The translations under genes and the position numbers were made by a program. From the IMG/VR virus record IMGVR_UViG_3300033121_002344, positions 3,888-67,887 of that record: 64,000 nt of DNA. The stretch is one strand, 5' to 3'. The stretch comes from a virus. Taxonomy: Duplodnaviria > Caudoviricetes. Below are positions 1 to 64,000 of this stretch, one piece after another. The notes beneath the pieces were generated by a model. That model was given only the letters and a program-made list of their open reading frames with translations, did no database searches and was not told where the DNA came from. The number at the start of each line of letters is the position of its first letter. Positions within the stretch are counted from its first letter, which is position 1.

Positions 1-136
1 CGTCGCCGGGGAAGACGGTCGCGGTCCCCACCACCTCCGCATCGAACCGCACGAGGAGGAGCTCCCGGGTGCTCGGGAAGTATCGGTGGCTGTTCTCGCT
101 GGTGAGCGCGAACGAGCGCCGGATCCGGTCAGACAC
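1..136 (-). CDS. 5' part of a probable baseplate/tail gene (runs off the window)
   Basis: GTG at 136 overlaps the end of the upstream gene; open frame MSDRIRRSFALTSENSHRYFPSTRELLLVRFDAEVV...; function from position only. Confidence 0.4.
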   Translation of the reverse strand, partial: MSDRIRRSFALTSENSHRYFPSTRELLLVRFDAEVVGTATVFPGD

Positions 137-1268
137 CCGCCACCCCCTGGACCGCCCCCGCCGGGTCGAGCGCGTCCGTCAGGACCAGCGGGATGTAGAG
201 GACCTCCAGGTCGTCGGGCACCACCGAGCTCTCGATCCCGTTCGCCGAGGCGATGCGCCTCCACTCGTCCGCGTTCCCGTAGTAGCGGAGCGCCAGTACC
301 CGCAGGTCCTCCTGCCGCCGAGGGTGGATGACCGCAAAGACGTCCGGCCGCACCAGCGCCTCGACCCGCACCCGCGTCGACCAGAAGATCTCCAGGACCT
401 CGTAGGCCCGCTCGATGATCTCGTATCGGTCGAGGGCCTGGAGGAGCAGCGTCGCGACGTCGTCGGAGACTGCGGTCTCGGCCGGGAACAGATCGCCCAG
501 CACCTCCGCGGTCCCCGCCGCGCTCTCCGCGGCCTGCCCGAGCGCCGACGAGACGTCGTCCGCGGTCCGGGCTGGAACCTGCCCCTCGTCGCCGATCGTC
601 TGCGCCGCCCCCGAGAGGCTGTCGACCGCCGCCGACTCCGCGAGGGCGTGGTCCTGGAGGAGCCCCTTCGTCACCTCGAAGACCGTCTGGGCGAGCCCCA
701 CGTAGTAGCCGACGTCCTCGACGAACCGCCCGATGATCTGCCGCATGTCGTCGGCCGCGATCGCCGCCAACGCCACGTCGTCTCGGAGCGGCCCGCTGCT
801 TCGAAGGTCCGGCCGAAGCGCCGGCCGTGTCGACTCCGCCGACCACTCGAGAGTCATCTCCCAGCCGAGGTAGTCGAGGCCCCCGGAGGGCTGCCCAGGT
901 GTGATCTTCAGCTTCCGGATCACCCCCTGGCGCTCCAGGGTCGACCAACTGACGCGCAGCTGGGCCCCTTGGTCGCAGAGGGTCTCGAAGGTCTCGGCCA
1001 GCGAGATCGCCGTGTCCTCGCCGAGGTACCGGTCCTTCCAGACCCCGTTGATGGTCGTCGGGTTCAGCTTCCGCCCGAACACCAGCTGCGTCGCCCGTGG
1101 GTTGCCTTGGTACCAGACCGTCTTCACCCTCTGCTCGCGTTCGAGCGCGAACTGCCCGTCTGCCCCCGCCCGGTAGGGGAGGGCTCGACCCGACAGGACG
1201 ATCTCGCGACCAGCCAGCGGACCTTCGAGGACGAGGAAGACGAAGTCGGTCGTGTCGGAGCGCGCCAC
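129..1268 (-). CDS. Tail tube initiator/baseplate protein with C-terminal LysM-like domain
   Basis: C-terminal DLRVLALRYYGNADEWRRIASANGI...LYIP is LysM-like; follows the tape measure gene as in myophages. Confidence 0.7.
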   Translation of the reverse strand: MARSDTTDFVFLVLEGPLAGREIVLSGRALPYRAGADGQFALEREQRVKTVWYQGNPRATQLVFGRKLNPTTINGVWKDRYLGEDTAISLAETFETLCDQGAQLRVSWSTLERQGVIRKLKITPGQPSGGLDYLGWEMTLEWSAESTRPALRPDLRSSGPLRDDVALAAIAADDMRQIIGRFVEDVGYYVGLAQTVFEVTKGLLQDHALAESAAVDSLSGAAQTIGDEGQVPARTADDVSSALGQAAESAAGTAEVLGDLFPAETAVSDDVATLLLQALDRYEIIERAYEVLEIFWSTRVRVEALVRPDVFAVIHPRRQEDLRVLALRYYGNADEWRRIASANGIESSVVPDDLEVLYIPLVLTDALDPAGAVQGVAGV

Positions 1269-1297
1269 CCGCGCACTCTACACCGACGCCCGCCCAA

Positions 1298-2965
1298 TCA
1301 CCCGGGCCCGAAGGCCGTCGCCCGCCCCGCCGCCGTCGAGGAGAGGGCCCGCTCCCCGAGTTTCTCCAGCCCCTCCTTGAACTCCACGAAGACGCGGTCG
1401 GGGTCCTGGTCGCGGAGGTCCTGGTGGACCTCGATCTTCCCGATGTTCTGCTCCAGCAGCGGACGCTTGGTGCCGAGCGTGTCCTTCAGGATCTGGTCGC
1501 GCTCCGCCTTCGTCATCCCGACGTTCTTCTTCACAGCGTCGGCCACCCGGTCTTCCTTGGCGACGCCGGCCGCCTTCTCCTTCGCGGCCGTCTGCCGCTC
1601 GAAGCCGCCCAGCCAGGTGTCGAAGAGCTCTGCGTTCTTGGCCGCGATCTTCCCCGCGCCCCCGGGGAGGATCTTCAACAGCTGCACGAACGGCCGGACG
1701 ATCTTCAGCATCTTGAGGTAGAGGCCGTCGAGCATCGCGTCGAGCTTCGCCCAGCTGCTCTCGCCGGTCATGTACCGCACCACCTCGCGGATCACCTTGA
1801 AGCTCTGCACCGCGCTGTCGAGGAAGCCGACCAGCCCCTGCCAGCCCGCCACGATGACCGAGACCCCGTCGCCCACCAGACCCGTGAGCCCCGAGTATTC
1901 CGAGAGCCATACCGCGCCCTCGACCAACAGGCCCACGAAGTCGGAGCCCACCTCCCAGGCGTGCGTGAGGCCGTCGATGACGCCGTCGATGGCGTCCTTG
2001 TGGAGCTCCGTCCAGTCGACGATCTTCTGCACCACGTCGCCGATCGTGTCGTAGGCCGCCTTCGTCGACCGTTGGATGACCCCGTCCAGAAAGATCTTCC
2101 ACCGGACGGTCGCCTCCTCGGTCCCATCGGTCACGGCCTTGATGGGCGCCGCGAGCTTCTTCAGCGCCGCCCCCACCTTCACGATCTTCTGCTCCATCGT
2201 GTCGGTCTTCTTGATCCCCGCCTCCATGGAGAGCGACAGGCCCAACGGATCCTTCGAGCGCGAGCGCCCGCGCCGCAGCAGGTCGATCACCACCGAGGTC
2301 GCCGCCCCCGCGTCCTGGCCGAACACCACCGCAGCCTTGGTGGCATCACCAGAGAGCTCCGCGATATTTGCCCACGACTTCCCGACCCCGCTCAGCATCG
2401 GCAGCAGAGCCCCAAAGGCCGTCCGCACCGTCGCTGTCGGAACCGCCGCCTCCATGGCGGTCTCGCGGAACTTCGACCGCAGCGCGTCCGCCACCACCCC
2501 CGCGCGCTCGAAGGCTGCCGTCGTCCCGTCGAGGAACTTCGGCATCCCGCCCATGCGGTCGAACTCGACCTTGACGCCCCCGATGGTCTGCCCGATCGCG
2601 GTCATGGCGAGCGTCGTCCCGACGAGCTTGTCCTGCGCCTGGTCCCAGGCCTCGTTGAGCTCCCAGCCGCGCGCCACCCACTCACCGATGCTCTGCGGGA
2701 TGGAGAGCTTCTGCATCGCCAGCCGCTGGAGCGCGCCGCTGAGCCCGTTCACCTGCTCGACCACCTGACCGAGCCCGGGGATCTCGCGCATGACAGCGAT
2801 CGGGCCGCCGCCGAGAAAGCGCTTCAGGCCGCCGGCTGCCTTCTCGACTTTCTTGTCGGCCGCCTTCGCGGCCTCCCCGACCCGGTTCACCTGGTCGACG
2901 ACCTGGCTCCCCTTCTGGACCCCGAACTGGAGGATGACCTTGTGGATCGTCGTGACGTCGGCCAT
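1298..2965 (-). CDS. Tape measure protein
   Basis: 555 aa, Ala/Gly-rich and helical (MADVTTIHKVILQFG...), directly after the chaperone; start re-called to ATG 2965. Confidence 0.8.
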   Translation of the reverse strand: MADVTTIHKVILQFGVQKGSQVVDQVNRVGEAAKAADKKVEKAAGGLKRFLGGGPIAVMREIPGLGQVVEQVNGLSGALQRLAMQKLSIPQSIGEWVARGWELNEAWDQAQDKLVGTTLAMTAIGQTIGGVKVEFDRMGGMPKFLDGTTAAFERAGVVADALRSKFRETAMEAAVPTATVRTAFGALLPMLSGVGKSWANIAELSGDATKAAVVFGQDAGAATSVVIDLLRRGRSRSKDPLGLSLSMEAGIKKTDTMEQKIVKVGAALKKLAAPIKAVTDGTEEATVRWKIFLDGVIQRSTKAAYDTIGDVVQKIVDWTELHKDAIDGVIDGLTHAWEVGSDFVGLLVEGAVWLSEYSGLTGLVGDGVSVIVAGWQGLVGFLDSAVQSFKVIREVVRYMTGESSWAKLDAMLDGLYLKMLKIVRPFVQLLKILPGGAGKIAAKNAELFDTWLGGFERQTAAKEKAAGVAKEDRVADAVKKNVGMTKAERDQILKDTLGTKRPLLEQNIGKIEVHQDLRDQDPDRVFVEFKEGLEKLGERALSSTAAGRATAFGPG

Positions 2966-2975
2966 GCCGCCGACC

Positions 2976-3631
2976 CTACCCGAACCGCATCCCCGGTGCC
3001 TCCCGGACGAGCTCCTCAAGCTCCTCACGGATCAGCCGCACCTTCCACCGCGGCATCCGTTCGAGCTCCGCGATCGACTGGTGGCCGAAGTAGGCGATGA
3101 AGACGAGCTCCCGGTAGCGCCCGCGCCGCCGCTCGCGAAGCTCGGCCCGCGCGACCCGAGCCCCCGCGAGCCGACGCCCTACCGCACCGCCACGCTGCCG
3201 AAAAAATCGGCGTCTTCCTCGTCGGTCGTGTTGTGGAGGAAGCCGAAGCCCTGGACAGCCAGCTTCCGGACCTTCGGGCTCCACCGCGCCAGGAGGATCT
3301 CGTCCTCGTTGGCGCTCTTGTTGACCGGCCGCCCGTCCACCTCGGCCAGCGAGCGCCGCAGGAGCCGAATCGCCGTCTGGTGGTTCGAGGAAGCGGTCCC
3401 GCCCGTCTCGAAGACCGCCGACTCCTCCTCGAAGGTGAGCTCATGGAGCCCGATCGTCTTTGGGTCGTTCGCCTGCCTGACCTTCTCGGGGATCGTGAAG
3501 GTGTGGACCCTTCGCCTCATCGCCTGCGGGAGCCCGTCCTCGATGCCGGGCAGCCGGTCCGCCAGCGTCGGGCTCGCGCCCTCGTCGAGGCCCTCCGCCC
3601 CTCCCTTCGGGAGAATCGTCTTCGTCGCCAT
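2976..3631 (-). CDS. Tail assembly chaperone, -1 frameshift-extended form (gpGT-like, about 218 aa)
   Basis: Slippery T-TTT-TTC at 3206-3200; the -1 frame stays open to 2976 and encodes RELVFIAYFGHQSIAELERMPRWKVR. Confidence 0.75.
3179..3631 (-). CDS. Tail assembly chaperone (gpG-like, 150 aa)
   Basis: GAAGGAGG SD before ATG 3631; lies between tube and tape measure. Confidence 0.8.
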   Translation of the reverse strand: MATKTILPKGGAEGLDEGASPTLADRLPGIEDGLPQAMRRRVHTFTIPEKVRQANDPKTIGLHELTFEEESAVFETGGTASSNHQTAIRLLRRSLAEVDGRPVNKSANEDEILLARWSPKVRKLAVQGFGFLHNTTDEEDADFFGSVAVR

Positions 3632-3687
3632 GTCGCCTCCTTCAATGGCCCGCGCGAGCCCGGTCTTCGGTCGGGCTCGGGGCTGCT

Positions 3688-4131
3688 CTACGTGGTGATG
3701 ATCTTCGCGGTGTCGGCCGCGAAGCTGATGTCGACCGCCACGTACTCGTCCCGGCCGCCCGTCCCGAGCTTGATCGGGTCGAACTTGATATCGGGGATGA
3801 GGACGCGGGGCCGAGACCCGTTCGGGAAGTTGTAGGTGGCCGTGATGTTGATGACGCCCTGGCCCGCCGGCACCCTGCGCTGCGTCCGCTGCATCAGGAA
3901 GTCGATCAGCTTCAGGGCCTGGTCGCCCTCGGGGTGGAGGGTGAAGCTCCCGCTGACGCCGTCGAAGACGTCGTCGTGACGCTGCGTGCGCTCCCCAAGG
4001 TACCCCTCCTCCATCTTCTTGAACTGGAAGGTGACCTCGAGGTTCTTGATGGCCGTGATCTCGGCCAGGATGCGCCCGTCCTGGGCGAGTCGGACGGTGA
4101 CTTCTTGGCCGCGAAGGCGGAGCTCGCTCAT
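3688..4131 (-). CDS. Tail tube protein
   Basis: 147 aa, beta-rich (MSELRLRGQEVTVRL...), immediately after the sheath. Confidence 0.75.
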   Translation of the reverse strand: MSELRLRGQEVTVRLAQDGRILAEITAIKNLEVTFQFKKMEEGYLGERTQRHDDVFDGVSGSFTLHPEGDQALKLIDFLMQRTQRRVPAGQGVINITATYNFPNGSRPRVLIPDIKFDPIKLGTGGRDEYVAVDISFAADTAKIITT

Positions 4132-4180
4132 GGGCGGATCTTTGGCAGACCCGGGCCAGGCCGGCAAGACCTGGCCCTAA

Positions 4181-4192
4181 CAACCCGGGTTG
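4181..4192. repeat. Dispersed palindrome copy 1 (TAA-CAACCCGGGTTG-CTT)
   Basis: Exact 12-bp core, 1 nt past the sheath stop. Confidence 0.95.
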
Positions 4193-4193
4193 C

Positions 4194-5897
4194 TTAGACG
4201 GAGGTCTCGATCGTCACCGTCTCCCCGACCTGCGCCTGGAAGACGATCTGGTCCATCGAGGCCAGCGTCTTCACCTTCCCGATCAGCACGAAGATCCCCA
4301 GGGCCTCCTGGGCCTCCGAGTTGCCGCTCTTGCTGTCGAGCAGGAAGTCCGCGATCCGCTGACGGGCCGTGTTCTCCGGGCTGAGCAGGCCGTCCAGGAA
4401 GCTGTAGACCTCCCCGACCAGGCTGTCCTTCCGGTCCGGCACCCCGAGCTTCTTGACGTACGGGGCCATGATGGCCGCCACCGAGTCCTCGACGTAGTCC
4501 CGCATCCGCCGCCGGGCGATCGGAGCGTTCGTCAGGTCGGCCGTCACCCCGCTCTGGAAGACCCACTTCCCGATCGACGGGTCGTAGCGGAGCGCCGCGA
4601 TCCCCGCGGCCTTGAAGAGCTCGTAGTCGCTCTCCTCGAAGGCCGTCGGGAGGCCGGTTGTCGTGAGACCCGGCTCCAGGCGCCGCAGCCCGTAGCCCAG
4701 GAAGTCGGTCTCCTGGCCCGGGTTCTCTTCCGGGTTCAGCTGCGAGAGCAGGACCGCCATCGCGCTGTCCGCACCGAGCATCACGTTGCCGGTGAGGCTC
4801 GAGTTGAAGGCCGCGACGTCCGAGATGTACTGCTCGTAGTGGGGGTAGCAGAAGACGACCCGGTCCGTCCGGTTCGCCCCCACCCCACCGACCCCGCTCC
4901 CCGCCACGTAGCCGTCGCCCGTGTCGGTCGACCCGCGCGCATCCGCACTCACCGTCCCGAGCGGAGCCCTGAGGAGTGCCACCCGCCCGTAGCCAATCGC
5001 CGAGCTATCGATCGCGTTCGCCTTCAGGGCCGCCCGGATCGCCGCCGACTGCCGTGCCGAAGCGATGATTCCGATCATGCTCGTCGGGCTCGTCGCGTCG
5101 CTGTTCGGCTTCGTCGAGTCGATCGCCGTCGAGTAGGCCGCGTCGATCTCGCTGGAGGTGAGGGGCGTCAACGGATCGGTGTTCGCCGTGCTGCTGTCGA
5201 GCACACCCGTCGAGCAGGCCACGACGATGCTCGGCAGCGACGTCCCCGCCCCGATGCCGGCGCGCGCGAGATCGGTCGAGTCCACCTGCGTGACGTCCCC
5301 GACCGCGTTCTCCGCCACCCCTTGGGTGCTGTAGACCGGCACGCCCGTGACCGTCCGCGTGGAGTAGCTGGTCGCCGTCGACGAGTAGGCGCTGTGCGCC
5401 GCCGTCGTCAGGCTCGTTCCCGCCGCGATCACCACGTCCGCCGAGAGCGCGAACTCGCGCGTCGTGTGCGCCGGGTCCCGAACCCGCGTCCCCGCCGGGA
5501 TCAGCAGATCCTTCGCGAGCGGGGTCGGGGTTCCGGTCACCTTCAGGGTGATGCCTTCGGCGAGATCGAGGTCCGCCCGCACCAAGACGATGCGGCTGAA
5601 GCTCTTGCCCTTCAACCAGCAGAAGGCGTTGCCGTTCCCGTAGCGGTTGACGTCGAAGCCGAGCGGGTCGCTCACCGAGCCGCTGAAGCCCCCGAAGGCC
5701 CGGATCGTCTGGTCGCCCTCGACCTCCGTCGGGGTGTTGAAGGGGCCCTTCGACCACTCCCCGACGAGCGCCAGGATGCCGCTCAGGATGCCGCCGAAGA
5801 CCCCAGGCGGGTTGAGATCCACGACCGTCACGCCCTCGATGGCGTTGATCTGGGCGGTCGTCGGAAAGTTGGAGAAGCGCCGGAAGAAGCCTGCCAC
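4194..5897 (-). CDS. Contractile tail sheath protein
   Basis: 567 aa; N-terminal EGVTVVD...LVGEWSKGPFNTPTEV and C-terminal RRMRDYVEDSV...YSFLDGL sheath motifs; GGAGG SD. Confidence 0.9.
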   Translation of the reverse strand: MAGFFRRFSNFPTTAQINAIEGVTVVDLNPPGVFGGILSGILALVGEWSKGPFNTPTEVEGDQTIRAFGGFSGSVSDPLGFDVNRYGNGNAFCWLKGKSFSRIVLVRADLDLAEGITLKVTGTPTPLAKDLLIPAGTRVRDPAHTTREFALSADVVIAAGTSLTTAAHSAYSSTATSYSTRTVTGVPVYSTQGVAENAVGDVTQVDSTDLARAGIGAGTSLPSIVVACSTGVLDSSTANTDPLTPLTSSEIDAAYSTAIDSTKPNSDATSPTSMIGIIASARQSAAIRAALKANAIDSSAIGYGRVALLRAPLGTVSADARGSTDTGDGYVAGSGVGGVGANRTDRVVFCYPHYEQYISDVAAFNSSLTGNVMLGADSAMAVLLSQLNPEENPGQETDFLGYGLRRLEPGLTTTGLPTAFEESDYELFKAAGIAALRYDPSIGKWVFQSGVTADLTNAPIARRRMRDYVEDSVAAIMAPYVKKLGVPDRKDSLVGEVYSFLDGLLSPENTARQRIADFLLDSKSGNSEAQEALGIFVLIGKVKTLASMDQIVFQAQVGETVTIETSV

Positions 5898-5917
5898 GTT
5901 CGATACCTCCTGGGCGC

Positions 5918-6583
5918 TTAGCGTCCGCCCTCGACCTCATCTACCACGCCGCGGAATCTCGGGGACAGCGCCGGAGCCGTCCGCACCACGCAGTGCTGCA
6001 TCCGACCCGTCACCTCCAGCTGCGCCAACCACCGGTTTCGCTTCACCGTCTCCGCCGAGTCGAGCAGCTGGATCCCGCCCAGGCTGAAGCGCGCCTTCCG
6101 CCGGTAGTAGCTCTCGACCTCCACCAGCCGGCCAAGCCGCGTCCCCGACGAGGTCGCGGTCGGGAGCTCGATGAAGAGGTCCTCGGCCGCCCCCAGGATC
6201 GCGTCCCGCTGGGCCCGGCTCTTCCCCCGCACCACCACCAGGAAGGTCCCCACCCACTCCCCCAGCGCCACCAAGACCCGCCCGCCCGTGCCGTCGGTCG
6301 TCCAGGTGTCGTCCAGGTACCGGGGCCCCAGGTCCGACTCCTCCTCGGTCAGCTTGTCGGGCAGCACCGCCGCCGCCGGCACCATCCCGTTCTCCGAGAG
6401 CGCCCGCTTCTCGAAGTCCGCCCAGCTGTCGTGGATGGCCTCGGTTGGCATGCGCTCCGGGGTCGCCGTCGCCGGGTAGCTCCACTCGAGCTCCCCCAGG
6501 AGAGACGCGAGCGCGCCCCCCATCGCGCCGCGCGCATCCCTCGTCTTCTGGAACGGGTACCGCTCAGGGTCCTGTGGAAGCAT
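5918..6583 (-). CDS. Probable tail terminator/completion protein
   Basis: 221 aa just upstream of the sheath; SD present; function from synteny. Confidence 0.55.
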   Translation of the reverse strand: MLPQDPERYPFQKTRDARGAMGGALASLLGELEWSYPATATPERMPTEAIHDSWADFEKRALSENGMVPAAAVLPDKLTEEESDLGPRYLDDTWTTDGTGGRVLVALGEWVGTFLVVVRGKSRAQRDAILGAAEDLFIELPTATSSGTRLGRLVEVESYYRRKARFSLGGIQLLDSAETVKRNRWLAQLEVTGRMQHCVVRTAPALSPRFRGVVDEVEGGR

Positions 6584-6586
6584 CCC

Positions 6587-7279
6587 TCACCTCACCGGCG
6601 TGGCCGGCTTCATCCGGAGCTCCTGCTCCAGGTTCTTCTCGAAGGCCTCGCGGATCTTCGGCGCCGCCCGCCCCAACACATGCAGGCCCGGGCGCGCCGT
6701 CCGAGCCGCCTTCCGGCTGATCGCCATCGCGACCCTGACCGCCTCCGCCGGGTCCTGGACGTTCAGCTTCCGCCGCACCCACTGCGCCAAGGGCGCGATA
6801 GGGATCGGGGCCGGCCGCCGCCCCTCCTCGATCACCCCCGCCTTCACCGGTGGGTTCGGGCTCGAATAGAAGATCCCGCTCCCATCGGGCAGCGCCTCGT
6901 CGCGCCACGAGGCCTTGTAGTCGCCCGTGTCCACCGGGGCCCGGTACCCCGCGGGAGCCGGCCGGGGCGCCGCTGAAGCCCCACCCGCCCCCTTCCGGGC
7001 CCTCTTCGGCCGACCCTCCTTCGGGCGGAGCCGCTTCAAGAGCCGCCGCACCTTCGTCCCCAGCCCCACCGGCTTCGGCGGGTTCTTGACCACCGGCCGC
7101 CGAGGGAGGCTGGGAGGCCCGCCCCCCTCCCAACCTCCCCCGGCGATCGACCACTGGATCCACCGGTGCGCGTCCATGGCGAGCGTCCGCCGGATGGCCC
7201 GGGTCATCGCCCGCCGGTCGTTGGCCGCCAGCCGCACCATCAGCGGGGCCAGGAGCTTCAGGCTGATCGGCTCATCCAA
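6587..7279 (-). CDS. HK97 gp10-like neck/tail-completion protein
   Basis: RAPVDTGDYKASW and GVIEEG motifs; TTG start overlaps the upstream stop. Confidence 0.65.
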   Translation of the reverse strand: MDEPISLKLLAPLMVRLAANDRRAMTRAIRRTLAMDAHRWIQWSIAGGGWEGGGPPSLPRRPVVKNPPKPVGLGTKVRRLLKRLRPKEGRPKRARKGAGGASAAPRPAPAGYRAPVDTGDYKASWRDEALPDGSGIFYSSPNPPVKAGVIEEGRRPAPIPIAPLAQWVRRKLNVQDPAEAVRVAMAISRKAARTARPGLHVLGRAAPKIREAFEKNLEQELRMKPATPVR

Positions 7280-7931
7280 GGTCCTCGACCTCACCGTCTC
7301 GCGCCCGCGCCCCCTCGGCCCGCTCCAAGGTGATCGGCCGCCAGCAGAACCCGAACTGCGCCCGCTCCGGCGAGCCCGCCAGGACGAAGCGCCGACGCGC
7401 AGGCGCCAGGTCGACGCTGTGCCGGCCACCCGCCGTCAGGGGTGCTCCGCGACCCGCCGGCCGTGCCTCCACGATCTCCCAGAAGAACGAGACCCCGTCC
7501 CGCAGCGACTGGGGGTGGTCGGGGTCCCGGTACTCGGGCAGCAGCCCCCGCAGGACCTCCTCCGAGTAGGAGAGGCTGACCTGGTCGACCTGCACCGTCC
7601 CCTCCTCCTCCGAGCCCAGAGCCGAGGAGGTGTCGGAGAGCGCCGAGAGCCCCACCACCGATGGGGTCGGGAGGAGCTCCTCCTCGCGCAGCAACGACGG
7701 CCGCCCCACCCCGCGCTCCCCGTCCTCGAGTCGAAGCTCCCGACCGCGGATCACCCCGTCCCCGTCCGCGTCCGCCGACCACCCCACCCACACCAGGAAG
7801 ACGCGGTACGGTCGGCCCCCGAAGTCGGTGTACAGCTGCCGGAGGTCGTCCGCGACCGGCACCAGGTCCTCCACCAGCGATCGGCGGATCTCCGTGTCGC
7901 CCAACGGCCGGAACCAGCTTGGCTTCGCCAC
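7272..7931 (-). CDS. Probable head-closure (stopper) protein
   Basis: 219 aa in the neck position; coding-like codon use. Confidence 0.5.
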   Translation of the reverse strand: MAKPSWFRPLGDTEIRRSLVEDLVPVADDLRQLYTDFGGRPYRVFLVWVGWSADADGDGVIRGRELRLEDGERGVGRPSLLREEELLPTPSVVGLSALSDTSSALGSEEEGTVQVDQVSLSYSEEVLRGLLPEYRDPDHPQSLRDGVSFFWEIVEARPAGRGAPLTAGGRHSVDLAPARRRFVLAGSPERAQFGFCWRPITLERAEGARARDGEVEDLG

Positions 7932-7932
7932 C

Positions 7933-8361
7933 TCAGACTCCGTTCAGGACCCGCACGTTCATCGAGTGGCCCGCGCCCCCGTGCCTCGGCGAGTACGGGT
8001 TCATCGGAGCCCCGAGTGTCATCGCCAGCTTCCCGCACCACCGCATGTACTCGCCTTCGAGGAGGTCGCCCTCCGTCGCCTCGGTGTTGTTGCTGCGGAG
8101 CTTCATGTCCCCCAGCTGCTGGGCCTTCAGGCGCTTCATCGAGTCCACCTGCTGGCTCTCGATCGCGTCCATGACGGCGATGAGCTCCTGGACCAACGAG
8201 ACCGCCGACGGGATGATCCGGTCCATCGCGAGCTCCACCAGGTAGAGGCTCTGCTGGCTCGACGGGATGCCGGCCACCATCGAGCTCACCGGCTCGGTGT
8301 TGGGGTAGCCAAGGTGGTAGCGCACCCGCGCGCGGTCAGCTTCGGAGAGTCGGACAGCCAC
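7933..8361 (-). CDS. Probable head-tail adaptor
   Basis: 142 aa helical protein (LSEADRARVRYHLGYP) in the first neck position. Confidence 0.55.
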   Translation of the reverse strand: MAVRLSEADRARVRYHLGYPNTEPVSSMVAGIPSSQQSLYLVELAMDRIIPSAVSLVQELIAVMDAIESQQVDSMKRLKAQQLGDMKLRSNNTEATEGDLLEGEYMRWCGKLAMTLGAPMNPYSPRHGGAGHSMNVRVLNGV

Positions 8362-8400
8362 CTGCGAAGGATGGATCGAACGCCACCCGGGTGGCTAGCT

Positions 8401-8805
8401 CTAGGCCGCCGGCTGGGGCTGGGGAGCGTCGAGGGCCTTCAACTTCACACCCCGGCTCTGGAGCTCCGCGATGTCGTACTGGTTCGCGTCGATCTCCTTC
8501 CCCGCCTGAAGGATGAAGCGGCTCGCGCCGCGCGTCACCTCGGCCCGCTCCAGCACCCGGAAGCGCGCCGGGGCCTTCTTGGCCGCCTCGGGAGCCGGGA
8601 GCGGCTTCACCACCACCCGCGTGTCCTTCGGCCGGTTGATCTTCAGGTTCTCCAGCGCCCGCTTCGCCGCCTCGTCGTTGGCCTTCGCGCTCGCCTTCGC
8701 CTTCTGGGCATCCGTCTCGGGCACCGGAGGCTGGGCCTCGTCGGTGAAAGGGATCTGGCTCACCAGGTCCTGCACGTCGCCAGGCGTTGCTCGTCTCGTC
8801 GCCAT
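8401..8805 (-). CDS. Hypothetical protein after the major capsid gene
   Basis: AAGGAGGAG SD before ATG 8805; 134 aa. Confidence 0.7.
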   Translation of the reverse strand: MATRRATPGDVQDLVSQIPFTDEAQPPVPETDAQKAKASAKANDEAAKRALENLKINRPKDTRVVVKPLPAPEAAKKAPARFRVLERAEVTRGASRFILQAGKEIDANQYDIAELQSRGVKLKALDAPQPQPAA

Positions 8806-8849
8806 CTGCTCCTCCTTCTTCGAAAGGGTGCTTCGGGCACCCGCGCTCC

Positions 8850-8919
8850 AAAACGAAAGGCCGGGCAGGCATCCGCGGTCCGAAGACCGGAAGGGGTCGC
8901 CCCCTTTGCCCACCCGGCC
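8850..8919 (-). terminator. Branched (three-way junction) RNA with a U-rich tail; terminator-like or ncRNA domain
   Basis: 13-bp closing stem, AAGGGG-GCGA-CCCCUU and CGGUC-UUCG-GACCG arms, then UUUCGUUUU. Confidence 0.6.
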
Positions 8920-9083
8920 CCTCTGATACGCAGGGTCAAGTCCACCCTGGAGCGCCGCCGGCCGAAGCCGTCGACACCTCTCCATCTCCTACCCGACCTC
9001 CGTGGAGGCCTGCGCAGCCGAGCGCTCAACCGCACCTGGGCAGGAGACGCTACCGGGGCCGCCGATGCAGCCCCGGGGAGATC

Positions 9084-10469
9084 TCACTCGCCGTGCTGGA
9101 CGACGACCGCCCGCTTGTAGTCCGCGTTGCTGGTCGGCGAACCCGCGTCGGTCGGGAAGCCCCAGGCCCCCGAGTACGACCACGAGCTCGACACGTTCTG
9201 CTGGAGCCGGTCCATCGGGCTCCGCAGCGTCAGGCGGATGCGCTCCGTGAGGATCTGCATCCCGCCGTTCGTGATCGAGAACTCGCCGATCTTCCCGAGC
9301 ACGCCGTTCTCGGTGATGTACTTCGACTCGTCGAGGTACTTCTCCTCGATCCAGCCGGCCGCCGTGAAGAGCGGACGGTGGATCGGCACGCTGCTCGCGT
9401 TCGTGAGCTCGCCCGCGAACGTCGCGCCGAAGCGCGGGTCCTGGTCGACCGTCGCCGCCACCGGGGCCTCCAGGTTCCGGTAGAAGGTGCAGCCCCCGAT
9501 GTGGGCGAGCGCGAACTCCCGGTAGTGGAGGTAGTCGGGCAACGCGGTGTTGAGGTTCTGGAACTCGCGGTCCCCGAACACCTGCTGCTCGCTGATCGCG
9601 TCCAGGTGGCAGTGGTAGGTCCCGTCCTCGTGGACCGGGGCCAGGTTCGTGCGGAGCTTCGCCACCACCGCCCGAATGTCCGCCAGCGAGAACTGGTCGG
9701 TCGAGGCGATGTTGTCGATCGAGAGCGAGCCGCCGCTGTTCACGACCTCGGAGCGGTTCGCCGCCACCACGATGTCGCGCGCCGAGAGCCCGCCGTGCGC
9801 CGAGTCCAGGGTCAGGGTCCCGCCGTGGATCTCGTCGCCCGCCGTGTCCAGCGTGTAGCCGACGACGTTGTAGGTCGTCGCCACGCCCCCGCTGGTGATC
9901 ACCACCGGCAGCGGGTTCGTGGGGCTGACCGACGCCGGGCGCCCGTTCTGCAGCTTCTTGGTGAAGCCGTTGATCGAGACCACCGGAACGCTCGTCGACG
10001 CCGAGGCGCCGCCCGCCTTCACGACCGTGTTGCCGGCCAGATAGGCGTTGTAGCCCTTGTCGCGCACGACGCGGTTCAGCGACATGCCGGCGTGCAGGCC
10101 CAGCTGGTGGACGTTCCGCAGGTGCTGCGAGACCGAGCTCACGTAGCTGGTCGGGGTGTGGGTGTCGATCGTCCCGGCCCACTGCTCGGCCGTCACCTCC
10201 CACTGCTCGATCGGGTACGAGAGCGGCTCGGGCTCCGAGTTGGCCGCGAGCGGACGGGTGCTCGGGCGGATCAGCCCGGCCCGCGTGAACGTCTGGTTCG
10301 CACCCAGGTTCACCGGCCAGAGCTCCGCCTCCGCCTCCCCGCGGAAGAGCAGGTTGGGGAAGAGGACGTCGCGCCAGATGCGGACGATCGTCCGGTCCTG
10401 GATCGCCGACACCAGCGACGGGTTGAATGCGACCGTGAAATTCGCGGTCGACAGCTGACCAGCACTCAT
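9084..10469 (-). CDS. Major capsid protein (N4-gp56-like)
   Basis: 461 aa; QWAGTIDT...QLGLHAGMSLNRVVRD motif; follows the scaffold gene. Confidence 0.85.
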   Translation of the reverse strand: MSAGQLSTANFTVAFNPSLVSAIQDRTIVRIWRDVLFPNLLFRGEAEAELWPVNLGANQTFTRAGLIRPSTRPLAANSEPEPLSYPIEQWEVTAEQWAGTIDTHTPTSYVSSVSQHLRNVHQLGLHAGMSLNRVVRDKGYNAYLAGNTVVKAGGASASTSVPVVSINGFTKKLQNGRPASVSPTNPLPVVITSGGVATTYNVVGYTLDTAGDEIHGGTLTLDSAHGGLSARDIVVAANRSEVVNSGGSLSIDNIASTDQFSLADIRAVVAKLRTNLAPVHEDGTYHCHLDAISEQQVFGDREFQNLNTALPDYLHYREFALAHIGGCTFYRNLEAPVAATVDQDPRFGATFAGELTNASSVPIHRPLFTAAGWIEEKYLDESKYITENGVLGKIGEFSITNGGMQILTERIRLTLRSPMDRLQQNVSSSWSYSGAWGFPTDAGSPTSNADYKRAVVVQHGE

Positions 10470-10523
10470 AGCTTCGTTCTACTCCCTCGCCCCACCGCGG
10501 GGCTAGTCCTTGTGGTGAGCCGC

Positions 10524-11225
10524 CTAGCCGCGGACGCTCGGGCGGAATCCGTACTTCGCAGAGGTTCTCTCCGCGAACTCACGGTTGTTGGTCTTGTACT
10601 TCCCCTTGTCGTCGCGCTCCGTGAGGTCCTCCTCCTTCGGAGCCGCCGGGTTGGCCGGCGCAGGAGCGGTCTCGACCTTCTGCTCCGGGGTCGGGGTCGT
10701 CGGGCCCGCCAAGACCGTCTCCTCCGCGAAGAGGTACCGCTTGGTCTTGTCGGCCTTCAGACCCTCGAAGAACTTTTCGGGGTCGACGTCTTCGGCACCG
10801 CTCTGGACGTGCTCGGCGAAGAGATGGAGCGCGTACTTCGAGTCCCGCACCCCCGCCTTCATCGCGTACTCCTTGAGCTCCGCCTCGACCTCGACGTCCT
10901 TCGCGTTGCGCTCGGCCCGCTCGGCGCGCTCTCGCTCCTTCGCGAGCTCGCGCTGCTGCTTCTCCTGCTGGGCCTTCAGGTCCGCGACCTGAGCCATGAG
11001 CGCCTTCGTGGCCTCGTCGGGCTGACCGCCGCCCCGCTGGAGCTCCTGGATCTTGGCCTCCAGCTTCGCGGGGTCGTAGTCGTCCCCGAGCCCGAGCGCG
11101 CGCGAGAAGCGCCCGAGCTCCTTGGAGACCTCGTTGCGAGCGAGCCGCTTGGCCCGCTCGAGTACCCGCTTATTCTGCTGCTTCTTCGGGGTGATGACGG
11201 CACCGCCGTCTGCTCCGCTCGTCAT
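10524..11225 (-). CDS. Capsid scaffolding protein
   Basis: Charged coiled coil with a Pro-rich tail, directly upstream of the major capsid gene. Confidence 0.7.
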   Translation of the reverse strand: MTSGADGGAVITPKKQQNKRVLERAKRLARNEVSKELGRFSRALGLGDDYDPAKLEAKIQELQRGGGQPDEATKALMAQVADLKAQQEKQQRELAKERERAERAERNAKDVEVEAELKEYAMKAGVRDSKYALHLFAEHVQSGAEDVDPEKFFEGLKADKTKRYLFAEETVLAGPTTPTPEQKVETAPAPANPAAPKEEDLTERDDKGKYKTNNREFAERTSAKYGFRPSVRG

Positions 11226-11288
11226 GGGTTCGTTCCCTTCCCGGGGCCAGGCCCCGTCCCTCCTTCGATGCGTTGATGAGAAGCGCTG

Positions 11289-11936
11289 CTAGTCGCGCTG
11301 CCCGAGGGCCCGGCTCAGGAGCGAGATCGTGAGCGGGCTGGCCTTCGGGAGCGAGAGAACGCGCACGGCCGAGACCGCGTCCGCGCTGTTGAAGCGCAGG
11401 CCGGTGTTGCCGTCCCAGACGACCTCGCCGGTCGCCGGGCTGACGGACGAGTCGCCGATCTTGAGCGCGTAGCGGCCCTTGGTCGTGCCGCCCGTCGCGT
11501 AGACGTCGAGGATCGCCGAGGGCTGGACCGCGAGGGTCCCCGCGTTCGAGGAGACCGCGACCGCCTCGGAGCCGTCCCCGTAGTCCTCGACGACCGCGAT
11601 GTTGATCGGCTCGGTGTTGGTGGTGCCGAGGATCGTGAAGCCCGTGGTGGTCTTCGTCGACTCGTCGATGCGCGCGTTCGTGGTCTCGCAGGCCGCGAAC
11701 ACCTGGTAGTTGGCCGTGGCCGGCGGGACCAGGCCGAGACCCGCGAAGGTGACCGCCTGGCTGGAGCCGGTCGCCGTGAAGGTCGCGCTCTGGATCTTCG
11801 AGCCACCGATGGCCTTGCGGACCAGGGCCGCGAGCAGGTCGCCGAACCCGAGCGCCGCGAGGGCGTTGACGAGGCGCTGGATCTGACCGCCAGCCGCGGT
11901 GAACTCCTCGCGGAGCGTGGGGGTGGTGTTGGACAT
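11289..11936 (-). CDS. Probable virion (head decoration/fibre-like) protein
   Basis: 215 aa, Thr/Ala/Gly-rich; GGAGG SD; in the head module. Confidence 0.55.
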   Translation of the reverse strand: MSNTTPTLREEFTAAGGQIQRLVNALAALGFGDLLAALVRKAIGGSKIQSATFTATGSSQAVTFAGLGLVPPATANYQVFAACETTNARIDESTKTTTGFTILGTTNTEPINIAVVEDYGDGSEAVAVSSNAGTLAVQPSAILDVYATGGTTKGRYALKIGDSSVSPATGEVVWDGNTGLRFNSADAVSAVRVLSLPKASPLTISLLSRALGQRD

Positions 11937-11967
11937 GGCTGCGAACTACCTCCGTGGTGCCCGGCGA

Positions 11968-12360
11968 TCAGGTGTCGCCGGAGATGAGAACTTCGATGTT
12001 GACGCTGCCCTTGATGGCCAGCGCCGAGACCTCCGAACCGGAGACCGGGTTGGAGAGGATGAAGAGGTCCGAGATCGAGAGGAGCTGATCCTCTCCCGCA
12101 GGCGTGGTGAGCCGCAAGGTCGCGACTCCGCCCGTCGTCCGGATGATCACGAACCGCACGGCGCTGATCGTCATCCCGGCGATCAGGTCGACGAAGGTGC
12201 TCGGGCTGTTGATGGTGCGGGGCTCGCGCCGGTGCTCGGCGTAGACGGCGGAGAGGTCGATCGGGATCTCGTCACCACCGATCGTGGCCGGGGTGGAGGT
12301 CGGGAGCACCGGACCGCGCGTCACCGACCCCTGCATCGCCAGCTTCTGAAGAACGCCCAC
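11968..12360 (-). CDS. Probable virion structural protein
   Basis: 130 aa, beta-rich; GAGAGG SD. Confidence 0.55.
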   Translation of the reverse strand: MGVLQKLAMQGSVTRGPVLPTSTPATIGGDEIPIDLSAVYAEHRREPRTINSPSTFVDLIAGMTISAVRFVIIRTTGGVATLRLTTPAGEDQLLSISDLFILSNPVSGSEVSALAIKGSVNIEVLISGDT

Positions 12361-12378
12361 GCTTCACCTCTCCCCTAA

Positions 12379-12390
12379 CAACCCGGGTTG
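12379..12390. repeat. Dispersed palindrome copy 2 (TAA-core-CTT)
   Basis: Exact core, intergenic. Confidence 0.95.
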
Positions 12391-12408
12391 CTTCGCCCGC
12401 TCGACCGA

Positions 12409-12585
12409 CTACTTCTGACCGCCCGTGGCCCCGATCTCTCGGAGGTTCGACCACGGGGCCGGCGGGTTCTGGACGGGGTTCTGGGACGAGCCGTACTTCT
12501 GCTCGTCGCCGACGCCCCCGTGACCTTCCTTGCGCTTCCCGTCGTACTGGTCGACGGGGTTGGGGTTCGTCTTCTCGTCGGACAT
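12409..12585 (-). CDS. Small hypothetical protein (58 aa, not in ORF track)
   Basis: GGAGGG SD; MSDEKTNPNPVDQYDGKRKEGHGG... Confidence 0.6.
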   Translation of the reverse strand: MSDEKTNPNPVDQYDGKRKEGHGGVGDEQKYGSSQNPVQNPPAPWSNLREIGATGGQK

Positions 12586-12621
12586 GGTGCTCTTCCCTCC
12601 CGAGCCGGCGCAGCGCGCCCG

Positions 12622-12765
12622 CTACTTCTTCTTGGCCGCCTGGCAGGAGCCGTTGCAGGTCGGCAGGCCGCACTTCCCGCAGTACTTCGGCTCACCCGTG
12701 AGCCCCTTGTTCTTGCTCTCCGCGATGCCGCGCAGGGTGCGGGCGGGCTTCTCGACCGTGGCCAT
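12622..12765 (-). CDS. Small Cys-rich protein (47 aa, not in ORF track)
   Basis: GAGGAG SD; MATVEKPAR...YCGKCGLPTCNGSCQAAKKK. Confidence 0.6.
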   Translation of the reverse strand: MATVEKPARTLRGIAESKNKGLTGEPKYCGKCGLPTCNGSCQAAKKK

Positions 12766-12790
12766 CCTCGTGCTCCTCTCCGGGAAGGCC

Positions 12791-13372
12791 TCAGCCCTCC
12801 GTCTCGATCTCGTCTTCGTCTTCCGAGCGCTCGTCTTCGTCGTCCTCGTCGAGGAGGTCGTCCTCGCCCTCGGAACGAACCTGACCGATCGCCTTCGCGA
12901 CCGCCACCGCCCACTCGGGGTCGGTCGGGTCGGGATAGTTGGCCTCGCCGAGCGCGCTCGAAAGCTCGCCGTCGAGCTCCTCGCGCTGCGACTCCGTGAA
13001 CTCCTCGTAGTCGTCGAGGTTCCGCTGCTTGGCCTGCAGGAGCTCCTCGTGGGCGTGCTCCCGCATCTCCTCGTCGCCGGTCGTGATCGCCTCGGCGAGC
13101 TCCCGGATCGGATCTTCGAGCTCCGGCTCGTTCTCCTTCAGCCAGTCGAGCAGCTGCTGGGCCCGTTCCTCGTCGATCTCCCCGGACTCCTCGCCGGCCC
13201 AGATGGAGTCGTGGCCGTCGTCCCCGAGGTCGCCGGTGTCGTCGAGGTCGCCCGTCCCCTCATCGGAGCCGGGATCGTCGGCGGTCTTCGGCTTCCCGAT
13301 GCCGCCGAACCGGGGCGTTGCGTTGCCACGGGCGCTCGCCCACCCCTGGATCGTCTGCGCGTCGAGAGCCAC
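12791..13372 (-). CDS. Highly acidic head-module protein
   Basis: Very Asp/Glu-rich; start uncertain (GTG 13372; ORF open to 13408). Confidence 0.65.
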   Translation of the reverse strand: MALDAQTIQGWASARGNATPRFGGIGKPKTADDPGSDEGTGDLDDTGDLGDDGHDSIWAGEESGEIDEERAQQLLDWLKENEPELEDPIRELAEAITTGDEEMREHAHEELLQAKQRNLDDYEEFTESQREELDGELSSALGEANYPDPTDPEWAVAVAKAIGQVRSEGEDDLLDEDDEDERSEDEDEIETEG

Positions 13373-13424
13373 AGCGATCCCATAACCGTCCTGTGGGTGC
13401 TCCCACAAGAGGGGAGCGCGGAAA

Positions 13425-13436
13425 CAACCCGGGTTG
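13425..13436. repeat. Dispersed palindrome copy 3 (AAA-core-CTT)
   Basis: Exact core just past the stop at 13443. Confidence 0.95.
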
Positions 13437-13442
13437 CTTGGC

Positions 13443-13607
13443 TCAGAAGATCCACTTCCGACGCGCCCGAGCCTCGGGGCGCTGCGATTCGACGATGCGC
13501 TTCCGCGCCGCCTCGACCGCCTCTGGTGTCGCCGCCAGGACTCCGCGCTCGGCCGCGAAGGCCGCGATCTCCTCGGCGCTGTAGATCCGCACCTGGGTGG
13601 CGATCAT
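13443..13607 (-). CDS. Small hypothetical protein
   Basis: MIATQVRIYSAEEIAAF..., 54 aa. Confidence 0.5.
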   Translation of the reverse strand: MIATQVRIYSAEEIAAFAAERGVLAATPEAVEAARKRIVESQRPEARARRKWIF

Positions 13608-13644
13608 GTGCTGCCGAAGATCGCTCTCGGGTGTCCGGGCCGCA

Positions 13645-13866
13645 TTACCTCGTCGCCCCACCAGCCGCCTCCTTGCGGGCCTGCAGGGCCTCGAGTCGGG
13701 TCGCGGTCATCTTCGTGCGACCCGCAGAGTAGTCCGCGAGCTCGACCTCCACCTCCGCGTCGGTGAGGGCCGAGACCGGGCGCGCAGCCCCTCGACCGAT
13801 CGTGTTCCAGACGCGGTTGAGGACCGCTGCGTCCTCCTTGCTCTCCTCGGGTTCCCAGCTGGCCAT
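13645..13866 (-). CDS. Small hypothetical protein (candidate immunity partner of the MuF extension)
   Basis: 73 aa starting 4 nt after the MuF stop. Confidence 0.55.
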   Translation of the reverse strand: MASWEPEESKEDAAVLNRVWNTIGRGAARPVSALTDAEVEVELADYSAGRTKMTATRLEALQARKEAAGGATR

Positions 13867-13870
13867 GAGG

Positions 13871-15799
13871 CTATCGTCGCCCGTGCGGCTTCTTCGGGTC
13901 GATCCCCTTCTCGCGCAGGTAGGCGCTCAGGACCTTCCGCGACCGGCTGCCAGGGCTGAGGTCGAAGACGCCGTCGAAGCTGTCACCGTGGGTCTTCCAC
14001 CACGCCCGACCCTCCGCGGTCTGCATGAGCTCCGCGATGGACTCGCAGCCGGTCGCGCGCCGCTGCTCCGCGTCGAGGGGCGCGTCGTACCCGAGGCGCG
14101 CCCAGGTGTAGTAGCCGTTGTAGTTTCCCGAACGGAAGCAGAGCGCCTCGATCCGATCGACGCCGAGCGAAACCGCCGCTCGGATCTGAGAAGCGAACAA
14201 CCGAGTCCCACGCGACTGCCCTTGAGCTTCCTTCTCCACCTCCAAGAGGCCGTTCTTGAGAACCAGCTTTCCGTCGACCCGTACGAGATCACGAATCGCG
14301 TGCATGTGAGGAGCTTCGGCCGTGATCTTCACCCTCCCCATCGGCCCAACCTTCACCCGGACCTTCGCCCCCTCGAAGCCCGTCAGGGCCGCCACCTGGG
14401 CCGCCGAGACCGGCCGCCCCACCAGGGCCGTGGCCGCCTCGACCGCCGCCTGTGGGGCCTCCAGGGCCTCCTGCTCGGGCTCCACCGGCTCCTCCGCCCC
14501 GTCCTCGAAGGCGTCCTCGATCTCACCCTCAAGCTCGGCCTTGAGGTCCTCCATCTCGGCCTTGAGGTCCGCCCGGGCATCACCCGCCTCCTCCTCTTCC
14601 GCCTGGTCCTCCTCCTCGACTGCTTCCTGGTCCTCCTCCTCGACCTCGGGCTCCGCCGGCTCTTCGGCTGACTCCTCGGGCTCGATCGCCTCCCCAGGCT
14701 CCGGCAGGAAGGGCGCCGTCGCCGCCAATTCCTCGTCGGCCGCCTCGCCACCCGGCTCCTCGCCGTCCTGCTCGGCTTCGAGCTCCTCCCCCTCCTCGTC
14801 CTCGGGCCCGTGCTCGTAGGGCTGCCCGGGTTTGTGGCCCGGAGGGATCTCGACCCCGACGTCCTTGCGCCACCGGGTCGGCTCCGCCGCTTCGAGCTCC
14901 GTGAGGCTCAACGGCCGCGAGAGATCGTCCTCGGGCCAGCTGGGGTCCCAGGGCACCACGACCTCGCGATCGTTCGGCCGGTTCGGCGGATGCATGTAGC
15001 GCTGCAGGACCCAGCGCCCCCGGACCTTCCGCTTCCACTGGAAGGGTTGGTCGACCGGCACGGCCTGCCCGTGGACCAGGAAGCTGTCGTCGCCGGTCCG
15101 GTCGTCGAAGGTCGCGATCAGCTTCTTCCAGACCTTGCCGCCGAGCTCCTTCGCGGTCCGCTCGATCGCCTGGTGCTTCGCCGCCCCGTGAGCGTGCGCC
15201 ATCTCCGTCCGGACGATCCGCTCGGCCCGGTACCGCTCCTCCGGCCCGAGCCCATCGTCCCGCATCACCTCCTCGACCATGTCCTCTAGTGGCTTGCCGG
15301 TCATGGCCGCCACCGAGAGCCGGCCCTCGATGCGGCGGATCGCGTCGAGCCCCCAGATCTGGACCGAGCGCTTGTGGCGGTTCAGGACCGAGCGGTCGAC
15401 GCCGTTCACCAGCCCGCGGAACATCGCCCCTCGCTCGACGTCGAGGACCGGAGTCGTGCCCTTGAAGTGGGTCTCCAGCCGCCGCCATTCGTCGAGGCCG
15501 TGGCGAGCCCCCATCACGACGGCCTCGCTGCTGGCCTCGTTGAGGTGCTGCTCCAGCTTCCCGGAGAGCTTCGCCACCGCCGCGTCCGCCTGGGCGATCA
15601 TCGCCCGCAGGGTCGTAGGGCCGGCCTTCGTCGAGCCCTCGCCGGCCGCCCGAAGGCGCGCCGCAAGATCGCGCTGTGCATCCGCGTAGAGGGAGGCGAC
15701 GTCCGAGGTCCCTCGGGCATCGACCAGACGCTTCAGCTGGTTGAGGTGCGCCCCAAAGACCTTCTGGGCGACGTCGGGGACTCGCTTGGCTCGGGGCAC
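13871..15799 (-). CDS. MuF/SPP1 gp7-like minor head protein with a C-terminal GNAT-like domain
   Basis: RAERIVRTE...IATFDDRT...HPPNRPNDR (MuF); acidic linker; QGQSRGTRLF...NGYYTWARLGY (GNAT motifs A and B). Confidence 0.8.
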   Translation of the reverse strand: MPRAKRVPDVAQKVFGAHLNQLKRLVDARGTSDVASLYADAQRDLAARLRAAGEGSTKAGPTTLRAMIAQADAAVAKLSGKLEQHLNEASSEAVVMGARHGLDEWRRLETHFKGTTPVLDVERGAMFRGLVNGVDRSVLNRHKRSVQIWGLDAIRRIEGRLSVAAMTGKPLEDMVEEVMRDDGLGPEERYRAERIVRTEMAHAHGAAKHQAIERTAKELGGKVWKKLIATFDDRTGDDSFLVHGQAVPVDQPFQWKRKVRGRWVLQRYMHPPNRPNDREVVVPWDPSWPEDDLSRPLSLTELEAAEPTRWRKDVGVEIPPGHKPGQPYEHGPEDEEGEELEAEQDGEEPGGEAADEELAATAPFLPEPGEAIEPEESAEEPAEPEVEEEDQEAVEEEDQAEEEEAGDARADLKAEMEDLKAELEGEIEDAFEDGAEEPVEPEQEALEAPQAAVEAATALVGRPVSAAQVAALTGFEGAKVRVKVGPMGRVKITAEAPHMHAIRDLVRVDGKLVLKNGLLEVEKEAQGQSRGTRLFASQIRAAVSLGVDRIEALCFRSGNYNGYYTWARLGYDAPLDAEQRRATGCESIAELMQTAEGRAWWKTHGDSFDGVFDLSPGSRSRKVLSAYLREKGIDPKKPHGRR

Positions 15800-15808
15800 C
15801 GGGGGAGG

Positions 15809-16267
15809 CTAGCCGCGCCGACGGATCTGCGCCAGCGAGACGCCGTGGCGAGCGCGGAGGTGCTCGTCGAGGGTGCCGTGGCGGTCGACGTCTCGGCCTC
15901 CGTACTGGCGGTTCGCGGTCGGGGTCCAGTGGCTCATCCGCCCCTCGACCGGCACCCCCGCCAGGTCCATCGCGTCGACGCCGTTCGAGAGGTCGTCGGT
16001 GACGAGCTCCGGGACGCTCGCGAGGAGCGCCGCGTACGGGTCGCGGTCCCCAGGTGGGACGATCTGGCAGGTCTGGTAGTCCGTGGCCTGCGGGACGAAG
16101 AGCCGCGGTGTCCCGACCGTCACCGAGCCGTTCGGGAGCGCGATCGCCATCGGGCGCGGAGCCTGCTGGGGCTGCTGGGCCTGCTGGGCCTGCTGCACCG
16201 AGGCCGCCGGGGCGCTCCGCACGCTCGCTCCACCACGTCGCTCGGCCCAATCGCTGAATCGGCTCAT
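15809..16267 (-). CDS. Hypothetical protein
   Basis: Start re-called to ATG 16267 (GGAG SD); QQA micro-repeat. Confidence 0.55.
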   Translation of the reverse strand: MSRFSDWAERRGGASVRSAPAASVQQAQQAQQPQQAPRPMAIALPNGSVTVGTPRLFVPQATDYQTCQIVPPGDRDPYAALLASVPELVTDDLSNGVDAMDLAGVPVEGRMSHWTPTANRQYGGRDVDRHGTLDEHLRARHGVSLAQIRRRG

Positions 16268-16572
16268 CCCACCGCTCCTTCTTCGTTCGGGTTCGGGTCC
16301 TCGTAGGTCGAGACCTTCGCCTCGCCGTGCGCCCATCGGTTGCAGCAGCCGGTCGGGTAGATGACCGCGCCGTCGTTCCCGACGTCCTTGCAGGCGCTCG
16401 GAGGCCGGAAGGACGAACAGGTCTCGCAGCAGATGGCCACCCCCTCGGGAGGCACCACGTAGCCGACGTCCGCCTTCGAGGCCTTCGGGGTGTCGAGCGG
16501 GTCCCCGTAGCGGTTCGTCTTCCGCCGAGCCCACCCACCGAGGCCGATCGTCACCGTTCCGTTTGGCGCCAT
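16264..16572 (-). CDS. HiPIP-like [4Fe-4S] protein
   Basis: SKADVGY...CETCSSFRPPSACKDV...IYPTGCCNRW matches small-HiPIP Cys and aromatic spacing. Confidence 0.6.
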   Translation of the reverse strand: MAPNGTVTIGLGGWARRKTNRYGDPLDTPKASKADVGYVVPPEGVAICCETCSSFRPPSACKDVGNDGAVIYPTGCCNRWAHGEAKVSTYEDPNPNEEGAVG

Positions 16573-16611
16573 GGGTGAAGGTCTCGCACGCGGGGTGCGT
16601 CGAACGCAACC

Positions 16612-17250
16612 CTAGCCTGGCACCGAGCGCCGACGAACCTTCCGAGGCTCCGTGGCGAGCGGAAGCGAGATCTGCCGCTTCCTCGCCGCCGCCCGCCTGG
16701 CCGCGAGCTCACGGGTGACGGCTTTGTGGCAGGGTGTGCAGAGGGTCCGATAGTTGTCGATCCCGCACTCGCCCCCGCCCTCCACCACCGGGAGGACGTG
16801 GTCCGCGTCCCAGAAGTGCCTCGCCTTCCGATTGGTGTCGCGCGAACCGCCGAGCATGTAGCGGCTGAAGTTTCGGAAGCCCCGCCGAGCGAAGTCACGG
16901 GCCGCCGCCAGAAGACGAGCTTGATCGCGCTTCAGATGGACCTCGCGACGCCTGCCCGAACGGATGCCGCACGGAGCGAACCGCATCGGACGCTGGCGCA
17001 ACCGCTTGAACCACCGAGCGAGCGCCTGGCAGTCGAGCCCGCACCTGGCGCAGATCCCGTGGTCGCGCTGCTCCAACAGATACCGGACGTGGCCCGGGTC
17101 CGAGCGGATCCGGTACTCCTCGACGCACGCCTCCGAGCACCACGAGATCCGCCCCTTCGGGACCGCCGCCCCGCACCACCGGCAGAGCGGACGCCCGTCC
17201 TCGCCCCGCTTCTTCGCCGGCAACGGGGTGTGTCGTCGCGTGCTAGCCAT
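16612..17250 (-). CDS. HNH endonuclease
   Basis: RDHGICARC...DADHVLPVVEGGG...NYRTLCTPCH; N-terminal CRWC/CSEAC. Confidence 0.9.
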   Translation of the reverse strand: MASTRRHTPLPAKKRGEDGRPLCRWCGAAVPKGRISWCSEACVEEYRIRSDPGHVRYLLEQRDHGICARCGLDCQALARWFKRLRQRPMRFAPCGIRSGRRREVHLKRDQARLLAAARDFARRGFRNFSRYMLGGSRDTNRKARHFWDADHVLPVVEGGGECGIDNYRTLCTPCHKAVTRELAARRAAARKRQISLPLATEPRKVRRRSVPG

Positions 17251-17470
17251 CGACCGGGTATCGCTCCGGCGCTTCTTCGATGCGAGCCACCACCTGCCGC
17301 TGCGCCACCCCCGCATGGACCGCGACACCCAGGCAGCGCGCGCAGAGCGTCACCGGCGGGAAGATCCGCTCCGAGCTCTGCAGCGTGACCCCGCCCTCCG
17401 ACTCGAGGGTCTCACGACAGACCCCGCAGCGCTCGTCGGAGATCAGGTGCTCCGCGATCACCCGGCTCAT
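17243..17470 (-). CDS. Small Zn-finger-like protein
   Basis: CGVC and CARC pairs; 4-nt overlap with the upstream gene. Confidence 0.55.
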   Translation of the reverse strand: MSRVIAEHLISDERCGVCRETLESEGGVTLQSSERIFPPVTLCARCLGVAVHAGVAQRQVVARIEEAPERYPVDG

Positions 17471-18096
17471 GGGAGGAGCGCCGCCGCCCGCGCCAAGAAG
17501 CTCGCCTCCGCCCGCTCGATGCTCTGCTCGACGATCCGCTCCGTCATCGGCGGGTACTTGAAGGTCCACTCCCGCTCGTGGGCCAGGAGGTCGCGCCGCT
17601 CGGTCGCCAGCAGGATGTCGTCCGCGTGCTTCACGAGCGGGTCGAAGGGGAAGACGAGCCCGAACCGCTGCGCGATCACCCGTTCGAGGGCGAGCTCCGC
17701 CGACTTGTAGTCGGGCATGGCCACCTTCAAGGGCCGGATCATGTCGCCCAGGTAGGCCTCGGCCGCGTCGTGGAAGAGCCCCTGGAGCGCCACCTGCTTC
17801 CACCGCGGAGGGTCGGTCAGCAGGGAGCGGGTCATCACCGACGACTGCGCGGCGAAGCACTCCTGCTCGACGACCTGGCTCACCAGCACCGAGTGCTGAG
17901 CGACCGAATAGAAGCCGCGCGTGTGGCCGCCGAAGCGGCAGATCCGAGCGAGCGCGTGGGCGATATCGGCGAGCTCGACGTCACGGACCTCGGGCGCCAT
18001 CGGGAAGAAGCGCCGGCCGGTGTGGGTCTGGAACCACTCGGCCTCGATCTGCTGGCCGTTGCGCTCGAAGAAGCGGGGCTTGTCGGGTTGGGTCAT
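17467..18096 (-). CDS. HD-domain phosphohydrolase (YfbR/YfdR-like 5'-deoxynucleotidase)
   Basis: DIAHALARICRFGGH...YSVAQHSVLV...FHDAAEAYLGD. Confidence 0.85.
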   Translation of the reverse strand: MTQPDKPRFFERNGQQIEAEWFQTHTGRRFFPMAPEVRDVELADIAHALARICRFGGHTRGFYSVAQHSVLVSQVVEQECFAAQSSVMTRSLLTDPPRWKQVALQGLFHDAAEAYLGDMIRPLKVAMPDYKSAELALERVIAQRFGLVFPFDPLVKHADDILLATERRDLLAHEREWTFKYPPMTERIVEQSIERAEASFLARAAALLP

Positions 18097-18103
18097 GGAG
18101 CGA

Positions 18104-18487
18104 TCATCGCCCGAAGGCGCGCTCCACCTCTTCCCAGACCGGCCGCATCGAACGGTCGTCGATGTAGCGATCGGCCACCGGCTTCCCTGGGCGGTCCCAG
18201 ACGAGGTCGAAGACGCCCCCGCTCGCCACCGTCCAGAGCCCGCAGCGCCGCAGGAACCGCTCCATCTCCTGCTGCTGAAGGTCCGCGTCGAGGAGGGAGG
18301 GCGTCAGCCGCGCCACCACCGTCTGGTCGGTGAGGTGGGTGGGCTGCGTGAGCCGGGTCGAGTGGAGGACGAGCGTGTGGCCGGCCGCCCGAAGCGCCCG
18401 AAGCGCATCCGCCGCCCCAGGCCTGAGCTCGAGTCCGTTGTCGCCTGCGCGCGCGATGGTGCCGTCGAAGTCGATCGCGAAGATCAC
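18104..18487 (-). CDS. Small HAD-family phosphatase
   Basis: FAIDFDGTI (motif I), HSTR, KPVADRYIDDR. Confidence 0.85.
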   Translation of the reverse strand: MIFAIDFDGTIARAGDNGLELRPGAADALRALRAAGHTLVLHSTRLTQPTHLTDQTVVARLTPSLLDADLQQQEMERFLRRCGLWTVASGGVFDLVWDRPGKPVADRYIDDRSMRPVWEEVERAFGR

Positions 18488-18494
18488 GAGCCGA

Positions 18495-20219
18495 TCATCC
18501 CTCGGCCGGAGGCTCGCCCTCAGGAGGTTCGTCCTGGACCTGCTCCGAGTCCCCGCCCTCGTAGGAGTCGAGGAGCGGCCCCTGGTCGCCGCCGTCGCCA
18601 CCCATCAGGCTCTGCATCCGCGCGTCCGTCTCCTCGCGGATCTTCCGGATCAGGGCCTTGGTGTCCTTGATCCCGAAGTTGACCGCGTTCTTCTCCACCG
18701 CCGTCTCCAGGTCGAGGAGCCCGCCGGCCTTCGCCGCCACCACCGTCTGCACCGAAGTCTGAGTGTCGGACGGGCTCGGCGCGAAGTAGGGGCCCCACTG
18801 GAGGGCCACCATCCCGCCCTTGCCCGGGGTCCGCGGCACGAGCCTCGTACGGGGCGCCACGTCCGGATTCTTGGGATCCGGGTCCTCCTCGACGACCTTG
18901 GGCCGGAGCGCGAACACGGGCCGTGCGTTGCCCTTGTAGCGCGAAGGGTCGAGGTAGACCCGGGCCGCCCGGAGGCACTGCTCCAGCACCACCTGGATGC
19001 CGGTCCCGTAGCTCTTCCTGAACTCACCAGCCTTCTCCAGCGTCGGGGCGTAGACGATCCGCATCGCCACCCCCGACTGCGCCTGGGCCGCCACGGTCTC
19101 GGGGTCCGGGAAGACGCACCGGACCTTGTCGAGGGCCTCCTGCTTGAGCGAGTCCGCCTCCTCGAAGGCAGCCTTGATTCCCGCAGCGCCGATCTCCAAG
19201 TAGGTGGCCGAGCCCTGGAGGCCGACGTCGATCGCGTTGTCGGAGCCCTTCGCGATCGGCACCCCCGCCTTCGCCAGCTTCGGGTCGCGCGAGATCACGA
19301 GGGTCGGATCAGCGTTGGCCAGCAGCGCCGCGTAGCCCTGCGAGCGCAGCCGGTCGATCGAGTCGAAGAGGTCGTAGGCGCCGTCGCAGTCCGACTTGCC
19401 GTCGAAGCCTTCGTCGCTCCCAGGGAGGTTCCGCACCCAGGCCCCGGGGAAGAAGCCGAGGCCGTGCCGCACCGACTGCAGGTCGTCGATCTTCATCTCG
19501 GGGATCCGGCCGTTCTGCAGCTGGACCTCCTCGAAGACCAGGTCCCACTCCTCGTCGATGATCCGGCGGTAGATGAAGGTCTGCGGGACCAGGCGCCCGG
19601 TCCGCCGGCCGGTCTTCTCGTCGACCTCCTCCATGAGGCGCTCGACCGGGTACTGGATCAGCACCCCCGCCGGCACCCCCGCGTCCTTGTCGCGCCACAC
19701 CACCTCGTGGACGACCCGCGCCGTGTTGGCCTTGAAGGTGAACTTGCCCTCGTTGACCACGAAGGTGACCAGCACCGACCCGACCGCGCCACCGAAGTTA
19801 CGCGCCGAGCTCCAGGCCTCCCAAAAGTTGGTCTGTTCGAGGATCGCCGTCACGAAGTCGTCCGCCTCCTCGTCGCCCTCAACCGTCACCTGGGGCCGGC
19901 GCTCGTCGGAGAAGAGGAGGCCCGTGAAGCGCTCGATGACCCGCGGGGTCAGGCGGAGGGGGGCGATCGGCCGCTTGTCCCGCACCGAGATCGCCGAGCC
20001 CACCACCGCGAACCCAGGAGGGGCGTCGGGGCTCGTGCTGATCGAGCGCCCGTTCCAGTCCCATTGATGGTGGTCGTACTCGCGGCACTCCGCCCAGTCC
20101 TCGAGTCGCGACAGCATCCGGTAGCGACCGGAGATCCCGCTCTGACCGGTCTGGTAGAGCCGCGTCCGCACGCGAGCCACACGAGGGTCCGACTGGTTGC
20201 CGAAGCTCAGGTCGATCAT
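18495..20219 (-). CDS. Portal protein
   Basis: 574 aa, SPP1/A118-type layout (IERFTGLLFS, HGLGFFPGAWVRN, SGVAMRIVYAP); upstream of MuF. Confidence 0.8.
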   Translation of the reverse strand: MIDLSFGNQSDPRVARVRTRLYQTGQSGISGRYRMLSRLEDWAECREYDHHQWDWNGRSISTSPDAPPGFAVVGSAISVRDKRPIAPLRLTPRVIERFTGLLFSDERRPQVTVEGDEEADDFVTAILEQTNFWEAWSSARNFGGAVGSVLVTFVVNEGKFTFKANTARVVHEVVWRDKDAGVPAGVLIQYPVERLMEEVDEKTGRRTGRLVPQTFIYRRIIDEEWDLVFEEVQLQNGRIPEMKIDDLQSVRHGLGFFPGAWVRNLPGSDEGFDGKSDCDGAYDLFDSIDRLRSQGYAALLANADPTLVISRDPKLAKAGVPIAKGSDNAIDVGLQGSATYLEIGAAGIKAAFEEADSLKQEALDKVRCVFPDPETVAAQAQSGVAMRIVYAPTLEKAGEFRKSYGTGIQVVLEQCLRAARVYLDPSRYKGNARPVFALRPKVVEEDPDPKNPDVAPRTRLVPRTPGKGGMVALQWGPYFAPSPSDTQTSVQTVVAAKAGGLLDLETAVEKNAVNFGIKDTKALIRKIREETDARMQSLMGGDGGDQGPLLDSYEGGDSEQVQDEPPEGEPPAEG

Positions 20220-20262
20220 GCGCCGCGGAGCCTAGCAGGCTGCCGGCGGGCTGGGGAGCGCG

Positions 20263-20988
20263 TCAGCGGGGAAGGGTGAGCTTGGAGGCCCGAAGGATGC
20301 GCCGGCCCTGGCGCGAACCGAGGACCTGCCGACCCGACCGCTTCCCTCGCTCGCCATGCGTGTGCTCGGTCCACTGCTGGCCGTCCCAGGTCTGCCCGTA
20401 GCCGCCCGGCCGGATCTCGTAGGGGGCCCGCACGAGCCCCATGAAGTCGAACTTCGCCGCGGAGAGGTCGGTCGGGGGCTCGAAGTAGGGCGGAAGGACG
20501 AAGTTGGAGAGCTTCACCCCGAAGAGCGAGTAGCTGTCCTGCTCGACCGCGTCCCCGACCTCGTAGGCCCAGACCTTCCCATCGATCGGGCTCCAGGCGC
20601 AGCGGCAGAGGTTCGGATCGACGAGCGCCTCCAGGATCTCGTGCGAGGCCGTCGTCGACCACTCGACCCCGTCCTGCTGGTCGAGGAGAGGAAAGACCTT
20701 CATCAGCGGCAGGCCCGCCGGGGTCTCGTCGTGGTAGCCGAGCGCGCCGGGTTGGTCGGGGTCGCGGAAGAGACCCAGCTGCCATTCGTCGGCCGCCGGT
20801 GGGTGGTTCGCGTAGGCCGCCCGGATCGAGCAGCGCAGCCCGTAGCCGTGCGGCGGAGGGAGGCCGGCGTGCTCGTTCACCTGGCGTTCGAGCGCATGGG
20901 CGACGAGGGCGAGCCGGGTCCGGTCGGGGACGAGGTTGTCGTGATCGACGATCACGATCTTGGTGGGGGTGGGGATGGGTTGCGTCAT
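20263..20988 (-). CDS. Zincin-like protein (HExxE...DP)
   Basis: TASHEILEALVDP...EVGDAVE...SNFVLP. Confidence 0.55.
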   Translation of the reverse strand: MTQPIPTPTKIVIVDHDNLVPDRTRLALVAHALERQVNEHAGLPPPHGYGLRCSIRAAYANHPPAADEWQLGLFRDPDQPGALGYHDETPAGLPLMKVFPLLDQQDGVEWSTTASHEILEALVDPNLCRCAWSPIDGKVWAYEVGDAVEQDSYSLFGVKLSNFVLPPYFEPPTDLSAAKFDFMGLVRAPYEIRPGGYGQTWDGQQWTEHTHGERGKRSGRQVLGSRQGRRILRASKLTLPR

Positions 20989-21009
20989 GCCCCCTATCCT
21001 CGCAGCTAA

Positions 21010-21021
21010 CAACCCGGGTTG
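21010..21021. repeat. Dispersed palindrome copy 4 (TAA-core-CTT)
   Basis: Exact core 2 nt past the stop at 21024. Confidence 0.95.
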
Positions 21022-21023
21022 CT

Positions 21024-21557
21024 TCAGCGAGCCACCACCACGATGCGGCCCGCCCCACCGTCGCGCTGCTGGCGGATCAGGCGGTTCCGGTCCTTCGAGG
21101 AGAGCGCGATCCCGCGCCGCTCAGCCTCCGCCTTCATCTTCTCGCCCCGCATCCACTCGTCGAAGCTGGCCGGCCCCTGAGGGAACAGGGAGACGAGGTC
21201 CGAGACCCTGAAGCTCATCCGCGGCTTCGCCTCGCGACGCCACATGCCCTCCTCGTGGGGCCGCACCGTGTGAACGACCGCCCCGACGTCCGCCACGATC
21301 TTCGGGATGTAGACCTCGGGCCCGAAGACCTGGTTCATCCGCTGGGGCGCGAACCACCGGAAGCCGTGGTACTCCATGACCTGCTGCCAGACGTAGTTGG
21401 CATCCCGGTCTCGGCCCTCCGCCTTCTCGGCCTCGACGCTCCGCACCTCCTTGGGGTCGATGCGCTTCTTGACGGGCGTTCGTCCCTTGCCCTGGTGGAC
21501 GCGCGAGATCGACTCGTCCATCTCGCGAAGTTGTCGTGGGGTCAGCTGGAGCAGCAC
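21024..21557 (-). CDS. Hypothetical protein
   Basis: 177 aa; coding-like codon use. Confidence 0.65.
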   Translation of the reverse strand: MLLQLTPRQLREMDESISRVHQGKGRTPVKKRIDPKEVRSVEAEKAEGRDRDANYVWQQVMEYHGFRWFAPQRMNQVFGPEVYIPKIVADVGAVVHTVRPHEEGMWRREAKPRMSFRVSDLVSLFPQGPASFDEWMRGEKMKAEAERRGIALSSKDRNRLIRQQRDGGAGRIVVVAR

Positions 21558-21569
21558 CCCTCCGGCTTC

Positions 21570-21929
21570 TCACGAACCGTCGGTGCGATTCAAGCGTCGT
21601 GCGCGCAAAATGAACACCTCGATCAGCCGAAGGACCGCGTCCCGGTCGTCGCCGGCCGGGAGCTCCAGGGCTGCCGGGATCATCAGCCGCGCCGCCCGCA
21701 TGAGCTCCTCGGGCGAGGTCTCGCGCATGTAGCCGGTGAGGCCGCGCCGCGCCTGCTCGGCCTCGGTGAGGGCCTCGGCTTCCCGCGCCTCTTTGGCCCG
21801 CGAGACCGCCAGGCCCTGGTCGAGCATCTTGAGCTCGCAGGCCAGCCCGCAGACCCGGTTGCCGCCGGGGACCGCCGACGTTCGAACACCCGGCTCGAAC
21901 GTCACCCCGCAGATCTCACACGCCATCAT
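21570..21929 (-). CDS. Hypothetical protein with N-terminal CxxC/CxxxC
   Basis: CEICG...VCGLAC; 4-nt overlap. Confidence 0.6.
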   Translation of the reverse strand: MMACEICGVTFEPGVRTSAVPGGNRVCGLACELKMLDQGLAVSRAKEAREAEALTEAEQARRGLTGYMRETSPEELMRAARLMIPAALELPAGDDRDAVLRLIEVFILRARRLNRTDGS

Positions 21930-22408
21930 GCTGCCTCCACCAAGGTCTGGATCTCGTCGTCGAACAGATGGGCGATCTGACCGCCGCCCACCACCCGCGC
22001 GACCGCGATCGTCTTCGAGATGATCTCCCGGCTCTCGGGGTCGCGGGTCCAGAACTCCCGCGCGCTCTGCACCCGGTAGAGCTCCGAGGTCCTGCCCTGG
22101 ACCGCCCCCATCAGGAGCTCGACCGCGAGGTTCGAGCCGACCGTCAGCGTGAAGGAGCGGCCAAGGTCCCCGATGAACATCAGGTGCGCGTCGAGCCGCT
22201 CCACGTTCACGACGGTCTGGTCGGCGAGCGCCCGAGCCAGCCCTTCGGCGAGCGCCTCCGCCGTCTCCACGCCCGCGGGCTGGTAGCTGTAGGGCCGGCC
22301 GTTGAGGGTCACCTGCTGGAGAGCATCACTCGAACCCGCGACGGTGACCCGCGAGGTCTGGGAGCGGGAGAGCGACACCACGTCGCCGCGTCGGTAGAGG
22401 GCCACCAC
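21926..22408 (-). CDS. Hypothetical protein
   Basis: 160 aa; coding-like codon use. Confidence 0.6.
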   Translation of the reverse strand: MVALYRRGDVVSLSRSQTSRVTVAGSSDALQQVTLNGRPYSYQPAGVETAEALAEGLARALADQTVVNVERLDAHLMFIGDLGRSFTLTVGSNLAVELLMGAVQGRTSELYRVQSAREFWTRDPESREIISKTIAVARVVGGGQIAHLFDDEIQTLVEAA

Positions 22409-22420
22409 CCGGGCAGCCTA

Positions 22421-23191
22421 TCACCGGCTCCGGAGATTGCCGATCGGGGAGGCCGCGGAGGCGATCACGTTCGCGTACTCCTCGGCCGCCGACTTCGCGA
22501 ACCAGGTCGCCATCACCGTGTCGGCCTCGCCGGCCTGCGGGTAGGTGGAGAACTCCCGGTTGAGGACGCACCACGGGCAGCTGTGGCCCGGGGGATGGGA
22601 GGCGAACTCGTCCGCCGGCACCACCCAGGCTCCGTTGTGGAACTCCACCTGGAGGGACCGCAGCCCGAGGGTCGCGTCCACCTTGTTGGCGCCCGTCGTG
22701 GTCGCTTCGACCTTCGCCCAGAAGTCGAAGCTCCCGGGCAGCGCCTGGATCCACTCGATGATGGCGTTCTGGTAGCCGTTGTTCTCCACCCGGAAGACGA
22801 GCGGTCGGTAGAGCTCCTCCACCTGCTGCAGCTGAAGGGCCGTCTCGTGGGACCGCCAGGCTCCGCGCCGGACCTCGACGACGTGCCGCCGCCGGGTGGA
22901 GGGGTTGAGCTTCAGGACCACGATGGCGTTGCCCTTGCGCTTCGCCCCGGAGAGGTCGACGCCGACGATCGCCGGCCAGCTGTTCCGCTGGAGCTCCCCG
23001 ATCGAGACGCCGTGGACGAGGGCCTTGGGCCAGCTGGGAAACCAAAGCTCGTCGTCGACCAGGGCTTCGAGCTCCACGATCCGCCGGTAGGTGCGGTCGT
23101 CCTGAGCCTGGAAGGCTTCGAGCTCCTCCTTCCCCCACTTCTCCCCCCAGAGAGGGATCGACCGCAGCCGGACCGGGACGCCTGCACTCAT
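22421..23191 (-). CDS. terL: Terminase large subunit, nuclease (RNase H-like) half
   Basis: PLWGEKWGKEEL, IVGVDLS, FRVENNGYQ, EFSTYP...DTVMA; no Walker motifs; start uncertain (23191-23236). Confidence 0.8.
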   Translation of the reverse strand: MSAGVPVRLRSIPLWGEKWGKEELEAFQAQDDRTYRRIVELEALVDDELWFPSWPKALVHGVSIGELQRNSWPAIVGVDLSGAKRKGNAIVVLKLNPSTRRRHVVEVRRGAWRSHETALQLQQVEELYRPLVFRVENNGYQNAIIEWIQALPGSFDFWAKVEATTTGANKVDATLGLRSLQVEFHNGAWVVPADEFASHPPGHSCPWCVLNREFSTYPQAGEADTVMATWFAKSAAEEYANVIASAASPIGNLRSR

Positions 23192-23241
23192 CGGCCCGGA
23201 GGGTGGCCGAGCGCGCACCCCGCGCGCAAGAGGCAAGCGGG

Positions 23242-23532
23242 CTAGGAGGACGCCCAGCCGAAGAAGAGCCAGGTGGTGGCGTCGATCTTCAGGCAGCCCG
23301 CCGGGCCGTGCTTGTCCTCGATGCGCGGATCGTCGGCCGAGATGAGGACGTCGATCTGCGCCATGGGAGCCAGGTTCGGATCCCGCTCGATCATCACGAA
23401 GCTGTCCTTCTCCGCGATGGTCCCGGTGTAGCCGCTGTGACCGTACTGGTGGCGCGCTTCCCGGACCGCCGCCTCGAAGGCCTCCTTGGCGGTCTCGCCG
23501 GTGACGAGGGTTGAAAACGTGTTGGCTCCCAT
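23242..23532 (-). CDS. Conserved phage hypothetical protein
   Basis: YGHSGYTGTIAEK motif; AAGGAG SD. Confidence 0.7.
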   Translation of the reverse strand: MGANTFSTLVTGETAKEAFEAAVREARHQYGHSGYTGTIAEKDSFVMIERDPNLAPMAQIDVLISADDPRIEDKHGPAGCLKIDATTWLFFGWASS

Positions 23533-23552
23533 GGCTTCGCTCCTTCGGTTCC

Positions 23553-23876
23553 CTAGAACCAGATGATGATCCCGAGGTCGCCTGCCTGCTCGCAGAGCGC
23601 CTCCAGGGCGTCGATGTACTCGGCCTTCCGGCCCGCGGGCTGCGCGAACTCGACGTACCGGTTCGCGATGACCCCGAGCCGACCGCGGTCCGCGACCGCC
23701 CGCGCGCCTTCGAGGCGCTGGCGCAGGGCCCGCACCCGGATCTCGCCGGTGAGGTCCTCGTTGTAGAGCCCGAGCTCCCGGAGGAGCTCCCCCGCGTTCA
23801 CGCTCGCGAGGTTCAGGTAACCCTCACCGGTCTCGTAGTTGATCTCGATGCCCCGGATCGCGAAGGTCGTGCTCAC
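23553..23876 (-). CDS. Hypothetical protein
   Basis: 107 aa; GTG directly after a promoter. Confidence 0.65.
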   Translation of the reverse strand: MSTTFAIRGIEINYETGEGYLNLASVNAGELLRELGLYNEDLTGEIRVRALRQRLEGARAVADRGRLGVIANRYVEFAQPAGRKAEYIDALEALCEQAGDLGIIIWF

Positions 23877-23883
23877 GGGACAG

Positions 23884-23914
23884 ACAATTAGCGCGAACCA
23901 CGCGCCGGAGTCAA
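23884..23914 (-). promoter_or_regulatory. Host-type promoter (TTGACT-17-CTAATTGT)
   Basis: 7 nt to GTG 23876; nearly identical to the 25540 copy. Confidence 0.7.
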
Positions 23915-23936
23915 CGCCCTCGGACGAAAGAATTGA

Positions 23937-24137
23937 TCAGGCCCGGTACCCGGTCGCCCACTGCCAGGCCGGCACCACAGCCCGCCATTCGGCCGCACGT
24001 TCGTCGTAGTGCTGGGCCAGGGTCGTGAGCCGCACCGCCCGCCCCTGACGCCCCCGTTGGGCCGCACGGGCCGCCAGGAGGCGAGCCCGAAGGGCGCGCT
24101 CCCTCGCCTCCTCGAACAGCCCGATCGCGGTCCTCAC
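23937..24137 (-). CDS. Hypothetical protein
   Basis: 66 aa; 4-nt overlap. Confidence 0.55.
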   Translation of the reverse strand: MRTAIGLFEEARERALRARLLAARAAQRGRQGRAVRLTTLAQHYDERAAEWRAVVPAWQWATGYRA

Positions 24138-24583
24138 CCCTTCCCTCCCAGCTGCTTCACACCATCCGTCACGCTGCCGATGATGCGCCGCCGGAGGTCC
24201 GCGACCTCCTTGGCGCTCATGTCCTGGCTCGAATCCGTCATGGACTCGATGGAGCCGAGGGCCTCACGGAGCGAGCGGGCCTCGCGGTCGATCACCAGGC
24301 CCTTGATGGCCCGGTCGACCGCCCGCGCGAGCGCGACCAGCGCCAGGTCGTCGAACCGCCCCTCCGCGAAGAGCCGGGTCGCCTGGGCCGCCGACGCGAG
24401 CGACTGCTCATCCCGGAAGAGGTCGAGGGTGCTGAGCAGCACCCGGGCCGTGGCCTCGCCGCGGAAGGGCGCGGGTTGGGGAGAGGGCCGAGCGTCGTCC
24501 TGCTCGGCCTGGAGCCCCTCGGTCAGCGCCCGGGCGTGTTCGAGGAGCGAGCGGAGCCGCTGGTTCGCCATGACCATGATCAT
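24134..24583 (-). CDS. Hypothetical protein
   Basis: Start re-called at the ATGA overlap; 149 aa. Confidence 0.6.
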   Translation of the reverse strand: MIMVMANQRLRSLLEHARALTEGLQAEQDDARPSPQPAPFRGEATARVLLSTLDLFRDEQSLASAAQATRLFAEGRFDDLALVALARAVDRAIKGLVIDREARSLREALGSIESMTDSSQDMSAKEVADLRRRIIGSVTDGVKQLGGKG

Positions 24584-24990
24584 CGCACCTCGATCGGCGC
24601 GGTGTCGTCGAGGGCCACGGTCTCCCACTCGCCGAACCGGACCTCCGACCAGCCGATGCGGAGGAGGGCCTCGCGGAGCGTCTGCTCGACCTCGGGTCGC
24701 CGGCCGCGATGCCGGCGGATCTCGACCGGCAGACCCGCCTCGAACCGGACCTCGAAGTCGGTCTCGGTCTCGCGCAGGTAGCCCTCCCTCCGGCGGATCC
24801 AACCGGTCGCCGGCACCCGGACCTCGCCGCGCTTCTCGTCCCGGACCTGGTCGGTCACGACACCATCGACGACCGTGAGCGCCTCCCAGGGCCGAGTCCC
24901 CTGGGGCGGGTTGAGCAGGTAGAGGGTCGTCTTGTTGGGGCGCGGGTCGCGCGCCATGGCATCCGTCAGGGTCTCGTTCCAGGTGGTCAT
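24580..24990 (-). CDS. Hypothetical protein
   Basis: 136 aa; GAGGA SD. Confidence 0.6.
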   Translation of the reverse strand: MTTWNETLTDAMARDPRPNKTTLYLLNPPQGTRPWEALTVVDGVVTDQVRDEKRGEVRVPATGWIRRREGYLRETETDFEVRFEAGLPVEIRRHRGRRPEVEQTLREALLRIGWSEVRFGEWETVALDDTAPIEVR

Positions 24991-25014
24991 CGCCGTCCTC
25001 TTCCTTCCTTCGCG

Positions 25015-25308
25015 CTACCGCGCGAGGGCCGCCCGCAGCTTCGCGGAGATCACGGCCATGGTCGTCTTGGCGCGGAGCGCGTCGAGGTAGTCCGCGAGGA
25101 GGTCGTGCTCGTCGGCGCTCGTCGTGAAGGCCCGGAGGGCCTCGACCGCGCGCCGCGCCCTCTTCCGCGCCTGGGCCTGCTCGCGCGGGTAGAAGACCGG
25201 ACGGGTTTCGAGCGTGCTCAGGGCCTCGATGGCTTCGAGCGCCTGCGCGCAAGCCTCGGTCGCCGCCTGGGTCTTCGCATCTGTCTGGGTGGTGGTCGTC
25301 GTGTTCAT
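25015..25308 (-). CDS. Hypothetical protein
   Basis: GAGGAGG SD; MNTTTTTQTDAK..., 97 aa. Confidence 0.65.
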   Translation of the reverse strand: MNTTTTTQTDAKTQAATEACAQALEAIEALSTLETRPVFYPREQAQARKRARRAVEALRAFTTSADEHDLLADYLDALRAKTTMAVISAKLRAALAR

Positions 25309-25333
25309 GGTGGTCCTCCTCGAACTCTGGGCC

Positions 25334-25534
25334 CTAGGCGATGAGCTTGCCGCGCGCGATCTCCCGCAGCATCTCGACGATGAAGGTCTCGCGCATGTAC
25401 TCGAGCCGCTCGCGAGCCGAGGTGAAGTCGCGCCGCTTGATCTGCTCCCGGAGCTCCGTCGCCATCCGCTCCAAGGAGGCAGCATCCTTCGTGAGGTTGA
25501 CGATGGCTTCGCGGTCCGTTTCCGTGTTGTCCAT
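25334..25534 (-). CDS. Hypothetical protein
   Basis: 66 aa; ATG directly after a promoter. Confidence 0.6.
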   Translation of the reverse strand: MDNTETDREAIVNLTKDAASLERMATELREQIKRRDFTSARERLEYMRETFIVEMLREIARGKLIA

Positions 25535-25539
25535 GACCG

Positions 25540-25570
25540 ACAATTAACGCGAACCACGCGCCAGAGTCAA
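25540..25570 (-). promoter_or_regulatory. Host-type promoter (TTGACT-17-TTAATTGT)
   Basis: 5 nt to ATG 25534. Confidence 0.7.
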
Positions 25571-25583
25571 CGCCCGAAGACCA

Positions 25584-26024
25584 CTATTCGACCGGCTCCC
25601 GGCGGATGACCCACTCGGGCTGGGCTCCGCCCCCGCCGCGGTACTCCTGGCCGGGTTGGAGGTTCCGCAGGTGCGCGACCTCCAGGGCGTCGAGGTCGGG
25701 GTTGTCGGCCAGGAAGGCGTGGAGGTCGACCGGCTCCCCGTCGAGGGTCCAGCGCCGCGGAGGGAAGGGCCGCAGCTGGTCGAGCCCGATGCCCCGCCAG
25801 GTGACCAGCTTCCCCTCGGAGAGGTTCCGGCCCCACCCCTGGACGGTCGCGGTCGTCCGGTAGACCCGCAGGACGTCAACCGCCTGGTCGCCCCAGAGGG
25901 CCCGGTCGCCGGGCTTGAGGGCCGAGCCGTCAAGCAGCGCCGGCTCACGCTCCAGCGCCCGACGATCGCCGCCCGCCTCGACCACCCGAAGCGCCGCCCG
26001 CATCGCGTTTGACAGCCGCTTCAT
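25584..26024 (-). CDS. Hypothetical protein
   Basis: ATGA overlap; 146 aa. Confidence 0.55.
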   Translation of the reverse strand: MKRLSNAMRAALRVVEAGGDRRALEREPALLDGSALKPGDRALWGDQAVDVLRVYRTTATVQGWGRNLSEGKLVTWRGIGLDQLRPFPPRRWTLDGEPVDLHAFLADNPDLDALEVAHLRNLQPGQEYRGGGGAQPEWVIRREPVE

Positions 26025-26512
26025 CGCCCCGTCCCCGCGGCTTCGACGATCGCTTCGCGCTGCGCCTGCGCCTCCCGGCACTCGTCGCAGAACTCGAGGG
26101 ACGAGATCCCGGCGAGCGCCGCCCGCGAGGACCCGCTGACGAGCGTCCCGTGGTCCTCGCAGACCGCCGTCCACCCGCAGCCCTCCTCCGACTCCAGCCC
26201 CGCCTCCTTCGAGCGGTAGAGACCGACGATGGTGCCCGTGGTGCGGCACCGGCGGAGGCTCACGCAGCCCGCCCGCGCCTTCGCTTCCTGGGCCCGCGCC
26301 TGCCCCACCCACCGTGTGAAGGCCCGAGAGGCGATCAGCCCGTAGCCCTTCGGCCCGGGCCCGCCAGCAGGCCGGCAGAAGGGCAGGGCCAGGTAGGCGG
26401 TCCGGAGCTCCTGCTCCCGGGCCAGGGTGCAGGTGGCCACTTCCCGCGCGTGGCTCTCCAGGAAGGCGAGGGCCTGGTCGACTCGTTCGTTCGCGTTCAT
26501 CGCCTCCTGCAT
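26021..26512 (-). CDS. Hypothetical Cys-containing protein
   Basis: 163 aa; WTAVCEDHG...FCDEC. Confidence 0.6.
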   Translation of the reverse strand: MQEAMNANERVDQALAFLESHAREVATCTLAREQELRTAYLALPFCRPAGGPGPKGYGLIASRAFTRWVGQARAQEAKARAGCVSLRRCRTTGTIVGLYRSKEAGLESEEGCGWTAVCEDHGTLVSGSSRAALAGISSLEFCDECREAQAQREAIVEAAGTGR

Positions 26513-26513
26513 C

Positions 26514-27014
26514 TCAGGCCTGCGCCTTCGCCGCGAAGCGGATGTGCTCGAAGCGGACCTTCGTGGTGCTGGGGGTGCTGGGCCGCTCGCCCCGCTTCGC
26601 CGCCGCCCGGACCTGGTAGGTGTAGAAGAAGGCCACCTCGGCGCGGGTCTCCATCACCTTCGTGATCGTCCCGCTGCGCCAGCCGCTCGGCGAGGAGGCG
26701 CTCCGGAAGAGGACCTTGGCGCCAACCCGCGGCTTCAGGCACCCGTTCGCCTCGCAGTACCCGGCGAAATGAGCCTCGATCCGCTCGTCGCTGCTGGCTT
26801 CGAGCAGGAGGCTGGCCGACCCGGAGGCCCCGCCTTCGAAGACCACCCGGGTCTCCAACCCCTCACCCTGGAGCTTCGCGCGGATGCCCGAGCCCGGGCG
26901 CTGGAGCCGGTGCAGGAGGGCGTCGATGGTGGCGAGCCGGGCGCGGAGCGCCTCGTGGCGGGCCATGTCCAGGTTCGCGCGGTAGGTCTTCGTGGTGTTC
27001 GCCGTCGTGTTCAT
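26514..27014 (-). CDS. Hypothetical protein
   Basis: Start re-called to ATG 27014 directly after a promoter. Confidence 0.6.
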   Translation of the reverse strand: MNTTANTTKTYRANLDMARHEALRARLATIDALLHRLQRPGSGIRAKLQGEGLETRVVFEGGASGSASLLLEASSDERIEAHFAGYCEANGCLKPRVGAKVLFRSASSPSGWRSGTITKVMETRAEVAFFYTYQVRAAAKRGERPSTPSTTKVRFEHIRFAAKAQA

Positions 27015-27020
27015 GTCCGT

Positions 27021-27050
27021 ACAATTAAAGCGTACGGTGCGCGAACGCAA
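27021..27050 (-). promoter_or_regulatory. Host-type promoter (TTGCGT-16-TTAATTGT)
   Basis: 6 nt to ATG 27014. Confidence 0.65.
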
Positions 27051-27069
27051 GTCCCTTCGCGTCGAATCT

Positions 27070-27456
27070 TTAGGCCGGGAGGACGAGGTCGGGGTAGCGC
27101 CCGTGGGCGCGCCTGCGGGCCCGGATGAGGAGCCCCTCCACCCAGGGGAAGAGGGGCTCGCCCGGAGAGGCCTGGAAGGCCACCACGGCCGCGCTGCAGA
27201 GCACCAGGAGCTCGACCGCCAGCCCCGCGGGGTCACGGCCACCCATCATCCCCGCGCCCCACCGGAGCCGCGCTGTGGTCTCACAGGCCCCGAGGCTGCG
27301 GAGCGCGCAGGAGAAGCGAGCCTCGGGGTCGATCTTGCAGCGCCGGAGCAGCTGGGCCTCGTGCTCCAGCCCGGCCCGCCGGCAGACCGCCGCGGTGTAG
27401 CGGAAGAGGAGCTCGACCGCCGCCAAGGCTTCGGGCCGGTCGTCGGCCTCGCTCAC
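27070..27456 (-). CDS. Hypothetical protein
   Basis: GTGA overlap; 128 aa. Confidence 0.55.
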   Translation of the reverse strand: MSEADDRPEALAAVELLFRYTAAVCRRAGLEHEAQLLRRCKIDPEARFSCALRSLGACETTARLRWGAGMMGGRDPAGLAVELLVLCSAAVVAFQASPGEPLFPWVEGLLIRARRRAHGRYPDLVLPA

Positions 27457-27842
27457 GAGGGCCGCCCGCGCCGGTCGGTCAGGATGATCACCGGGGTGTC
27501 GGACCACTCTGGCTCCGGGGCCGGCGGGACGTCGGACCGGAAGGCCGCGAGGATCATCCCGCAGATCTGCTCGCTGATCTCGGCCATCCAATGCCGCTGC
27601 TCGTCGGTCCCGCGCCCGAGCCGTTCGTCGAGGTAGCGGCTCAGGGCCCGCACGGCACCCGCCTGGGCGGTCATCCGCGCAGGGGTGGCCTCGGGCTCCG
27701 CCTGATGGACCGCGAGGCCTCGGGCCATCATCGCGTGGAGGAGCGAGGTGACGTCCTTCAGGGTGGCGTCGGTCTCTTCGGCGAGGTGGCGACTCACGAA
27801 GGCTTCGAGCTCGGCTGGGGTGAGGGTGCTGAGATCAGGCAT
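27453..27842 (-). CDS. Hypothetical protein
   Basis: 129 aa; GATGAT box 6 nt before ATG. Confidence 0.6.
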   Translation of the reverse strand: MPDLSTLTPAELEAFVSRHLAEETDATLKDVTSLLHAMMARGLAVHQAEPEATPARMTAQAGAVRALSRYLDERLGRGTDEQRHWMAEISEQICGMILAAFRSDVPPAPEPEWSDTPVIILTDRRGRPS

Positions 27843-27849
27843 GAGCCGA

Positions 27850-28086
27850 TCATCGCTCCAGGAGCTTGCGCGCCGCCGGCACCACGACCTCGTGGCGACC
27901 GACGCTCTTGTAGACCATCCAGTGGTCGTCGCGCGCCCGCAGGGAGACCGCGCCCTCGGCGAAGACGAGATCGATTGTCCGCGGGACACCCGCCCGCAGC
28001 ACCACCTCCGCCGTGAGCCCGAGCTCCACGAGCCGCCTCAGCAGGTGATCGAGAAGCTCCTCCGGCGAGAGGATCGGGGCCGTCAC
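27850..28086 (-). CDS. Hypothetical protein
   Basis: 78 aa; 4-nt overlap. Confidence 0.55.
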   Translation of the reverse strand: MTAPILSPEELLDHLLRRLVELGLTAEVVLRAGVPRTIDLVFAEGAVSLRARDDHWMVYKSVGRHEVVVPAARKLLER

Positions 28087-28274
28087 AGGGCCTCCTTCGA
28101 CTTCGCCCGCATCCGCTCCGTGATCACCTGGACCAGCATCAGGTCCGCCTCGGTCAGCTTCCGGAACGCCACCCAGGCCCGCTGGTACTCCTCGGTGCTG
28201 AGGGTCTCGTCGGCGCAGAGCCCCTCCAGGGTGGTGTCGACGAGCTCGTCCTTCTGTCCGCGGTCCATCGGCAT
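28083..28274 (-). CDS. Hypothetical protein
   Basis: 63 aa; GGGAGG SD. Confidence 0.6.
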   Translation of the reverse strand: MPMDRGQKDELVDTTLEGLCADETLSTEEYQRAWVAFRKLTEADLMLVQVITERMRAKSKEAL

Positions 28275-28288
28275 CGGTGCCTCCCTAT

Positions 28289-28300
28289 CAACCCGGGTTG
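28289..28300. repeat. Dispersed palindrome copy 5 (TAT-core-CTT)
   Basis: Exact core, intergenic, next to an SD. Confidence 0.95.
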
Positions 28301-28351
28301 CTTCGTCCAGTCGCGCGAGCCCCGGGGAGCCCGCGCGACCAGGAGCCCCGC

Positions 28352-28675
28352 TCAGCGGCAGACGATCTCGACCGCGCGCCCGAGGTCGAAGACCCCGTGG
28401 GTGAGGGCCGTGTTGTCCCGCCAGATGATCTGGAGCTTGTCGCCCTCCAGGTCGATCACCCCATCGCGGAGGAGCTTCGCCGCGCCCTTCGAGGCCGGCA
28501 CCACCGCGAGGCTGCCGGGGTTGAGGTTCCAGACCCGAGCCTCCGCCCGGGCCTCCTCCTCGGTCTGCCCGTGGCCCCAGGCCACCAGCCGGGAGCCGTT
28601 GGATCCGATCGCCACCTGGAGCCGCTCATCGGCTCGGGCGCGCTTCGCGTGGGTGTGGGTGCGGGTTGCGGTCAT
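28352..28675 (-). CDS. Hypothetical protein
   Basis: AAGGAGG SD; MTATRTHTHAK..., 107 aa. Confidence 0.65.
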   Translation of the reverse strand: MTATRTHTHAKRARADERLQVAIGSNGSRLVAWGHGQTEEEARAEARVWNLNPGSLAVVPASKGAAKLLRDGVIDLEGDKLQIIWRDNTALTHGVFDLGRAVEIVCR

Positions 28676-28701
28676 GGGGTCCTCCTTCGTGAGCGCCCGG
28701 G

Positions 28702-29026
28702 CTACCGGGTCAGGTTGGCGAAGATCTGGTCGATGAAGCCTGCGAGCGTGATCGCCTCGGCCCGGGTGCCTCGGGCCGTCTCGATGGTGACCACGTTGTT
28801 GGTCGACGCTCGGCATACAGAGCTTCCCGTTCGGGAGGCCCGCGGCCTTGTAGGCCCGCAGGTAGAGGCTCACCAGCATGTGGCTGGCCGCCGTCGAGAG
28901 GATCTCGTCCGAGCCGTCGAAGGTGACCCGCACGTAGGCGTTCCCGAACTCCGAGGTCCGAACCTCGACCTTGTGCGAGGGCTCGGGGGAGGGAGCGGGC
29001 TTCCGGGTGGCGATCGCGTTCTTCAT
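28702..29026 (-). pseudogene. Small gene with an apparent 1-nt insertion near 28801
   Basis: 325 nt from ATG to TAG; coding-like codon use switches frame at GTC-GAC-C-AAC-AAC. Confidence 0.5.
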
Positions 29027-29032
29027 GCCCGT

Positions 29033-29062
29033 ACAATTAAAGCGATTTGCGCGCGAACGCAA
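29033..29062 (-). promoter_or_regulatory. Host-type promoter (TTGCGT-16-TTAATTGT)
   Basis: 6 nt to ATG 29026. Confidence 0.65.
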
Positions 29063-29098
29063 GTCCCGCTTGCGCGAATTGTACGAGGCGCGCCCGGG

Positions 29099-29917
29099 CT
29101 ACCCGTCCGACCGCACCGACCTTCGCCGCGCCCGGGGAGCCGGCTGGGAGGGCGCGGGTTGGGCTGGAGCCGGGGGAGGCTGGGGACCTTCGATCTCCGC
29201 CCAGGAGCGCCCACAGGGCCCGCAGGGGACCTTCAGGAGCAGGCCGTGGGGGCAGACGTCGGTCCGGGGCCGCTTGTGGGTCCAGCGGTACCCGCAGGAG
29301 CACTCGAAGGTGGTGACGAGGTGGAACATGTCCAGGCTGCCGTCGGGCAGCCGCTCGCTCATCACCGAGCAGACCATCGGCTGGCCCGGGGCCGGCTGGG
29401 CCTCGCAGACCGGGCAGACGCGCGGGTCGACCGGGCGCGCCGCGGGCTTGGCGAGGCGCGCTTCGAGGCGGTCATGCTCGAAGGCCGAGTCCTGCTCCAG
29501 GATCGTCCGGGCCGCTTCGGCGCGCTCCTCGTCCTCCGTTGGAGGTGCCGCATCGGCGAGGGCCTCGCGCTCCAACGAGACATTCTCCGCGATCCACCGC
29601 TGGGCGATCCGAGCCGCCTCCACGTACTCGCGCGAGGGCGAGAGCGTCTCCTCCTGACCGGGCCGGTAGGTCGACCAGATCTTGTCGCGGATCGACCTCG
29701 GGAGCCGGTACCAGTGGTCCCGACAGCCCCACCGCGCCGGAGGCACCTGCCGAGGGCAGCCCGGCCAGTGGCACCTGTGGTCGCGCTCCTGCTTCGCCGC
29801 CCGGACATGCTCGACCTTCTCGGCGAGCGGGATCTGCGCGGTCGGGGTCGCCTCCGTGGGGAAGTTGGCCCGCGCAGGCTTCGGGGCTCCGAAGAGGTCC
29901 AGCTGATCGTCACCCAT
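29099..29917 (-). CDS. Phage protein with two Cys/His clusters
   Basis: HRCHWPGC...VPP..WGCRDHWYRLP...YRPGQ, then CPVC and CSCG. Confidence 0.65.
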   Translation of the reverse strand: MGDDQLDLFGAPKPARANFPTEATPTAQIPLAEKVEHVRAAKQERDHRCHWPGCPRQVPPARWGCRDHWYRLPRSIRDKIWSTYRPGQEETLSPSREYVEAARIAQRWIAENVSLEREALADAAPPTEDEERAEAARTILEQDSAFEHDRLEARLAKPAARPVDPRVCPVCEAQPAPGQPMVCSVMSERLPDGSLDMFHLVTTFECSCGYRWTHKRPRTDVCPHGLLLKVPCGPCGRSWAEIEGPQPPPAPAQPAPSQPAPRARRRSVRSDG

Positions 29918-30085
29918 CGTCCTGATCATCGCGCCGGTCGGTCGAAGACGCCGGGCCCACGTCGCTCACCACCGCGGCGAAGTGGGCCTCGGGTCGAGCG
30001 GGGCGGAGGGTGCAGGACCAGCGACCAAAGGACGGCGCGGAACCACTGCTGAAGGAATCGGTCGCGCTCGCTCACCAACAGAGCT

Positions 30086-31021
30086 TCACCACTCCGGCTT
30101 CTTCCCCGCGAGGATGTTCGACGTGTTCCGCTGCCGACGGGCCTGTTCGGCCTGCGAGGCCTTCCGAGCCTTGTCGGCCTGGTGGTCCGCGAAGGAGTGG
30201 TACTTCTTTCCGGGCCCGTAGCCCATCCTGCTCTGCAGGGCCTTGTCGGCCTTGTCCTTGGCGGCGAGGTGCGCCCGCACCGCCTCCCGGTTGACCGAGT
30301 CGGCCTTCGGTTTGGCTTCGGCCTTCGACCCCTTGGCCGCCGCTTCCTTCAGCGCCGGCACCTCGTCCTTGGAGTCCGCGTGGACGCGCGACTTGTCATC
30401 GACCCAGACCCGATGACCCTTCTCGGTCTCGAAGGCGCGGACCGGGGTGCCATCGTGGTTCGAAGTACCCGTCTGCGACGACGAGAAGTAGGTCTGCCCA
30501 CCGAACTTCATCGAGAGCGCGTCGCGCCCCTTACCATGGGTCTCGCCCTCGGCCTTCCCGACCACGAGCGGATGTTCCTCCGTACCCTTTCGGTCTCTCG
30601 CGACCGCCCGATCACGCACCTCCTCTTCACGCGCCAAGTGATCCATGACCTTGTTCCCGTGCGCCCGCACCTCGCCTTCGTGATGCGCCGCGAGGAGCTT
30701 GCCCTCGATCGAACCACCGAGAGCGTGCGCCGCGGTTGCCGCCGCGTGATGCGCGTTGACGGCAGCCTCATGCGCCTCACGAGTCCCCAGCTTCTTGGCG
30801 TTGGCGGAGGCTGCGTTGGCCGCCTGATGCAGATCCGCAAACGAAGGGTCCTTCTTCTTGCTCTTCTCGGCGCCCTTCGCCGAGCCCTTCGGGGCGGAGC
30901 TTCCGTCGTCCTTCTTGCCCTCGGCCCACCGGACCCACTTCCCCTCCGCGACCTTCTTGAAGGTCCCGCCGGAGCGCTCCCGGGTCTCGCCGATCTCTGC
31001 TCTGCCCTTGCCGTCCGTCAT
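30086..31021 (-). CDS. Basic, His/Ala-rich protein; possible internal head protein
   Basis: GETRERSGGTFKKVAEGKWV N-terminus; HEAAVNAHHAAATAAHA segment; SD present. Confidence 0.6.
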   Translation of the reverse strand: MTDGKGRAEIGETRERSGGTFKKVAEGKWVRWAEGKKDDGSSAPKGSAKGAEKSKKKDPSFADLHQAANAASANAKKLGTREAHEAAVNAHHAAATAAHALGGSIEGKLLAAHHEGEVRAHGNKVMDHLAREEEVRDRAVARDRKGTEEHPLVVGKAEGETHGKGRDALSMKFGGQTYFSSSQTGTSNHDGTPVRAFETEKGHRVWVDDKSRVHADSKDEVPALKEAAAKGSKAEAKPKADSVNREAVRAHLAAKDKADKALQSRMGYGPGKKYHSFADHQADKARKASQAEQARRQRNTSNILAGKKPEW

Positions 31022-31068
31022 GGATCCCTTCCTCGCACGTCCGAGCCCGGAGGCTCAAGGGACGGCTA

Positions 31069-31674
31069 TCAACCCGGGTTGTTTGCGCTCGCCAGCATCC
31101 CCTCGATCTCCGCCAGCCGCGCGAGGAGCTTCGCCTTCTCGGCGAGGAGCGCTTCGCGCCCAGCCTCCCCGACCTGGCGGAGCCGGCGGATCTCGGCCAG
31201 CCAGTCGGTGACCCGCACCGACCGGAGGACCACCGACCCGACCTCCAGCGACTCCGACCAACGCTCGACCTCGATCGGCTCGTCCTGGTTCTTCGCCAGC
31301 TGCTCGGTGAGCGTTCGATCGAGCGCCGCGATCCGCAGCTGCCGACCGATCTCGCTCGCGTCATCGCCGTCCTCGATCCGCCGCGCAACACCCATCGCTT
31401 CATCGCGGTCGAGCCGCGTGACCCGCAGCCCCTTCGCGTCCCGCCACACCAGCGGGAAGAGGTCCTTCTTGTTCCCCTTCCGGTCGACGTCCCGCTCCGC
31501 GTAGAGCCCCGGCTCGTCCACGAGCTCCTCGGTCATCTCGCCCCGCTTCCCGGAGCGTCGCCCGATGAAGGAGAGCGCGAGCCCCCACTTCGGGTCACGG
31601 CCCGTCACGCGAGCCACGTACTGTCCGGTGTGCCCGTAGGCTGCCTCCGCGTAGAGACGAATCGTGTTGCTCAT
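31069..31674 (-). CDS. Hypothetical protein
   Basis: 201 aa; ends NNPG* inside the palindrome. Confidence 0.65.
   Translation of the reverse strand: MSNTIRLYAEAAYGHTGQYVARVTGRDPKWGLALSFIGRRSGKRGEMTEELVDEPGLYAERDVDRKGNKKDLFPLVWRDAKGLRVTRLDRDEAMGVARRIEDGDDASEIGRQLRIAALDRTLTEQLAKNQDEPIEVERWSESLEVGSVVLRSVRVTDWLAEIRRLRQVGEAGREALLAEKAKLLARLAEIEGMLASANNPG
31070..31081. repeat. Dispersed palindrome copy 6 (TAT-core-TTT)
   Basis: Exact core; supplies the TGA stop of 31069-31674. Confidence 0.95.
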
Positions 31675-31699
31675 CTGATCCTTCTTTCCGGTCGCCGGC

Positions 31700-31981
31700 T
31701 CAGCCGACGAACCCGAGCTTCGTCGCGATCTCAAAGTAGCGATCCGAGTCCGTGAGGTCGGTCGACCAGTCGTCGCCCAGCCGGCGCTTCGTCTCCCGGT
31801 AGGCGTCCGTCCGCTTGCCCCGCGCCGTCGGGAGGTGGTTCAGGCGCTCGACCGTGTGCGGGTAGGGGTAGCGGGCCTCGCGGACCTCGTGCTGGAAGAT
31901 CCCCTCGATCCCGTCGAGGGTGGCGCGCTTCCCGTGCAGGAAGGCGAAGACCTGGTTCGTGGTGCTCTCGGCGCTCTTCAT
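31700..31981 (-). CDS. Hypothetical protein
   Basis: 93 aa; ATG directly after a promoter. Confidence 0.6.
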   Translation of the reverse strand: MKSAESTTNQVFAFLHGKRATLDGIEGIFQHEVREARYPYPHTVERLNHLPTARGKRTDAYRETKRRLGDDWSTDLTDSDRYFEIATKLGFVG

Positions 31982-31987
31982 GCCCGT

Positions 31988-32017
31988 ACGATTAACGCAC
32001 GGAGCGCGCGAACGCAA
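31988..32017 (-). promoter_or_regulatory. Host-type promoter (TTGCGT-16-TTAATCGT)
   Basis: 6 nt to ATG 31981. Confidence 0.65.
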
Positions 32018-32042
32018 GTCGCCTCTTCGACTATTCGGCCCT

Positions 32043-32531
32043 TCAGTAGAGGCCGCCGGGGACCCAACCCCCAGGCCCATCGTCCTCTGGGGTGGTCACG
32101 TTCCCGGCATCGAGCCAGGCCTCCAGGTAGCGATGGAGCTCCTGCACCTGGGCCCGGTCGAGAGCCGTGCGGGAGCGGTCGAGCCCGACCGCGAAGACAA
32201 GGTACTGCTGCGGACCCAACGGCTCGGGTGGTGGGCTGCGCAGGGTGTCGACGAGAGTGGGGCCCGCCGCCGATGGAGCAGGGACCGGGGGAGCGCTGGC
32301 GCGCGCCTTCCGGACCCGCAACACCTGGGCGTCGAACCGGTCGCCGCTGTGGAGCTCAAGCTCCCAAGGGAGCGGCTCCCGGGCGAGGTCGTTCACGGGC
32401 TCGTCGAAGAGCATCAGGTTTTGGAGGGCGAGCAGCCCTTCGCGGAGCGGCTCGGGGACGGTGAAGCCGCGGATGAGCCCGAAGAGCAGCTGACGGATGG
32501 GGCGCTCGATCTCGAGCCACGAGCGGGTCAT
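32043..32531 (-). CDS. Hypothetical protein
   Basis: ATGA overlap; 162 aa. Confidence 0.55.
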   Translation of the reverse strand: MTRSWLEIERPIRQLLFGLIRGFTVPEPLREGLLALQNLMLFDEPVNDLAREPLPWELELHSGDRFDAQVLRVRKARASAPPVPAPSAAGPTLVDTLRSPPPEPLGPQQYLVFAVGLDRSRTALDRAQVQELHRYLEAWLDAGNVTTPEDDGPGGWVPGGLY

Positions 32532-32875
32532 TCGACCACCACCCTTCGGACCCGGCGAGCGCGAGGGGCCTCGACCGCGGGTTGGGCCTCCGTGGGCTCC
32601 ACAACGGCTTCGGCCGCCGGGAGGACCGGGAGCCCCCTCCGGGCCAGGAAGGCCGGCGGAGGGGCCTTGGTGGCGCCCTTGTCGCGCTTCGGCCGGGAAC
32701 CAAGCCGGAAGGGGTGGAGCGGACACTCGGTGGTGTCACAGCTGCGGACCTCGCTGCCCTGGCCGCCCATGCACTCCAGGCAGAAGAGCCGGATCGCCGG
32801 GAGGGGCTTGGTCTGGGCCCGGAGGGCCATCTTGGGCAGCTTGGCGCGGATGGAGGCGATCAGTCGGTGGAACAT
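32528..32875 (-). CDS. Small Zn-binding phage protein
   Basis: AIRLFCLECMGG..EVRSC....CPLHPFRLG. Confidence 0.65.
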   Translation of the reverse strand: MFHRLIASIRAKLPKMALRAQTKPLPAIRLFCLECMGGQGSEVRSCDTTECPLHPFRLGSRPKRDKGATKAPPPAFLARRGLPVLPAAEAVVEPTEAQPAVEAPRARRVRRVVVE

Positions 32876-32905
32876 GGGTCGATCATCACCTGATCGACCC
32901 GCGGC

Positions 32906-34045
32906 CTAGAAGGGGACGCTCGCGTCCGCGACGGGCTCCGGCATCCCGTCGTGTTCGACCTGGCCGATCCCCTCCTCGACGATGCGGGCGAGGTCGCCGA
33001 TCAGCGGCAGGCCGTGCGTCTCCTCCGAGCGCCGCAGGTAGCGGACGATCGCCGCCCGCTCCTGGCCGGCCCGCTGCTTCTCCTCCTCCACGAGGCTGCG
33101 TTGGTGGTCGCGCTCCTGTTCGAGCTCGGAGATCCGAGTCGAGTCCTCCATCCGCTCGGCCGCGAGCGCCTGGACGTTGCCCTGGAGCTCCGCGTAGCGC
33201 TCCTGCAGCCGCATGAAGGCGCGGTCCTTCGCGTTCTCCAGGTCCTGCATGAGATCGCCCGTCGTGCGGCGCCTGATCGACACCCGGTCGGCGTACGCAC
33301 CGGTCTCGATCAGGTGAGCCAGGCGTCGGATCGGCTGGGGGTGCTCGGTCGGCATCGGGCCGGTGGACTCGACCAGGAAGCGCGCGATCCGCAGCCGCTC
33401 CTCCCGGATCTCGAAGTGGCAGGCCGCGGGAGGCTTCGCCCCTTCGCGCTCGACCGGAGGGTGCTGCGCGACCGCATCGACCAGGTTGCCGTTGCGCGTG
33501 AAGCTCATGCTCGCGCCCACGTCGCGTGGCCAGGACGGCTCGGGCACGCTCACCACCACCCTCGGCTTCAGGACCTCGGAGAGCCCCGCATCGGCGAGGA
33601 CCCCGAGGTCGGGATCCGTCGGAGCGTCGTCGATCGACAGCCAGGTGATCGACCGCAGCTGATGCCCGAGCAGTTCGAGCTCGCCCTTCCGCGGGCCTCC
33701 GTCGTGGAGGTACTCCTCGTAGCCTCGGGCCGCCTGGCGCACCACACCGCGCAGAGCTCCGCGCTCCGCCAACGCCTGGCGGAGCATCGCGAGCGGACTG
33801 CCCTCGTCGAGCTCGGCTCCGAAGAGCTCCATGGTCAGCAGCTTCAGGTGTTCGAGGTGCGGCTGGAAGAACCGCAGGAGCGACCGGCCGATCTGCTCGG
33901 CGCTCGTGCTCTCGAAGACGCCGGTCGGGATGGTCGACCAGCACATGGAGGCCTGGCCGATCGCCGTGAAGACCTCGTGCTTGACGCTGTCGGGTTCGGG
34001 GTGGGTGGGGAAGATGGGGTCCGGTGGAAGGGGGCTGGTTGCCAT
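32906..34045 (-). CDS. Hypothetical multi-segment protein with coiled coil
   Basis: 379 aa; N-terminal AIGQASMCW...GVFES. Confidence 0.65.
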   Translation of the reverse strand: MATSPLPPDPIFPTHPEPDSVKHEVFTAIGQASMCWSTIPTGVFESTSAEQIGRSLLRFFQPHLEHLKLLTMELFGAELDEGSPLAMLRQALAERGALRGVVRQAARGYEEYLHDGGPRKGELELLGHQLRSITWLSIDDAPTDPDLGVLADAGLSEVLKPRVVVSVPEPSWPRDVGASMSFTRNGNLVDAVAQHPPVEREGAKPPAACHFEIREERLRIARFLVESTGPMPTEHPQPIRRLAHLIETGAYADRVSIRRRTTGDLMQDLENAKDRAFMRLQERYAELQGNVQALAAERMEDSTRISELEQERDHQRSLVEEEKQRAGQERAAIVRYLRRSEETHGLPLIGDLARIVEEGIGQVEHDGMPEPVADASVPF

Positions 34046-34066
34046 GCCCCGATCATCACGCCTCGC

Positions 34067-34372
34067 TCAGGAGTGCCGAAGGGCGCGCGTGAGCTCGATC
34101 TCGATGTTCTGCCACACCTGCTGGCGCTCGGCGGCGAGGGCCGTCCAGCGCTCCGGGATCTTCTTCTTCCGCCCGTTCGCCTCCTCGACGGTCCGGAAGG
34201 TCACGTAGCCGGGGAGGGCGCGCCGGAGCCGCAGGTCGTGGGGCTCCGGGAGGATCTTCCGGTTCGTCATGCAGTCGATCCCGGGACTCGAGCCGCACCG
34301 TGGGCAGGTGACGGTGAGGGCCCTCGCGAAGAGGTTGAGGGCGACAGGTTCGATCGGTTCGGTGGTCGTCAT
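34067..34372 (-). CDS. Zn-finger-like hypothetical protein
   Basis: VTCPRCGSSPGIDC...PHDLR; start could be 34480. Confidence 0.55.
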   Translation of the reverse strand: MTTTEPIEPVALNLFARALTVTCPRCGSSPGIDCMTNRKILPEPHDLRLRRALPGYVTFRTVEEANGRKKKIPERWTALAAERQQVWQNIEIELTRALRHS

Positions 34373-34476
34373 GGGTCGATCTTCACGCCTTCGAAGGAGG
34401 CCGAGCGGCTCGGGCCCGAGGAAGATGCTCCGCATCGCCAGGTGCTCCCGGAAGGCGTCCTCGTGCTCTTCCCAGG

Positions 34477-34794
34477 TCATCGGCCCACCCGCCCCCGTAG
34501 GCAGCCCAGGCCCGCCTCTGTGAAGCTCAGCCGCCCGTGGTCGTCGACGGTCGCGAAGCCGAGCTCGATCAGACTGTCGAAGTCGGGCCGGTAGAAGGGG
34601 TTGTGGAGCCAGCGGTAGACCTTCGAGAAGGCGATGCAGGCGAGCCGGATCTCCCGCGCGTCGACCGGTACGAAGGCGTCGTGCCAGGCTCGGCACGTCA
34701 CGACGAGGATCGCCGCCGCCACCTCCCGTTCGACTCGGCCGAAGGTGTCGGGGAGCGGGAAGTCGGCGCGGATGAGGACGTCGGAGGGCCGCAT
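34477..34794 (-). CDS. Hypothetical protein
   Basis: 105 aa; overlaps the upstream stop. Confidence 0.55.
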   Translation of the reverse strand: MRPSDVLIRADFPLPDTFGRVEREVAAAILVVTCRAWHDAFVPVDAREIRLACIAFSKVYRWLHNPFYRPDFDSLIELGFATVDDHGRLSFTEAGLGCLRGRVGR

Positions 34795-35249
34795 CACGCC
34801 ACCTCGCCGATCAGCCGAAGCATCTCGCCCACCATCCGCTTCGCAAGCCCGCGTTCGTCGAGCCGGCCTTGGAGCTCGGCCCGCCAGAGGTCTTCGAGCC
34901 GGGGCCACCTCGACCGCAGGCACCACTGGTCCTGGGCCACTTCCTCGTTCGGGAGGTGGAAGGCCGACTCGCGGATCAGCAGGAGCTCCAACGGGGTCAG
35001 GCTTCGCCAGTGGACGTCGGTGGGGTTCGGGCTGTCCTCGGGGTCGGCGGTCGAGGCCTCGAAGTCCACCACCCAGAGCCCGGCTGCGTTCGGGGGCTCG
35101 CCGAAACCGAGGACCTGGAGGTCGAGCGCGTGCCTGGTGGTCGCCAGGTCGAAGAGGACCGTCCGGCCGAACGCGAAGAGGACGATCGCGTAGTCCGGGG
35201 TGTCGCGGTTCCAGGAAGGCGAGAGCGCGACCAACACCCGCTCACGCAT
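34794..35249 (-). CDS. Hypothetical protein
   Basis: 151 aa. Confidence 0.55.
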   Translation of the reverse strand: MRERVLVALSPSWNRDTPDYAIVLFAFGRTVLFDLATTRHALDLQVLGFGEPPNAAGLWVVDFEASTADPEDSPNPTDVHWRSLTPLELLLIRESAFHLPNEEVAQDQWCLRSRWPRLEDLWRAELQGRLDERGLAKRMVGEMLRLIGEVA

Positions 35250-35562
35250 AGTCCCGCCCTTCGGCGCAGTAGGGGCAGCGCTCGCATTCGGCGCAGAGGT
35301 GGCCGGCCTCGTAGCGATCGCCGCACCCCTCGCAGTCGACCGAGCGCCCGACCTCCCGCAGGTAGAGGGCCGCGAGGGCGATCGCGAAGATGAGCACCCA
35401 GGCCGCCCAGACCTCGAAGCCGCCGACAGGCAGCGGTCGGGCGCGCCACATCAGGAGCGCCCGGTGCCCTATGTCGCCCAGGAAGCCGTCGAGCAGCAGG
35501 CCGAACACGAGGCCGCGCCGCCAGGCCTTCGAGACCCGCTCCGGTTCGAGCCCGAGCCTCAC
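35242..35562 (-). CDS. Small membrane protein with a C-terminal Cys cluster
   Basis: Hydrophobic WAAWVLIFAIALAALYL; CEGC...CAECERCPYC. Confidence 0.5.
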   Translation of the reverse strand: MRLGLEPERVSKAWRRGLVFGLLLDGFLGDIGHRALLMWRARPLPVGGFEVWAAWVLIFAIALAALYLREVGRSVDCEGCGDRYEAGHLCAECERCPYCAEGRDYA

Positions 35563-35759
35563 GACCCACCCCCGACCAGCCCCGCCTGTATCGCCTTCTC
35601 CACCACCGGGTCGCCCTTGGAGTCGACGATCCGCACGTCGCTGACGCCCTCGTAGCCGCCGATATCGGCCGCCTCGGTGTTCGCTTGCTCGCGCGTCTTG
35701 AAGGGGCCGGCCGTCCGTCGACCGAAGCCCTGAACCTGGTAGGCCACGTAGAACCACAT
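35559..35759 (-). CDS. Hypothetical protein
   Basis: 66 aa; GATGAT box. Confidence 0.6.
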   Translation of the reverse strand: MWFYVAYQVQGFGRRTAGPFKTREQANTEAADIGGYEGVSDVRIVDSKGDPVVEKAIQAGLVGGGS

Positions 35760-35766
35760 GCACCGA

Positions 35767-36282
35767 TCATCGCCCGTGGGCGACCGTCGTGCGCCCGCTC
35801 CTGCGCGTGCCGTCGAGGACCGTCAGCACCCGCCCCTGCACCCCGAAGCGGTCCTTGATCTCGCCCTTCGCGATGCCGGTGAGGATCGCGAGGCCCGCCG
35901 GCAGAAGCGAGTAGGTCCCTCGACCGCTTCGGGCCGCCCACTTCTTCCGGGTGAGCCGAACCAGCATCGCCCGCGCCGTCGGGATGCTGCAGCGGAGCTC
36001 CACCCGAATGTCGTAGGAGCGAACGTTCGGTCTCTCCAGCAGCACCACCAGCGCCCGCACCGAGGGGACGGTGAGCCGGAGCCGGCGCATCGCGCAGTAG
36101 CGGCAGAGCTTCCCGACCCCTCGCCGCATCGCCCGACCGCGGACCGCGATCCGCCGGCCGCAGCGGCAGACGGTCCACCAGTAGGCGGAGCGTGAGGTCC
36201 CACGGCTCGGGGCCCGCTCCTGGACCTGGCGACCGCCGATCGTCCGCCCCTCCATGGGGACGGCCTTCGAGAAGCGCCCCAT
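35767..36282 (-). CDS. Putative DNA-binding protein (Cys motif plus winged-HTH-like segment)
   Basis: YWWTVCRCG...KLCRYC; SYDIRVELRCSIPTARAMLVRL. Confidence 0.5.
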   Translation of the reverse strand: MGRFSKAVPMEGRTIGGRQVQERAPSRGTSRSAYWWTVCRCGRRIAVRGRAMRRGVGKLCRYCAMRRLRLTVPSVRALVVLLERPNVRSYDIRVELRCSIPTARAMLVRLTRKKWAARSGRGTYSLLPAGLAILTGIAKGEIKDRFGVQGRVLTVLDGTRRSGRTTVAHGR

Positions 36283-37127
36283 CAGAGCTCGACGGGCTCG
36301 ACCGCGATGCTTCGGCGCGCCAGCGCTCGCTCAAGTCGTGGGAGCGGGTAGTCGTCCCGGGCGTTGTAGACGTACTGCTCGATACAGGTCTTGTCCTTCG
36401 AGACGGGCTGCCAGAGGACGCACCAGGCCGGGCGCGCCCGCAGCTTGTGGGTGTGGTCCTCGTTGTGCCACGGGTTGGCGGTCCAGATGACCCGACCCGT
36501 CGGTTCCAGCCGGCTCATCCACACCGAATCAACCCGGGTTGTTACCGCCTCCCGGCGCTCCTCGGTGAGGCTGTTCTCGCGCGAGACCGTGTCGTCGAAG
36601 ATCAGGAGGTCGGCTCGACCGCCGGTGCCGGCGCTCATCACCCCGTAGGCTTTGACGGTGGGGTCGACCGAGAAGCCGGGGCGCTCCAGGAGGATCTCGT
36701 GCTGCGTGAACTCCTCACCTTTGCGGCGCGTCGTCCGCTTGCCGGGCCGCACGTTGGGGAAGGTGGCCCGGTAGGCTGCGTTCTTCGAGATGAGCTCCGC
36801 CACCGCCTCGACCCGCTCGGAGGCGACGTCATCGACCGAGCTCACCACCTTCACCCGCAGCGAGGGGTCACGCCCGATCTCCCAGGCGATGCGGGCGATC
36901 AGGCCGATCGTCTTCCCGTGGTTGACGGGCGCGATGAAGGCCGGGTGGAGGCCGTGGCTCCAGCAGTATTCGAGGTGGACCTGCCAGGTGACGTGGAGGG
37001 GCGCCATGGCGAGCGGTCGATCGTCCTTGTCCCGCATGACGAACGGGAAGAAGCGATCGAAGCGCCCCCGGGCCTCCTCGGCCCGCATCGCGATCGCGTA
37101 CCGGGCCGCCGTGGCGAGACCGCTCAC
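36282..37127 (-). CDS. terL: Terminase large subunit, ATPase half
   Basis: APVNHGKT (Walker A), GTGGRADLLIFDD (Walker B), WTANPWHNED (motif III); ends at 281 aa; GGAGGAG SD. Confidence 0.85.
   Translation of the reverse strand: MSGLATAARYAIAMRAEEARGRFDRFFPFVMRDKDDRPLAMAPLHVTWQVHLEYCWSHGLHPAFIAPVNHGKTIGLIARIAWEIGRDPSLRVKVVSSVDDVASERVEAVAELISKNAAYRATFPNVRPGKRTTRRKGEEFTQHEILLERPGFSVDPTVKAYGVMSAGTGGRADLLIFDDTVSRENSLTEERREAVTTRVDSVWMSRLEPTGRVIWTANPWHNEDHTHKLRARPAWCVLWQPVSKDKTCIEQYVYNARDDYPLPRLERALARRSIAVEPVEL
36530..36541. repeat. Dispersed palindrome copy 7 (AAT-core-TTA)
   Basis: Exact core inside the TerL ATPase gene (encodes TTRVD). Confidence 0.95.
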
Positions 37128-37750
37128 GTCTCCTCCAGGTCCTTGATGCGTTGGACGGCCGCCCCGACCCCGGCCTGGAAGCTCGGGTCCTCGGAGACGA
37201 GCGCCGCCGAGAGGGCCTGCTCGACGCAGCGAGCGCGCTCCTTGCGTCGATCGTCGTCGACGGTACGCACTTGCGCCTCGACGGGTGCGTTGACGCGCTC
37301 GACGAGACGCTCCAACCGGGCCACCTCCGAGGTGCTCCCGACGAACATCGAACGCACGAGGTCGGCCGCGCGCGCTCGCTCCTGTCGCCGGACGTCCGCC
37401 TCCATGTAGCGGATGATGCCTCCGCGCTCCCAGAGGTCCAGGGCCGCCTGGAGATCGCGCTCGCGCAGTCGCAGCCGGCGGATCTCGACGGCGGCGAGCG
37501 TGTGCAGGCTCGGCCCGAACTCGTCCGAGTGGGTGCCCATCGAGACGAACCCGTGGTTGTCGAACAAGGTGTGGCGCTTCGCCTCCTCGCCGCAGTGGCA
37601 GACGTCGGAAGGCTTCGCGTCTTCGCGTTCGCCCTCCGCCTCGACGAGCTTGAGCGTCTCGTCGGGCATCGCGGGTCGGCAGCGCAGGTCGAGCTCTTGC
37701 GAGAGGACAGCGCGCTCGGTGTCGGTCGGCGGGAAGCCGGGAGAGCTCAT
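37124..37750 (-). CDS. Hypothetical protein
   Basis: 208 aa; CHCG...H..H motif; GATGAT box. Confidence 0.6.
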   Translation of the reverse strand: MSSPGFPPTDTERAVLSQELDLRCRPAMPDETLKLVEAEGEREDAKPSDVCHCGEEAKRHTLFDNHGFVSMGTHSDEFGPSLHTLAAVEIRRLRLRERDLQAALDLWERGGIIRYMEADVRRQERARAADLVRSMFVGSTSEVARLERLVERVNAPVEAQVRTVDDDRRKERARCVEQALSAALVSEDPSFQAGVGAAVQRIKDLEET

Positions 37751-38307
37751 GGCCCTATCATCGCGGAGCCGAGGGCCGTGAGGGACCAGGTCGCGGAGCG
37801 CGCGTCGGGTTTGTAGTCGATCACCCAACCGGCCCGTTTGAGGTGGCCGAGGAAGCGCGAGCCCGCCTGGACGGGCCACCGGTAGGCGCGTTCGGGGTCC
37901 TTGGCGCAGACCGCGAGGAAGAAGTCGTCCCCACGGCACCCGGGGTGCGCCGCGATCCACTGGAGGGCTCGGCGCTGCCAGTCGGTGAGGGCCTCGCGCG
38001 CCTGGCGCAGCTTCATCGCCTCGCGCCGCTCGACCTTCGCGACCTCCCGCTGCTCGTTCATCTCCTCCGGGGTCTCGGGCTCTTCGAGCCACGCCCGGTC
38101 GCCATCGGCCTTCACGACGAGCTCGGCGCCGCATTGGCAGGGCCGTGGGTCATCCTCCTCGTACCAGACCGGCTGACCGCTCTCGGCGTACTCGTCGAAG
38201 TCGATCGTCTGGCACTCCTCGCCGCACGATGGGCAGTGGAGCCGGATCGCGTACCCGAGCGAGAGCGCCCGCTTCTCCCTGGCGGTCAGGTGTCCTCGGT
38301 GGCTCAC
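37747..38307 (-). CDS. Zn-ribbon plus winged-helix-like hypothetical protein
   Basis: CPSC and CQCG; GTGA overlap. Confidence 0.55.
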   Translation of the reverse strand: MSHRGHLTAREKRALSLGYAIRLHCPSCGEECQTIDFDEYAESGQPVWYEEDDPRPCQCGAELVVKADGDRAWLEEPETPEEMNEQREVAKVERREAMKLRQAREALTDWQRRALQWIAAHPGCRGDDFFLAVCAKDPERAYRWPVQAGSRFLGHLKRAGWVIDYKPDARSATWSLTALGSAMIGP

Positions 38308-39113
38308 GCGACCACCCTGAGCGCTGCGCGCGTCTTCCAATAGGCCGAGACCGCCGAGCTCCACCCGTGGATCTTGATGACGATCGAGCGCCGCGGGTCG
38401 CGAAGCTCGTGCAGGCCGTCGCAGAGCCCACAGTCGACGCAATGGGTCCGGTGGCCCGCCTCCGCTGATGCCGGGCAGACGATCTCCCCCGGCTCGATGG
38501 GCTCGTCGGGGAGGCGGGTCCGGAAGGTCCGCCAGCCCGCCACCTCAGCCTCCACCCGCTCCTCGGGGCTGTCGACGCTCGCCATGAGGAGCGAGCGGAA
38601 GCGCTGATCGCAGGTCCGCCAGGCGTGCGTGTAGCCGAACCAGCCGGCGGAGCGCCCGACGAGCTCCTCCCAGACCTCGAAGGGGACGGCCGCCGGGTCC
38701 CCGAAGCTTCCGAGCCGGATCTTCCGGTCGCGGAAGGGGCCTCGCCCGAGCCGCCGCGGGGTGGCCTCGTCGAGCTCGACCAGGAAGGGGTAGATGGTGG
38801 CGTGCGGCCCGCGCTCCTCCGGCGGAAGCGAGTAGGCCTCCCAGATGTTGTGGACCATCCCAAGGTGGACGTAGCAGGCCCGCTGGGCGCCGTCCGGCCC
38901 CTGGGGGCGAAGCGCGCACGACCCGCAGTAGGAGGCGTCGGTGCCGTCGTGGTTGGCGTCGTACGGGTCTCGGTCGCGCCGGAGGATCCAGGTCTGGATC
39001 GCGTCGCCGGTCTTCCCGTTCGGGAGGCGAGTCGGTTCGAGGTTGGTGGCGAGGAGGACGAGGGGCTGGCCGTCGAAGCGCGAGGGCCCTTCCCAGACGA
39101 CGCAGCCGCTCAT
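38304..39113 (-). CDS. Cys-rich phage enzyme (gp88-like, putative Fe-S/radical-SAM-like)
   Basis: NGKTG, YCGSC...ACY, RLGSFGDP, GYTHAW, CPA...CVDCGLCDG. Confidence 0.55.
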   Translation of the reverse strand: MSGCVVWEGPSRFDGQPLVLLATNLEPTRLPNGKTGDAIQTWILRRDRDPYDANHDGTDASYCGSCALRPQGPDGAQRACYVHLGMVHNIWEAYSLPPEERGPHATIYPFLVELDEATPRRLGRGPFRDRKIRLGSFGDPAAVPFEVWEELVGRSAGWFGYTHAWRTCDQRFRSLLMASVDSPEERVEAEVAGWRTFRTRLPDEPIEPGEIVCPASAEAGHRTHCVDCGLCDGLHELRDPRRSIVIKIHGWSSAVSAYWKTRAALRVVA

Positions 39114-39358
39114 CGACCCGTCTCCTTCCGCAGCCGCTCGACCTCCGCGATGAGGGCGCGCGCCGCGTCGAAGCTCTGCAGCGGGAAGACCGGCTCGCCG
39201 ACGGGGTGCCCGTTCGGGCAGGGTCGCTCGGCGCAGACCGGGTCATCGCAGAGGCGGTCGTTGCAGGGAGCCTTGACCATCCCGGTCCCGCCGCACGGGC
39301 AGGCCGCGAGCTCGATGGAGCGCTTGAAGGCTTCGAGGTCGAGTGGGGTCCGACTCAT
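39110..39358 (-). CDS. Small Cys-rich protein
   Basis: CPCGGTG...C...C...CP; GAAGAT box. Confidence 0.55.
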   Translation of the reverse strand: MSRTPLDLEAFKRSIELAACPCGGTGMVKAPCNDRLCDDPVCAERPCPNGHPVGEPVFPLQSFDAARALIAEVERLRKETGR

Positions 39359-39368
39359 GCTCCGATCT

Positions 39369-39905
39369 TCACGCCGGCCAAGGTGTGAGGACGTCGAGGT
39401 CCTCGCCGTGCTGGAGCTCGTACCCCACCTCGTTGGCGAGGACCGGCCGCATCACCACGACCGCGGGATCGTCGTCGTGGTTGATCGGGAAGTCGGTCAG
39501 GTCGCCGAGCGCGGTGTGCTCCCCCGGATCTCTGAACCGCCAGCTGCCCTCGATCCCGTGGCGGGCCAGCTGATCTGCCGCCGGGCGCCGCACACCCCGG
39601 GCCTCGACCTGGAGGTGGTGCTCGGGCGCGTTGATCTGCTGGCGGAGCCTCTCGAAGAAGGCCTCGAAGACCCGGAAGCTCTCCAGCCGCTCGAACCGGA
39701 TCCGCACCGAGCGCCCGGGCAGCTGGTCGGTCAGGATGCCGTGGACCGACGGGTCCTCGTCCCCGATGGGGTGCGGCTCTTGGGTCTCCAGGAGGACGAG
39801 CTCGTTCGAGGTCTCGTGCCGCCCGTCCTCGGCCGAGAGCATCGTCGAGACCGTCCCGTGCCCGAAGGTGATGGTCAGTTGTTGGCCGTCCAGCTTGAAG
39901 CTCAT
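39369..39905 (-). CDS. Hypothetical protein
   Basis: 178 aa; GACGAT box. Confidence 0.6.
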   Translation of the reverse strand: MSFKLDGQQLTITFGHGTVSTMLSAEDGRHETSNELVLLETQEPHPIGDEDPSVHGILTDQLPGRSVRIRFERLESFRVFEAFFERLRQQINAPEHHLQVEARGVRRPAADQLARHGIEGSWRFRDPGEHTALGDLTDFPINHDDDPAVVVMRPVLANEVGYELQHGEDLDVLTPWPA

Positions 39906-39909
39906 GGGC

Positions 39910-40266
39910 CTATCGTCGCGCGCCGAACTCGAGCCGCAGCCCGAACATCGGCACCGGGAACACGTAGAGGATCCGCTTCCGCTGGTCCCAGAAGAGCCCC
40001 ACCCAGAAGTCGTACCAGGCGAACATCGGCACGACCCGCAGCACCACCGGCCGCCCGCTCGGCTGCTCGCCCAGCCGCCGACGGTAGTAGAGGGTCTCGA
40101 AGCCCGGCGCTGCGCACCGTTCCTCGGCAACCGTTCGCCCGACTTCGCTCGACCGCAGCCGTCCGTCCCAGTCGGCCTCGCAGTCAGCGAACCGCCACTG
40201 GTCGCCCCGGCAGATGGGCTCGTCCGCCTTCAAGAGCCGCCACCCTTCGCCCGCTTCGATCTCCAT
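39910..40266 (-). CDS. Hypothetical protein
   Basis: 118 aa; C-terminal FAWYDFWVGLFWD...YVFPVPMFGL. Confidence 0.6.
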   Translation of the reverse strand: MEIEAGEGWRLLKADEPICRGDQWRFADCEADWDGRLRSSEVGRTVAEERCAAPGFETLYYRRRLGEQPSGRPVVLRVVPMFAWYDFWVGLFWDQRKRILYVFPVPMFGLRLEFGARR

Positions 40267-40321
40267 AGCCCCTATCGTCACCGCTCGTGTCCCCCTGAAG
40301 ATCGGTGGGTAGGGGACGAAT

Positions 40322-40333
40322 CAACCCGGGTTG
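40322..40333. repeat. Dispersed palindrome copy 8 (AAT-core-CTT)
   Basis: Exact core 2 nt past the stop at 40336. Confidence 0.95.
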
Positions 40334-40335
40334 CT

Positions 40336-41079
40336 TCAGTGGACCGCCTGGCTGGCCGCCGTGAGCTCCAGGAGCTTCTGGGCACGCACCGTGAGGGCGC
40401 CCGACTTCAGGTCCTCGATGGCCTTCCAGACCTCGTCCTCGCTGCCCAGCGCCGCCACCGCCCGCTCGCTGTCGAAGGTCTGACCCTGGACGCCCAGGAT
40501 CGCCTCAGGCTCGCCGAGGCGCTTCCGTTCGAGCTCCATCGAGCGCCCGATGATGGTGGTGGCCGCCTGGCCGATCCACGCCAGCTTCCGGACCGTCGAG
40601 ATCGTCTCCCGGAGGCTCATCTGCTCGCCCTCGCCCTCTTGGAGGCGCGCGCTCAGCTTCTTGATGGTCGGCACCATCGCGCTACTGAGCTCGGAGGCGA
40701 TGCCGAGCAGCCCCATCCCGCTCTGCATGGCAGCGCGGACCGCCCGCGCCTCACGGGCCTTGTGGTCGAGGGCATCGCGCCGCGCCCGCGCCTCCTCTTC
40801 ACGCGCCGCCAGCGCATCGCGGGCCTTCTGGGCTTCCTCTTCCTGGAGGTGCGCGCGGACCTGCGCCTTCTCGTCCTCGAAGAGATCGCGCACCGAACGG
40901 TTCACCTGGGGCGCCCAGATGGGCCGCGTGATCTGTGGCCAGCCCTTCTCCCACACCTGTTTGACGACCCGGTAGTCGATCGAGAGCTTGCGGGAGACGG
41001 CCCTGACGTTTCCGTCCTCCTCGCGCAGCGCCTCTTTGATGGCGTTGAAGAGCTCTAGGGTGGGTTTTCGTCCAGCCAT
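40336..41079 (-). CDS. Probable terminase small subunit
   Basis: N-terminal HTH (GNVRAVSRKLSIDYRVVKQVW), coiled coil, MELERKRLGEP oligomerisation-like segment. Confidence 0.6.
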   Translation of the reverse strand: MAGRKPTLELFNAIKEALREEDGNVRAVSRKLSIDYRVVKQVWEKGWPQITRPIWAPQVNRSVRDLFEDEKAQVRAHLQEEEAQKARDALAAREEEARARRDALDHKAREARAVRAAMQSGMGLLGIASELSSAMVPTIKKLSARLQEGEGEQMSLRETISTVRKLAWIGQAATTIIGRSMELERKRLGEPEAILGVQGQTFDSERAVAALGSEDEVWKAIEDLKSGALTVRAQKLLELTAASQAVH

Positions 41080-41132
41080 GGCGAGCCCTGACGTTTCTCC
41101 GCGGAACGCGCCGAGGTCAAGTGGCCTGGTGG

Positions 41133-41372
41133 TCAGCGGGTCCAGCCAGGGTCATCGGATCGTCGAGAGGGCTGCTGGGCGCGGATGGCGTCGAGCTCCT
41201 GGAGGATGAGGTCGAGGTCTGCGCGAGCGCGGTCGTAGTCGGCCCACCGGGCTTGGATCATCGCCTGCCACATGCGGAGGACCGGGGAGGCCGTGTTCCA
41301 CAGCTGAAGGGGCCGGATGATGCGCGCCGCGGTCTTCCAGGTCTCGTCGGGGATGGCGAGGGTGAGCTTCAT
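41133..41372 (-). CDS. Hypothetical protein
   Basis: 79 aa; ATGA overlap. Confidence 0.5.
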   Translation of the reverse strand: MKLTLAIPDETWKTAARIIRPLQLWNTASPVLRMWQAMIQARWADYDRARADLDLILQELDAIRAQQPSRRSDDPGWTR

Positions 41373-42031
41373 GGGAGCTCCGGGCCGGGGTGCGGGATCC
41401 AGCAGAAGAGCCCCAGGCGGATCGGGTGTGGGCCGTCGTGCTTCTCGCTCCAGGGCCCGACCACGGTCCCGATGAACCCGCAGGAGAGCCGGGAGGCATG
41501 GAGCCGCCAGCTGCGGAGCCCGGGGTGGAAGGACCAGGCGAGGCGCGCGTACCCGCCTGGTGGGAAGGCCTCGTAGTAGTTGGAGGAGGCCTGGGCGAAC
41601 TCGGTCACGAAGGGCCGGTAGCCGTCCGGGGTCTGCTGGTAGACGGCCCGGGCGTTGCGGGCTGAGTAGAGGTCGCGGAGCAGCCGGGAGGCGGTCTCGG
41701 GGAGCGCGGGGTGGGCGAGGGCGCGCGCACAAGCGTTCGCTCGGGTGCGGGCGGGTTGGGCTGAGGCGAGGGGAGCCCGGGCGTGGCCACAGAAGAGCTC
41801 CGCGGACCAGCTGTAGCGAGGAATGGGGTGGCGGATGTGGGCCCGGGTCCGGCGAAGCGGGTCGTGGATGGTGATCGAGAGGGCGAGCGGCATCGCCCCT
41901 CGGACGTTCGGGCTGAGGATCCGGTAGCCGGTGATGCTGTCGGTGGGGTTGTACTCACCGGTCTCGTCCTGCCAGTGGTTGCGCCGCAGGCGCCAGGGCT
42001 CGGGAGAGGAGGGATCGAGGTCGAGCTTCAT
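41369..42031 (-). CDS. Hypothetical protein
   Basis: 220 aa; ATGA overlap. Confidence 0.55.
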   Translation of the reverse strand: MKLDLDPSSPEPWRLRRNHWQDETGEYNPTDSITGYRILSPNVRGAMPLALSITIHDPLRRTRAHIRHPIPRYSWSAELFCGHARAPLASAQPARTRANACARALAHPALPETASRLLRDLYSARNARAVYQQTPDGYRPFVTEFAQASSNYYEAFPPGGYARLAWSFHPGLRSWRLHASRLSCGFIGTVVGPWSEKHDGPHPIRLGLFCWIPHPGPELP

Positions 42032-42270
42032 CCCTCGCCCCCGAGCTCGGCCTCGTCGACGAGGGTCACGGTGGTCTCGACGTGGGCCGCGATGAGCCGG
42101 GCCGCCCGAAGGGCGTCGTCGAGGGGAATGGGCTCGTTGCCGTCGAACCAGATCCTGAAGACGAGGAAGGTGGTGTTGCTCATGGCGTCCTCGGGGGTGT
42201 CCCAGAAGGAGTGGGTGTGGAGGGTCTGGAGGCAGACGCCGGAGAGGGTGATGGCCCGGGGATCGGGCAT
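42028..42270 (-). CDS. Hypothetical protein
   Basis: About 80 aa; start uncertain. Confidence 0.45.
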   Translation of the reverse strand: MPDPRAITLSGVCLQTLHTHSFWDTPEDAMSNTTFLVFRIWFDGNEPIPLDDALRAARLIAAHVETTVTLVDEAELGGEG

Positions 42271-42283
42271 GGAGTCCCACCCG

Positions 42284-43138
42284 CTACCGGTCGCCATCGG
42301 GGTCCTCGTTGTGGCGCCGCACGAGGGCCCCCTGGCGGGCGATCGTGTGGAGGGCCTGGTAGGCCGGGGAGGGGCTGGGAGGCGCACCCGCGGGCTCCTG
42401 GGCGCATCGCCGGGCCTGGCGGTTGAAGATCTCCGCGGTCAGGTCCAGGTCCTCGCGCAGGAGGGCGACCGGCGGCGAGGAGGGACGGTCGCCGAGCGAG
42501 TAGGTCTCGATCGTCTCCTGGACCGCCCGTCGACGCTGGGCGAGCTCGGCGTCGGTCAGGTTGGCCAGCGGGCCCCCGAGATGGGCGCCGTCCGCAACCC
42601 GAGCGGCCGTCGAGGCCTTGAAGTACTCCTTGACCGCCAGGTGGAGGTCGCGCGTGAGCCGGGGAGAGGGGGGAGCCAGCTGGGCGTTGCGGCCCCAGCG
42701 GAGCGCCTGTTCGAGGAGCTCGGCGAGGGCCGTGGTCGGGTTGGGGCCGGGGTCGACCTCGACGACCCGAAGGGCCGCCAGGACCACCACGTAGAGGTGC
42801 TGCTCGTCGAGGACGAGATCGAGGTCGACCGGGAAGACGCCGTCGTCGAGCAACCGCCGCGTCACCCAGCGGGCCCGGACCTCGAGGGTGGGGAGGTCGA
42901 GGGGCGGTCGGACCTGGGGTGGACCGCCGGCCTCGACGAGCTCCCGGAAGGCATCGAGGGTGGCGTTGTTGCCGAGCAGGGCCGACCAGCGCTGGTGGGC
43001 GAGGGCGAGGTCTCGGCCGAACCGGCGGAAGATCAGGTACGCGAGGAGGGCGCTGTCGGAGCCGGGGAAGACTTCGCCGAGCGTGGTCTTGAGGTCGTGG
43101 AGCGCCAGGAAGGCGGAGCGGTTCGAGTGGGCCATCAA
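42284..43138 (-). CDS. Hypothetical protein
   Basis: 284 aa; coding-like codon use. Confidence 0.6.
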   Translation of the reverse strand: MMAHSNRSAFLALHDLKTTLGEVFPGSDSALLAYLIFRRFGRDLALAHQRWSALLGNNATLDAFRELVEAGGPPQVRPPLDLPTLEVRARWVTRRLLDDGVFPVDLDLVLDEQHLYVVVLAALRVVEVDPGPNPTTALAELLEQALRWGRNAQLAPPSPRLTRDLHLAVKEYFKASTAARVADGAHLGGPLANLTDAELAQRRRAVQETIETYSLGDRPSSPPVALLREDLDLTAEIFNRQARRCAQEPAGAPPSPSPAYQALHTIARQGALVRRHNEDPDGDR

Positions 43139-43147
43139 GCCCGATCT

Positions 43148-43504
43148 TCACTCCTGCCGGGCCCGCGCCTCCTCTTCGCGCTCGGCCCGGGCGCTGATCA
43201 GGTCCGCGTGCTCGACGAGGGAGCGGGCGAGCTCCCTGGCCTGGCCGGGCAGCATGCCGATCCAGGAGATCGGCTTCCCGAAGTTGAGGACCACGTAGTC
43301 GTGGTGGACCGCAACCCCCACCCGGATCTCGCCCTCGTCCTGGGGGTTGAGCTTGCCGTCCGGAAAGGCGCCCGTGGGGCCGAGGGCCGTCTCGTCGCCG
43401 GTCTCCCGGGCCGCGGGAAGGGGGCCGTTGCGGCGCAGCTGCTCCATCGTCTCGGCGAAGAGGGCCTGGATCTCGGGGGAAGGGGTCGTGCTGTGGTGTG
43501 CCAT
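43148..43504 (-). CDS. Conserved phage hypothetical protein
   Basis: LGPTGAFPDGKLNPQDEGEI...LNFGKPISWIGM. Confidence 0.65.
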   Translation of the reverse strand: MAHHSTTPSPEIQALFAETMEQLRRNGPLPAARETGDETALGPTGAFPDGKLNPQDEGEIRVGVAVHHDYVVLNFGKPISWIGMLPGQARELARSLVEHADLISARAEREEEARARQE

Positions 43505-43511
43505 GGACCGA

Positions 43512-43733
43512 TCATCGCTTCGGACGACCAGGAGGCGGGTCCTTGACCCCGTAGACGTGGTAGCCGGAGTCCGCCAGCACCCGAAGGAAGTCGCGGATCC
43601 ACGCCTTTCGCTCGGGTCGCTTCATGTGCCGCAGACCCTGCAGAAGATCGTGGGCCCGGGCGCGCTGCGCCTCCGCCTTCCGCCGCGCCTCCTCGGCCGC
43701 CACCACCTTCCCCAGCACATACTCGTCACCCAC
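43512..43733 (-). CDS. Hypothetical protein
   Basis: 73 aa; GTG overlaps the upstream gene. Confidence 0.5.
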   Translation of the reverse strand: MGDEYVLGKVVAAEEARRKAEAQRARAHDLLQGLRHMKRPERKAWIRDFLRVLADSGYHVYGVKDPPPGRPKR

Positions 43734-44049
43734 AGCTGTACCCCTTCTGGTGTCGTGGCTTGCAGACCTTCGCCGGCCCACCGCAGCAGGGACAGCGCCC
43801 GTCCTCGGTGATCGAGGCGCAGGCCGCACCACCCGGGCAGAGGCCCGTACACTTGCAGCGCTGAGCCTTCACGACGACCTGGTAGAGCTCCCGGTACCGG
43901 GCGATCGCCTCCTTCTGCCGCTCCGCCCACTCGTCGATGTGGTCGGAGTGCTCGGCCGCCCGCTCAGCCCGCCAGGCCGCCTGAAGGAGCGCGAAGGCCT
44001 CCGCCTCGTGAGGCTCGACCCGGTCGCGTAGCTGCTGCTTGACGCCCAT
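43726..44049 (-). CDS. Hypothetical protein with a Cys-rich C-terminus
   Basis: 107 aa; seven Cys in CKC...C...C...CPCC. Confidence 0.55.
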   Translation of the reverse strand: MGVKQQLRDRVEPHEAEAFALLQAAWRAERAAEHSDHIDEWAERQKEAIARYRELYQVVVKAQRCKCTGLCPGGAACASITEDGRCPCCGGPAKVCKPRHQKGYSCG

Positions 44050-44735
44050 CAGCGGCTCCGCCCGATCGTCGTCATGGCCTCGATCCGTCGCCGGTAGCGG
44101 AGCCCGGGAACGTCGGAGCGAACGGACACCTCGCGAAGAGTGATCCCCACCGAATCCTCGTCGGTCTCCGGCTTCCACGACGCGCCGCCGTCGAGCGACC
44201 ACTCGTCGCCCTCGCGGATCTCGTCGTCGAGCGCGAGCTCCTTCCACACGGGCTCGATGCGCGCCGCCTGGAGCAGGAGCTTCTCCAAGGTCTCGACGCT
44301 CATCACAACCGGGAGGCCCTTCACCATCGTGCTCGGGTTGTCGGTCCCGTCGCCCTGCCAGAACCAGACGTTGTCGGGCGAGGCCCGAACGAGGTCGAGC
44401 TCCGCCTGGATGGCGCGCTTCTCCTCTTGGAGGGCCAGGTAGCGGGCGGAGAGGTCGTCGAGCTTCTCCTGAGGAGAGAGGCCCTGGGGCTCGGGTTGGT
44501 GGCCGGGCATCCGCGACTCGCCGATCGCCTGCGCCGCGATCTCGGCCGCCCGCAGGAGGTCCTCGGACTCCTCGCCGCCCATCCAAGTCTCGGGGTCGAA
44601 GACGACCTCCACCCGGCCGCCTTCGAGGACCTGGCCGTTCTCATCGGTCTCGTCGGGGCCAAGCACCAAGAAGACCGCCGCCGCCGAGAGGGCGTCGAGA
44701 TCGACCGCCCGTCGGATCACCTTCACTTGCATCAC
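44049..44735 (-). CDS. Hypothetical protein
   Basis: 228 aa; GGAGG SD. Confidence 0.65.
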   Translation of the reverse strand: MMQVKVIRRAVDLDALSAAAVFLVLGPDETDENGQVLEGGRVEVVFDPETWMGGEESEDLLRAAEIAAQAIGESRMPGHQPEPQGLSPQEKLDDLSARYLALQEEKRAIQAELDLVRASPDNVWFWQGDGTDNPSTMVKGLPVVMSVETLEKLLLQAARIEPVWKELALDDEIREGDEWSLDGGASWKPETDEDSVGITLREVSVRSDVPGLRYRRRIEAMTTIGRSR

Positions 44736-45364
44736 CGACCTCCCTCTGAATCAACCCGGGTTGCTTGCTGGGCCCGGATCCGCTCTTCGACCGCCCGCGC
44801 CTTCGCGGCATGGCGCCGCCGAGCCCCACTGGGCCGGCGCTCCGGGGTCCGCGGGAAGCGGGCCGAGAGGCGAGGCCTGAGCAGGATGGGTGCCCGGAAG
44901 AAGGTGGTGAGGGGGACGACCGAATCCGCCACCTGCCGGTGCCAGTAGAGGAGGGTCGAGCGCGAGCCGTCGGTGCGACCCGAGAGGCGCCGCCCGACCT
45001 CGATCTGCCGATCGAGAAGGCCGAGGGTCCGGGTCAGGGCGTCGACCAGACCTTCGAGACCCAACAGCGAACGCTCCGCCTCCTTGACGTACTCGATCAC
45101 CCGCGCGAGCTCGGCCCGGTTGCCGACCCGCTCCTTCACCAGGACCTCGTAGATGAAGTCCTCCAGCAGGCAGGCCAGGTGCTGAACACGACGGTGGTGG
45201 GGCCGCATCAGGCGGTCCCGGTGGCGCTCGCCGGGGCCGGGGAAGTGGACGGCGCGCCGTCGGTACCAGAGCTTCTTCTCCAGCCGGCGCTTCCGCCGCC
45301 GGCCGTCCGCCTCGCCGACGGGTGGTTGGGGTCGAGCTCGGATCGCGTTGAGGTCGATGGGCAT
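44732..45364 (-). CDS. Hypothetical basic protein
   Basis: 210 aa; overlaps both neighbours. Confidence 0.5.
   Translation of the reverse strand: MPIDLNAIRARPQPPVGEADGRRRKRRLEKKLWYRRRAVHFPGPGERHRDRLMRPHHRRVQHLACLLEDFIYEVLVKERVGNRAELARVIEYVKEAERSLLGLEGLVDALTRTLGLLDRQIEVGRRLSGRTDGSRSTLLYWHRQVADSVVPLTTFFRAPILLRPRLSARFPRTPERRPSGARRRHAAKARAVEERIRAQQATRVDSEGGR
44752..44763. repeat. Dispersed palindrome copy 9 (AAT-core-CTT)
   Basis: Exact core in the 3' end of 44732-45364, next to the next gene's SD. Confidence 0.95.
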
Positions 45365-45690
45365 CAGCGGCTCCCGATGAAGAGGCGCGTCAGGGCCAGG
45401 CGGTCCGAGCGCGCGAAGTAGAGGGGTGGACGACGGGTGAGGGTGATGATCTCCTGCTCGATCAGCATCCGGCGGAAGGCGAGCTCGAAGTTGGTCCCGA
45501 GGACGTCGATGGCGTTCCGGTTCGCCGCCTCGACCGCGAGGTGCTGGAAGGTCCGGGGTCGCCCATCCGCAAGCCCCTCGAAGAGGGCATCACGCCAGCT
45601 GTCGATCGGCTGGCCGAGCATCGGGAGCGAACGACGGGCGTGTGGCGAGGGGTCGTCGGGGCCAGCGACCAAGTAGGGACTCGAGCTCAC
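45364..45690 (-). CDS. Hypothetical protein
   Basis: 108 aa; GAAGAT box. Confidence 0.55.
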   Translation of the reverse strand: MSSSPYLVAGPDDPSPHARRSLPMLGQPIDSWRDALFEGLADGRPRTFQHLAVEAANRNAIDVLGTNFELAFRRMLIEQEIITLTRRPPLYFARSDRLALTRLFIGSR

Positions 45691-45723
45691 GTCCCTATCT
45701 TCGCGCGCGGCACGCGCAAACCG

Positions 45724-47046
45724 TCAGGCCCGCTTCGCCTTCTTGCCGGACCGCTCCTCCCAGCGCTGGACGATGGCATCGCAGTAGCCGGGCGCGAACT
45801 CGATCGCCCGACAGCGTCGCCCCATCTCCTCGGCCGCGATCACCTGCGAGCCCGAGCCCGCGAACGGCTCGAAGCAGACCTCGCCTTCGAGGGTGTGGAG
45901 GTCCATGGGCCGGCTGAAGAGCGCCACCGGCTTCTGGGTCGGGTGGATGCGGTCGTTCTCGCGCCCCACCTCCCAGACGGTGTCGAGGTCCCGCTTCCCG
46001 AACCACCGTGAGCGCCGCCCCCGGATCCATCCGTAGAGGGCCGTCTCGTGCCGCCAGTGGAAGTCGCCCCGCCCCATGATGAGGCTCGGCTTCACCCAGA
46101 CGATCTGCCGGTGGATCAGGAGGTCGATCGTCTTCACGGCCTCGATGAAGGGAAGGCTCTCCAACAGCACAGGGTGCCAGATGTAGATCGCCGGCCGCTC
46201 GCCGAAGTGGGGCTTGATGGCCGCCAAGAAGGCCGCCAAGAAGGCCTGAAGGGCCGCCCCCTGGAGACCGTCGTTCGCGATCGGGTCGTAGTCGGGGATC
46301 TTGCCGCCCGTGGCCTTCGCATTCGACTCCCTGATCTCGTCGTAGTTGACCCCGTAGGGCGGATCGGTGGCGAGCAGGTCCGCCTTCGCGCCCTCCATGA
46401 CCCGCGCGACGTCGCCGGGCACCGTCGAGTCCCCGCAGAGCAGCAGGTGGTCACCGAGCCGCCAGAGGTCGCCCTTCTTGGTCACCGGGTGCTTTGGCGG
46501 TACCGGGACCTCGGGCTCGGCCGCCCGCTCGGCCTTGCGCTGCTCCCGCTGGAAGTCCGCCAACAGCTGCTCGACGTCCTTCTGCTCGAACCCCGAGCCC
46601 GCCCGCAGCCCGCCCTCGAGTCCCTGGTAGAGGTCGGAGAGCATCGTCGCGTCCCAGCCCCCGAGCTCCACGAGCCTGTTGTCCGCCACCAGGTACGCCT
46701 CCGCCGAGGCCTCGCTCTCGAACGAGACCCCGCAGGTCACGGGCGCCAGCCACTGCCCCTCGGGCCCGACGAGGATCCGCTTCGGGGGCTCGCGCCCGGA
46801 CGCCTTCCAGGCCAGCAGACGATCGAGCCGGCCGTGGCCCGCCACCAACCGACCCGTCCGCTCGTCCCGCAGCATCGGCTGCACGTAGCCGAACTGCTCC
46901 AAGGAGACGTCGAGCTTCTCGTCCGCGTGGAGCTTTGGGTTTCGTGGCCACCGCTGGATCTCGTCGATGGCGAAGTACTGGATGGAGATCCGCTCCGGGG
47001 CCGGGGCCGGCGCTGGAGCCGCCGCGACCGCGCGACGACGGCTCAC
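45724..47046 (-). CDS. ParB/Srx N-terminal domain fused to an N4/N6 DNA methyltransferase
   Basis: PRNPK...LVAGHGRL...ADNR; DLLATDPPY; HPTQKP; FEPFAGSGS. Confidence 0.9.
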   Translation of the reverse strand: MSRRRAVAAAPAPAPAPERISIQYFAIDEIQRWPRNPKLHADEKLDVSLEQFGYVQPMLRDERTGRLVAGHGRLDRLLAWKASGREPPKRILVGPEGQWLAPVTCGVSFESEASAEAYLVADNRLVELGGWDATMLSDLYQGLEGGLRAGSGFEQKDVEQLLADFQREQRKAERAAEPEVPVPPKHPVTKKGDLWRLGDHLLLCGDSTVPGDVARVMEGAKADLLATDPPYGVNYDEIRESNAKATGGKIPDYDPIANDGLQGAALQAFLAAFLAAIKPHFGERPAIYIWHPVLLESLPFIEAVKTIDLLIHRQIVWVKPSLIMGRGDFHWRHETALYGWIRGRRSRWFGKRDLDTVWEVGRENDRIHPTQKPVALFSRPMDLHTLEGEVCFEPFAGSGSQVIAAEEMGRRCRAIEFAPGYCDAIVQRWEERSGKKAKRA

Positions 47047-47768
47047 TGGCCGCCCCCGAGGTACCGCCGGCAGATCTCCGCGATCGCCTCCGGGTTCGTC
47101 TTCGCCCCACCGGCCTTCGCCTGCTTGATGGCCCGCTGGACGACGGCGTTCTGGTCGGCGGAGAGCGCCAGGTTGAGAGAGCCCGCCTTCGGGTCGTCGG
47201 AGCCCTCGCCGCCCGCGCCTTCGCCCGTCGAGACCTCGAAGGTGACCCGCTTCTTGCCCTCGGCCGCCAGGAGGAGCTCGTCGATCGCCTCCTGGGTGAA
47301 GCCGGTCAGGTCCTCACGGTGGGTGGGCTCCAGGGAGTTGAAGATCTCCGCCAGCCCCTTCGCGTTCCAGCCGCCGAGCTCGGTCGAGCGGTTGTCGAGG
47401 AGCAGGTAGCGCTCGGCCTGCTCCTCGGTGGCGAACGAGACCCCGAAGAGCACCGGCACCAACCACTCCCCGCCCTTCCGCTCGACCCGGATGCGCCGCG
47501 GAGGCTCGGCGCCCGACCGCTTGAGCTCCTCCAAGATCTCCAGCCGGCCGTGGCCCGCCACCAGCCGGCCCGTCCGCTCGTCCCGCAGCAGCGGGACCGT
47601 GAACCCGTACTCGGCCATGGAGCGCCGCAGGAGGCCCTTGTCGTGCTCCTTGGGGTTCCGGGGCCATCGCTGGAGCTCCGAGAGCGGCAGGTACCGGAGC
47701 GTGAGCCCGGGGTCGGGCTTCGGCGCTGGCTTGGAGGAGGTGGTTCGGGAGGAGGTTCGGGTGGTCAC
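47043..47768 (-). CDS. ParB/Srx N-terminal domain protein
   Basis: WPRNPKEHD...RDERTGRLVAGHGRL...LDNR; start re-called to GTG 47768. Confidence 0.85.
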   Translation of the reverse strand: MTTRTSSRTTSSKPAPKPDPGLTLRYLPLSELQRWPRNPKEHDKGLLRRSMAEYGFTVPLLRDERTGRLVAGHGRLEILEELKRSGAEPPRRIRVERKGGEWLVPVLFGVSFATEEQAERYLLLDNRSTELGGWNAKGLAEIFNSLEPTHREDLTGFTQEAIDELLLAAEGKKRVTFEVSTGEGAGGEGSDDPKAGSLNLALSADQNAVVQRAIKQAKAGGAKTNPEAIAEICRRYLGGGQ

Positions 47769-47817
47769 GCGCCCCTTGGCGTGACCGGGAGGCGCGCCGA
47801 AGTCAAGGGCGCCCCTA

Positions 47818-48258
47818 TCAACCCGGGTTGCTTCGAGTCCAGCAGAGGGCCGCGCAGGCGAGCGTCTTCTTCTTGGTCTCGAACTTCGGGGCACCGCAGT
47901 GGCAGCGCTCAACCTTCCGCGACCGGTCCCAGGCCTCCCGCATCCGGACGATCACCCGCTCGACGATCGCCTCCACCTCTCCGACCCGGTTGACCCGCGT
48001 GACCTTCACGATCCCGCGCTCCTTGCCGTCCGCCGCCCTGTAGACCGCCGAGACCCGGATCGCGTCCTCGGCCACCGGCCGCGCCGAACCCCCCACCACC
48101 GAGCTCCAGACCATCACCCGGATCCCCGGGGTCACCTCGCGCCAGAAGACGCGCTCGCCGTGGCGAGGCTCTTCGACGAAGCCTGCCTTCAGGACACGGG
48201 CCACTAGGCTCTCGCCAAGCAGCCGACGGGATTCGGGGGAGGTCGGTTCGTACTTCAC
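47818..48258 (-). CDS. Hypothetical protein with a C-terminal Cys motif
   Basis: 146 aa; ends SNPG* inside the palindrome. Confidence 0.6.
   Translation of the reverse strand: MKYEPTSPESRRLLGESLVARVLKAGFVEEPRHGERVFWREVTPGIRVMVWSSVVGGSARPVAEDAIRVSAVYRAADGKERGIVKVTRVNRVGEVEAIVERVIVRMREAWDRSRKVERCHCGAPKFETKKKTLACAALCWTRSNPG
47819..47830. repeat. Dispersed palindrome copy 10 (TAT-core-CTT)
   Basis: Exact core; supplies the TGA stop. Confidence 0.95.
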
Positions 48259-48264
48259 GGCCCG

Positions 48265-48295
48265 ACTATTCGCGCAGGTTGCGCGCCGAAGTCAA
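48265..48295 (-). promoter_or_regulatory. Host-type promoter variant (TTGACT-17-CGAATAGT)
   Basis: 6 nt to GTG 48258; same geometry as the other copies. Confidence 0.55.
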
Positions 48296-48699
48296 CGGGC
48301 CGTGGCGTCGAGGGCGCTCTGGAGGGAGGCGGTCAGGTTGTCGATGGTGGCGAGGGCCGCTTCGAGGCGCGCCCGGACCTTGGGGTCGAGGGTCGCCCAG
48401 GTCTTCGCCGCATCGGACGGGTGGATGTAGGCGATCACGCGCCGCGGGGTCACGCCTCCACGCAGGACCTTGAAGCCGCACCCGCGGCAGAGGTCCTTGA
48501 CCGGTCGGATGTGGCGGGTCCGGTGCTCGCCCAGCTGGAAGACCAGGTCGCCGGTCTCGAAGGAGCCGCAACCGTTGGCACACTTGTCCGCCACCAGGAC
48601 CGCGCAGGCCGCCTTCCAGTCGAGGTCGCTGACCAGCCGCGAGGGCTTCGGGGTCGAGACCACCTGAAGGGTCCCACGGCCTTCGAATTGGCTCCTCAT
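48292..48699 (-). CDS. Hypothetical Zn-binding protein
   Basis: CANGC...LCRGC. Confidence 0.55.
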   Translation of the reverse strand: MRSQFEGRGTLQVVSTPKPSRLVSDLDWKAACAVLVADKCANGCGSFETGDLVFQLGEHRTRHIRPVKDLCRGCGFKVLRGGVTPRRVIAYIHPSDAAKTWATLDPKVRARLEAALATIDNLTASLQSALDATAR

Positions 48700-48881
48700 C
48701 GTCGGTACTCTCCTCGCTGGATCCGCTGGAAGATCTCCATGAGATCCGGAATCGTGAGCTTCGGCTTCGGCCGCTCCGCCCGCGCCCGGGTCTCCTCGAT
48801 GGTCTCGGTCGGCACCAGGGCCGGGATCGTCGGGGTCTCGTTCTTCTTCTCGTCCTCCACCCGTCCTCCTCGCCGCCGCAT
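48696..48881 (-). CDS. Small hypothetical protein
   Basis: 61 aa; overlaps its neighbour. Confidence 0.45.
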   Translation of the reverse strand: MRRRGGRVEDEKKNETPTIPALVPTETIEETRARAERPKPKLTIPDLMEIFQRIQRGEYRR

Positions 48882-48882
48882 C

Positions 48883-49377
48883 CTAGCGCTCCTCCTGGAG
48901 GGCCCGGAACTCCTCCAGGACGCCTTCCGCCGTCAGCCCTCGGGGGAGGGCCTTCCGGGCGCGGAGCCACCGCTCGAAGGCCTCGCCGACCGGGAGCCGT
49001 TCCTCGAGCCCCGCCACGGCCTCCACGTTGCGCTCAGGCCGGCTCGGGACGATCGGCCGGACGTGGGTCGCCCCCGCGCGCCGAAGGGCCTGTTCGGCCT
49101 CGTGGGGCGCGAAGACCGAGGTCTCGGTCAGCTGGACCAGCACCCGGACGATCGCGCCGCCGACCGAGGCTCCGGACGCCCAGGCATCGTAGTCGGCCTG
49201 GCTGGCCAGCCGCGGGTCCACGAGCCGCAGGGTCAGGAGGTTCGCCGCCGGGAGAGGGTGGAAGTGGGGTAGCTCGATGGAGGGGGCCTCGGGAGCCAAG
49301 GGGGGAACTTGTGTAACGGGGGTATCCGTTCCCGAGGCCCCCTCCGTCGATTGAGATCTGCGTTTGCGCGCCGCCAT
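48883..49377 (-). CDS. Probable SbcD/gp47 C-terminal (capping) domain as a separate gene
   Basis: GAIVRVLV...QALRRAGATHVRPIV...VGEAFERWL; directly after a short SbcD. Confidence 0.5.
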   Translation of the reverse strand: MAARKRRSQSTEGASGTDTPVTQVPPLAPEAPSIELPHFHPLPAANLLTLRLVDPRLASQADYDAWASGASVGGAIVRVLVQLTETSVFAPHEAEQALRRAGATHVRPIVPSRPERNVEAVAGLEERLPVGEAFERWLRARKALPRGLTAEGVLEEFRALQEER

Positions 49378-49387
49378 GACCTGATCA

Positions 49388-50128
49388 TCACAGGTCGAGC
49401 AGCACGTAGCCCTTCGGCTCCATCTCCTCGCCGAAGTCGAGGCGGTCGAGCGACCCTACCACCTGCACCTTCTCCCGCACCACCTGAGGCTTGTGGACGT
49501 GGCCGGCGTAGATGCGCTGCACCCGCGGGTCCTCCTCCATCCAGCGAGGGAGCTCCAGGGCGCCGCCCCGCAGCATCCGCCCCTCCGAGCCCGTCGTCGC
49601 CCCGGGAATGTCGAGGTGGCAGAACACCACCACCTTCGCGTCCGCCGAGAGCTCCGCGAACGTCGATCGCAGGCTCGTCTCCAGCCACTCGACCGCGCTC
49701 AGCCGCCGGCCCTCGACCTCGGGCGCATGGGCGCCGCTCAGGTAGGGCAGGTAGAGGATCGTCTTGCTGCCGATGACCTCGGTCGCCGGGGTCTCGACCA
49801 CCCGCACCAGCAGGCCCGCCAACACCGAGACCGTCGCCCGCGCCCCCACCCCGTGGCTGGAGTCGTCGACCACGTCGTGGTTGCCGGCCAGCAGGACCGA
49901 CCGACACTCGATCCGCTCCAGGAAGCGCCGCGTGCTCGCCAGCGCCCGGATCGTCCGGTTCCCGCTGTCGGGGTCCGTGAGGTCCCCGAGGTGGAGGAAG
50001 AGGTCGACCTTCTCCTGGTCGATGATCCGCTCCAGCCGCGCCAGCTGGGCCTCGAAGGAGACCCAGCGCTCCACCCCCGACCGCGCCGTTTGGTCGAGGT
50101 GCCAGTCAGTGCTCACCAGCGTCTTCAC
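49388..50128 (-). CDS. sbcD: SbcD/Mre11-like metallophosphoesterase nuclease (catalytic domain only)
   Basis: STDWHL, HLGDL, AGNHD, FCH, GHVH, GSLDRLDFGE...KGY. Confidence 0.85.
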   Translation of the reverse strand: MKTLVSTDWHLDQTARSGVERWVSFEAQLARLERIIDQEKVDLFLHLGDLTDPDSGNRTIRALASTRRFLERIECRSVLLAGNHDVVDDSSHGVGARATVSVLAGLLVRVVETPATEVIGSKTILYLPYLSGAHAPEVEGRRLSAVEWLETSLRSTFAELSADAKVVVFCHLDIPGATTGSEGRMLRGGALELPRWMEEDPRVQRIYAGHVHKPQVVREKVQVVGSLDRLDFGEEMEPKGYVLLDL

Positions 50129-50397
50129 GAGACCCCCCGAGGAGGCGCCACGAACCGCGAGACGATGCGCTGCGCCCGCGCTCGGTCGGGGCCGGGCGCC
50201 TGGGCGTTGATCTCCACCGCCTCCAAGACGCCGGCCGCCACCGAGGCCACCACCAGGAGCTCCCGCGCCGGGTCTGGGTTCTCCAGCCCGACGCTCTCGA
50301 TCAGCAGCCCGACCGCTTGCGCGACCCGGGTCCCGCGCTCCTCGCCGAGCTCGCCCTGCATGACCTCGATCAACCGCAGCGCCGTCTCCGTGGTCAC
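50125..50397 (-). CDS. Hypothetical protein
   Basis: 90 aa; overlaps its neighbour. Confidence 0.55.
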   Translation of the reverse strand: MTTETALRLIEVMQGELGEERGTRVAQAVGLLIESVGLENPDPARELLVVASVAAGVLEAVEINAQAPGPDRARAQRIVSRFVAPPRGVS

Positions 50398-51603
50398 CTA
50401 GTCCTCCTCCTCGCGGAACAGGTCCGCGTCCAACGAGCCCGCCAGATCATCGAGCGCCTCCCGGGCCGCCTCCTTCGAGGCGTCGTAGAAGTCCGAGAGC
50501 TTGAAGCTCGCCCCCGAGCGGAACTCGAAGCGGGTACCGGAGGTCATCTTCGGAGCCCCGCGCTCGGCGCTCGGCCCTTCGATGAACTTCCGGACGAGCG
50601 CCTCCGTGAGGATCTCCCGCGGTCGGTCGAAGCCCACCGGAGCCAGCCCCTTGCCGTTCGAGGTGTAGAAGGTCGCCGAGTCGAAGCTGATCCCGTGCTT
50701 GTTTTTGAGCACCTGCGCCCGGTGACGCTTCCCGGTCGGCGGAGCCCCCTCGTCGGAGAGGTCCCGCACCAGCCCGCTGAAGGTCACCCGGACCTGCACC
50801 ATCGCGTCGTAGACGAGCGCGTTCCCGCCTCGAATGTCGTAGGTCTCGCCGCCGCCGTGGACCTGCTTCGGCTGCCCCTCGTGGGCGATCACCAGGAAGA
50901 TGATGTTGTCGTCGCCGATGCGGGGCCCGAGGCCGAGCAGCCACGCCGTGTTCATCATCGCCTGCAGCCGACCGACACCCGACCGCAGCGCCTCGCCGCC
51001 CTCCTTGGTGATCTCCTTCAGGAGCTTCTCCGGGACGAGCTTCGAGATGCTGTCGATCGCGATGAAGAGCGGGGTCTGGGCCGGGATCCGCCCCTTCGCC
51101 TTCCCCTCCTGGAAGCGGTCGAGCACCCCGTCAACCTCCGAGACCGTCTCCTCGTAGGTGAGCGGGGTCGGCTTCTTGGCCTTGTCGCCCGTGCGGCCGA
51201 TGTAGAGGCAGCCCTTCGCGTCGACGCCGAGCCGCCGAAACCACTTCCGGGTGTCGGCCGCGAGCTCCGCATCCACGTAGGTGCCGAGCCCGCGCGCTCG
51301 TCGGGTCGCGTTGAGGAGCTCGCAGATCAGCGCCGTCTTGCCGCCGCCGCTGGGTCCGTGGACCAGCCACACGCACGAGAGGGGCGCACCCCCGACCTTC
51401 GTCGCGCGGTTGAAGGAGGTCATGGAGGTCGGGATGGCCCGGAAGCCCTCGACCTCGCTCATCAGCCGCGCCCGCTCCGACTTCCCCGCGAGCTCCACCA
51501 GGAGGTCCGCCACCTCCGCCTCAGAGACCGGGGCGCGCGCACCTCGCACCCGGCGAGGGGGACGGGTCGCCCCGTCCCCCTGTGCGACCGACCGTCGCGC
51601 CAC
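50398..51603 (-). CDS. recA: RecA/UvsX-like recombinase
   Basis: IPTSMTSFNRATKVGGAP, HGPSGGGKT, YVDAE, IAIDSIS, GGNALVYDA, VLKNK. Confidence 0.9.
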   Translation of the reverse strand: MARRSVAQGDGATRPPRRVRGARAPVSEAEVADLLVELAGKSERARLMSEVEGFRAIPTSMTSFNRATKVGGAPLSCVWLVHGPSGGGKTALICELLNATRRARGLGTYVDAELAADTRKWFRRLGVDAKGCLYIGRTGDKAKKPTPLTYEETVSEVDGVLDRFQEGKAKGRIPAQTPLFIAIDSISKLVPEKLLKEITKEGGEALRSGVGRLQAMMNTAWLLGLGPRIGDDNIIFLVIAHEGQPKQVHGGGETYDIRGGNALVYDAMVQVRVTFSGLVRDLSDEGAPPTGKRHRAQVLKNKHGISFDSATFYTSNGKGLAPVGFDRPREILTEALVRKFIEGPSAERGAPKMTSGTRFEFRSGASFKLSDFYDASKEAAREALDDLAGSLDADLFREEED

Positions 51604-53075
51604 TACTTCTCCCAGGGGACCTTACGGGCCGGAGGGGCGTCCTGATCGCTCGGCGGAGGCGGTTCGTCCTCCGCCGGGGCCGGGGCTCGAGTGGTCGTCG
51701 AAGCCGGAGCCGGCTCGTCCTCGGGCGGGTCGAGCTCCACCCCGCAGAGCGGACACTTCGGCGAGCCGGCCGGGATCCGACCACCGCAGTCCCCGCATTC
51801 TTCGTGGGCCACGGGCGCCCGACGGGGCGCCGCCTTTTCGGGCTCCTTCTCCGGCACCGAGCGCCGGGCCGGGGCCTCGTCCCTCTCCGGCACCGAGCGC
51901 CGGGCCGGCCGCTCCTCCTCACGCGCCGAGCGCCGCGCCGGGGCTTCCTCCTCCCGAGGAGCCGAGCGCCGCGCCGGGGCCTCCTCCTCACGCTCGCGCG
52001 ACGAGCGCCTGGGAGCCTCGTCGTCGCGAGCCGAGCGCCGGGCCGGAGCCTCGTCCCTCTCCGGCACCGAGCGCCGCGCCGGGGCCTCCTCGCGCGACGA
52101 GCGCCGCGCCGGGGCTTCCTCCTCCCGAGGAGCCGAGCGCCGGGCCGGCCGCTCCTCTTCCGGCTCCTCCGAGCGCCGGGACGGCGGTCGAGTCGGAGCC
52201 TCCTCTTCGCCGCGATCGGGCTCCGCCTCCTTGCGCTTCTTCTCGGCCGCATCCCAGACCCGACAGGCCGCCCCGAAGAAGTCTTCGAGCGGGACCTTGA
52301 ACTGCAGCGAGTCCTTGAAGGCCGCCAGCAGCACGTAAGGGTCGCTGGCGTTCACGAACCGCGAGACGTCCGGGGCCGGGCCCGCCCAGAGCTCCCGGAC
52401 CGCCTCCGAGATCTGCACGCGGTCGTTCCGGCTGATCCCGTACTTCCGCGCGTCCTCGTTGTACTTGAAGGTGTAGCAGATGGGCCGCCGGCTCGGGTCG
52501 CCCTCGTCCTCGCCGAGCTCCCGCACGTCGAATTGGATCTGCTGGTCGAGCTCGCTGATGAGCGACCACTTCTCGTTGGTGAGCCGGACGCCCTCGTCCG
52601 GCTTCTTCGGCTGGATGACGCTCAGCAGGAAGTCCGACTTCGGCCGGAAGTCCTCCATGAAGGAGTCGCGGTGCTTACCGCCGCCGAGGAGGTCGAGCCG
52701 GTGGTACTCCCGCACCGTGCGGCCGACCTCGAAGACGAACACCAGGTCGTCGTCGCCGATCTTCGAGGCCTCCAGCCAGTCGAGGAACTTGCAGGCAGGG
52801 CACTGCTTCGGGGTCGCCGCCTCGCCGAAGCGCCGGGCCTTGTGGAAGGCCTCGTCCTCGTGACAAACGAAGGGCAGGTAGCCGAGCGAGAGCGTCTTCT
52901 CCTTCGTCTTGTCGTCGCCCTTCTCCAGGATCTGGTTGAAGTTGTGGAGGTAGCGCTCCCACGGCGGATCGCGGTGCGGCACCACGTCGATGTACCCCGG
53001 GTCCTTCCGCCAGTTATCGAGGAACGAAGCCCCGCCCCGCTTCCCCAAGTTTCGCCAAGACCTCATCTGCGGCAT
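51603..53075 (-). CDS. Probable single-stranded DNA-binding protein with a repeat-rich tail
   Basis: Between UvsY-like and RecA; CPAC motif; charged repeat tail and Zn ribbon (CGDC...CPLC). Confidence 0.6.
   Translation of the reverse strand: MPQMRSWRNLGKRGGASFLDNWRKDPGYIDVVPHRDPPWERYLHNFNQILEKGDDKTKEKTLSLGYLPFVCHEDEAFHKARRFGEAATPKQCPACKFLDWLEASKIGDDDLVFVFEVGRTVREYHRLDLLGGGKHRDSFMEDFRPKSDFLLSVIQPKKPDEGVRLTNEKWSLISELDQQIQFDVRELGEDEGDPSRRPICYTFKYNEDARKYGISRNDRVQISEAVRELWAGPAPDVSRFVNASDPYVLLAAFKDSLQFKVPLEDFFGAACRVWDAAEKKRKEAEPDRGEEEAPTRPPSRRSEEPEEERPARRSAPREEEAPARRSSREEAPARRSVPERDEAPARRSARDDEAPRRSSREREEEAPARRSAPREEEAPARRSAREEERPARRSVPERDEAPARRSVPEKEPEKAAPRRAPVAHEECGDCGGRIPAGSPKCPLCGVELDPPEDEPAPASTTTRAPAPAEDEPPPPSDQDAPPARKVPWEK
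51845..52210 (-). repeat. Coding tandem repeat (about 10 x EEAPARRS-like units)
   Basis: Translation shows EEAPARRSAPR, DEAPARRSVPER and EERPARRS units; DNA unit GAGCGCCGGGCCGG. Confidence 0.85.
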
Positions 53076-53100
53076 GTCCCTGTCCCTTCCCTTCTCCCCG

Positions 53101-53718
53101 CTACTCGCGGTGCTGGATGCGATCGCGGAGCGGTGAGGCTCCGCCAGTGCTGGTGATGAGCGAGCGCAGATCCGAGAGCGAATCGGCGCGCCGCTTCCAG
53201 GCGTCTTCGAGCGACTCGAGGACGTGCGTGGCCGCCTGGAAGTCGCGGTACCGCCGCTCGCGCTCCCGGACCTCGTCCGGCCAGGTCGCGATCACGCGGT
53301 CCCGCACCATGTCGTTCGTGATCTGCTTGCTCTGGATCTCGCCCGACTTCTTGGCCTCGCTGAGGGCGAGGAGCGCGCCGTCCTTCTTCGCCTCCCACCA
53401 CGCCTCGTGGGAGATCTTGAAGAGCTCGTACTCGCGCCGAGCCCGCGCCGAGAGCTTCGCCGCCATGTAGCGCCGGCTCTGGGCGCTGTTGATCGCCTCG
53501 ATGAGCGCCGAGGCCGTCGCCGGATCGCGCTCCCGCAGCCCCTCTTCGAGCTCCCGGTGGACCTGCTCGATGTTGAGCTCGATGATCCCCGTGATGACCG
53601 GGGACCAATTCTCGTCCAGGACGTCCGCCTCCGCGGCGCTGATCGCCCGCCGGGAGGGCACCGATACACGACTTCGGACCGCCCTCACGGGCGGCTTCGC
53701 TTCTTCCTCTGTGGCCAT
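53101..53718 (-). CDS. UvsY-like recombination mediator
   Basis: All-helical; QITNDMVRDRV...LESLEDAWKRRADSL pattern; next to SSB and RecA. Confidence 0.5.
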   Translation of the reverse strand: MATEEEAKPPVRAVRSRVSVPSRRAISAAEADVLDENWSPVITGIIELNIEQVHRELEEGLRERDPATASALIEAINSAQSRRYMAAKLSARARREYELFKISHEAWWEAKKDGALLALSEAKKSGEIQSKQITNDMVRDRVIATWPDEVRERERRYRDFQAATHVLESLEDAWKRRADSLSDLRSLITSTGGASPLRDRIQHRE

Positions 53719-53739
53719 GCTCGTATCATCGCCGCTGCC

Positions 53740-56283
53740 TCACGCATCCCAGGAGACGCCGAGCGAACGCAGCGCCGTCGCGAACCGCACGTCCTCCCGC
53801 GGATGCCGGACCTTCAACCCCGGGACCACGAGCTCGTAGACGCGGCGCTCCTCAGAGGCCCGCACATCGACCCGCAGGTGATGGCTGCCCGGGAAGGCCC
53901 CCAGGAGCTCGCGCAGCGCCGCCGCCTCCGACCAGCTGTCCTCGACCCGCAGCACCAGCCGGTTCGCCGGCTGACGGACCACCCGCCTCGGCTCGCCCCC
54001 GAAGAGGTCGCCCTGTCGCGGGTCCTGCTGGCGCGGCAACACGCACTCGAGCTCCGGCCAGCCCGCCCCCGGGAAGGCCGCCTCCAAGACCCGCTGGGTC
54101 GGCGGGTAGACGTGGTCGTTCCAGTAGAGCGGGAAGCTGACCTGCCCTGCGAGAGGCCCGAGCTCCGTGGGGTGCAGGGCCCCCTTGTCGGTCATCAGGA
54201 ACGGGATCTTCTGCCCCTCGTCGACCTCGACCCCGCGCTCCACCATCCGCGCCGCCACCTCGACGTGGTGGGGCTTGTTGGCGTAGTCGCCCAGCGCCTT
54301 CGTGATCGTCTTGCTGAGCGTCAGGTCTTCGTTCGGCACCCCGCCCGCGAGCAGCGCCTGCCGGCGGTCCTCCACCACCGAGCGGATCTCCTCCGAGGTC
54401 GCGCCCCCGAGCACCAGGTCCACCACCTCGCGCTGCAGGCTGCGCGCCGCTCGACAGACGTCGGACCGCACAATCTCGAGCCCCCGCACGTCCGCCGGGA
54501 TGTTCTCGCCCGCGACCTTGCCCTTGTAGACGGCGAACTTCCCCGCGTACTTCTTCGAGGCCGTCACCAGCACGACCCCAAAGCGCTTCTCGTACCCGAT
54601 CGAGATCTCGCCGGGCTTCGCCCCGTGGGTGGCGACGAGCTCCGGCACCATCTTCTGGTTGACCTCGTCCTGGACGGCCTTCGCGTCCTCGTCGGTTCCC
54701 GTGAAGGCCACCGAGTCCGTGTCGCCGAAGATCAGCCGGTGGCCTCGCCGGCTCACGATGCCGATCGTGTTGGCGAGCAGCATCCGCCCCACCGAGGTCA
54801 CGCTCTCGCCGATCGCCGAGTGGTAGAAGCGTGACCCCTGGGAGAGCACGATCCCGTAGAAGGCGTTGATGACGGCCTTGCAGCCGTCGCTCAGCTGCCC
54901 GAGCTCCGCGTGCTTCGCGGACCCCACCTCCTCCTTGGCCTGCGCGTCCGAGTAGCGCTTGCGCAGCCGGATCAGGTCGAGGAGGGCCGCCGGGATGTGG
55001 CCCTCGGGGTTCGAGCGGAATCGCGCCAGGATCTTGCCGGTCGGCTTGCCCCGCTCGTCGGTGAGCGGGACCGCGATATCGCCCGAGGGGTCCGGGGTCT
55101 CGGGCGAGAGGTTGAAGGCGCGGATGATCGACGGGTACATCCGCGAGTAGTCCAAGACCGCCACCGACCGGTGGAGCCCCACCACCGCCTCGGGGACGAA
55201 GGCACCGCGCGCCTTCGCCCCATCACGCTCGACGTCGCGATAGCGGGTCGGGAAGTGGAAGCCGACCTCGAAGCCCCGCTGCAGCATCTTCCCGTCGATG
55301 AGGGTCGAGGGGTAGAGGGAGTCGCGCCCGGGGAAGATGCGGCAGATCGCGCAGACCGCCAGGTGGAGCCGCACGAAGCCGGTCTTCGCCTCGATCCCCA
55401 CCATCAGGTCGACGTCCTGGTCATTGTACTCGCGCGAGAGCTCTGGGGCGTGCTCCCAGGCCCACTCGATGGCCGCCGCCGCGCCCTCGACCTGCGCCCC
55501 CAGGGCCCGCGCCCGCGCCTCGATCGGCACCTTCCGCTCCCCGAGCAGCGCCTCCCCGATGGCTTCGAGGGCGAAGCTGGAGGTGGTGCCGCCGTCCTTG
55601 CCCCGGAGAAAGTACTTCTTGAAGCACCGGAGGTGGTCGAGCCAGAAGGTCTCCTCGGCGTCGAACGAGACCCCGAGGATCTCGCAGCGCCGTCGGATCA
55701 CCTGCTCATCGAACCGAGCCCCGTTCCAAGCGATCGCGATATCGTGCCTGGCCAGCAGCCGGACCAGCGTCTCCAAGAGGACCCGCTCGGCCGCGTCCGT
55801 CTTCGCCGCGAGGCGCGCGTGGCCCCGCTTCCCCTCCGAGCTCCGCCACGAGAAGGAGAGGATCCGCTCCTGGCCGCCCGGGTCGTCCCACGACCGGATC
55901 CGCTCGGTCTCCAGGTCGTAGTAGAAGAGCCGCCAGTCCTGGGCGATCTGGATCGACGGGCGCTCGATGACGAACCGCCGCACCGGGTCAATGTCGGCCT
56001 CCAGCGGCGAGATCCGACGCGGGACGAAGACCTCGCGTTGGAAGTGGACCAGCCGCCCCTCGCGGTTCCCGTTCGCCCGGATGGGCTCCGGCCACTCGAC
56101 GAACCGGTAGGCCGCGTGCGGGCCCTCGGTGACCATCCGATGCCAGCTGCGGGGTAGGAGATCGACCTCGCGCACGGGCAGGTAGAAGCCATCGCGCGCA
56201 CCCGTCTCGAAGACGCCCCCGGAGCCGCGGAGGAAGATGCGCCCGCGGTCGAAGCGCGCGTGCCTGAGAACGTCCTTCGTCAC
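53740..56283 (-). CDS. Family B DNA polymerase with 3'-5' exonuclease
   Basis: YDLET, AWNGARFD, YNDQD; LDYSRMYPSII, KAVINAFYG, FGDTDS; start re-called to GTG 56283. Confidence 0.95.
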   Translation of the reverse strand: MTKDVLRHARFDRGRIFLRGSGGVFETGARDGFYLPVREVDLLPRSWHRMVTEGPHAAYRFVEWPEPIRANGNREGRLVHFQREVFVPRRISPLEADIDPVRRFVIERPSIQIAQDWRLFYYDLETERIRSWDDPGGQERILSFSWRSSEGKRGHARLAAKTDAAERVLLETLVRLLARHDIAIAWNGARFDEQVIRRRCEILGVSFDAEETFWLDHLRCFKKYFLRGKDGGTTSSFALEAIGEALLGERKVPIEARARALGAQVEGAAAAIEWAWEHAPELSREYNDQDVDLMVGIEAKTGFVRLHLAVCAICRIFPGRDSLYPSTLIDGKMLQRGFEVGFHFPTRYRDVERDGAKARGAFVPEAVVGLHRSVAVLDYSRMYPSIIRAFNLSPETPDPSGDIAVPLTDERGKPTGKILARFRSNPEGHIPAALLDLIRLRKRYSDAQAKEEVGSAKHAELGQLSDGCKAVINAFYGIVLSQGSRFYHSAIGESVTSVGRMLLANTIGIVSRRGHRLIFGDTDSVAFTGTDEDAKAVQDEVNQKMVPELVATHGAKPGEISIGYEKRFGVVLVTASKKYAGKFAVYKGKVAGENIPADVRGLEIVRSDVCRAARSLQREVVDLVLGGATSEEIRSVVEDRRQALLAGGVPNEDLTLSKTITKALGDYANKPHHVEVAARMVERGVEVDEGQKIPFLMTDKGALHPTELGPLAGQVSFPLYWNDHVYPPTQRVLEAAFPGAGWPELECVLPRQQDPRQGDLFGGEPRRVVRQPANRLVLRVEDSWSEAAALRELLGAFPGSHHLRVDVRASEERRVYELVVPGLKVRHPREDVRFATALRSLGVSWDA

Positions 56284-56436
56284 AGGCCGATCTTCACAGG
56301 GCCAGCGTCCATGGGTCCAGACGCGCGAAGGGGTCGGGAGGAGCGTCGCCACTCCTCCCGACCCCAACCCGACAACCAGGGAACCTCAGGCGAGCCCCAT
56401 CTTCGCCCAGCGCAGCGACGCCGGGCAAGGGCCAAT

Positions 56437-56448
56437 CAACCCGGGTTG
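56437..56448. repeat. Dispersed palindrome copy 11 (AAT-core-CTT)
   Basis: Exact core 2 nt past the stop at 56451. Confidence 0.95.
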
Positions 56449-56450
56449 CT

Positions 56451-57479
56451 TCAGTCGACCTTCTGCTTCGGGCAGTGGATCTTGAAGCCCTCGCCGCGGG
56501 GCAGGACCTCGACCACGAACTTCGCGTCGCCGATCCGGAAGCGACCCTGGCCCGCGCCGCGGTCCCAGTTGGTCCACTTGCCCTCGAAGACCACCGTCCC
56601 CATGTCCAGCGTGGCCTTGACCACCACCTTGTTCTCGTGACCGCGCCGCTCGGGGCGCTCGCGCTCGGAGACCTTCTCGCCGTTCGCCTTCTTGGCCGCG
56701 AAGTCGGCCTTGCGCTGCTCGTGGACCTTGTTGGCGAGGGCCGCCTTTGAGGGCTTCTCGACCTTCGCCTCCTCGGTCAGCTTCGCGCGGATCTCCGGGT
56801 CGGGGATCTTCGCCAGCAGCTTGAGGTGGCTGATCGTCAGCCCGGCGATCGACTTCTCGTCCGGGTAGGCGCGCGCCACCCGGATGAAGTCGACCCCGGC
56901 CGTCCGCGAGAAGCCGCACTGCTTCTCCACGTAGTCGGCGAAGCTGTCGAACTTGCCGGCCCAGAGGTTCTTGTCGTGGATCTCCAGGAGCCGCCGGCCG
57001 ATCTCCCAGCCGTTCTTCGCGAGGTTGTCGCGGAGCGACCGGACCTCGGTGGTGAGGGCAGCGAGGCGCGCCGCCACCTCGCCGGGGTTCGTGGTCGGCT
57101 CGACCTTCCCCTTGTCCGCCCCCGCCCCGACGTCGATCACCGGACCGCCGTCCGTCCCGACCACCGCCAGCTTCGCCGCCGCACCCTTGGCCTTCTTCTC
57201 GGCCTTCGCGCTCTTGGCCGCCGCCTGCTCCGCCAATTCCTCGTCGTCGAACTCGAACTTCGCCGCGCAGCCCGGGCAGTGGGTGAGGTCCTTGGTACCC
57301 GGGGACGGGAAGCCGCAGACCGTGCATTCGAGGACCTCGTCGTTCGGGTAGAGGCCGGCCAGCTTCGCCGCCAGGCTCGTGGCGAGCTCGGTCGGGGTCC
57401 ATCCGCCTTCGGCCGGAACCTTGTGCTTCTTGGCGACCTTCTGCAGGTGTTCGGGGTTGAGCTTGGTAGCGGTCAGCAT
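56451..57479 (-). CDS. Zn-ribbon plus DUF3102-like helical DNA-binding protein
   Basis: CTVC...CPGC; WEIGRRLLEIHDKNLW...SFADYVEKQCGFSRTAG. Confidence 0.6.
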   Translation of the reverse strand: MLTATKLNPEHLQKVAKKHKVPAEGGWTPTELATSLAAKLAGLYPNDEVLECTVCGFPSPGTKDLTHCPGCAAKFEFDDEELAEQAAAKSAKAEKKAKGAAAKLAVVGTDGGPVIDVGAGADKGKVEPTTNPGEVAARLAALTTEVRSLRDNLAKNGWEIGRRLLEIHDKNLWAGKFDSFADYVEKQCGFSRTAGVDFIRVARAYPDEKSIAGLTISHLKLLAKIPDPEIRAKLTEEAKVEKPSKAALANKVHEQRKADFAAKKANGEKVSERERPERRGHENKVVVKATLDMGTVVFEGKWTNWDRGAGQGRFRIGDAKFVVEVLPRGEGFKIHCPKQKVD

Positions 57480-58138
57480 GACGTCGTCTCCTCCAGGATC
57501 GGGTTGATGAATGCGAGGTTGATCAGGGTCGAGTCCTTCGAGGGCACCCGCTCACCCCCGATCATCGCGAGAAAGATCGTGTACTGCCGGGGCCCGAGGG
57601 CCGCCCGGGCGCGGTCGATCAGGAGCCGGAGCTCGGCCGCGTGCTCCTGGGTCGGCTCGCAGGCCAGCGCCAGCTGCAGCCCCGCCGGCTCGTGCGGGTC
57701 CTCGTGCTCGGGAAGCTCGTCGAGGAGGACCGGCATGTCGCCGTGGAACCGCTCGCGCCGCACGTACCGGTAGACCTCGTGGTCCATCGCGCGCCCCACC
57801 TTCCGGTGGACGTACTCCAGGAGGTCGAAGCGGGGCCGGGGCGCGCGCCCCTTCTCCAGGAGCTCGGGGTGCTGGCGCGCCACATGGGCCTCGTAGGCCT
57901 CCTCCGTGCGCGCCCCCCGCCGACACCCCGGGCAGCGGAGATGGTAGCTCTGGACCGCCTCCCAGGCCGCCAGGAGGCCCAGCTGTTCGAGGTCCTGGAG
58001 CTCCAGCGGTAGCCGAGCCCATGAAGCGCGCCCGTAGAAGAACCGCGCCATCCGTTGAAAGTAGCGGCTCTGCTCGGCCGCGAACTTGGTGAAGCTGATC
58101 TCGCCCGCCCGTAGGCGGGTCACGTCCTGCAGGTTCAA
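57473..58138 (-). CDS. Sigma70-family factor: region 2 with an inserted C2H2 zinc finger, truncated region 4
   Basis: QDLEQLGLLAAWEAVQSY / FDLLEYVHRKVGRAMDHEVYR; CPGC-x12-H-x4-H insert; TTG start with GGGAGG SD. Confidence 0.7.
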   Translation of the reverse strand: MNLQDVTRLRAGEISFTKFAAEQSRYFQRMARFFYGRASWARLPLELQDLEQLGLLAAWEAVQSYHLRCPGCRRGARTEEAYEAHVARQHPELLEKGRAPRPRFDLLEYVHRKVGRAMDHEVYRYVRRERFHGDMPVLLDELPEHEDPHEPAGLQLALACEPTQEHAAELRLLIDRARAALGPRQYTIFLAMIGGERVPSKDSTLINLAFINPILEETTSC

Positions 58139-58225
58139 TCGTTCCTCCCTCGTTGCCGGCGGTCCGGGTCAGCTTCGGACCAACCCGACCGCCCTCGGAA
58201 TATGCGTGCCTTGCGTCGAAGTCAA

Positions 58226-59710
58226 CTAGGCGCTGACCAGGTAGAGCTCCTGCTTGGCCCGCGTGACCGCGACGTACCAGATGTTCGCCTCTTCGGTCGA
58301 GCGGCTCGGGCGGAAGGTGCTGGTCAGGAGGAAGACCCGGTCGCGCTCCAGCCCCTTGGCCTTGTGGACCGTGCTGAAGACCACCTTCGTGGTGGCGTCG
58401 TCATCGCGGAAGAGGCTCTCCAGCTTCCGCCGCACCGCCTCGACCGTGGGCTCGCCTTCCGCGATGGCCAGGATCGCCTCGACCTGATCGCTCACCAGGT
58501 CGGCCCGCGCCTCCTTGTTGAGCCGGAGGGCGCGCTCCCGCTCCCGCGACTCGTAGGCCCGCAGCCAGGACTCGAGGTCCGCCAGGTCCTGGGCGCCCGA
58601 CTTGTCGATCAGGCCGAGGAGCGTCTTCCCGATATCGCGCCCCTGGATGCAGGCCGGGATCCCGCGCCGCAGGAACCCGAGGCAACCCGAGACCAGCGGG
58701 GCGTTGGCGCGCCCGAGGACGAAGTCGCCGGGCTTCGCGAGGGCCTCGAAGCGCTGGTAGGAGACCTGCTCGACCAGCCCCTCCGGGGCCTCGTCGGCCG
58801 CCCGGTATTGCGGGACGATCTGCTGGGCGATCGCCACCACCTTCTTCGGGCACCGGTAGGTGATGCTGAGGGGGAGGACCGCCGCCCCGAGGGTCTTCGC
58901 CATCTCGTCCATGCCCGAGGCGTGCGAGCCCCGGAACCCGTAGATGGCCTGCCGGCTGTCGCCGACGATGATGATCCGCCCGTTCTCCCGGACCTCGCCG
59001 CGCGCCAGGCTCAGCTGCGCCGCGTTCATGTCCTGGGCCTCGTCGACCACCACCACGTCGTACCGGTGGGAGGCGAGCCCGAACTTCGCCGGGAACCAGA
59101 CCATGTCGTCGAAGTCGATCTCGTCCGTCTTCTCGGCCGCGAGCTCGATGGCCCGGGCCGCCGCCTCGGCGAGGAGGCCGGCCGGGAACTCCTCGTCCTC
59201 GATCGAGTAGTCGATCGCCGCCATCGTCAGCCCCGGCATGTCCTCGACCAGGAGGTTCTTCCCGAGGGCCGCCAGCTTCGCGACCTTGTTGACGTCGGTC
59301 CAGGTCGGCCGGGTCTCCTTGCGCCGCGCGTCGTAGCGCATCCGCTCGGGGAGGACCTCGGTGAGGGCCTGCTCCGCCATCGTGGCCTTCTTCTCGTCGT
59401 TGACCCGCACCGTCCGGAAGCGCCGCCGGATGAGGGCGAAGCCGACGCCGTGCAGGGTCTTGACCTCGACCCCGCGAGGCGCCCGGGCCTTGAGCTCGGT
59501 CTCGATGCTCTTGTTGAAGGCGCAGAGGAGGGTCGAGAGCCCCTCCGGGATCCGCTTCGCCGCCTCGACGATCGTCGTCGTCTTCCCGGTACCCGCGAGG
59601 GCCTCGACCTTGAGGTGGCCGGTCCCGTTCGCGAAGTTGTCGTAGATGGCGGTCTGGAGGGGGGACCAGGTCTTGGCGGTCTTGGTCGTCGTGAACTCGG
59701 TCTGGGTCAT
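58226..59710 (-). CDS. UvrD/Rep-type SF1 helicase
   Basis: ALAGTGKTT, CAFNK, VVVDEAQD, VGDSRQAIYGFRG, TYRCP, STVHKAKGLE, YVAVTRAK. Confidence 0.95.
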   Translation of the reverse strand: MTQTEFTTTKTAKTWSPLQTAIYDNFANGTGHLKVEALAGTGKTTTIVEAAKRIPEGLSTLLCAFNKSIETELKARAPRGVEVKTLHGVGFALIRRRFRTVRVNDEKKATMAEQALTEVLPERMRYDARRKETRPTWTDVNKVAKLAALGKNLLVEDMPGLTMAAIDYSIEDEEFPAGLLAEAAARAIELAAEKTDEIDFDDMVWFPAKFGLASHRYDVVVVDEAQDMNAAQLSLARGEVRENGRIIIVGDSRQAIYGFRGSHASGMDEMAKTLGAAVLPLSITYRCPKKVVAIAQQIVPQYRAADEAPEGLVEQVSYQRFEALAKPGDFVLGRANAPLVSGCLGFLRRGIPACIQGRDIGKTLLGLIDKSGAQDLADLESWLRAYESRERERALRLNKEARADLVSDQVEAILAIAEGEPTVEAVRRKLESLFRDDDATTKVVFSTVHKAKGLERDRVFLLTSTFRPSRSTEEANIWYVAVTRAKQELYLVSA

Positions 59711-59749
59711 CTCAGCCTCGCCGCCGGTCGCCACTTCGACCGGCGGAAT

Positions 59750-59761
59750 CAACCCGGGTTG
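59750..59761. repeat. Dispersed palindrome copy 12 (AAT-core-CTT)
   Basis: Exact core in the helicase 5' leader. Confidence 0.95.
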
Positions 59762-59793
59762 CTTCCGGGATCGTGCTCCGTGCTCGATGACCG

Positions 59794-59823
59794 ACAATTA
59801 AAGCGTGACCCGCGCGCTGTCAA
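59794..59823 (-). promoter_or_regulatory. Host-type promoter (TTGACA-16-TTAATTGT)
   Basis: Consensus -35; same -10 block as the accessory-region copies. Confidence 0.75.
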
Positions 59824-60308
59824 CCCGCTTTCTTCTCCTTCTTCGCTTCTTCGACGACCCACCCCGAAGACTTGAATTGGCCGTGGGTGTACCGCTCGAT
59901 CCGAGCCGCGAGGGCCAGGCTCGGCAGCATCGTCCCGGCCGCCAGTCGGTTGAGGGTCGAGACCGAGGTCTCCAGAGCCTCGGCCACATCCGTCTTCGAC
60001 CGGCCGTCCAGCCACCGCGCGAAGGGGTGCTCGGGGTTCGTCTGCGGCCGACCCGGGGACCGCTCGATCCCCAGCTTCCCCAGCGCCGAGCCCTCGATCT
60101 GCCGCGCCCGCTCCCGGGTGACCGGGGGGACGAGGGCCCTGGCGACTTCGTCGAGGGTCCGCTGCTCCTTCCCCAGGAAGCGCTGCTGGAGCACTTCGAG
60201 CTCCCGGTCGGAGAGCTCCAGGACCTTCTTCGGGCTCTTGAGGGCCCGCTCGACCTGGGTTCGGACGTCAGCCCGCGAGGGGCGCTGGTTCTTCTTCGAA
60301 TTACGCAT
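59820..60308 (-). CDS. Two-domain regulator: RpoD-like sigma region 4 plus Xre/Cro HTH
   Basis: LSDRELEVLQQRF...RTLDEVARALVPPVTRERARQIEGSALGKL; SKTDVAEALETSVSTLNRLAAGTMLPSL. Confidence 0.8.
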   Translation of the reverse strand: MRNSKKNQRPSRADVRTQVERALKSPKKVLELSDRELEVLQQRFLGKEQRTLDEVARALVPPVTRERARQIEGSALGKLGIERSPGRPQTNPEHPFARWLDGRSKTDVAEALETSVSTLNRLAAGTMLPSLALAARIERYTHGQFKSSGWVVEEAKKEKKAG

Positions 60309-60337
60309 GGTGCGCGCTCACAGGTAGCTTCACGCAC

Positions 60338-61366
60338 CTATACCTTTCCGCCCCATTTACGCAACCGAGCCGGCTCCAAGCCGGTCGAATACCGGGCCGG
60401 TGGGGCCTCGTCGATCAGCCCCCTGACCCGCTCCGGGTCGTGGTCGGGTTGGAGGCCGTCGGGCAGCTGGACCGACCGCACCAGGTGTCCGAACCGGAGG
60501 GAGCTCGCCTGGTAGACGAACTTCCGTCCCGCCCCGTCGCCGTCCGGGCAGAGCACGATCTCGCGCCAGGGCTCCAGCAGCTGCGTGCGCTCCTCCGACC
60601 AGGCCGACCCGCAGGCCGCCACCACGTTGCGCTCACCGGCCTTCCGGAGCGCCACCGCGCCCCAGATGCCCTCGACCACCACCACCCGCGGGAACGTGGG
60701 GTCGAGCTCGTCGTAGCCCCACAGGGAGAGCTCCTTCCGAGCCCCCGCGTCCCGCCGGCCCGAGAGCGCCTTCGGGGACCGCGGGTCTCGCGCCTCGTAG
60801 AGGCGCGCCACGAAGTCGACCATTTCGTCCCGCACCACCACCGGGATGATCAGCCGGCTCCCGTAGCTGACCACCTCCGGGCGCCGCTCAGGCGCCGTCG
60901 CGAAGATCCCGAACCGCTCCACGTCGCCCAGGCCGATCCCACGGCCGCTCAAGTAGCGCAGGGCCGGTGACCGGTCGAATCCGTCGATCGCCCGCCACAG
61001 CGGCACGCTGCCCCGCGGGAAGCGAAGCTGGGGGGCCTGGTCGAGCGCCACCTTCGACCGCCACCCGCTGGAGCGCGCCGAGCGAGGCATCCGCAGCCCG
61101 GCGAACCCAGCGAGCCACTCCCGGGCCGCCGCCCGGTCGAGACCCCTGACCACCGCCACGAGGTCGATCGGCCCGCCCCCGAACCCGCACCCGTAGCAGA
61201 CGTGGAGGCCCGCCTTCGGGCCGGTGGGGCAGATCTGCCAGGAGCCCGGGCCTGGCCGGCCCGAGTGCTGATGGGCCGGGTCCGGGCAAGGTCCGCGAAG
61301 CTCCGAGCCCGAGCGCCGGGCCACGACCCCGAGCTCCGCGAGCAGCTTCGCGACGTCGACCCTCAC
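60338..61366 (-). CDS. DnaG-like primase (Zn-binding plus TOPRIM)
   Basis: CPDPAH...CYGC, YLSGRGI, VVVEGIWG, CPDGDGAG. Confidence 0.9.
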   Translation of the reverse strand: MRVDVAKLLAELGVVARRSGSELRGPCPDPAHQHSGRPGPGSWQICPTGPKAGLHVCYGCGFGGGPIDLVAVVRGLDRAAAREWLAGFAGLRMPRSARSSGWRSKVALDQAPQLRFPRGSVPLWRAIDGFDRSPALRYLSGRGIGLGDVERFGIFATAPERRPEVVSYGSRLIIPVVVRDEMVDFVARLYEARDPRSPKALSGRRDAGARKELSLWGYDELDPTFPRVVVVEGIWGAVALRKAGERNVVAACGSAWSEERTQLLEPWREIVLCPDGDGAGRKFVYQASSLRFGHLVRSVQLPDGLQPDHDPERVRGLIDEAPPARYSTGLEPARLRKWGGKV

Positions 61367-62163
61367 TCGCTTCGTTCCTCGCCGAGCGCGAGGACGCCCT
61401 GGCTAAGCCGCCGCGCCGCCGCCTCGCAGAACCGCTCGTCGATCTCGATCCCGACCGCGCGCCGCCTCATCTCCCGCGCCGCCACCAAGGTCGAGCCCGC
61501 GCCCATCGTCGGGTCGAGGATCAGCCCTCCGACCGGGCACGAGTACGAGATCAGCGGACGCAGGATCCCGAGAGGCTTCTGGGTGGGGTGGTCCGCCGAG
61601 CCGTGGCAGTTTCGCGCGTAGACGACGGACCGCATGAGCCGCGGACCTCCATCGCGCGACACGTAGGCGCTGTCCCCGATGTTGCCGGTGTGGGTGGGGC
61701 GCGTCTTCCGGCGCACGGTCCGGGCCGTCGCATCGGCGGTCGTCACCGGGGCCTTGTAGACGTCCTCCCAGCGAGCCGTCGACCGGTAGAGGTGGAGCGC
61801 GTGCTCGTGGACGCGACGGAACCGGTCGGTGTGGAAGCCGCTTCCGTTCTGCTTCTCCCAGACGAGGTCCTGCGAGACCCTCCAGCCGAGCGCCGCGATC
61901 TGATCGGCCTGCGCCATGAACATCCGCAGCGAGCCGAAGCACCAAACGGAGCCCGCGTCCCGCACGGTGGGGCCGGCCGCACGAAGCCACGACAGGTCGC
62001 GCTCGTCCCAGGCGAGGGACGTGTCCCCGTAGGGCGGGTCGGCGAGAAGCAGATCGACGCTTCCGCCCGCGACCGGAGCGGCGAGGGACATCCAGTCGGC
62101 GAGGACGTCCCGGCAATCGCCGAGGTAGATCGTGATGCCGCCGTGCTCGTAGTAGGGCTTCAT
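61363..62163 (-). CDS. Orphan N4/N6 DNA methyltransferase
   Basis: GDCRDVL, LADPPY, HPTQKP, LDPTMGAGST; start re-called to ATG 62163. Confidence 0.9.
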   Translation of the reverse strand: MKPYYEHGGITIYLGDCRDVLADWMSLAAPVAGGSVDLLLADPPYGDTSLAWDERDLSWLRAAGPTVRDAGSVWCFGSLRMFMAQADQIAALGWRVSQDLVWEKQNGSGFHTDRFRRVHEHALHLYRSTARWEDVYKAPVTTADATARTVRRKTRPTHTGNIGDSAYVSRDGGPRLMRSVVYARNCHGSADHPTQKPLGILRPLISYSCPVGGLILDPTMGAGSTLVAAREMRRRAVGIEIDERFCEAAARRLSQGVLALGEERSE

Positions 62164-63551
62164 TCGGTCGGCCCGTCCTCGCGCTCGAAGATGCTCAGGT
62201 CCACCGCCGCCTCGTTGTCGATCAGGTACTTCGCGCCCTCGAAGTCGTAGCGGACGCAGAAGGGGAAGGGCCCACGGCGCTGCTTCAGGCAGTAGAGGTC
62301 GAGGGTGTCGCGCATGTTCCGCCGCCGGCTCTTCGGGGCGCGGATCATCGGCCGGTCGACGCCGAAGATCAGGTCGAGCTCCTCCTCGAAGGCCCCCGCG
62401 TTCTTGATGTGCTCCAGCGACGGAGGCCCCTCGACGCCCTGGCGGTTGAGGTGGTGGACCAGGCAGATATGGACCCCGTAGCGCTTCGCGATCGACTCGC
62501 GGATGCGGATCAGCGCCTGGGTGACGGCCTGCTCGCGTCGATCGCGGAGCGCCTTCCCGACGACGTCGAAGACGAAGAAGCCGAAGCCCTCCTGGGAGAG
62601 GGCCGCCACCACGCTCTCGACGTGGTCGAGGTTCCGTTCGTTCTGGTCGGCCCACTTGTCGGTCGACTGCTCCAGGTGAATAAACGGGTTCTCTTCGATG
62701 ACGAAGCAGTCGTTGCGGAAGAGCTCGGCCGCGTCTGCGATCCGCAGCTTCTCCTGATCGGAGAGGTGCTTGGTGTGCTTTGTGTACCGCTCCGCCGGGA
62801 TCCCCGCCTCGGCCGCGATCATCGAATCGAGGTAGTCGTCACGCCCCATCTCCCAGGCCCCCAGGTAGGTCCGCTTCGAGTTGCGAACCCGCCAGCGGAC
62901 GAGGTGGGAGACGAAGGCGCTCTTGCCCATGCCGGGCCGGCCGACGATCAGGCTCACCGTGGCCGGCGCGAAGCCCGCGCCCAGCATCGAGTCGAGGATC
63001 ACGTTCCCGCTCGGCTCGAAGACGGAGCCGACGATCGACCGCATCCGCATCGTCTCGTAGTAGGCGTCGACGACCGCACCACCCCGCTGGATGTTCCGGA
63101 GGGCGTTGCGGCCGACTCGATCGCCGGCCACCCGCAGCGCACCCGCGAGCGCATCACCGGGCACCTTCGGGTCCTCGCAGAGCTCGACGAGCTTCGGTAC
63201 GTGGTCCCGGAGGAGCTCGAACTTCGCCGCGTCGAGCCGCAGTCGGTCGAGGTGGTAGTCGACGTTCCGGTTCGGCTGGTACTCGGCCTCGATGGCCCGC
63301 AAGTACGCAAACCCGCCGAAGTCCGCGCCGCCGACGAGCGTCTGGAAGGTGTCCTCGCTCCAGGCCATGCCGGCGCGGTCGAGGGCCGTGAGGCCGCGCA
63401 GGATGATCCGGTGGCGCTGGTCGCCGAAGTCGTTGGGCCGGATCGAGACCATGAGCCGCCGCCGCTCCTTGGCGTCGTGGATCATCGTCGCCAGCACGAC
63501 CCGCTCGTTCGCGAGGTCGAACTCCACCACCCTGCCACCGCGGTCCGCCAC
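62160..63551 (-). CDS. DnaB-like replicative helicase
   Basis: ERVVLATMI N-domain, GRPGMGKS, HHLNR, IKNAGAFEEELD; start re-called to GTG 63551. Confidence 0.9.
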   Translation of the reverse strand: MADRGGRVVEFDLANERVVLATMIHDAKERRRLMVSIRPNDFGDQRHRIILRGLTALDRAGMAWSEDTFQTLVGGADFGGFAYLRAIEAEYQPNRNVDYHLDRLRLDAAKFELLRDHVPKLVELCEDPKVPGDALAGALRVAGDRVGRNALRNIQRGGAVVDAYYETMRMRSIVGSVFEPSGNVILDSMLGAGFAPATVSLIVGRPGMGKSAFVSHLVRWRVRNSKRTYLGAWEMGRDDYLDSMIAAEAGIPAERYTKHTKHLSDQEKLRIADAAELFRNDCFVIEENPFIHLEQSTDKWADQNERNLDHVESVVAALSQEGFGFFVFDVVGKALRDRREQAVTQALIRIRESIAKRYGVHICLVHHLNRQGVEGPPSLEHIKNAGAFEEELDLIFGVDRPMIRAPKSRRRNMRDTLDLYCLKQRRGPFPFCVRYDFEGAKYLIDNEAAVDLSIFEREDGPTE

Positions 63552-63615
63552 GGGCTGATCTTCGCGCAACGGGCCTCGTCCCGACAGCAGGAGGCCCGTC
63601 GGGCCAGCTGCCGTA

Positions 63616-64000
63616 TCAACCCGGGTTGCTTCGTCGCCGGTCGCGGAGCTCTTCGAGCTCGGCCTCGGTGAGGAGGTCCCGCATCTCGCCGGCCCGCCAG
63701 GCGTCGAGCACACGCTGCACCCGGCCGCCGATGACGTCCGGGTCGAGGTGCGGGAACGGAGGCCCGGGCCACCGCTCGCCCTTCTCCTTCCGAGCCCGCC
63801 ACCAGCGAGGCACCGTCGAGAGCGCGAGCCGGAACTCCACACGGTCGGCCGCGAAGGTGCGGTTGATCGTCGTGTTGATGAGCCGCCAGAGCCGCTCCCG
63901 GTCCGCCTTCGTTCGGGGCCAGGCCGTCTCGTCCTCGACCCCGAAGAGCCGGTGGATGTTCGACCGCCAGGCCGCACAGAACTCCGCCGCGTTGATCGCC
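63616..64000 (-). CDS. 3' part of a gene upstream of the helicase (possible initiator/loader)
   Basis: Frame open from the window edge to TGA 63616; ends SNPG*. Confidence 0.55.
   Translation of the reverse strand, partial: AINAAEFCAAWRSNIHRLFGVEDETAWPRTKADRERLWRLINTTINRTFAADRVEFRLALSTVPRWWRARKEKGERWPGPPFPHLDPDVIGGRVQRVLDAWRAGEMRDLLTEAELEELRDRRRSNPG
63617..63628. repeat. Dispersed palindrome copy 13 (TAT-core-CTT)
   Basis: Exact core; supplies the TGA stop. Confidence 0.95.

Follow-up and report, generated by a model that had tools for sequence, protein, structure and literature searches.

A GYGANGAT box ahead of SD-less start codons in a high-GC phage: a probable class of -10-only leaderless promoters, with a candidate phage sigma factor

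The window, the whole 64,000-nucleotide stretch analysed here, comes from an uncultured high-GC phage. A box of the form G-Y-GA-N-GAT lies 6-7 bases ahead of 21 of its SD-less start codons, on the minus strand, together with a gene for a sigma-like protein. The sequence-only reading had counted about 22 such sites; those listed were present on this strand as described, and 21 were judged solid. The sites are given below (matrix, supported by the weight matrix).

63549..63565, minus strand: box GCGAAGAT + 6 nt + GTG; start 63551, DnaB-like helicase (matrix)
57473..58138, minus strand: candidate box reader, 221-aa sigma70-family protein, strong SD, TTG start (Pfam matches of homologues, structure)
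56281..56297, minus strand: box GTGAAGAT + 6 nt + GTG; start 56283, family B DNA polymerase (matrix)
53716..53732, minus strand: box GCGATGAT + 6 nt + ATG; start 53718 (matrix)
49375..49391, minus strand: box GTGATGAT + 6 nt + ATG; start 49377 (upstream stop TGA at -13..-11)
45688..45704, minus strand: box GCGAAGAT + 6 nt + GTG; start 45690 (matrix)
43502..43518, minus strand: box GCGATGAT + 6 nt + ATG; start 43504 (upstream stop TGA at -10..-8)
43133..43151, minus strand: box GTGAAGAT + 5 nt + TTG or + 8 nt + ATG; starts 43138/43135 (matrix)
40264..40281, minus strand: box GTGACGAT + 7 nt + ATG; start 40266 (intergenic, 54 nt past a palindrome copy)
39903..39919, minus strand: box GCGACGAT + 6 nt + ATG; start 39905 (upstream stop TAG at -7..-5)
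39356..39372, minus strand: box GTGAAGAT + 6 nt + ATG; start 39358 (matrix)
37748..37764, minus strand: box GCGATGAT + 6 nt + ATG; start 37750 (4-nt overlap of start with upstream stop)
35757..35773, minus strand: box GCGATGAT + 6 nt + ATG; start 35759 (matrix)
34370..34386, minus strand: box GTGAAGAT + 6 nt + ATG; start 34372 (ATG in frame, internal to ORF 34480-34067)
34043..34059, minus strand: box GTGATGAT + 6 nt + ATG; start 34045 (matrix)
32873..32889, minus strand: box GTGATGAT + 6 nt + ATG; start 32875, gap-filling 115-aa ORF (matrix)
29915..29932, minus strand: box GCGATGAT + 7 nt + ATG; start 29917 (preceding gene ends 168 nt off)
27840..27856, minus strand: box GCGATGAT + 6 nt + ATG; start 27842 (matrix)
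20986..21003, minus strand: box GCGAGGAT + 7 nt + ATG; start 20988 (20 nt past a palindrome copy)
18485..18501, minus strand: box GGGATGAT + 6 nt + GTG; start 18487 (matrix)
18094..18110, minus strand: box GCGATGAT + 6 nt + ATG; start 18096, YfbR-like protein (matrix, Pfam)
13864..13880, minus strand: box GCGACGAT + 6 nt + ATG; start 13866 (matrix)

GAT is separated from the start codon by 6 nt at 17 of the 21 sites, by 7 nt at three (40266, 29917 and 20988), and by 5 or 8 nt at 43138/43135. A 7-nt spacer had also been claimed for 13866, the box with the weakest matrix score (12.5), where it is actually 6 nt. The AAAGAT listed at 4131 is a weak variant of the box that falls below the weight-matrix threshold, and 24571 was rejected as a box site, an ordinary SD and ATG sitting within the box-like sequence there. 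The logo for the 21 sites reads G-14, Y-13, G-12, A-11, N-10, G-9, A-8, T-7, C/A, G, G, n, n, C-1, R+1, with GG at -5/-4. G-14, A-11 and T-7 were each present at all 21 sites, as was G at -12, where T was never seen; C occupied -1 at 18 sites and was followed by a purine. The invariant positions carry 1.3-2.4 bits, whereas no -35 element was conserved, in agreement with the earlier failure to find one: between -52 and -15 no position exceeded 0.43 bit (21 sites).

The enrichment of the box proved robust. The coding strand holds 18 copies of GANGAT-N6-[AG]TG and the opposite strand three, where 200 dinucleotide shuffles averaged 1.4±1.2 and never exceeded 5; for the full motif the counts are 16 and none, the shuffle value being 0.06. 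At called starts (n=100), GANGAT was found with a spacer of 6 in 15 cases and of 7 in four (0.18 expected). An 11-nt weight matrix gave 30 matches on the coding strand and two on the other; 21 of the 30 adjoin starts. The remaining nine are intragenic, all in a single stop-free reading frame and with no start codon after them; such good matches within genes count against a promoter function.

The box also has a counterpart in a syntenic relative, G002, which shares 38 genes with this phage and encodes a homologue of the 57473 sigma-like protein. G002 has its own box, GGGAAGAT, ahead of 19 starts: GGAAGAT-N6-8-start was found 19 times, against 0.47±0.74 in shuffles, and once on the other strand. 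G is present at -12 in all 19 of these boxes, and G-14, which was not a selection criterion, is also present in 19/19. The orthologue of the 53718 gene (start 19835) has a box in G002 too, as does the PolB orthologue, at 12 nt. A second relative, G001 (47% GC), has no leaderless design at all: no sigma gene and no box were found in it, and SD sequences are used. Sigma gene and box therefore occur together in two of the three genomes and are both absent from the third, a correlation that is confounded by host. This confounding speaks against a promoter read by the phage sigma, as do the looser spacing in G002 (6-8 nt) and the moderate anti-SD pairing energies conferred there by the G-rich flanks of the boxes.

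The sequence-only reading had stated that about half of the boxes overlap the upstream stop codon. This holds for 10 of the 21 (TGA at -13..-11 or -10..-8, or TAG at -7..-5), and the embeddable stops all fall in one register (TGA TGA TAG), as would be expected if the motif arose as a by-product, either from stop codons (TGA/TAG) and codon usage where genes meet or from termination-reinitiation. At nine boxes, however, the stop lies farther upstream than the box, with a gap of 21 to 168 nt to the start, and at 37750 and 34372 the upstream reading frame passes through the box. Moreover, G-14, G-12, A-11, G-9 and A-8 do not vary between boxes in which they are part of a stop and boxes in which they are not, and some sites, GCGAAGATCAG for example, are stop-free. 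As 11 of the 21 boxes do not overlap a stop, the enrichment survives stop-codon control; a by-product of this kind is largely refuted by the non-overlapping sites and appears very improbable. The arrangement nevertheless bears on the promoter reading: at ten boxes in packed gene strings the upstream stop is only 4-10 nt off, so that a promoter for each gene seems wasteful and translational reinitiation is conceivable.

The main rival to a promoter is an RNA-level, start-associated translational signal on polycistronic transcripts, acting via the ribosome, the 16S 3' tail or a phage protein. The box sits where a ribosome-binding site would be expected, and its genes have none of the SD type: the median anti-SD pairing energy was -3.2 kcal/mol for box genes, similar to that of random positions (-3.8) and far from that of SD genes (-10), and only 1/20 box starts reached -7.5 kcal/mol, which bears out the reported SD absence. 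A precedent for such a signal is the SAS (GGGATAGGAGCCC) of Cluster K mycobacteriophages, a 13-bp consensus with an AGGAG SD core, present in 11-19 copies per genome in one orientation at non-structural genes, at a variable distance of 3-7 bp from the start and mostly in intergenic gaps >50 bp, its function being unproven (PMC3203893). Like the SAS, the box is found in one orientation, a few bp before the mostly ATG starts of non-structural genes, and sometimes has the upstream stop inside it; the closeness of that stop at half of the boxes and the variable spacing in G002 would also suit a translational signal. Unlike the SAS, the box has no AGGAG/SD core and has a fixed 6-nt spacer, and the two share only GATAGG, found in 6/21 boxes. 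The proposed pairing of TGATC with GAUCA was not upheld: pairing with an assumed generic 16S 3' tail was no better for boxes than for random positions (medians of -8.2 and -7.1 kcal/mol, p = 0.098), whereas SD genes pair with this tail at -12.1 kcal/mol. The 16S pairing would leave the invariant A-11 mismatched, GATC is absent from 7/21 boxes, and GATG is found instead in the G002 box. The spacing of the box is also much tighter than that of the SD in the same genome (3 to 14 nt), and the conserved C-1, together with a distance from hexamer to start like that at -35/-10 promoters, points to a signal at the DNA level. On balance, we consider a translational signal quite unlikely.

The candidate reader of the box combines a sigma2 domain with a C2H2 zinc finger inserted into it. 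The 57473 protein itself had no Pfam match, and this want of a direct family match is a point against its proposed role, but Sigma70_r2 matches 15/24 of its homologues, and its predicted structure aligns with the sigma2 domains of sigma28, SigB and SigE (VIA-align Z 8-9, 78-91 residues). Judged from its homologues and the structural model, the protein is a member of the sigma70 family. The 24 homologues matched 38 families, and the 25 of these that were listed did not include Sigma70_r4; the C-terminal 58 residues are modelled as four short helices (pLDDT 50-85) of uncertain identity. Zinc-finger sigmas of this kind would form a family of at least 26 members in metagenomes, not described so far. 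The part that had been envisaged for the 59820 protein is weakened, as G002 keeps the sigma homologue and the box but has no Sigma70_r4 match; we know of no clamp or co-activator for the box system of this phage.

The geometry of the box recurs at other promoters of the phage. An A...T hexamer with a spacer of 6 precedes 24/100 starts (2 expected). Six sigma70-type promoters were found (TTGACA/TTGCGT -35, TTAATTG -10), five of which adjoin SD-less start codons, and the canonical TANNNT-N6/7 lies ahead of starts 22408, 15799, 2965 and 1268, with further copies in G002. Boxes, sigma70-type -35/-10 promoters and TANNNT boxes thus have in common the arrangement A-11...T-7-N6-start. This presence of host-type promoters of the same geometry in the same genomes would fit a leaderless promoter read by a primary or alternative sigma of the host, perhaps remodelled by the phage, with no involvement of the phage sigma-like protein. 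Furthermore, -10-only promoters with G-14 are common for the primary sigma factors of high-GC bacteria. Nevertheless, box and TANNNT classes are discrete, -12 being always G in the former and always T in the latter, with G-9 and A-8 invariant in the box class only, and box and sigma homologue are found together in G002 and are both missing from G001. Reading by a host sigma factor seems unlikely. TANNNT placed 6-7 bp ahead of ORFs is a validated leaderless-gene signature in Deinococcota and Actinobacteria, and has been validated as the promoter -10 region in D. radiodurans (PMC12340547, PMC3160421). The box resembles this signature in having A second and T last in its hexamer, in lying 6-7 bp from an SD-less ATG/GTG and in needing no -35, but differs in that its first base is always G rather than T, in that G-14, G-9 and A-8 are also fixed, and in its confinement to one phage lineage, where the host primary sigma is probably not its reader.

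We favour, as fairly probable, the interpretation of the box as a -10-only class of phage promoter giving leaderless mRNAs and probably read by the phage sigma. Its conserved positions are those read by sigma70-family factors, with G-14 as in extended -10 promoters and a GG discriminator; these positions, the missing -35, the fixed distance to the start and the like geometry of undoubted sigma70-type promoters and TANNNT boxes here and in a relative lend the promoter reading indirect support. The box would form the -10-type core of a single-element promoter specific to the phage, at which the RNA polymerase holoenzyme would contact G-14, G-12, A-11, G-9, A-8 and T-7, with melting from A-11. 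Transcription would begin 7-8 nt past the T, on the purine of the ATG/GTG after C-1, so that the message would have no leader or one of 1-2 nt; such messages would be translated through the leaderless pathway, which would explain the missing SD. That the boxes never have T at -12, a base that defines canonical -10 elements, is an argument against this interpretation. The strict G-12 and the missing -35 would indicate a dedicated specificity factor, for which the 57473-58138 protein would be the most likely candidate. Its role as reader, as the sequence-only reading had proposed, is plausible, given the promoter-like geometry, its own sigma2 character and the joint occurrence of box and sigma homologue in G002. 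As its gene lies downstream of a sigma70-type promoter at 59801, an early-to-middle cascade may be envisaged. A more specific scheme, which we put forward tentatively, is that the compact sigma of this phage lineage, with a classical C2H2 finger in region 2, joins host core polymerase to read a private G-14 n G-12 A-11 n G-9 A-8 T-7 box, that about 20 middle genes are each leaderless, and that box and sigma co-evolve (GYGANGAT here, GGGAAGAT in G002).

Single-element promoters are familiar from other phages. The T4 late promoter, TATAAATA, is read with gp55. The middle/late promoters of phiEco32 are likewise single-element and are read by a phage sigma, gp36 (PMC8948821). This phage would resemble the gp36 and gp55 systems in combining a divergent phage sigma70-family protein (here the presumed reader) with a one-piece -10-type promoter without a -35, and in placing early promoters of host type ahead of the sigma gene; it differs in the sequence of its box, in promoters that adjoin start codons, from which leaderless mRNAs are predicted, and in a sigma with a C2H2 zinc finger. 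The Thermus phages phiYS40 and P23-45 reportedly have leaderless middle/late transcripts, and their promoters, with a canonical T-12, are said to depend on the host's sigmaA holoenzyme, which phage proteins modify, and on no phage sigma. The P23-45 middle/late promoters fall into the extended -10 category (PMC7403470). Promoters without a -35 and (predicted) leaderless messages, in a host able to translate such messages, would be common to these phages and the phage studied here, which differs in having G-12 and a candidate phage sigma.

If correct, this interpretation would define a compact, sequence-defined transcription/translation module, an 8-bp promoter fused to the start codon and paired with a 221-aa sigma of unusual build, whose region 2 bears a zinc finger. 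The leaderless -10-at-ORF design, known from host genomes, would then also exist as a promoter class private to a phage, and altered -10 recognition could be tested on the strict G at -12. Gene starts in such phages would also be better annotated, the box picking the starts of DnaB, PolB and many ORFans. The starts picked for DnaB and PolB, which the sequence-only reading had called plausible, are colinear with orthologue N-termini in two relatives; for the DnaB-like helicase (63551) this holds for the G002 orthologue. The gene preceding the family B DNA polymerase (56283) ends 167 nt off. For ORF 34480-34067, the ATG at 34372 with its box is either the true start or else marks a promoter inside the gene; both possible starts lie upstream of the Pfam domain.

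The occurrence of a GYGANGAT box before start codons lacking a Shine-Dalgarno (SD) sequence was confirmed. Every site listed in the sequence-only reading was found in the window sequence; that at 4131 is present, but its AAAGAT is only a weak variant of the box. On the coding strand, 18 of the 121 GANGAT hexamers were followed exactly 6 nt on by ATG or GTG, against a background of 1.4±1.2 (200 dinucleotide shuffles), with one to seven occurrences at each of the other offsets and three on the opposite strand. Among the ~100 genes called by a codon-usage score trained on long ORFs, GANGAT was found at a spacer of 6 nt before 15 starts and of 7 nt before four, versus 0.18 expected. An 11-nt weight matrix yielded 30 coding-strand sites and two on the opposite strand: 21 of the 30 adjoin a start codon, and the nine intragenic sites all lie within the one frame in which stops and rare codons are avoided. 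The spacer between box and start is 6 nt at 17 of the 21 start-adjacent sites, 7 nt at three, and 5 or 8 nt at 43138/43135; the box at 13866, previously assigned a spacer of 7 nt, has a measured spacer of 6.

Alignment on the box, numbered in the sigma70 style, revealed G-14 (21/21) followed by Y-13, and G-12, A-11, G-9, A-8 and T-7 were each present in all 21 boxes. Position -10 displayed a preference for T over A over C, -6 is C or A, G-5 and G-4 were each found in 17/21, and C-1 (18/21) directly precedes the A or G that opens the start codon. Positions -52 to -15 contained no information, in agreement with the earlier statement that no -35 element is shared. Sigma70-family factors read a flipped-out A-11 and T-7, G-14 (extended -10), a GG discriminator and a pyrimidine at -1 with a purine at +1. 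On this established background, the positions conserved in the box are those that a factor of this family reads, which favours a promoter. Also in favour of a promoter, an A-11...T-7 hexamer at spacer 6 is widespread in this phage (24 of 100 starts versus two expected) and extends to the sigma70-type and TANNNT promoters described below.

The box genes do lack an SD sequence: their median pairing energy (-3.2 kcal/mol) is close to the value for random positions (-3.8) and far weaker than that of SD genes (-10). A translational role would make the box a start-associated signal, like that proposed for the Cluster K SAS (PMC3203893), and pairing of TGATC with the 16S tail had been put forward as an alternative to a promoter. 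With a generic 16S 3' tail, which may not be that of the host, this pairing (-8.2 kcal/mol) was no better than at random positions (-7.1 kcal/mol, p = 0.098). The invariant A-11 would mismatch the tail, seven boxes have GATA in place of GATC, and box spacing is fixed, whereas the distance of SD sequences from their starts varies between 3 and 14 nt in this genome. These observations favour a promoter, and we consider a translational role to be improbable. The upstream stop codon is contained in 10 of the 21 boxes, always in the one register that the box permits; in nine of the other 11 it lies 5' of the box, up to about 167 nt from the start, and at 37750 and 34372 the upstream frame continues across the box. 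Boxes with and without an embedded stop retain the invariant bases alike, and the box therefore withstands the control for stop-codon overlap named in the sequence-only reading.

Other promoter types were also found in this phage. In each of six near-identical sigma70-type promoters, a -10 element reading TTAATTG (or CTAATTG) is preceded at ~17 bp by a TTGACA, TTGACT or TTGCGT -35 element, and canonical TANNNT hexamers precede several SD-less late/structural genes.

Promoter sequences other than the box
59795-59801, minus strand, sigma70-type promoter (-35 and -10)
31989-31995, minus strand, sigma70-type promoter (-35 and -10)
29034-29040, minus strand, sigma70-type promoter (-35 and -10)
27022-27028, minus strand, sigma70-type promoter (-35 and -10)
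25541-25547, minus strand, sigma70-type promoter (-35 and -10)
23885-23891, minus strand, sigma70-type promoter (-35 and -10)
6-7 nt before starts 22408, 15799, 2965 and 1268, minus strand, canonical hexamers TAGGCT, TAGCCT, TAGGGT and TAGAGT

Five of the six sigma70-type promoters adjoin SD-less starts (31981, 29026, 27014, 25534 and 23876; ATG 25534 is the likelier start of gene 25543), and the sixth (59801) lies ahead of the helicase and sigma genes. They are probably early promoters read by the host. Experiments have validated a TANNNT 6-7 bp before ORFs as a hallmark of leaderless genes (PMC12340547; PMC3160421), and the four sites here would, from their sequence, constitute classical leaderless architecture. 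The promoter status of the sigma70-type promoters and canonical TANNNT boxes is not in doubt. A consensus scan of 26-46 kb detected no sigma70 consensus promoter and no coding-strand terminator, and the boxes in this region were unaccompanied by terminators or other structures, a further point in favour of a promoter.

The box resembles the single-element, phage-sigma type of promoter exemplified by T4 gp55. It is also similar to the single-element phage-sigma promoters of phiEco32 gp36 (PMC8948821), and would work like the TANNNT-at-ORF promoters of Deinococcota and Actinobacteria (PMC12340547; PMC3160421). The likeliest mechanism, which we favour with moderate confidence, is that the box constitutes a phage-specific class of -10-only promoters making leaderless or near-leaderless mRNAs. 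The T at -12 that defines the canonical -10 element is absent from the box, and reading by a host sigma factor seems unlikely.

The candidate reader encoded within the phage is the 221-aa sigma-like protein at 57473-58138 (minus strand). This protein had no Pfam or PHROG match of its own, but an exhaustive search recovered 38 relatives, 26 with E < 1e-10. An alignment of 24 relatives conserved the C-x2-C...H-x4-H residues and region-2-like blocks; Sigma70_r2 was matched by 15 of the 24 and C2H2 zinc-finger models by 12. The AlphaFold model (pLDDT 84.5) aligned with the sigma2 domains of sigma28, SigB, SigE and ShbA with Z scores of 8-9 and an rmsd of ~3 Å over 78-91 residues. Its best Foldseek and Atlas neighbours were all sigma factors; E-values against the PDB were weak, yet every top match was a sigma factor. 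The C-terminal 58 residues may, in the model, be a sigma3-like domain, which would read G-14, a sigma4-like remnant or neither. The gene lies downstream of the promoter at 59801, a position that fits an early-to-middle cascade. Overall, we tentatively propose the phage zinc-finger sigma factor as a possible reader of the box.

The C2H2 zinc finger (invariant C69, C72, H85 and H90) is inserted between regions 2.2 and 2.3 of the sigma2-domain protein and sets it apart from known sigma factors. This zinc-finger sigma family has at least 26 metagenomic, viral homologues, all of ~170-245 aa; homologues P0008, P0017, P0022, P0012 and P0013 are encoded on long Logan contigs (57.6 kb for P0008, 88 kb for P0017 and 83 kb for P0022). 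The 3' end of the sigma gene itself contains a full-score box, GCGATGATCGG, at 57559-57568 (minus strand; matrix score 18.1). No start codon follows this box, and the SD-led gene 57479 lies ~75 nt downstream; either an internal promoter or a coincidental match in coding sequence could account for it.

The window (bases 3888-67887 of the 67.9-kb IMG/VR virus record) has a GC content of 70% and carries all its genes on the minus strand.

Genes identified in the window
DnaB-like helicase, minus strand
DNA methylase, minus strand
primase, minus strand
59820-60308, minus strand, sigma4+HTH protein
UvrD-like helicase, minus strand
family B polymerase, minus strand
UvsX-like recombinase, minus strand
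SbcD-like nuclease, minus strand
ParB-like and ParB-methylase proteins, minus strand

No family was matched for most of the remaining window genes, and Pfam gave no match for the majority of box-associated genes. The ORF at 34067-34480 (minus strand) has two candidate starts, the SD-led ATG 34480, overlapping the upstream stop, and the in-frame, box-preceded ATG 34372; its Phage_zn_bind_8 domain lies downstream of both.

No similar cultured phage was found in the phage collection by megablast of 20 kb of the window (no match) or by tblastn of PolB, the sigma-like protein and MuF (remote matches or none). Scans using the sigma protein or alignments of it against viral, metagenome and genome contigs, and PolB against metagenome contigs, were empty, and the sole match of the ParB-methylase in genome contigs (37%, a Flavobacterium MAG) was uninformative on the host. 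Only two related records were reached. The first (G002; IMGVR_UViG_3300014205_000200; 89 kb, 66.7% GC) has 38 colinear genes in common with this phage, at 27-65% identity, and encodes a sigma homologue. It has a start-adjacent box of its own, GG-GAAGAT-(G)GG: GGAAGAT-N6-8-ATG/GTG has 19 coding-strand occurrences and a single one on the opposite strand (shuffles, 0.47±0.74), with G-14, not required by the search pattern, in 19/19. These boxes lie in the non-structural part of the genome, 16 of the 19 starts are ATG, and a box is kept at both PolB and the orthologue of window gene 53718. Four identical TATGCT-N6-ATG promoters of the sigma70 type are also present in G002, as are about ten TANNNT-N6-8 starts in its structural genes.

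The second relative (G001; IMGVR_UViG_3300009514_000013; 84 kb) is equally syntenic, with 36 genes in common, and between its primase and PolB genes the helicase and sigma genes are missing; no sigma homologue and no box were found in it. Its GC content is 47% and its ribosome-binding sites are AGGAG despite the synteny, and one syntenic phage lineage therefore spans hosts that differ greatly in GC content and expression style. The presence of sigma gene and box in this phage (both), G002 (both) and G001 (neither) fits a sigma-box pair, in a comparison of three genomes confounded by the very different host implied for G001. At ~12700-14400 in G001 (L004-L008), gene order is kept without the UvrD-like helicase, sigma-like and sigma4-HTH genes.

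The sigma4-HTH protein (162 aa) has a Sigma70_r4 followed by an Xre-type HTH_3 domain, and no counterpart was detected in G001 or G002. It was rejected as an obligatory partner: Sigma70_r4 had no match in G002. The protein is thus not conserved as a partner, with the reservation that G002 is only 78% complete.

GATC is ~3.3-3.6x over-represented in this phage (617 versus 186 expected) and G002 (982 versus 274 expected), both of which carry DNA methylase genes. GATC (Dam-type) methylation was rejected as the purpose of the box, since GATC is missing from 7/21 boxes, and in G002 the sequence is GATG. A perfect 12-mer palindrome, CAACCCGGGTTG, has 14 copies in the genome, 13 of them in the window, with 0 expected.

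Copies of the palindrome CAACCCGGGTTG (12-mers) in the window
4181
12379
13425
21010
28289
31070
36530
40322
44752
47819
56437
59750
63617

Its flanks are usually AAG-...-(A/T)T(A/T), and a pattern scan for the extended 17-mer AAGCAACCCGGGTTGWT found no exact copies in other viral contigs. The palindrome usually lies at gene ends, and five copies precede a box by 20-150 nt, counting the one before the weak AAAGAT at 4131; it may serve as an operator or mark the boundary of a transcription unit.

Follow-up and report, generated by a model that had tools for sequence, protein, structure and literature searches.

The window is a 64-kb stretch of DNA covering bases 3888-67887 of a 67,887-bp IMG/VR virus record, whose completeness was given as 84% by CheckV. 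Its GC content was 70%, not about 72% as put in the preliminary description, and all the GC3-supported genes lie on the minus strand. The phage is uncultured and of lytic type; integrase, resolvase, and ParA were searched for in the record, and none was found. The exact 12-base palindrome CAACCCGGGTTG occurred 13 times in the window, starting at positions 4181, 12379, 13425, 21010, 28289, 31070, 36530, 40322, 44752, 47819, 56437, 59750, and 63617. All of these positions agreed with the preliminary description, as did the spacing (1.0-8.6 kb, with a mean of 5.2 kb against the earlier figure of about 5 kb). The expected number was 0.00 in 100 dinucleotide shuffles of the window and, by an order-0 model, 0.008 for the whole record, in line with the previous estimate of fewer than 0.01 chance copies. 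When the scan was extended to the whole record, a 14th copy was found at record position 325, with a flank orientation opposite to that of the others. No one-mismatch version was present in the window. The sole two-mismatch version was the symmetric variant CCACCCGGGTGG at 8383-8394 (no strand assigned), which lies in a 39-nt intergenic gap directly 3' of a TAG stop and may be a diverged 15th site.

The conserved flanks claimed earlier were confirmed: on the window strand, the core was preceded by WAW in 13/13 copies and followed by CTT in 11/13. Given this gene orientation on the minus strand, the motif is to be read as (G)AAG-core-WTW along transcription. The 18-bp duplex form of the site is AAGCAACCCGGGTTGATT; G is found at -7 and A/T at +7, and the full 18-bp palindrome is never reached. 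It had also been claimed that all copies share one polarity. This was true for 12 of the 13 scorable sites, which were co-oriented with transcription (binomial p = 0.003); however, the copy at 36530 was ambiguous and that at record position 325 was opposite. The flank asymmetry together with this co-orientation implies that a purely symmetric dimer is insufficient as an explanation.

The upstream stop codon was overlapped or no more than 6 nt away at 10 of the 14 sites, counting every GC3-supported upstream ORF that ended between 6 nt before the core and the TGA formed by the core's last two bases. The sites in the window, S1 to S13, are all given on the minus strand. The upstream ORF terminates at the motif's own TGA at S1 (63617-63628, approximately 55 nt upstream of the start of a DnaB-like helicase gene), S4 (47819-47830, immediately upstream of the gene at 47043-47759, which encodes a stand-alone ParB-fold protein with a C-terminal RHH-like region), and S8 (31070-31081). 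Three sites lie 2 nt past a stop, namely S3 (56437-56448, following a DUF3102-like gene and preceding the DNA polymerase gene), S6 (40322-40333, behind the TerS-like gene at 40336-41079), and S10 (21010-21021, which precedes the portal region and is 8 nt ahead of a GAGGAT box and ATG). S13 (4181-4192) lies 1 nt past the tail-sheath stop and is followed by the strongest downstream hairpin of all (-28.7 kcal/mol); S11 (13425-13436) lies 6 nt past the upstream stop, and S12 (12379-12390) lies 18 nt past a stop with a Shine-Dalgarno (SD) sequence, GGGGAGAGG, 3 nt downstream. A GGGAGG SD is located 7 nt downstream of S5 (44752-44763), which is read through by the upstream ORF, and 3 nt downstream of S9 (28289-28300). 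S2 (59750-59761) separates the sigma4-Xre and helicase genes, with a TTAATT -10-like box approximately 40 nt upstream and a 10-bp GC hairpin, then an SD, downstream. S7 (36530-36541) is within the ATPase half of the terminase large subunit, where it is encoded as V-T-T-R-V-D-S and caused no indel in an alignment with four homologues. Strong downstream hairpins were more frequent at the palindrome junctions than at the others (6/14 versus 10/64; Fisher p = 0.03). Promoter-like boxes were upstream, overlapping, downstream, or missing, and no single regulatory geometry was apparent.

The closest relatives carried palindromes that differed in spelling but were partly located at the same junctions. 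In G002, the 16-mer GAGAACGCGCGTTCTC was present as 12 exact and 2 one-mismatch copies, which made 14 sites (expected, 3e-5), and in G011, five copies of CTAATCGATTAG were present in a 34-kb fragment. G003 had five copies and one variant of GTTAAA-N4-TTTAAC, ending 2-5 nt ahead of an ATG; its asymmetric centre was GCGA twice and the complement TCGC twice. The site centres were themselves palindromic in three phages (CCGG, GCGC, and UCGA as RNA). Motif spelling and GC varied with the genome GC, which ranged from 47 to 70% across the relatives. No recurrent palindrome array was found in 12 more distant relatives. The array-bearing phages partly share their junctions: sites precede DnaB and the MuF-like gene, follow the g075 homologue, and adjoin terS or the terL ATPase half. 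One G002 site was within the DNA polymerase gene. This site and the indel-free S7 in the terminase gene indicate, at the sequence level, that the DNA word itself is under selection.

The preliminary description proposed that a dimeric phage protein binds an array of sites across the genome, and this part of the proposal is still the best reading, while the binder named there was not supported. We assign a probability of roughly 60% to the prediction that the 14 copies are double-stranded DNA docking sites for one phage-encoded, sequence-specific protein with two-fold symmetry. In addition to the palindromes of the same layout in the relatives and the indel-free terminase copy, the weak RNA fold and the presence of the G003 centre in both orientations speak for recognition of double-stranded DNA by a symmetric protein. 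The motif can indeed fold into an RNA hairpin, as stated previously, but the fold was as weak as -1.7 to -4.7 kcal/mol, compared with a mean of -14 for random 45-nt windows, and the boxB-like role suggested from it is unlikely. More generally, the motif could be a small hairpin in polycistronic transcripts that is bound by a phage protein and works as a processing site, as a translational operator just before the SD or start, or as a boxB-like antitermination signal ahead of terminator hairpins. The co-orientation with transcription, the placement 3' of the stop codon and 5' of the SD or start (including the G003 sites next to ATG), the SD within approximately 3-30 nt downstream at five sites of the present phage (G000), and the frequent strong hairpins downstream would fit such an element. 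Nevertheless, the palindromic loops are unneeded for RNA, the G003 centre is present as both complements, compensation of the G-U type is absent from the variant copies, the copy inside the terminase gene is at a place where cleavage or termination would be harmful, and the Rfam search gave no hits. Taken jointly, the RNA variants are considered improbable.

For the docking-site reading, the best candidate reader is the 342-aa protein encoded at 56451-57479 on the minus strand. It combines a C-x2-C...C-x2-C zinc ribbon with a Lys/Ala-rich linker, a DUF3102-like domain (Pfam DUF3102, E = 5e-4; genome HMM, 24.4 bits), and a C-terminus that is small and beta-rich; S3 is located 2 nt past its stop codon. 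For residues 125-342, the AF2 model had a pLDDT of 77.5, with a core of approximately 90. When this model was searched with Foldseek, the best-ranked rows were nearly all ParB, Noc, Spo0J, or SopB DNA-binding domains, including Noc-NBS 6y93 (TM, 0.63-0.68; E, 0.02-0.04). An independent VIA search placed ParB-parS 6s6h at the top (Z, 7.9; 107 aligned residues), followed by Spo0J, SopB, KorB, P1 ParB, and VirB (Z, 4.9-6.2). These fold matches are modest: the Foldseek E values were 0.02-0.1, and the VIA Z scores were below 8, where, according to the tool's own warning, a common helical arrangement may be the cause. The model matches suggest that the DUF3102-like domain has a helix-turn-helix DNA-binding fold of the ParB/Noc/KorB type; the ParB N-terminal NTPase (CTPase) domain is absent from the protein.

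Of 16 relatives, just two had homologues of this candidate, namely the near-complete array-bearing genomes G002 and G003, and its putative recognition helix differed among G000, G002, and G003. However, the gene moves together with the entire replication module (DnaB, primase, DNA polymerase, and others), which has the identical distribution; the co-occurrence of candidate and array is thus confounded by lineage and is effectively that of one clade. No palindrome lies beside the homologous genes in G002 and G003. The family was mentioned in three papers, each time in passing, and binding evidence was found for none of its members. This protein had previously been named for testing only, and on its predicted fold and its distribution among the relatives it is a better candidate than the sigma4-Xre protein. 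We tentatively regard it as the likeliest reader, an assignment that is possible rather than probable. Because the record is 84% complete, the true reader could also be encoded in the missing part.

The sites could alternatively be packaging, replication, or recombination signals, that is, multiple pac-like or loading sites for the TerS-like protein or for a replication initiator. A site was found beside terS or the terL ATPase half in 4/4 array-bearing genomes, the TerS-like protein has an N-terminal HTH with, judging from the sequence, an apparent coiled coil behind it, and the arrays occurred only in the subclade with the family-B polymerase replication module. Nevertheless, the terS proximity is only weakly surprising, because sites occur every 5 kb or so and the proximity was noticed after the fact, and homologues of the TerS-like protein were not found in G002. 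Moreover, known pac or cos sites and origins are single clustered loci, unlike 14 isolated palindromes. We consider this explanation quite unlikely.

Each phage might instead imitate a site that a regulator or nucleoid protein binds in its host; the change of motif spelling and GC with genome GC is consistent with different hosts. The G002 core also fits GAAC-N4-GTTC, which is similar to the LexA (Cheo) box of Gram-positives and actinobacteria. However, identity over 12-16 bp is far stricter than usual in host regulons, no many-copy genome was among the matches listed when genome and metagenome collections were scanned, and 12 related phages had no array. The chance that host factors account for the sites is accordingly slim.

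A similarly slim chance is given to the ParB-fold protein at 47043-47759, which would read the sites and act as an NTP-dependent clamp like KorB. It matched the PHROG 'ParB-like partition protein' (E = 2e-29), shared 42% identity with the N-terminal portion of the ParB-methyltransferase encoded next to it, and has S4 directly upstream of its gene; a C-terminal strand-helix-helix pattern is kept in many homologues and, from the alignment, may be a ribbon-helix-helix. It ranks as a minor candidate, however, since the array-less relatives G006, G007, G008, G009, G010, and G015 also had homologues, several of which share this C-terminal region, and no recurrent palindrome was found upstream of the homologous genes in the array-less relatives. 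Furthermore, G003 bears an array yet has no such stand-alone gene. Phages commonly encode ParB-fold proteins and fusions of these to methylases, with a role that is not yet known (PMC12704722).

The binder favoured in the preliminary description, the sigma4-Xre protein at 59820-60308 (minus strand), does contain Sigma70_r4 (E = 1.4e-8) and HTH_3 (E = 4.5e-5) domains. Sigma region 4 might contact the TTGATW end, with the Xre HTH on the remaining half; a likeness to a -35 hexamer is seen in the right half-site TTGAT(A/T), the flanks are asymmetric, and S2 is 58 nt downstream of the stop of this gene. However, the protein is an orphan, with no match except itself in a search of 5.8 billion proteins. 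Neither a homologue nor a Sigma70_r4 or HTH_3 domain was found in G002, G003, or G011 despite their equivalent arrays, and the gene slot is missing in G002, where primase and helicase are adjacent. Nor is a perfect 12-bp palindrome expected from two different HTH domains. This candidate is considered very improbable. Least probable of all are recombination linkers at cassette boundaries, PeSL-like as in T4-type phages and without a dedicated binding protein: S5-S9 lie in a 24-45 kb region rich in genes without homologues in the relatives, identical 18-mers could serve as microhomology, and the Cluster O repeats are linked to indels (PMC4351075), but sites also separate conserved core genes (sheath/tube, DnaB, polymerase) and occur within the terminase gene, and a motif that is replaced wholesale between relatives is unable to mediate exchange between them.

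The array was also compared with known systems. The stoperator and parS analogies offered in the preliminary description failed on defining features, namely the symmetry of the site and the integrase, resolvase, and ParA that were sought but not found. Cluster A stoperators are asymmetric 13-bp sites for a monomeric two-domain immunity repressor in temperate phages (PMC6550527, PMC9283540). They resemble the present array in their number, short intergenic gaps, co-orientation with transcription, and spelling that differs between related phages; in contrast, the core here is a perfect palindrome, and an integrase/repressor module was not found. The published analogues of the array are the OB sites of KorB and the palindromes of Cluster O, which are themselves unexplained. 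Cluster O mycobacteriophages carry 17-bp palindromic repeats, TGTTCGGNNNCCGAACA, with 34 copies in Corndog, for which a dimeric binding protein was proposed and the function left open (PMC4351075). In both arrays the inverted arms are invariant and copies are numerous throughout a genome of approximately 70 kb, in short intergenic gaps and inside genes, and neither motif was found repeated in host or other genomes, for the present motif among the matches listed. They differ in that the present phage has fewer copies (14), no free spacer, strong stop-codon coupling, and co-oriented flanks, and in that one spelling is common to the Cluster O phages whereas the relatives here have different ones. 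KorB has 12 OB operators on the IncP plasmid RK2 (PMC11790492). Like KorB-OB, ParB-parS, and Noc-NBS, the phage has a 12-18 bp palindrome in about a dozen copies over a 60-90 kb replicon, near to and far from promoters and inside genes; the CCCGGG centre is identical to that of the Noc site, and the modelled candidate reader matches the DNA-binding domain of these proteins. However, the reader here is predicted, a zinc ribbon and Lys/Ala linker stand in place of the CTPase domain, and the element is a lytic-type phage lacking a detectable ParA, integrase, or resolvase.

In the proposed mechanism, the candidate protein would dock at sites at gene or operon ends, pressed against or overlapping the upstream stop. 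By analogy with KorB-OB on RK2 and Noc-NBS, the bound protein may mark the phage chromosome. It may influence transcription locally where operons meet, serving as a repressor or roadblock, and might in addition have a role in organising the replicating DNA. The whole statement, that a phage-encoded symmetric DNA-binding protein docks at the sites and acts at gene junctions, is given slightly less than even odds. The palindromes at 14 junctions, the differing palindromes in the relatives, and the ParB/Noc-like likely reader together have the look of a genome-wide docking system as known from plasmids, here in a virulent phage.

All 13 exact copies of the palindromic core listed in the preliminary description were recovered at the same starts in the window. 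The excess of the 12-mer CAACCCGGGTTG over chance was also upheld, since 0.00 copies were expected in 100 dinucleotide-preserving shuffles; the GC content, put there at about 72%, was measured at 70%. When the full 67,887-bp IMG/VR record of the phage (G000) was scanned, a 14th copy was found at position 325, beyond the window, and the order-0 expectation for the whole record was 0.008 copies. The copies are spaced 1.0-8.6 kb apart, with a mean of 5.2 kb. No one-mismatch copy of CAACCCGGGTTG was found in the window, and the sole two-mismatch copy there is the symmetric variant CCACCCGGGTGG at 8383. Read on the minus strand, the motif is (G)AAG-CAACCCGGGTTG-(ATA/ATT/TTA/TTT), a perfect 12-bp core inside an 18-20 bp near-palindrome in the 14 copies; the 18-bp duplex form of the site is AAGCAACCCGGGTTGATT. 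The symmetry of the flanks was consistently broken at positions +/-7 only. Position -7 is G in 11 of the 14 sites, position +7 is A or T in 13, and the full 18-bp palindrome is not present at any of them. The copies had been described as sharing one polarity. According to a GC3-based gene call, on which both orientation and junctions rest and in which essentially all genes lie on the minus strand, co-orientation held for 12 of the 13 scorable sites (p = 0.003); the copy outside the window is inverted and that at 36530 is ambiguous.

On this gene call, 12 of the 14 sites are located at gene junctions. A GC3-supported upstream ORF ends at 10 of the 14, from 6 nt before the core to a core-borne TGA made of the last two core bases plus A. 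The ORFs at 63617, 47819, and 31070 (n = 3) stop at the motif's own TGA, and the upstream ORF at 44752 (n = 1) runs on through the motif. The distance from the core to the next start codon varied from 13 to about 190 nt. A Shine-Dalgarno sequence follows five sites, 3-8 nt away at four of them and about 30 nt away, past a hairpin, at 59750; promoter-like elements or GC-rich hairpins were found downstream of others. Strong downstream hairpins (at most -20 kcal/mol within about 45 nt) were present at 6 of 14 palindrome junctions compared to 10 of 64 other junctions (Fisher p = 0.03), and therefore the sites tend to mark the ends of transcription units.

The copy at 36530 lies within a gene, that for the ATPase half of the large terminase, where it encodes V-T-T-R-V-D-S. 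This stretch can be aligned to its homologues without gaps, and the homologues have other residues there, which argues that the DNA word itself has been maintained by selection rather than introduced by a small insertion. The two halves of the large terminase are encoded by separate genes 13 kb apart, at 36282-37127 (minus; ATPase half, phrog_38 positions 258-473) and at 22421-23236 (minus; nuclease half, phrog_38 positions 485-683), and the same split was seen in relatives.

Family searches recognized, in the order of transcription, a DnaB-like helicase, a Toprim primase, a second helicase, a family-B DNA polymerase, and a RecA-like protein, followed by a ParB-methyltransferase fusion and then by the split terminase. 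The structural genes recognized were those for the portal, a MuF-like protein, the major capsid protein, and the tail sheath. Judged by this gene content and the minus-strand layout, G000 is classed as a myovirus-like phage in which transcription is predicted to run leftward from the right end of the window. No near match to G000 was found among cultured phages, and its portal protein is about 30% identical to those of Ralstonia phages. Tyrosine integrase and serine recombinase (PF00589 and PF00239) had no match in G000 or in four relatives, three of which are at least 90% complete, and the controls matched. A ParA-type ATPase (PF13614) was likewise absent from G000 (84% complete by CheckV) and from its relatives G002, G003, G005, and G006, and was matched in all 14 control genomes. 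G000 looks lytic. A DNA methyltransferase with a DPPY motif, missed by the GC3 caller, is encoded beside the primase at 61367-62159 (minus); therefore the phage carries at least two methyltransferases. The protein at 57473-58138, previously described as a sigma factor with a zinc finger, had no Pfam, PHROG, or PDB sequence match, and G002 alone among the relatives has a homologue of it (34% identity).

Searches with the capsid protein gave hundreds of metagenomic relatives (58-68% identity), including ones of 82-104 kb, and 16 related IMG/VR records were compared in full or in part. The G000 motif was found in none of the related records, five of which were checked directly. Different palindromes were found in the closest of them, G002, G003, and G011. 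G002 (89 kb) has 12 exact and 2 one-mismatch copies of GAGAACGCGCGTTCTC (3e-5 expected), which lie at junctions, where T+GA is often the upstream stop, and one of which lies within the DNA polymerase gene. G011, a 34-kb fragment, has 5 copies of CTAATCGATTAG, three of which supply the upstream TAA stop. G003 (84 kb, 47% GC) has 5 copies and 1 variant of GTTAAA-N4-TTTAAC, ending 2-5 nt ahead of ATG; the centre is GCGA twice and its complement TCGC twice, and GTTAAAGCGATTTAAC is a duplex form of the site. Despite the different spellings, the array positions are partly common. A site adjoins the terminase ATPase half in all four array-bearing phages, and further positions are shared upstream of DnaB (G000 and G003), directly after the gene for a TerS-like protein (G000 and G011), directly upstream of the MuF-like gene (G003 and G011), and after the g075 homologue (G000 and G002).

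No palindrome array was found in another 12 relatives (G004-G010 and G012-G016); in its place, some of them have promoter-like repeats that are not palindromic. Arrays occur in the records sharing the family-B polymerase replication module; when the relatives were searched with the DNA polymerase, a single query gave no match and an alignment query matched G002 and G003 only. Across IMG/VR, AAGCAACCCGGGTTG had single matches in 6 contigs. Among the matches listed in the metagenome and genome scans, no genome carried it in many copies; the matches were chance-like singles except for overlapping palindromes and, in a Sorangium genome, one pair separated by 43 nt. Other elements were noted in the relatives. 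In the array-less G004 (record L011), GGTAAACC-N12-CCCTAAATAC-N5-8-ATG occurs at 7 minus-strand sites (e.g., 35146, 38297, and 40570) as a promoter-like element for leaderless genes. The record L017 has an iteron-like cluster at 5819-6975, where AGCACAGTTCA(ACTTTTC) recurs 8 times in 1.2 kb at a spacing of about 63 bp. In G002, a DEAD/ResIII helicase gene (record L087, 7749-10028) contains an intein bearing an HNH endonuclease.

For the nature of the site, we favour double-stranded DNA, recognised by a protein with two-fold symmetry, over an RNA hairpin. Recognition of the motif as a hairpin in the transcript is kept alive by the co-oriented asymmetry of the flanks, which a symmetric DNA reading leaves unexplained. 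However, the motif RNA folds at -1.7 to -4.7 kcal/mol, whereas random windows of 45 nt average -14. In three phages the four bases at the centre are palindromic, the G003 centre occurs as both complements, the variant copies show no G-U type compensation, and one copy lies inside an essential gene. Set beside lambda nut/boxB, the hairpin is weak and its loop is palindromic. Rfam and tRNA scans found nothing, with no Rfam family at threshold.

A promoter specific for a phage RNA polymerase or sigma factor was rejected, since the distance to the start codon is not fixed and separate promoter-like motifs are present. A GA(A/T/C)GAT box is located exactly 6-7 nt ahead of ATG/GTG at about 25-30 genes (e.g., 40279, 34057, 32887, and 45702), with A at -11 and T at -7, and fits a -10 element of leaderless transcripts. 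A related box, GGGAAGATG, occurs in 15 copies in G002. Five sigma70-like promoter candidates, TTGACT/TTGCGT-N17-TTAATT, are located at about 59790, 29040, 27028, 25547, and 23900 (minus), followed by GT and a start codon 7-8 nt on. The palindromes lie upstream of the promoter-like boxes, overlap them, lie downstream, or are nowhere near. The GANGAT box is present at 5 of 14 palindrome junctions and at roughly a third of genes, which is no enrichment, and no -10 element was found 17 nt past the TTGATW end at the sites. An intrinsic terminator is ruled out by the weak, A/U-rich stem of 4-7 bp and the absence of a U tract. The restriction-site idea fails as well, since CCCGGG is not avoided (99 copies vs 89 expected), and the palindrome does not fit the IHF, DnaA, and CtrA consensus sequences.

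The copies are best read as docking sites at which a symmetric DNA-binding protein encoded by the phage would bind. The best candidate proposed for this protein had been the sigma4-Xre protein at 59820. The Sigma70_r4 and HTH_3 domains were indeed present; however, the protein is an orphan, whose sole match among 5.8 billion proteins is itself. Its domains were not found in G002, G003, or G011, and its gene slot is missing in G002. It is excluded as the conserved partner in a system common to these phages. A stand-alone ParB-fold protein at 47043-47759, encoded directly after a palindrome site and with a C-terminal region read as a putative ribbon-helix-helix, was also set aside, since its homologues occur in array-less relatives with no recurrent palindrome nearby. 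A ParB-fold domain is present in a second, separate protein at 45724-47046. The TerS-like protein at 40336-41079, with an N-terminal HTH followed by coiled-coil-like sequence, looks like a small terminase subunit judging from its sequence, and in G011 the gene of its homologue is directly upstream of the terminase gene. About 45 proteins were searched against Pfam or PHROG, and no clear repressor was found among them; PDB sequence searches with three candidate readers gave no match. In G002, a small Fis/NtrC-type HTH ORF (HTH_8 E = 1e-8) lies between two palindrome sites at 39152-39305 of the record L088. The Fis-type HTH ORF, which is at 39152-39247, was rejected as a reader because it has an in-frame TGA and its only G000 counterpart is a weak HTH_8 match within the TerS-like gene.

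The most likely docking protein, as suggested by its modelled fold, is the orphan ParB-type HTH protein of 342 aa encoded at 56451-57479. In it, a C-x2-C...C-x2-C zinc ribbon is followed by a Lys/Ala-rich linker and then by a DUF3102-like domain (Pfam E = 5e-4; 24.4 bits with the genome HMM). The AlphaFold2 model of residues 125-342 had a mean pLDDT of 77.5, and about 90 in the helical core. In Foldseek searches with this model, the best-ranked rows were almost all ParB/Noc/Spo0J/SopB DNA-binding domains at modest scores (E 0.02-0.1), with the Noc-NBS complex 6y93 at a TM to target of 0.63-0.68 and E of 0.02-0.04. An independent VIA search placed ParB-parS 6s6h first, at Z 7.9 over 107 residues, and Spo0J, SopB, KorB, P1 ParB, and VirB followed at Z 4.9-6.2 (KorB, 5.5-5.7). 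The signal points consistently to one family, at scores within a range that the tool calls uncertain. An N-terminal ParB/Srx CTPase domain was not found, the Pfam matches being the zinc ribbon and DUF3102 only and the N-terminus being occupied, in the alignment, by the zinc ribbon and the Lys/Ala linker. A search for functional literature on DUF3102 found none.

Among the 16 relatives, homologues of this protein are present in G002 and G003 only. The gene is inherited with the whole replication module, so its co-occurrence with the arrays is effectively that of one lineage. In G000, a palindrome site (56437..56448, minus) lies 2 nt past its stop codon; in G002 and G003, no palindrome site lies beside the gene. 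The putative recognition helix varies among the three phages. The linker of the G002 homologue (L087, 16162-17223) is a long AEKPAK/AEKAAK repeat, like the histone H1-like tails of bacterial nucleoid proteins.

Among published accounts, such arrays come closest to those of the Cluster O mycobacteriophages, in which 34 invariant 17-bp palindromes were reported, a dimeric protein was suspected, and the function was left open (PMC4351075). KorB-OB (PMC11790492) is the closest mechanistic model. The array resembles ParB-parS, KorB-OB, and Noc-NBS in its dispersed or clustered palindromes, which are of 13-16 bp there and have a 12-bp core here. Nevertheless, it falls outside the ParABS or KorB family proper: the candidate lacks a CTPase domain, and a ParA was not found. 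The array also resembles the Cluster A stoperators, which sit in short gaps between genes and are co-oriented with transcription, as 12 of 13 scorable sites are here. However, stoperators are asymmetric sites bound by a monomeric immunity repressor, in temperate phages with an integrase and an immunity cassette; the core here is a perfect palindrome and no lysogeny module was found, so this is not a stoperator system.

By analogy, the candidate protein would work like KorB at OB or Noc at NBS, presumably as a dimer. When bound at operon ends, it would act locally on transcription as a repressor or a roadblock, and its Lys/Ala tail may also organise the replicating phage DNA. In full, we speculate, at a probability of about one in four, that a virulent lineage has adopted plasmid-style genome-wide docking. 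An orphan DUF3102-class ParB/Noc-type protein, without a CTPase domain or ParA, would read a phage-specific palindrome at about 14 operon junctions. The protein and the palindrome would change together among related phages, providing each phage with a private 'address' for marking, insulating, or organising its own chromosome during lytic growth. The array of the preliminary description is confirmed as an observation, and its interpretation is partly supported.

Since Cluster O was reported in 2015, the binders and roles of dispersed phage palindrome arrays have been an open question. To this, our analysis adds the wholesale replacement of the palindrome among relatives with the layout and some positions kept, as expected of a co-evolving protein-site pair, and a word maintained even within an essential terminase gene. 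It also adds a concrete candidate reader, a member of the uncharacterised DUF3102 family with a predicted ParB/Noc/KorB-like fold. Binding by this candidate, if it occurs, would assign a function to a widespread phage protein family, and genome-wide control of the KorB/Noc kind, known from plasmids and chromosomes, would extend to lytic phages with neither a CTPase domain nor ParA.

Follow-up and report, generated by a model that had tools for sequence, protein, structure and literature searches.

Tailed phages and herpesviruses have the single-chain large terminase (TerL) as their hallmark enzyme, and it is relied on when viruses are detected and classified and when the completeness of their genomes is estimated. 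The closest described systems are the T7-type enzymes (T7 gp19, "DNA maturase B"; PhiV-1 TerL, 8dgc chain E; the T7 model 4bij), which share the ATPase fold and motifs and the nuclease fold of the two genes described here but carry both domains on one chain. One-chain relatives also occur in metagenomes (a 569-aa ORF in L038, and P0013 and P0018 with the Pfam domain Terminase_6C, PF17289), at 35-36% identity to each of the two genes. The packaging ATPase gp16 of phi29 is a stand-alone ASCE ATPase of similar size to our ATPase gene; phi29 packages protein-primed, unit-length DNA with the help of a pRNA and is not known to need a nuclease, whereas the phage described here keeps a conserved terminase nuclease gene with its catalytic residues intact. 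Interrupted terL genes form another point of comparison: the TerL of cyanophage Mic1 contains two inteins (PMC7156551), and "fractured genes" with split inteins have been reported (PMC2677866). In intein- or intron-interrupted terL genes the foreign DNA is removed and one chain is restored. Translational bypassing has been reported in the terminase of Streptomyces phage Hau3, and the name "terminase ATPase subunit" is in use for P2. A natural TerL divided into an ATPase gene and a nuclease gene was not described in the full-text literature searched, which leaves out most subscription journals, so that this absence is not proof.

The window (the whole 64,000-nucleotide stretch that was analysed) belongs to a 67.9-kb virus record, a single metagenome contig with a CheckV completeness of 84% and no end repeats. 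The genome of this uncultured phage (70% GC) would measure about 68-88 kb, and its tail sheath gene identifies it as contractile-tailed, in contrast to the T7-like podoviruses. The head and tail genes were identified by PHROG matches, the two terminase genes by phrog_38, AF2 and VIA (and phmmer for the ATPase), and the intervening block by ORF and GC3 calls. The features relevant to the argument are as follows:

4194-5897: tail sheath gene, in the head/tail block
9084-10469: major capsid gene, in the head/tail block
13871-15799: MuF-like gene, in the head/tail block
18495..20219, minus strand: portal gene, first of the head/tail block, 2.2 kb downstream of TerL-C
22421..23191, minus strand: TerL-C, 256 aa when read from the ATG at 23191, consisting of the linker and an RNase H-like terminase nuclease
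23237..35766, minus strand: intervening block of about two dozen small co-oriented ORFs
35767..36282, minus strand: Cys-rich ORF, 171 aa, its ATG overlapping the ATPase stop (TGATG)
36282..37127, minus strand: TerL-N, stand-alone terminase ATPase gene (P0001), 281 aa
37124-38134: ORF just upstream of TerL-N, with a GTGA overlap at the TerL-N start
40336..41079, minus strand: small-terminase candidate of 247 aa, HTH-like near its N-terminus, 3.2 kb upstream of TerL-N

TerL-N contains an ASCE P-loop ATPase domain with Walker A, Walker B and the coupling motif, as the sequence-only reading had recognised when it described this gene as encoding the ATPase domain alone. It matches the TerL profile phrog_38 at positions 258-473 (E 7e-33), as well as phrog_4758, an ATPase-only "TerL" profile, and phmmer aligned it to the PhiV-1 TerL 8dgc_E (E 2.7e-10). 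The predicted structure (AF2, pLDDT 89.7) was superimposed by VIA on residues 2-254 of 8dgc_E with a Z score of 22.7 over 243 aligned residues, and on the N-terminal domain of phi29 gp16 with a Z score of 11.5. The Walker A residues (G71 K72 T73, in the conserved GKT), the Walker B residues (D178 D179, in the conserved FDD) and W220/H221 show little or no variation in the alignments (A1, A2, A4). The gene starts with GTG behind a GGAGGAG Shine-Dalgarno sequence, ends with TGA, and is under purifying selection (dN 0.23, dS 0.72, dN/dS about 0.32 against a 73%-identical sequence on a short metagenome contig, L098).

The genes flanking the ATPase half are less clearly assigned. Translational coupling ties the ORF at 35767-36282 to the ATPase half. 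In HNH-assisted terminases of the HK97 type an HNH endonuclease encoded beside the terminase genes is required for cos cutting; the match of this ORF to the HNH endonuclease profile phrog_374 is weak (E 6e-4), and Pfam gave nothing above cut-off. In the relative G004 a homologue with 30% identity immediately precedes the nuclease half. Its product may be a packaging accessory protein or a homing-type endonuclease. The placing of a small-terminase candidate about 3 kb upstream of the ATPase gene agrees with our coordinates, while its identity stays at candidate level: a weak HTH match (phrog_769, E 6e-4) was obtained but no Pfam match, and in another relative (L005) a 30%-identical homologue sits directly upstream of the ATPase half.

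TerL-C comprises the conserved linker and an RNase H-like nuclease with an acidic metal-binding triad, as had been read from the sequence. It matches phrog_38 at positions 485-683 (E 4e-10), and D79, E136 and D224 (ATG numbering) are invariant in 60 sequences. The longest ORF (P0002; 22421-23236) begins at a TTG (23236); the ATG at 23191, which the sequence-only reading had chosen, is the start backed by homologues. The AF2 model (pLDDT 89.1) was most similar in VIA to the G20c TerL nuclease (Z 17.0) and to residues 295-538 of 8dgc_E (Z 15.0). At its N-terminus the protein carries the linker motif "PLW..W..L...RGF", which corresponds to residues 255-294 of the one-chain PhiV-1 TerL. The gap of 50 nt before the start lacks a GGAGG-like Shine-Dalgarno sequence, as had been suspected.

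Taken side by side, the matches of the two halves to phrog_38 are contiguous parts of one TerL model, and the halves tile the one-chain ORF in L038 at residues 40-302 and 313-547, leaving about 10 residues uncovered. They are nonetheless encoded by two ORFs separated by 13.2 kb, both with start and stop codons of their own, and no polypeptide in the window carries both domains. The break coincides precisely with the boundary between the domains, around residue 254/255 of PhiV-1 TerL. GC3 is 0.91-0.93 in both halves and matches the rest of the genome. A full-length terL elsewhere, named in the sequence-only reading as a refuting finding, did not turn up: there is no second or full-length TerL in the 67.9-kb record and no one-chain TerL in the relatives rated 90-100% complete, and the record and the complete relatives contain a single copy of each half and no TerL of another family. 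Pfam returned zero matches to either half. An alignment also hinted that the tail of the ATPase might be a duplicated copy of the linker; this was discarded, as a one-chain relative has a separate counterpart of the tail with which it aligns.

The arrangement was then compared across relatives using IMG/VR loci and whole-record searches. In scans of viral contigs single-protein queries yielded little; alignment-based queries recovered the relatives. A tblastn search of 50,697 deposited phage genomes found no cultured relative: the ATPase half matched only distant one-chain T7-like terminases, and the nuclease half had zero matches. Genome contigs gave only four distant matches (in Armatimonadota, Sumerlaeota and Gemmatimonadota MAGs), which yield no host call for this phage, and the metagenome scan gave L098 alone, in which the gene after the ATPase stop differs from that in the window. 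Ten further virus records, each from an independent assembly and including three with a rating of 100% complete, have the halves as separate, non-adjacent genes. Nine have the ATPase followed by the nuclease in the same orientation at a distance of 5.5-18 kb (GC 47-69% in the seven of these for which it was measured), and in the tenth, which is complete (G010), the nuclease and the ATPase have changed places. Among the records examined, all those with a rating of 90-100% complete carry both halves. Portal homologues (35-47% identity) come after the nuclease half in the relatives. Most relatives keep the domain order of the T7-type enzymes, and the location of the nuclease gene beside the portal, within the head/packaging block, is also shared with the T7-type systems.

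In the nuclease-domain tree the window falls into a 97%-supported clade of 25 members, none of which is fused; some of the pairs are adjacent yet still two genes with separate start and stop codons, and one pair in the clade has the swapped order. Both genes are thus conserved throughout the clade and mobile relative to each other. Stand-alone ATPases of 258-333 aa are common in protein databases, as are stand-alone nucleases of about 245-285 aa, all of which start at the same point of the linker. In trees of the wider TerL family fused and split forms interleave (at least 28 changes, 13 of them forced by well-supported branches), and the domain boundary has therefore been broken or rejoined time and again.

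The block between the halves has little in common among these viruses. That many small genes intervene holds, at a number lower than the "about 30" first given (some 20-27 plausible minus-strand ORFs). Almost all of them lack a known family, with PHROGs and Pfam almost empty for the block, and all-against-all BLASTP against the corresponding blocks of seven relatives gave few weak matches and almost nothing shared. The promoters of their own that had been ascribed to these genes did not emerge: a scan of 21.5-38.5 kb for sigma-70 promoters and terminators was no better than chance. A GYGANGAT box is over-represented, with 48 occurrences in the window against 20 expected, and lies 6-7 nt before several of the block starts.

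The packaging motor of this phage is most likely built from two chains and not from the usual one, and we put the probability that the large terminase consists of two non-covalently associated chains at about 0.78. The proposal of a two-subunit terminase is upheld as far as separate, intact genes are concerned, and the assembly in trans is what we infer from them. Both folds are complete: TerL-N is an entire ASCE ATPase domain, translated by coupling to the upstream ORF (37124-38134), and TerL-C, encoded at the head of the portal/head block, comprises the inter-domain linker and the nuclease. The two proteins would associate on the portal or procapsid, and the assembled motor would both translocate and cut DNA. 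When the ATPase and nuclease domains of T4 gp17 were expressed apart and mixed, packaging was reportedly not reconstituted, and a two-chain enzyme would consequently have to possess an interface dedicated to this purpose. Docking would most likely involve residues 1-43 of TerL-C, the conserved N-terminal linker helices, packing on the ATPase domain.

An unlikely alternative is a division of labour with no stable complex, in which TerL-N alone acts as the motor, as in phi29 gp16, and TerL-C is a free late nuclease that cuts or debranches DNA, reaching it by itself or via the portal. Genes that lie 5-18 kb apart, are adjacent or are swapped would suit two independent proteins, as would the differing translation signals of the halves and the resemblance of the TerL-C fold to RuvC-type resolvases (Z about 10). 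The terminase nucleases are however well above the resolvases as nearest structures (Z 15-17), and TerL-C retains the linker that packs on the ATPase domain in one-chain enzymes. The presence of both halves in all of the examined records rated 90-100% complete also speaks against this alternative. The title of Hilbert et al. (2017; PMC5389665), according to which the ATPase domain grips DNA for cleavage by the nuclease domain, likewise argues against a free nuclease.

It is very unlikely that the halves are joined into a one-chain TerL, whether through the two parts of a trans-splicing intron, through a split intein or through recoding. Inteins do occur in the lineage: the ATPase half of one relative (G003) carries an Intein_splicing and LAGLIDADG insert, which was found by Pfam and served as a positive control for intein detection, and that of another (G006) has a similar in-frame insert. 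Neither half in the window contains an intein domain (Pfam, E up to 1), and no Rfam intron family reached the gathering score anywhere in the window, a search that a novel ribozyme could escape; the earlier impression that no intron or intein is visible at the break was thus borne out. No ribozyme core with exons in order was found; the interruption spans 13 kb and about two dozen genes, the break is not flanked by any splicing element, and G010 has its two genes in the opposite order. Neither is there an IntN on the first half or an IntC on the second, and because only about 10 residues are uncovered, with the ATPase tail and the nuclease head both homologous to one-chain sequence, there is no room for split-intein pieces. 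The nuclease genes of the relatives furthermore have an ATG or GTG of their own just before the linker motif.

An assembly artefact (a chimera), or decay in a defective phage whose terL was broken by an insertion, could be suspected in a single, 84% complete contig without end repeats but is most improbable, since misassembly, for which a synteny check had been proposed, is excluded by the ten other independent records that hold the halves apart, and both frames are intact with invariant catalytic residues, the ATPase half is under purifying selection and the GC3 of both halves fits the genome.

On the reading of a two-chain terminase, we see even odds that a whole clade of contractile-tailed phages (60-90 kb, GC 47-70%) runs its packaging motor with ATPase and nuclease on two chains that lack a covalent hinge. 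A conserved two-chain form would mean that phages in nature can do without a covalent connection of motor and nuclease, that the two activities are separable without engineering, and that the linker helices are a candidate non-covalent interface. It would also provide a natural experiment on the translocation dispute, in which movement between the domains (the T4 gp17 model) is set against force that arises inside the ATPase ring. TerL is recognised by defence proteins of the Avs type, and the best structural match, 8dgc, is an Avs3-TerL complex. Annotation pipelines built around a single terL of about 500 aa will miscall such genomes. For the phage itself the split of the gene would allow the dose and the timing of the nuclease to be set separately, and the space between the two genes would be a tolerated insertion site, a landing place filled with fast-changing accessory genes.

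All parts of a large terminase (TerL) are held jointly by two intact genes under selection, without any joining element, and this arrangement is conserved across their clade. The ATPase half (P0001, 281 aa; 36282-37127, minus strand) and the nuclease half (P0002; longest ORF 22421-23236, minus strand) matched successive parts of the TerL profile phrog_38, at positions 258-473 (E 7e-33) and 485-683 (E 4e-10), respectively, and the second match of P0001 was to the ATPase-only "TerL" profile phrog_4758 (243 positions); the Pfam search gave no match in either half. This bears out the sequence-only reading, which had assigned the ATPase domain alone to 36282-37127 and the linker plus nuclease to 22421-23191. 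The search for a full-length terL elsewhere, a refuting condition named there, returned no further phrog_38, TerL_ATPase (PF03354) or Terminase_6N (PF03237) match in the whole record.

The window spans bases 3888-67887 of an IMG/VR virus record. This record is linear (67,887 bp) and 84% complete according to CheckV, it has a GC content of ~70% along its whole length, and all of its credible genes are on the minus strand with GC3 values of 0.85-0.98. Along the direction of transcription a replication block is followed by small genes, the ATPase half, ~13 kb of small genes, the nuclease half, four small ORFs, and then the portal, a MuF-like head protein, the major capsid protein and the tail sheath. 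This gene set and order make the virus a contractile-tailed phage. The features referred to here are:

Replication block, minus strand: DnaB-like helicase, primase, helicase, family-A-like DNA polymerase, UvsX-like recombinase and two ParB-methyltransferase genes
40336-41079, minus strand: candidate TerS, weak HTH match only
22421-22426, minus strand: last codon (C-terminal Arg) and stop of the nuclease half, from the window and the nuclease-half alignment A3
32882-32889, 34052-34059, 43144-43151, 49384-49391 and 53725-53732, minus strand: examples of the GYGANGAT box, often 6-7 nt before a start codon

The adjacent, overlapping genes at 45724-47046 and 47043-47912 (minus strand) both carry a ParB-like N-terminal domain, the former as a fusion with a DNA methyltransferase (phrog_498, E 4e-106). 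A deoxyribonucleoside 5'-monophosphate phosphatase-like (HD-type) gene (17467-18096, minus strand; phrog_318, E 2e-61) lies between the portal and head genes. Only the first ~300 of the 642 residues of the MuF/SPP1 gp7-like head protein (13871-15799, minus strand) match head-morphogenesis families, and its C-terminal half is therefore an extra, unassigned domain.

The ATPase gene starts with GTG, preceded by GGAGGAG and overlapping the stop of the preceding ORF (GTGA), and its TGA stop overlaps (TGATG) the ATG start of a Cys-rich ORF of 171 aa (35767-36282, minus strand), which is translationally coupled to it and has a weak HNH-like match. The only homologue of this ORF among the relatives was found in G004, where it immediately precedes the nuclease half, so the ORF may be part of the packaging set; the ORF following the ATPase stop in the relative locus L098 was unrelated to it. 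Upstream of the nuclease gene is a 50-nt gap in which no GGAGG-like Shine-Dalgarno sequence was found, as had been noted from the sequence. Nuclease homologues begin with Met and 5-15 residues before a conserved PLW motif, and the start is therefore likely the ATG at 23191, as originally read, and not the TTG at 23236 of the longest ORF.

Between the halves the earlier reading had placed about 30 unrelated small genes; the small gene block was recovered, with a lower count of ~20-27 ORFs, nearly all without a PHROG or Pfam family. Because BLASTP comparison with the corresponding blocks in seven relatives gave only a handful of weak matches, the block is a hypervariable accessory region rather than a conserved module. 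The GYGANGAT box was enriched 2.4-fold in the window (48 matches versus 20 ± 4 expected; 36 on the minus, i.e., coding strand) and precedes several start codons of the block by 6-7 nt (e.g., at 32875, 34045 and 35759); it was absent from both terminase halves. A sigma-70 consensus scan was uninformative, with nothing above chance. In one relative a homologue of the candidate TerS is directly upstream of the ATPase half.

Both halves were confidently modeled by AlphaFold2 as complete folds (pLDDT 89.7 and pTM 0.87 for the ATPase half; 89.1 and 0.83 for the nuclease half). Residues 5-273 of the ATPase model aligned with residues 2-254 of the one-chain PhiV-1 TerL (8dgc_E; Z 22.7, rmsd 3.3 Å, 243 residues), followed by the ATPase domains of T4 gp17, T7 gp19, HK97 and P74-26. 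The nuclease model matched the G20c TerL nuclease domain (Z 17.0, rmsd 2.5 Å, 165 residues) and RuvC-type resolvases with a Z of only ~10. Since its residues 44-254 aligned with 8dgc_E residues 295-538 (Z 15.0), residues 1-43, modeled as two helices with a PLW..W..L...RGF-like motif, are the counterpart of the linker between the two domains of the one-chain enzyme (about residues 255-294). In a BLASTP comparison with a one-chain relative (L038, 569 aa), ATPase-half residues 4-267 covered 40-302 and nuclease-half residues 11-239 covered 313-547, with only ~10 residues covered by neither; the break thus shows neither a missing nor an additional part.

The intact motifs reported earlier were confirmed, with Walker A, Walker B and the other ATPase residues invariant among split forms and the nuclease triad invariant in 60 sequences. 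Compared with the 73%-identical ATPase half of L098, dN was 0.227 and dS 0.718, a ratio (~0.32) that is probably an overestimate because of the strong GC3 constraint. C-terminal residues of T3/T7 gp19 matter for prohead docking. Stand-alone nuclease proteins in A3 end, after a variable tail, in a nearly invariant Arg, which may likewise serve in docking.

The view that no intron or intein is visible was upheld: an Rfam scan of the window gave no match and thus detected no group I or II intron, and Pfam found no intein domain in either half. A genuine intein (Intein_splicing and LAGLIDADG_3, residues 80-462) was identified by the same Pfam search in the ATPase half of the related record G003 (L091:533-2518), showing that inteins of this lineage are detectable, and a similar insert is present in that of G006 (G006:C1:29886-31883). 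Both inserts (~1.2 kb, in frame) are just after Walker A of stand-alone ATPase halves; the inteins of this lineage are thus located at other sites and do not connect the halves.

Protein searches identified stand-alone ATPase proteins of 258-333 aa with 40-73% identity to the ATPase half, the nearest one-chain forms being only ~35% identical. When the nuclease half was used as the query of an exhaustive HMMER search, 805 cluster representatives were recovered, and the best 150 included 65 stand-alone nuclease proteins that start at the same position in the linker, together with 67 one-chain proteins. The 85 loci from IMG/VR profile searches covered every arrangement: one ORF in 51, adjacent gene pairs in six, gaps of 0.5-2.2 kb in three, and otherwise far-apart pairs or nuclease genes without an ATPase in the available flank. 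In whole-record searches the ATPase half was upstream of the nuclease half on the same strand at 10.5 (G001), 13.6 (G002), 13.0 (G003), 15.8 (G004), 13.9 (G005), 18.0 (G006), 15.1 (G007) and 15.3 kb (G008), and direct locus overlap added UViG_3300037851_000185 (5.5 kb) and UViG_3300014205_000200 (14.2 kb). These records have portal and MuF homologues (35-55% identity) downstream of the nuclease half, which identifies the records as true relatives, and their GC range (47-69%) implies different hosts. The synteny check proposed earlier found the halves apart in relatives, three of which (G005, G008 and G010) were rated 100% complete; G005 and G008 contain exactly one copy of each half (phrog_38). 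In G010 (L035:9962-12410), where the nuclease half was found by the A3 profile only, the order is swapped, with the nuclease half, ~1 kb, the ATPase half and, ~6 kb further on, the portal. Near-identical nuclease genes in L032-L034 had no ATPase in the available flank.

In the tree of IMG/VR loci the window fell in a clade of 25 nuclease domains (97% support) with no one-chain members: 11 far-apart pairs, 11 without an ATPase in the available flank, two adjacent pairs and one swapped pair. The adjacent pairs are nested within the clade and still consist of two genes each, separated by a TGA stop, a 14-nt spacer and an ATG in L022 and joined by a GTGA overlap in L027. Because the halves shift their relative position yet were never re-fused in this clade, they behave as independent cistrons.

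In the main rival explanation, the nuclease would work as a free enzyme. The linker kept by the nuclease half argues against this, as does the report (PMC5389665) that the DNA must be gripped by the ATPase domain for cleavage. We infer a non-covalent assembly of the two proteins. The full-text literature, within incomplete coverage that is no proof of absence, yielded cases of inteins and introns, of translational bypassing and of naming quirks, and no natural two-gene ATPase/nuclease TerL. The two chains would associate non-covalently, probably via the N-terminal linker helices of the nuclease chain; the ATPase would be produced along with the genes upstream of it, and the nuclease along with the head genes. 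In the wider family tree split and one-chain forms are interleaved, with at least 28 changes, of which well-supported branches require 13, so that the domain boundary has been broken or rejoined many times.
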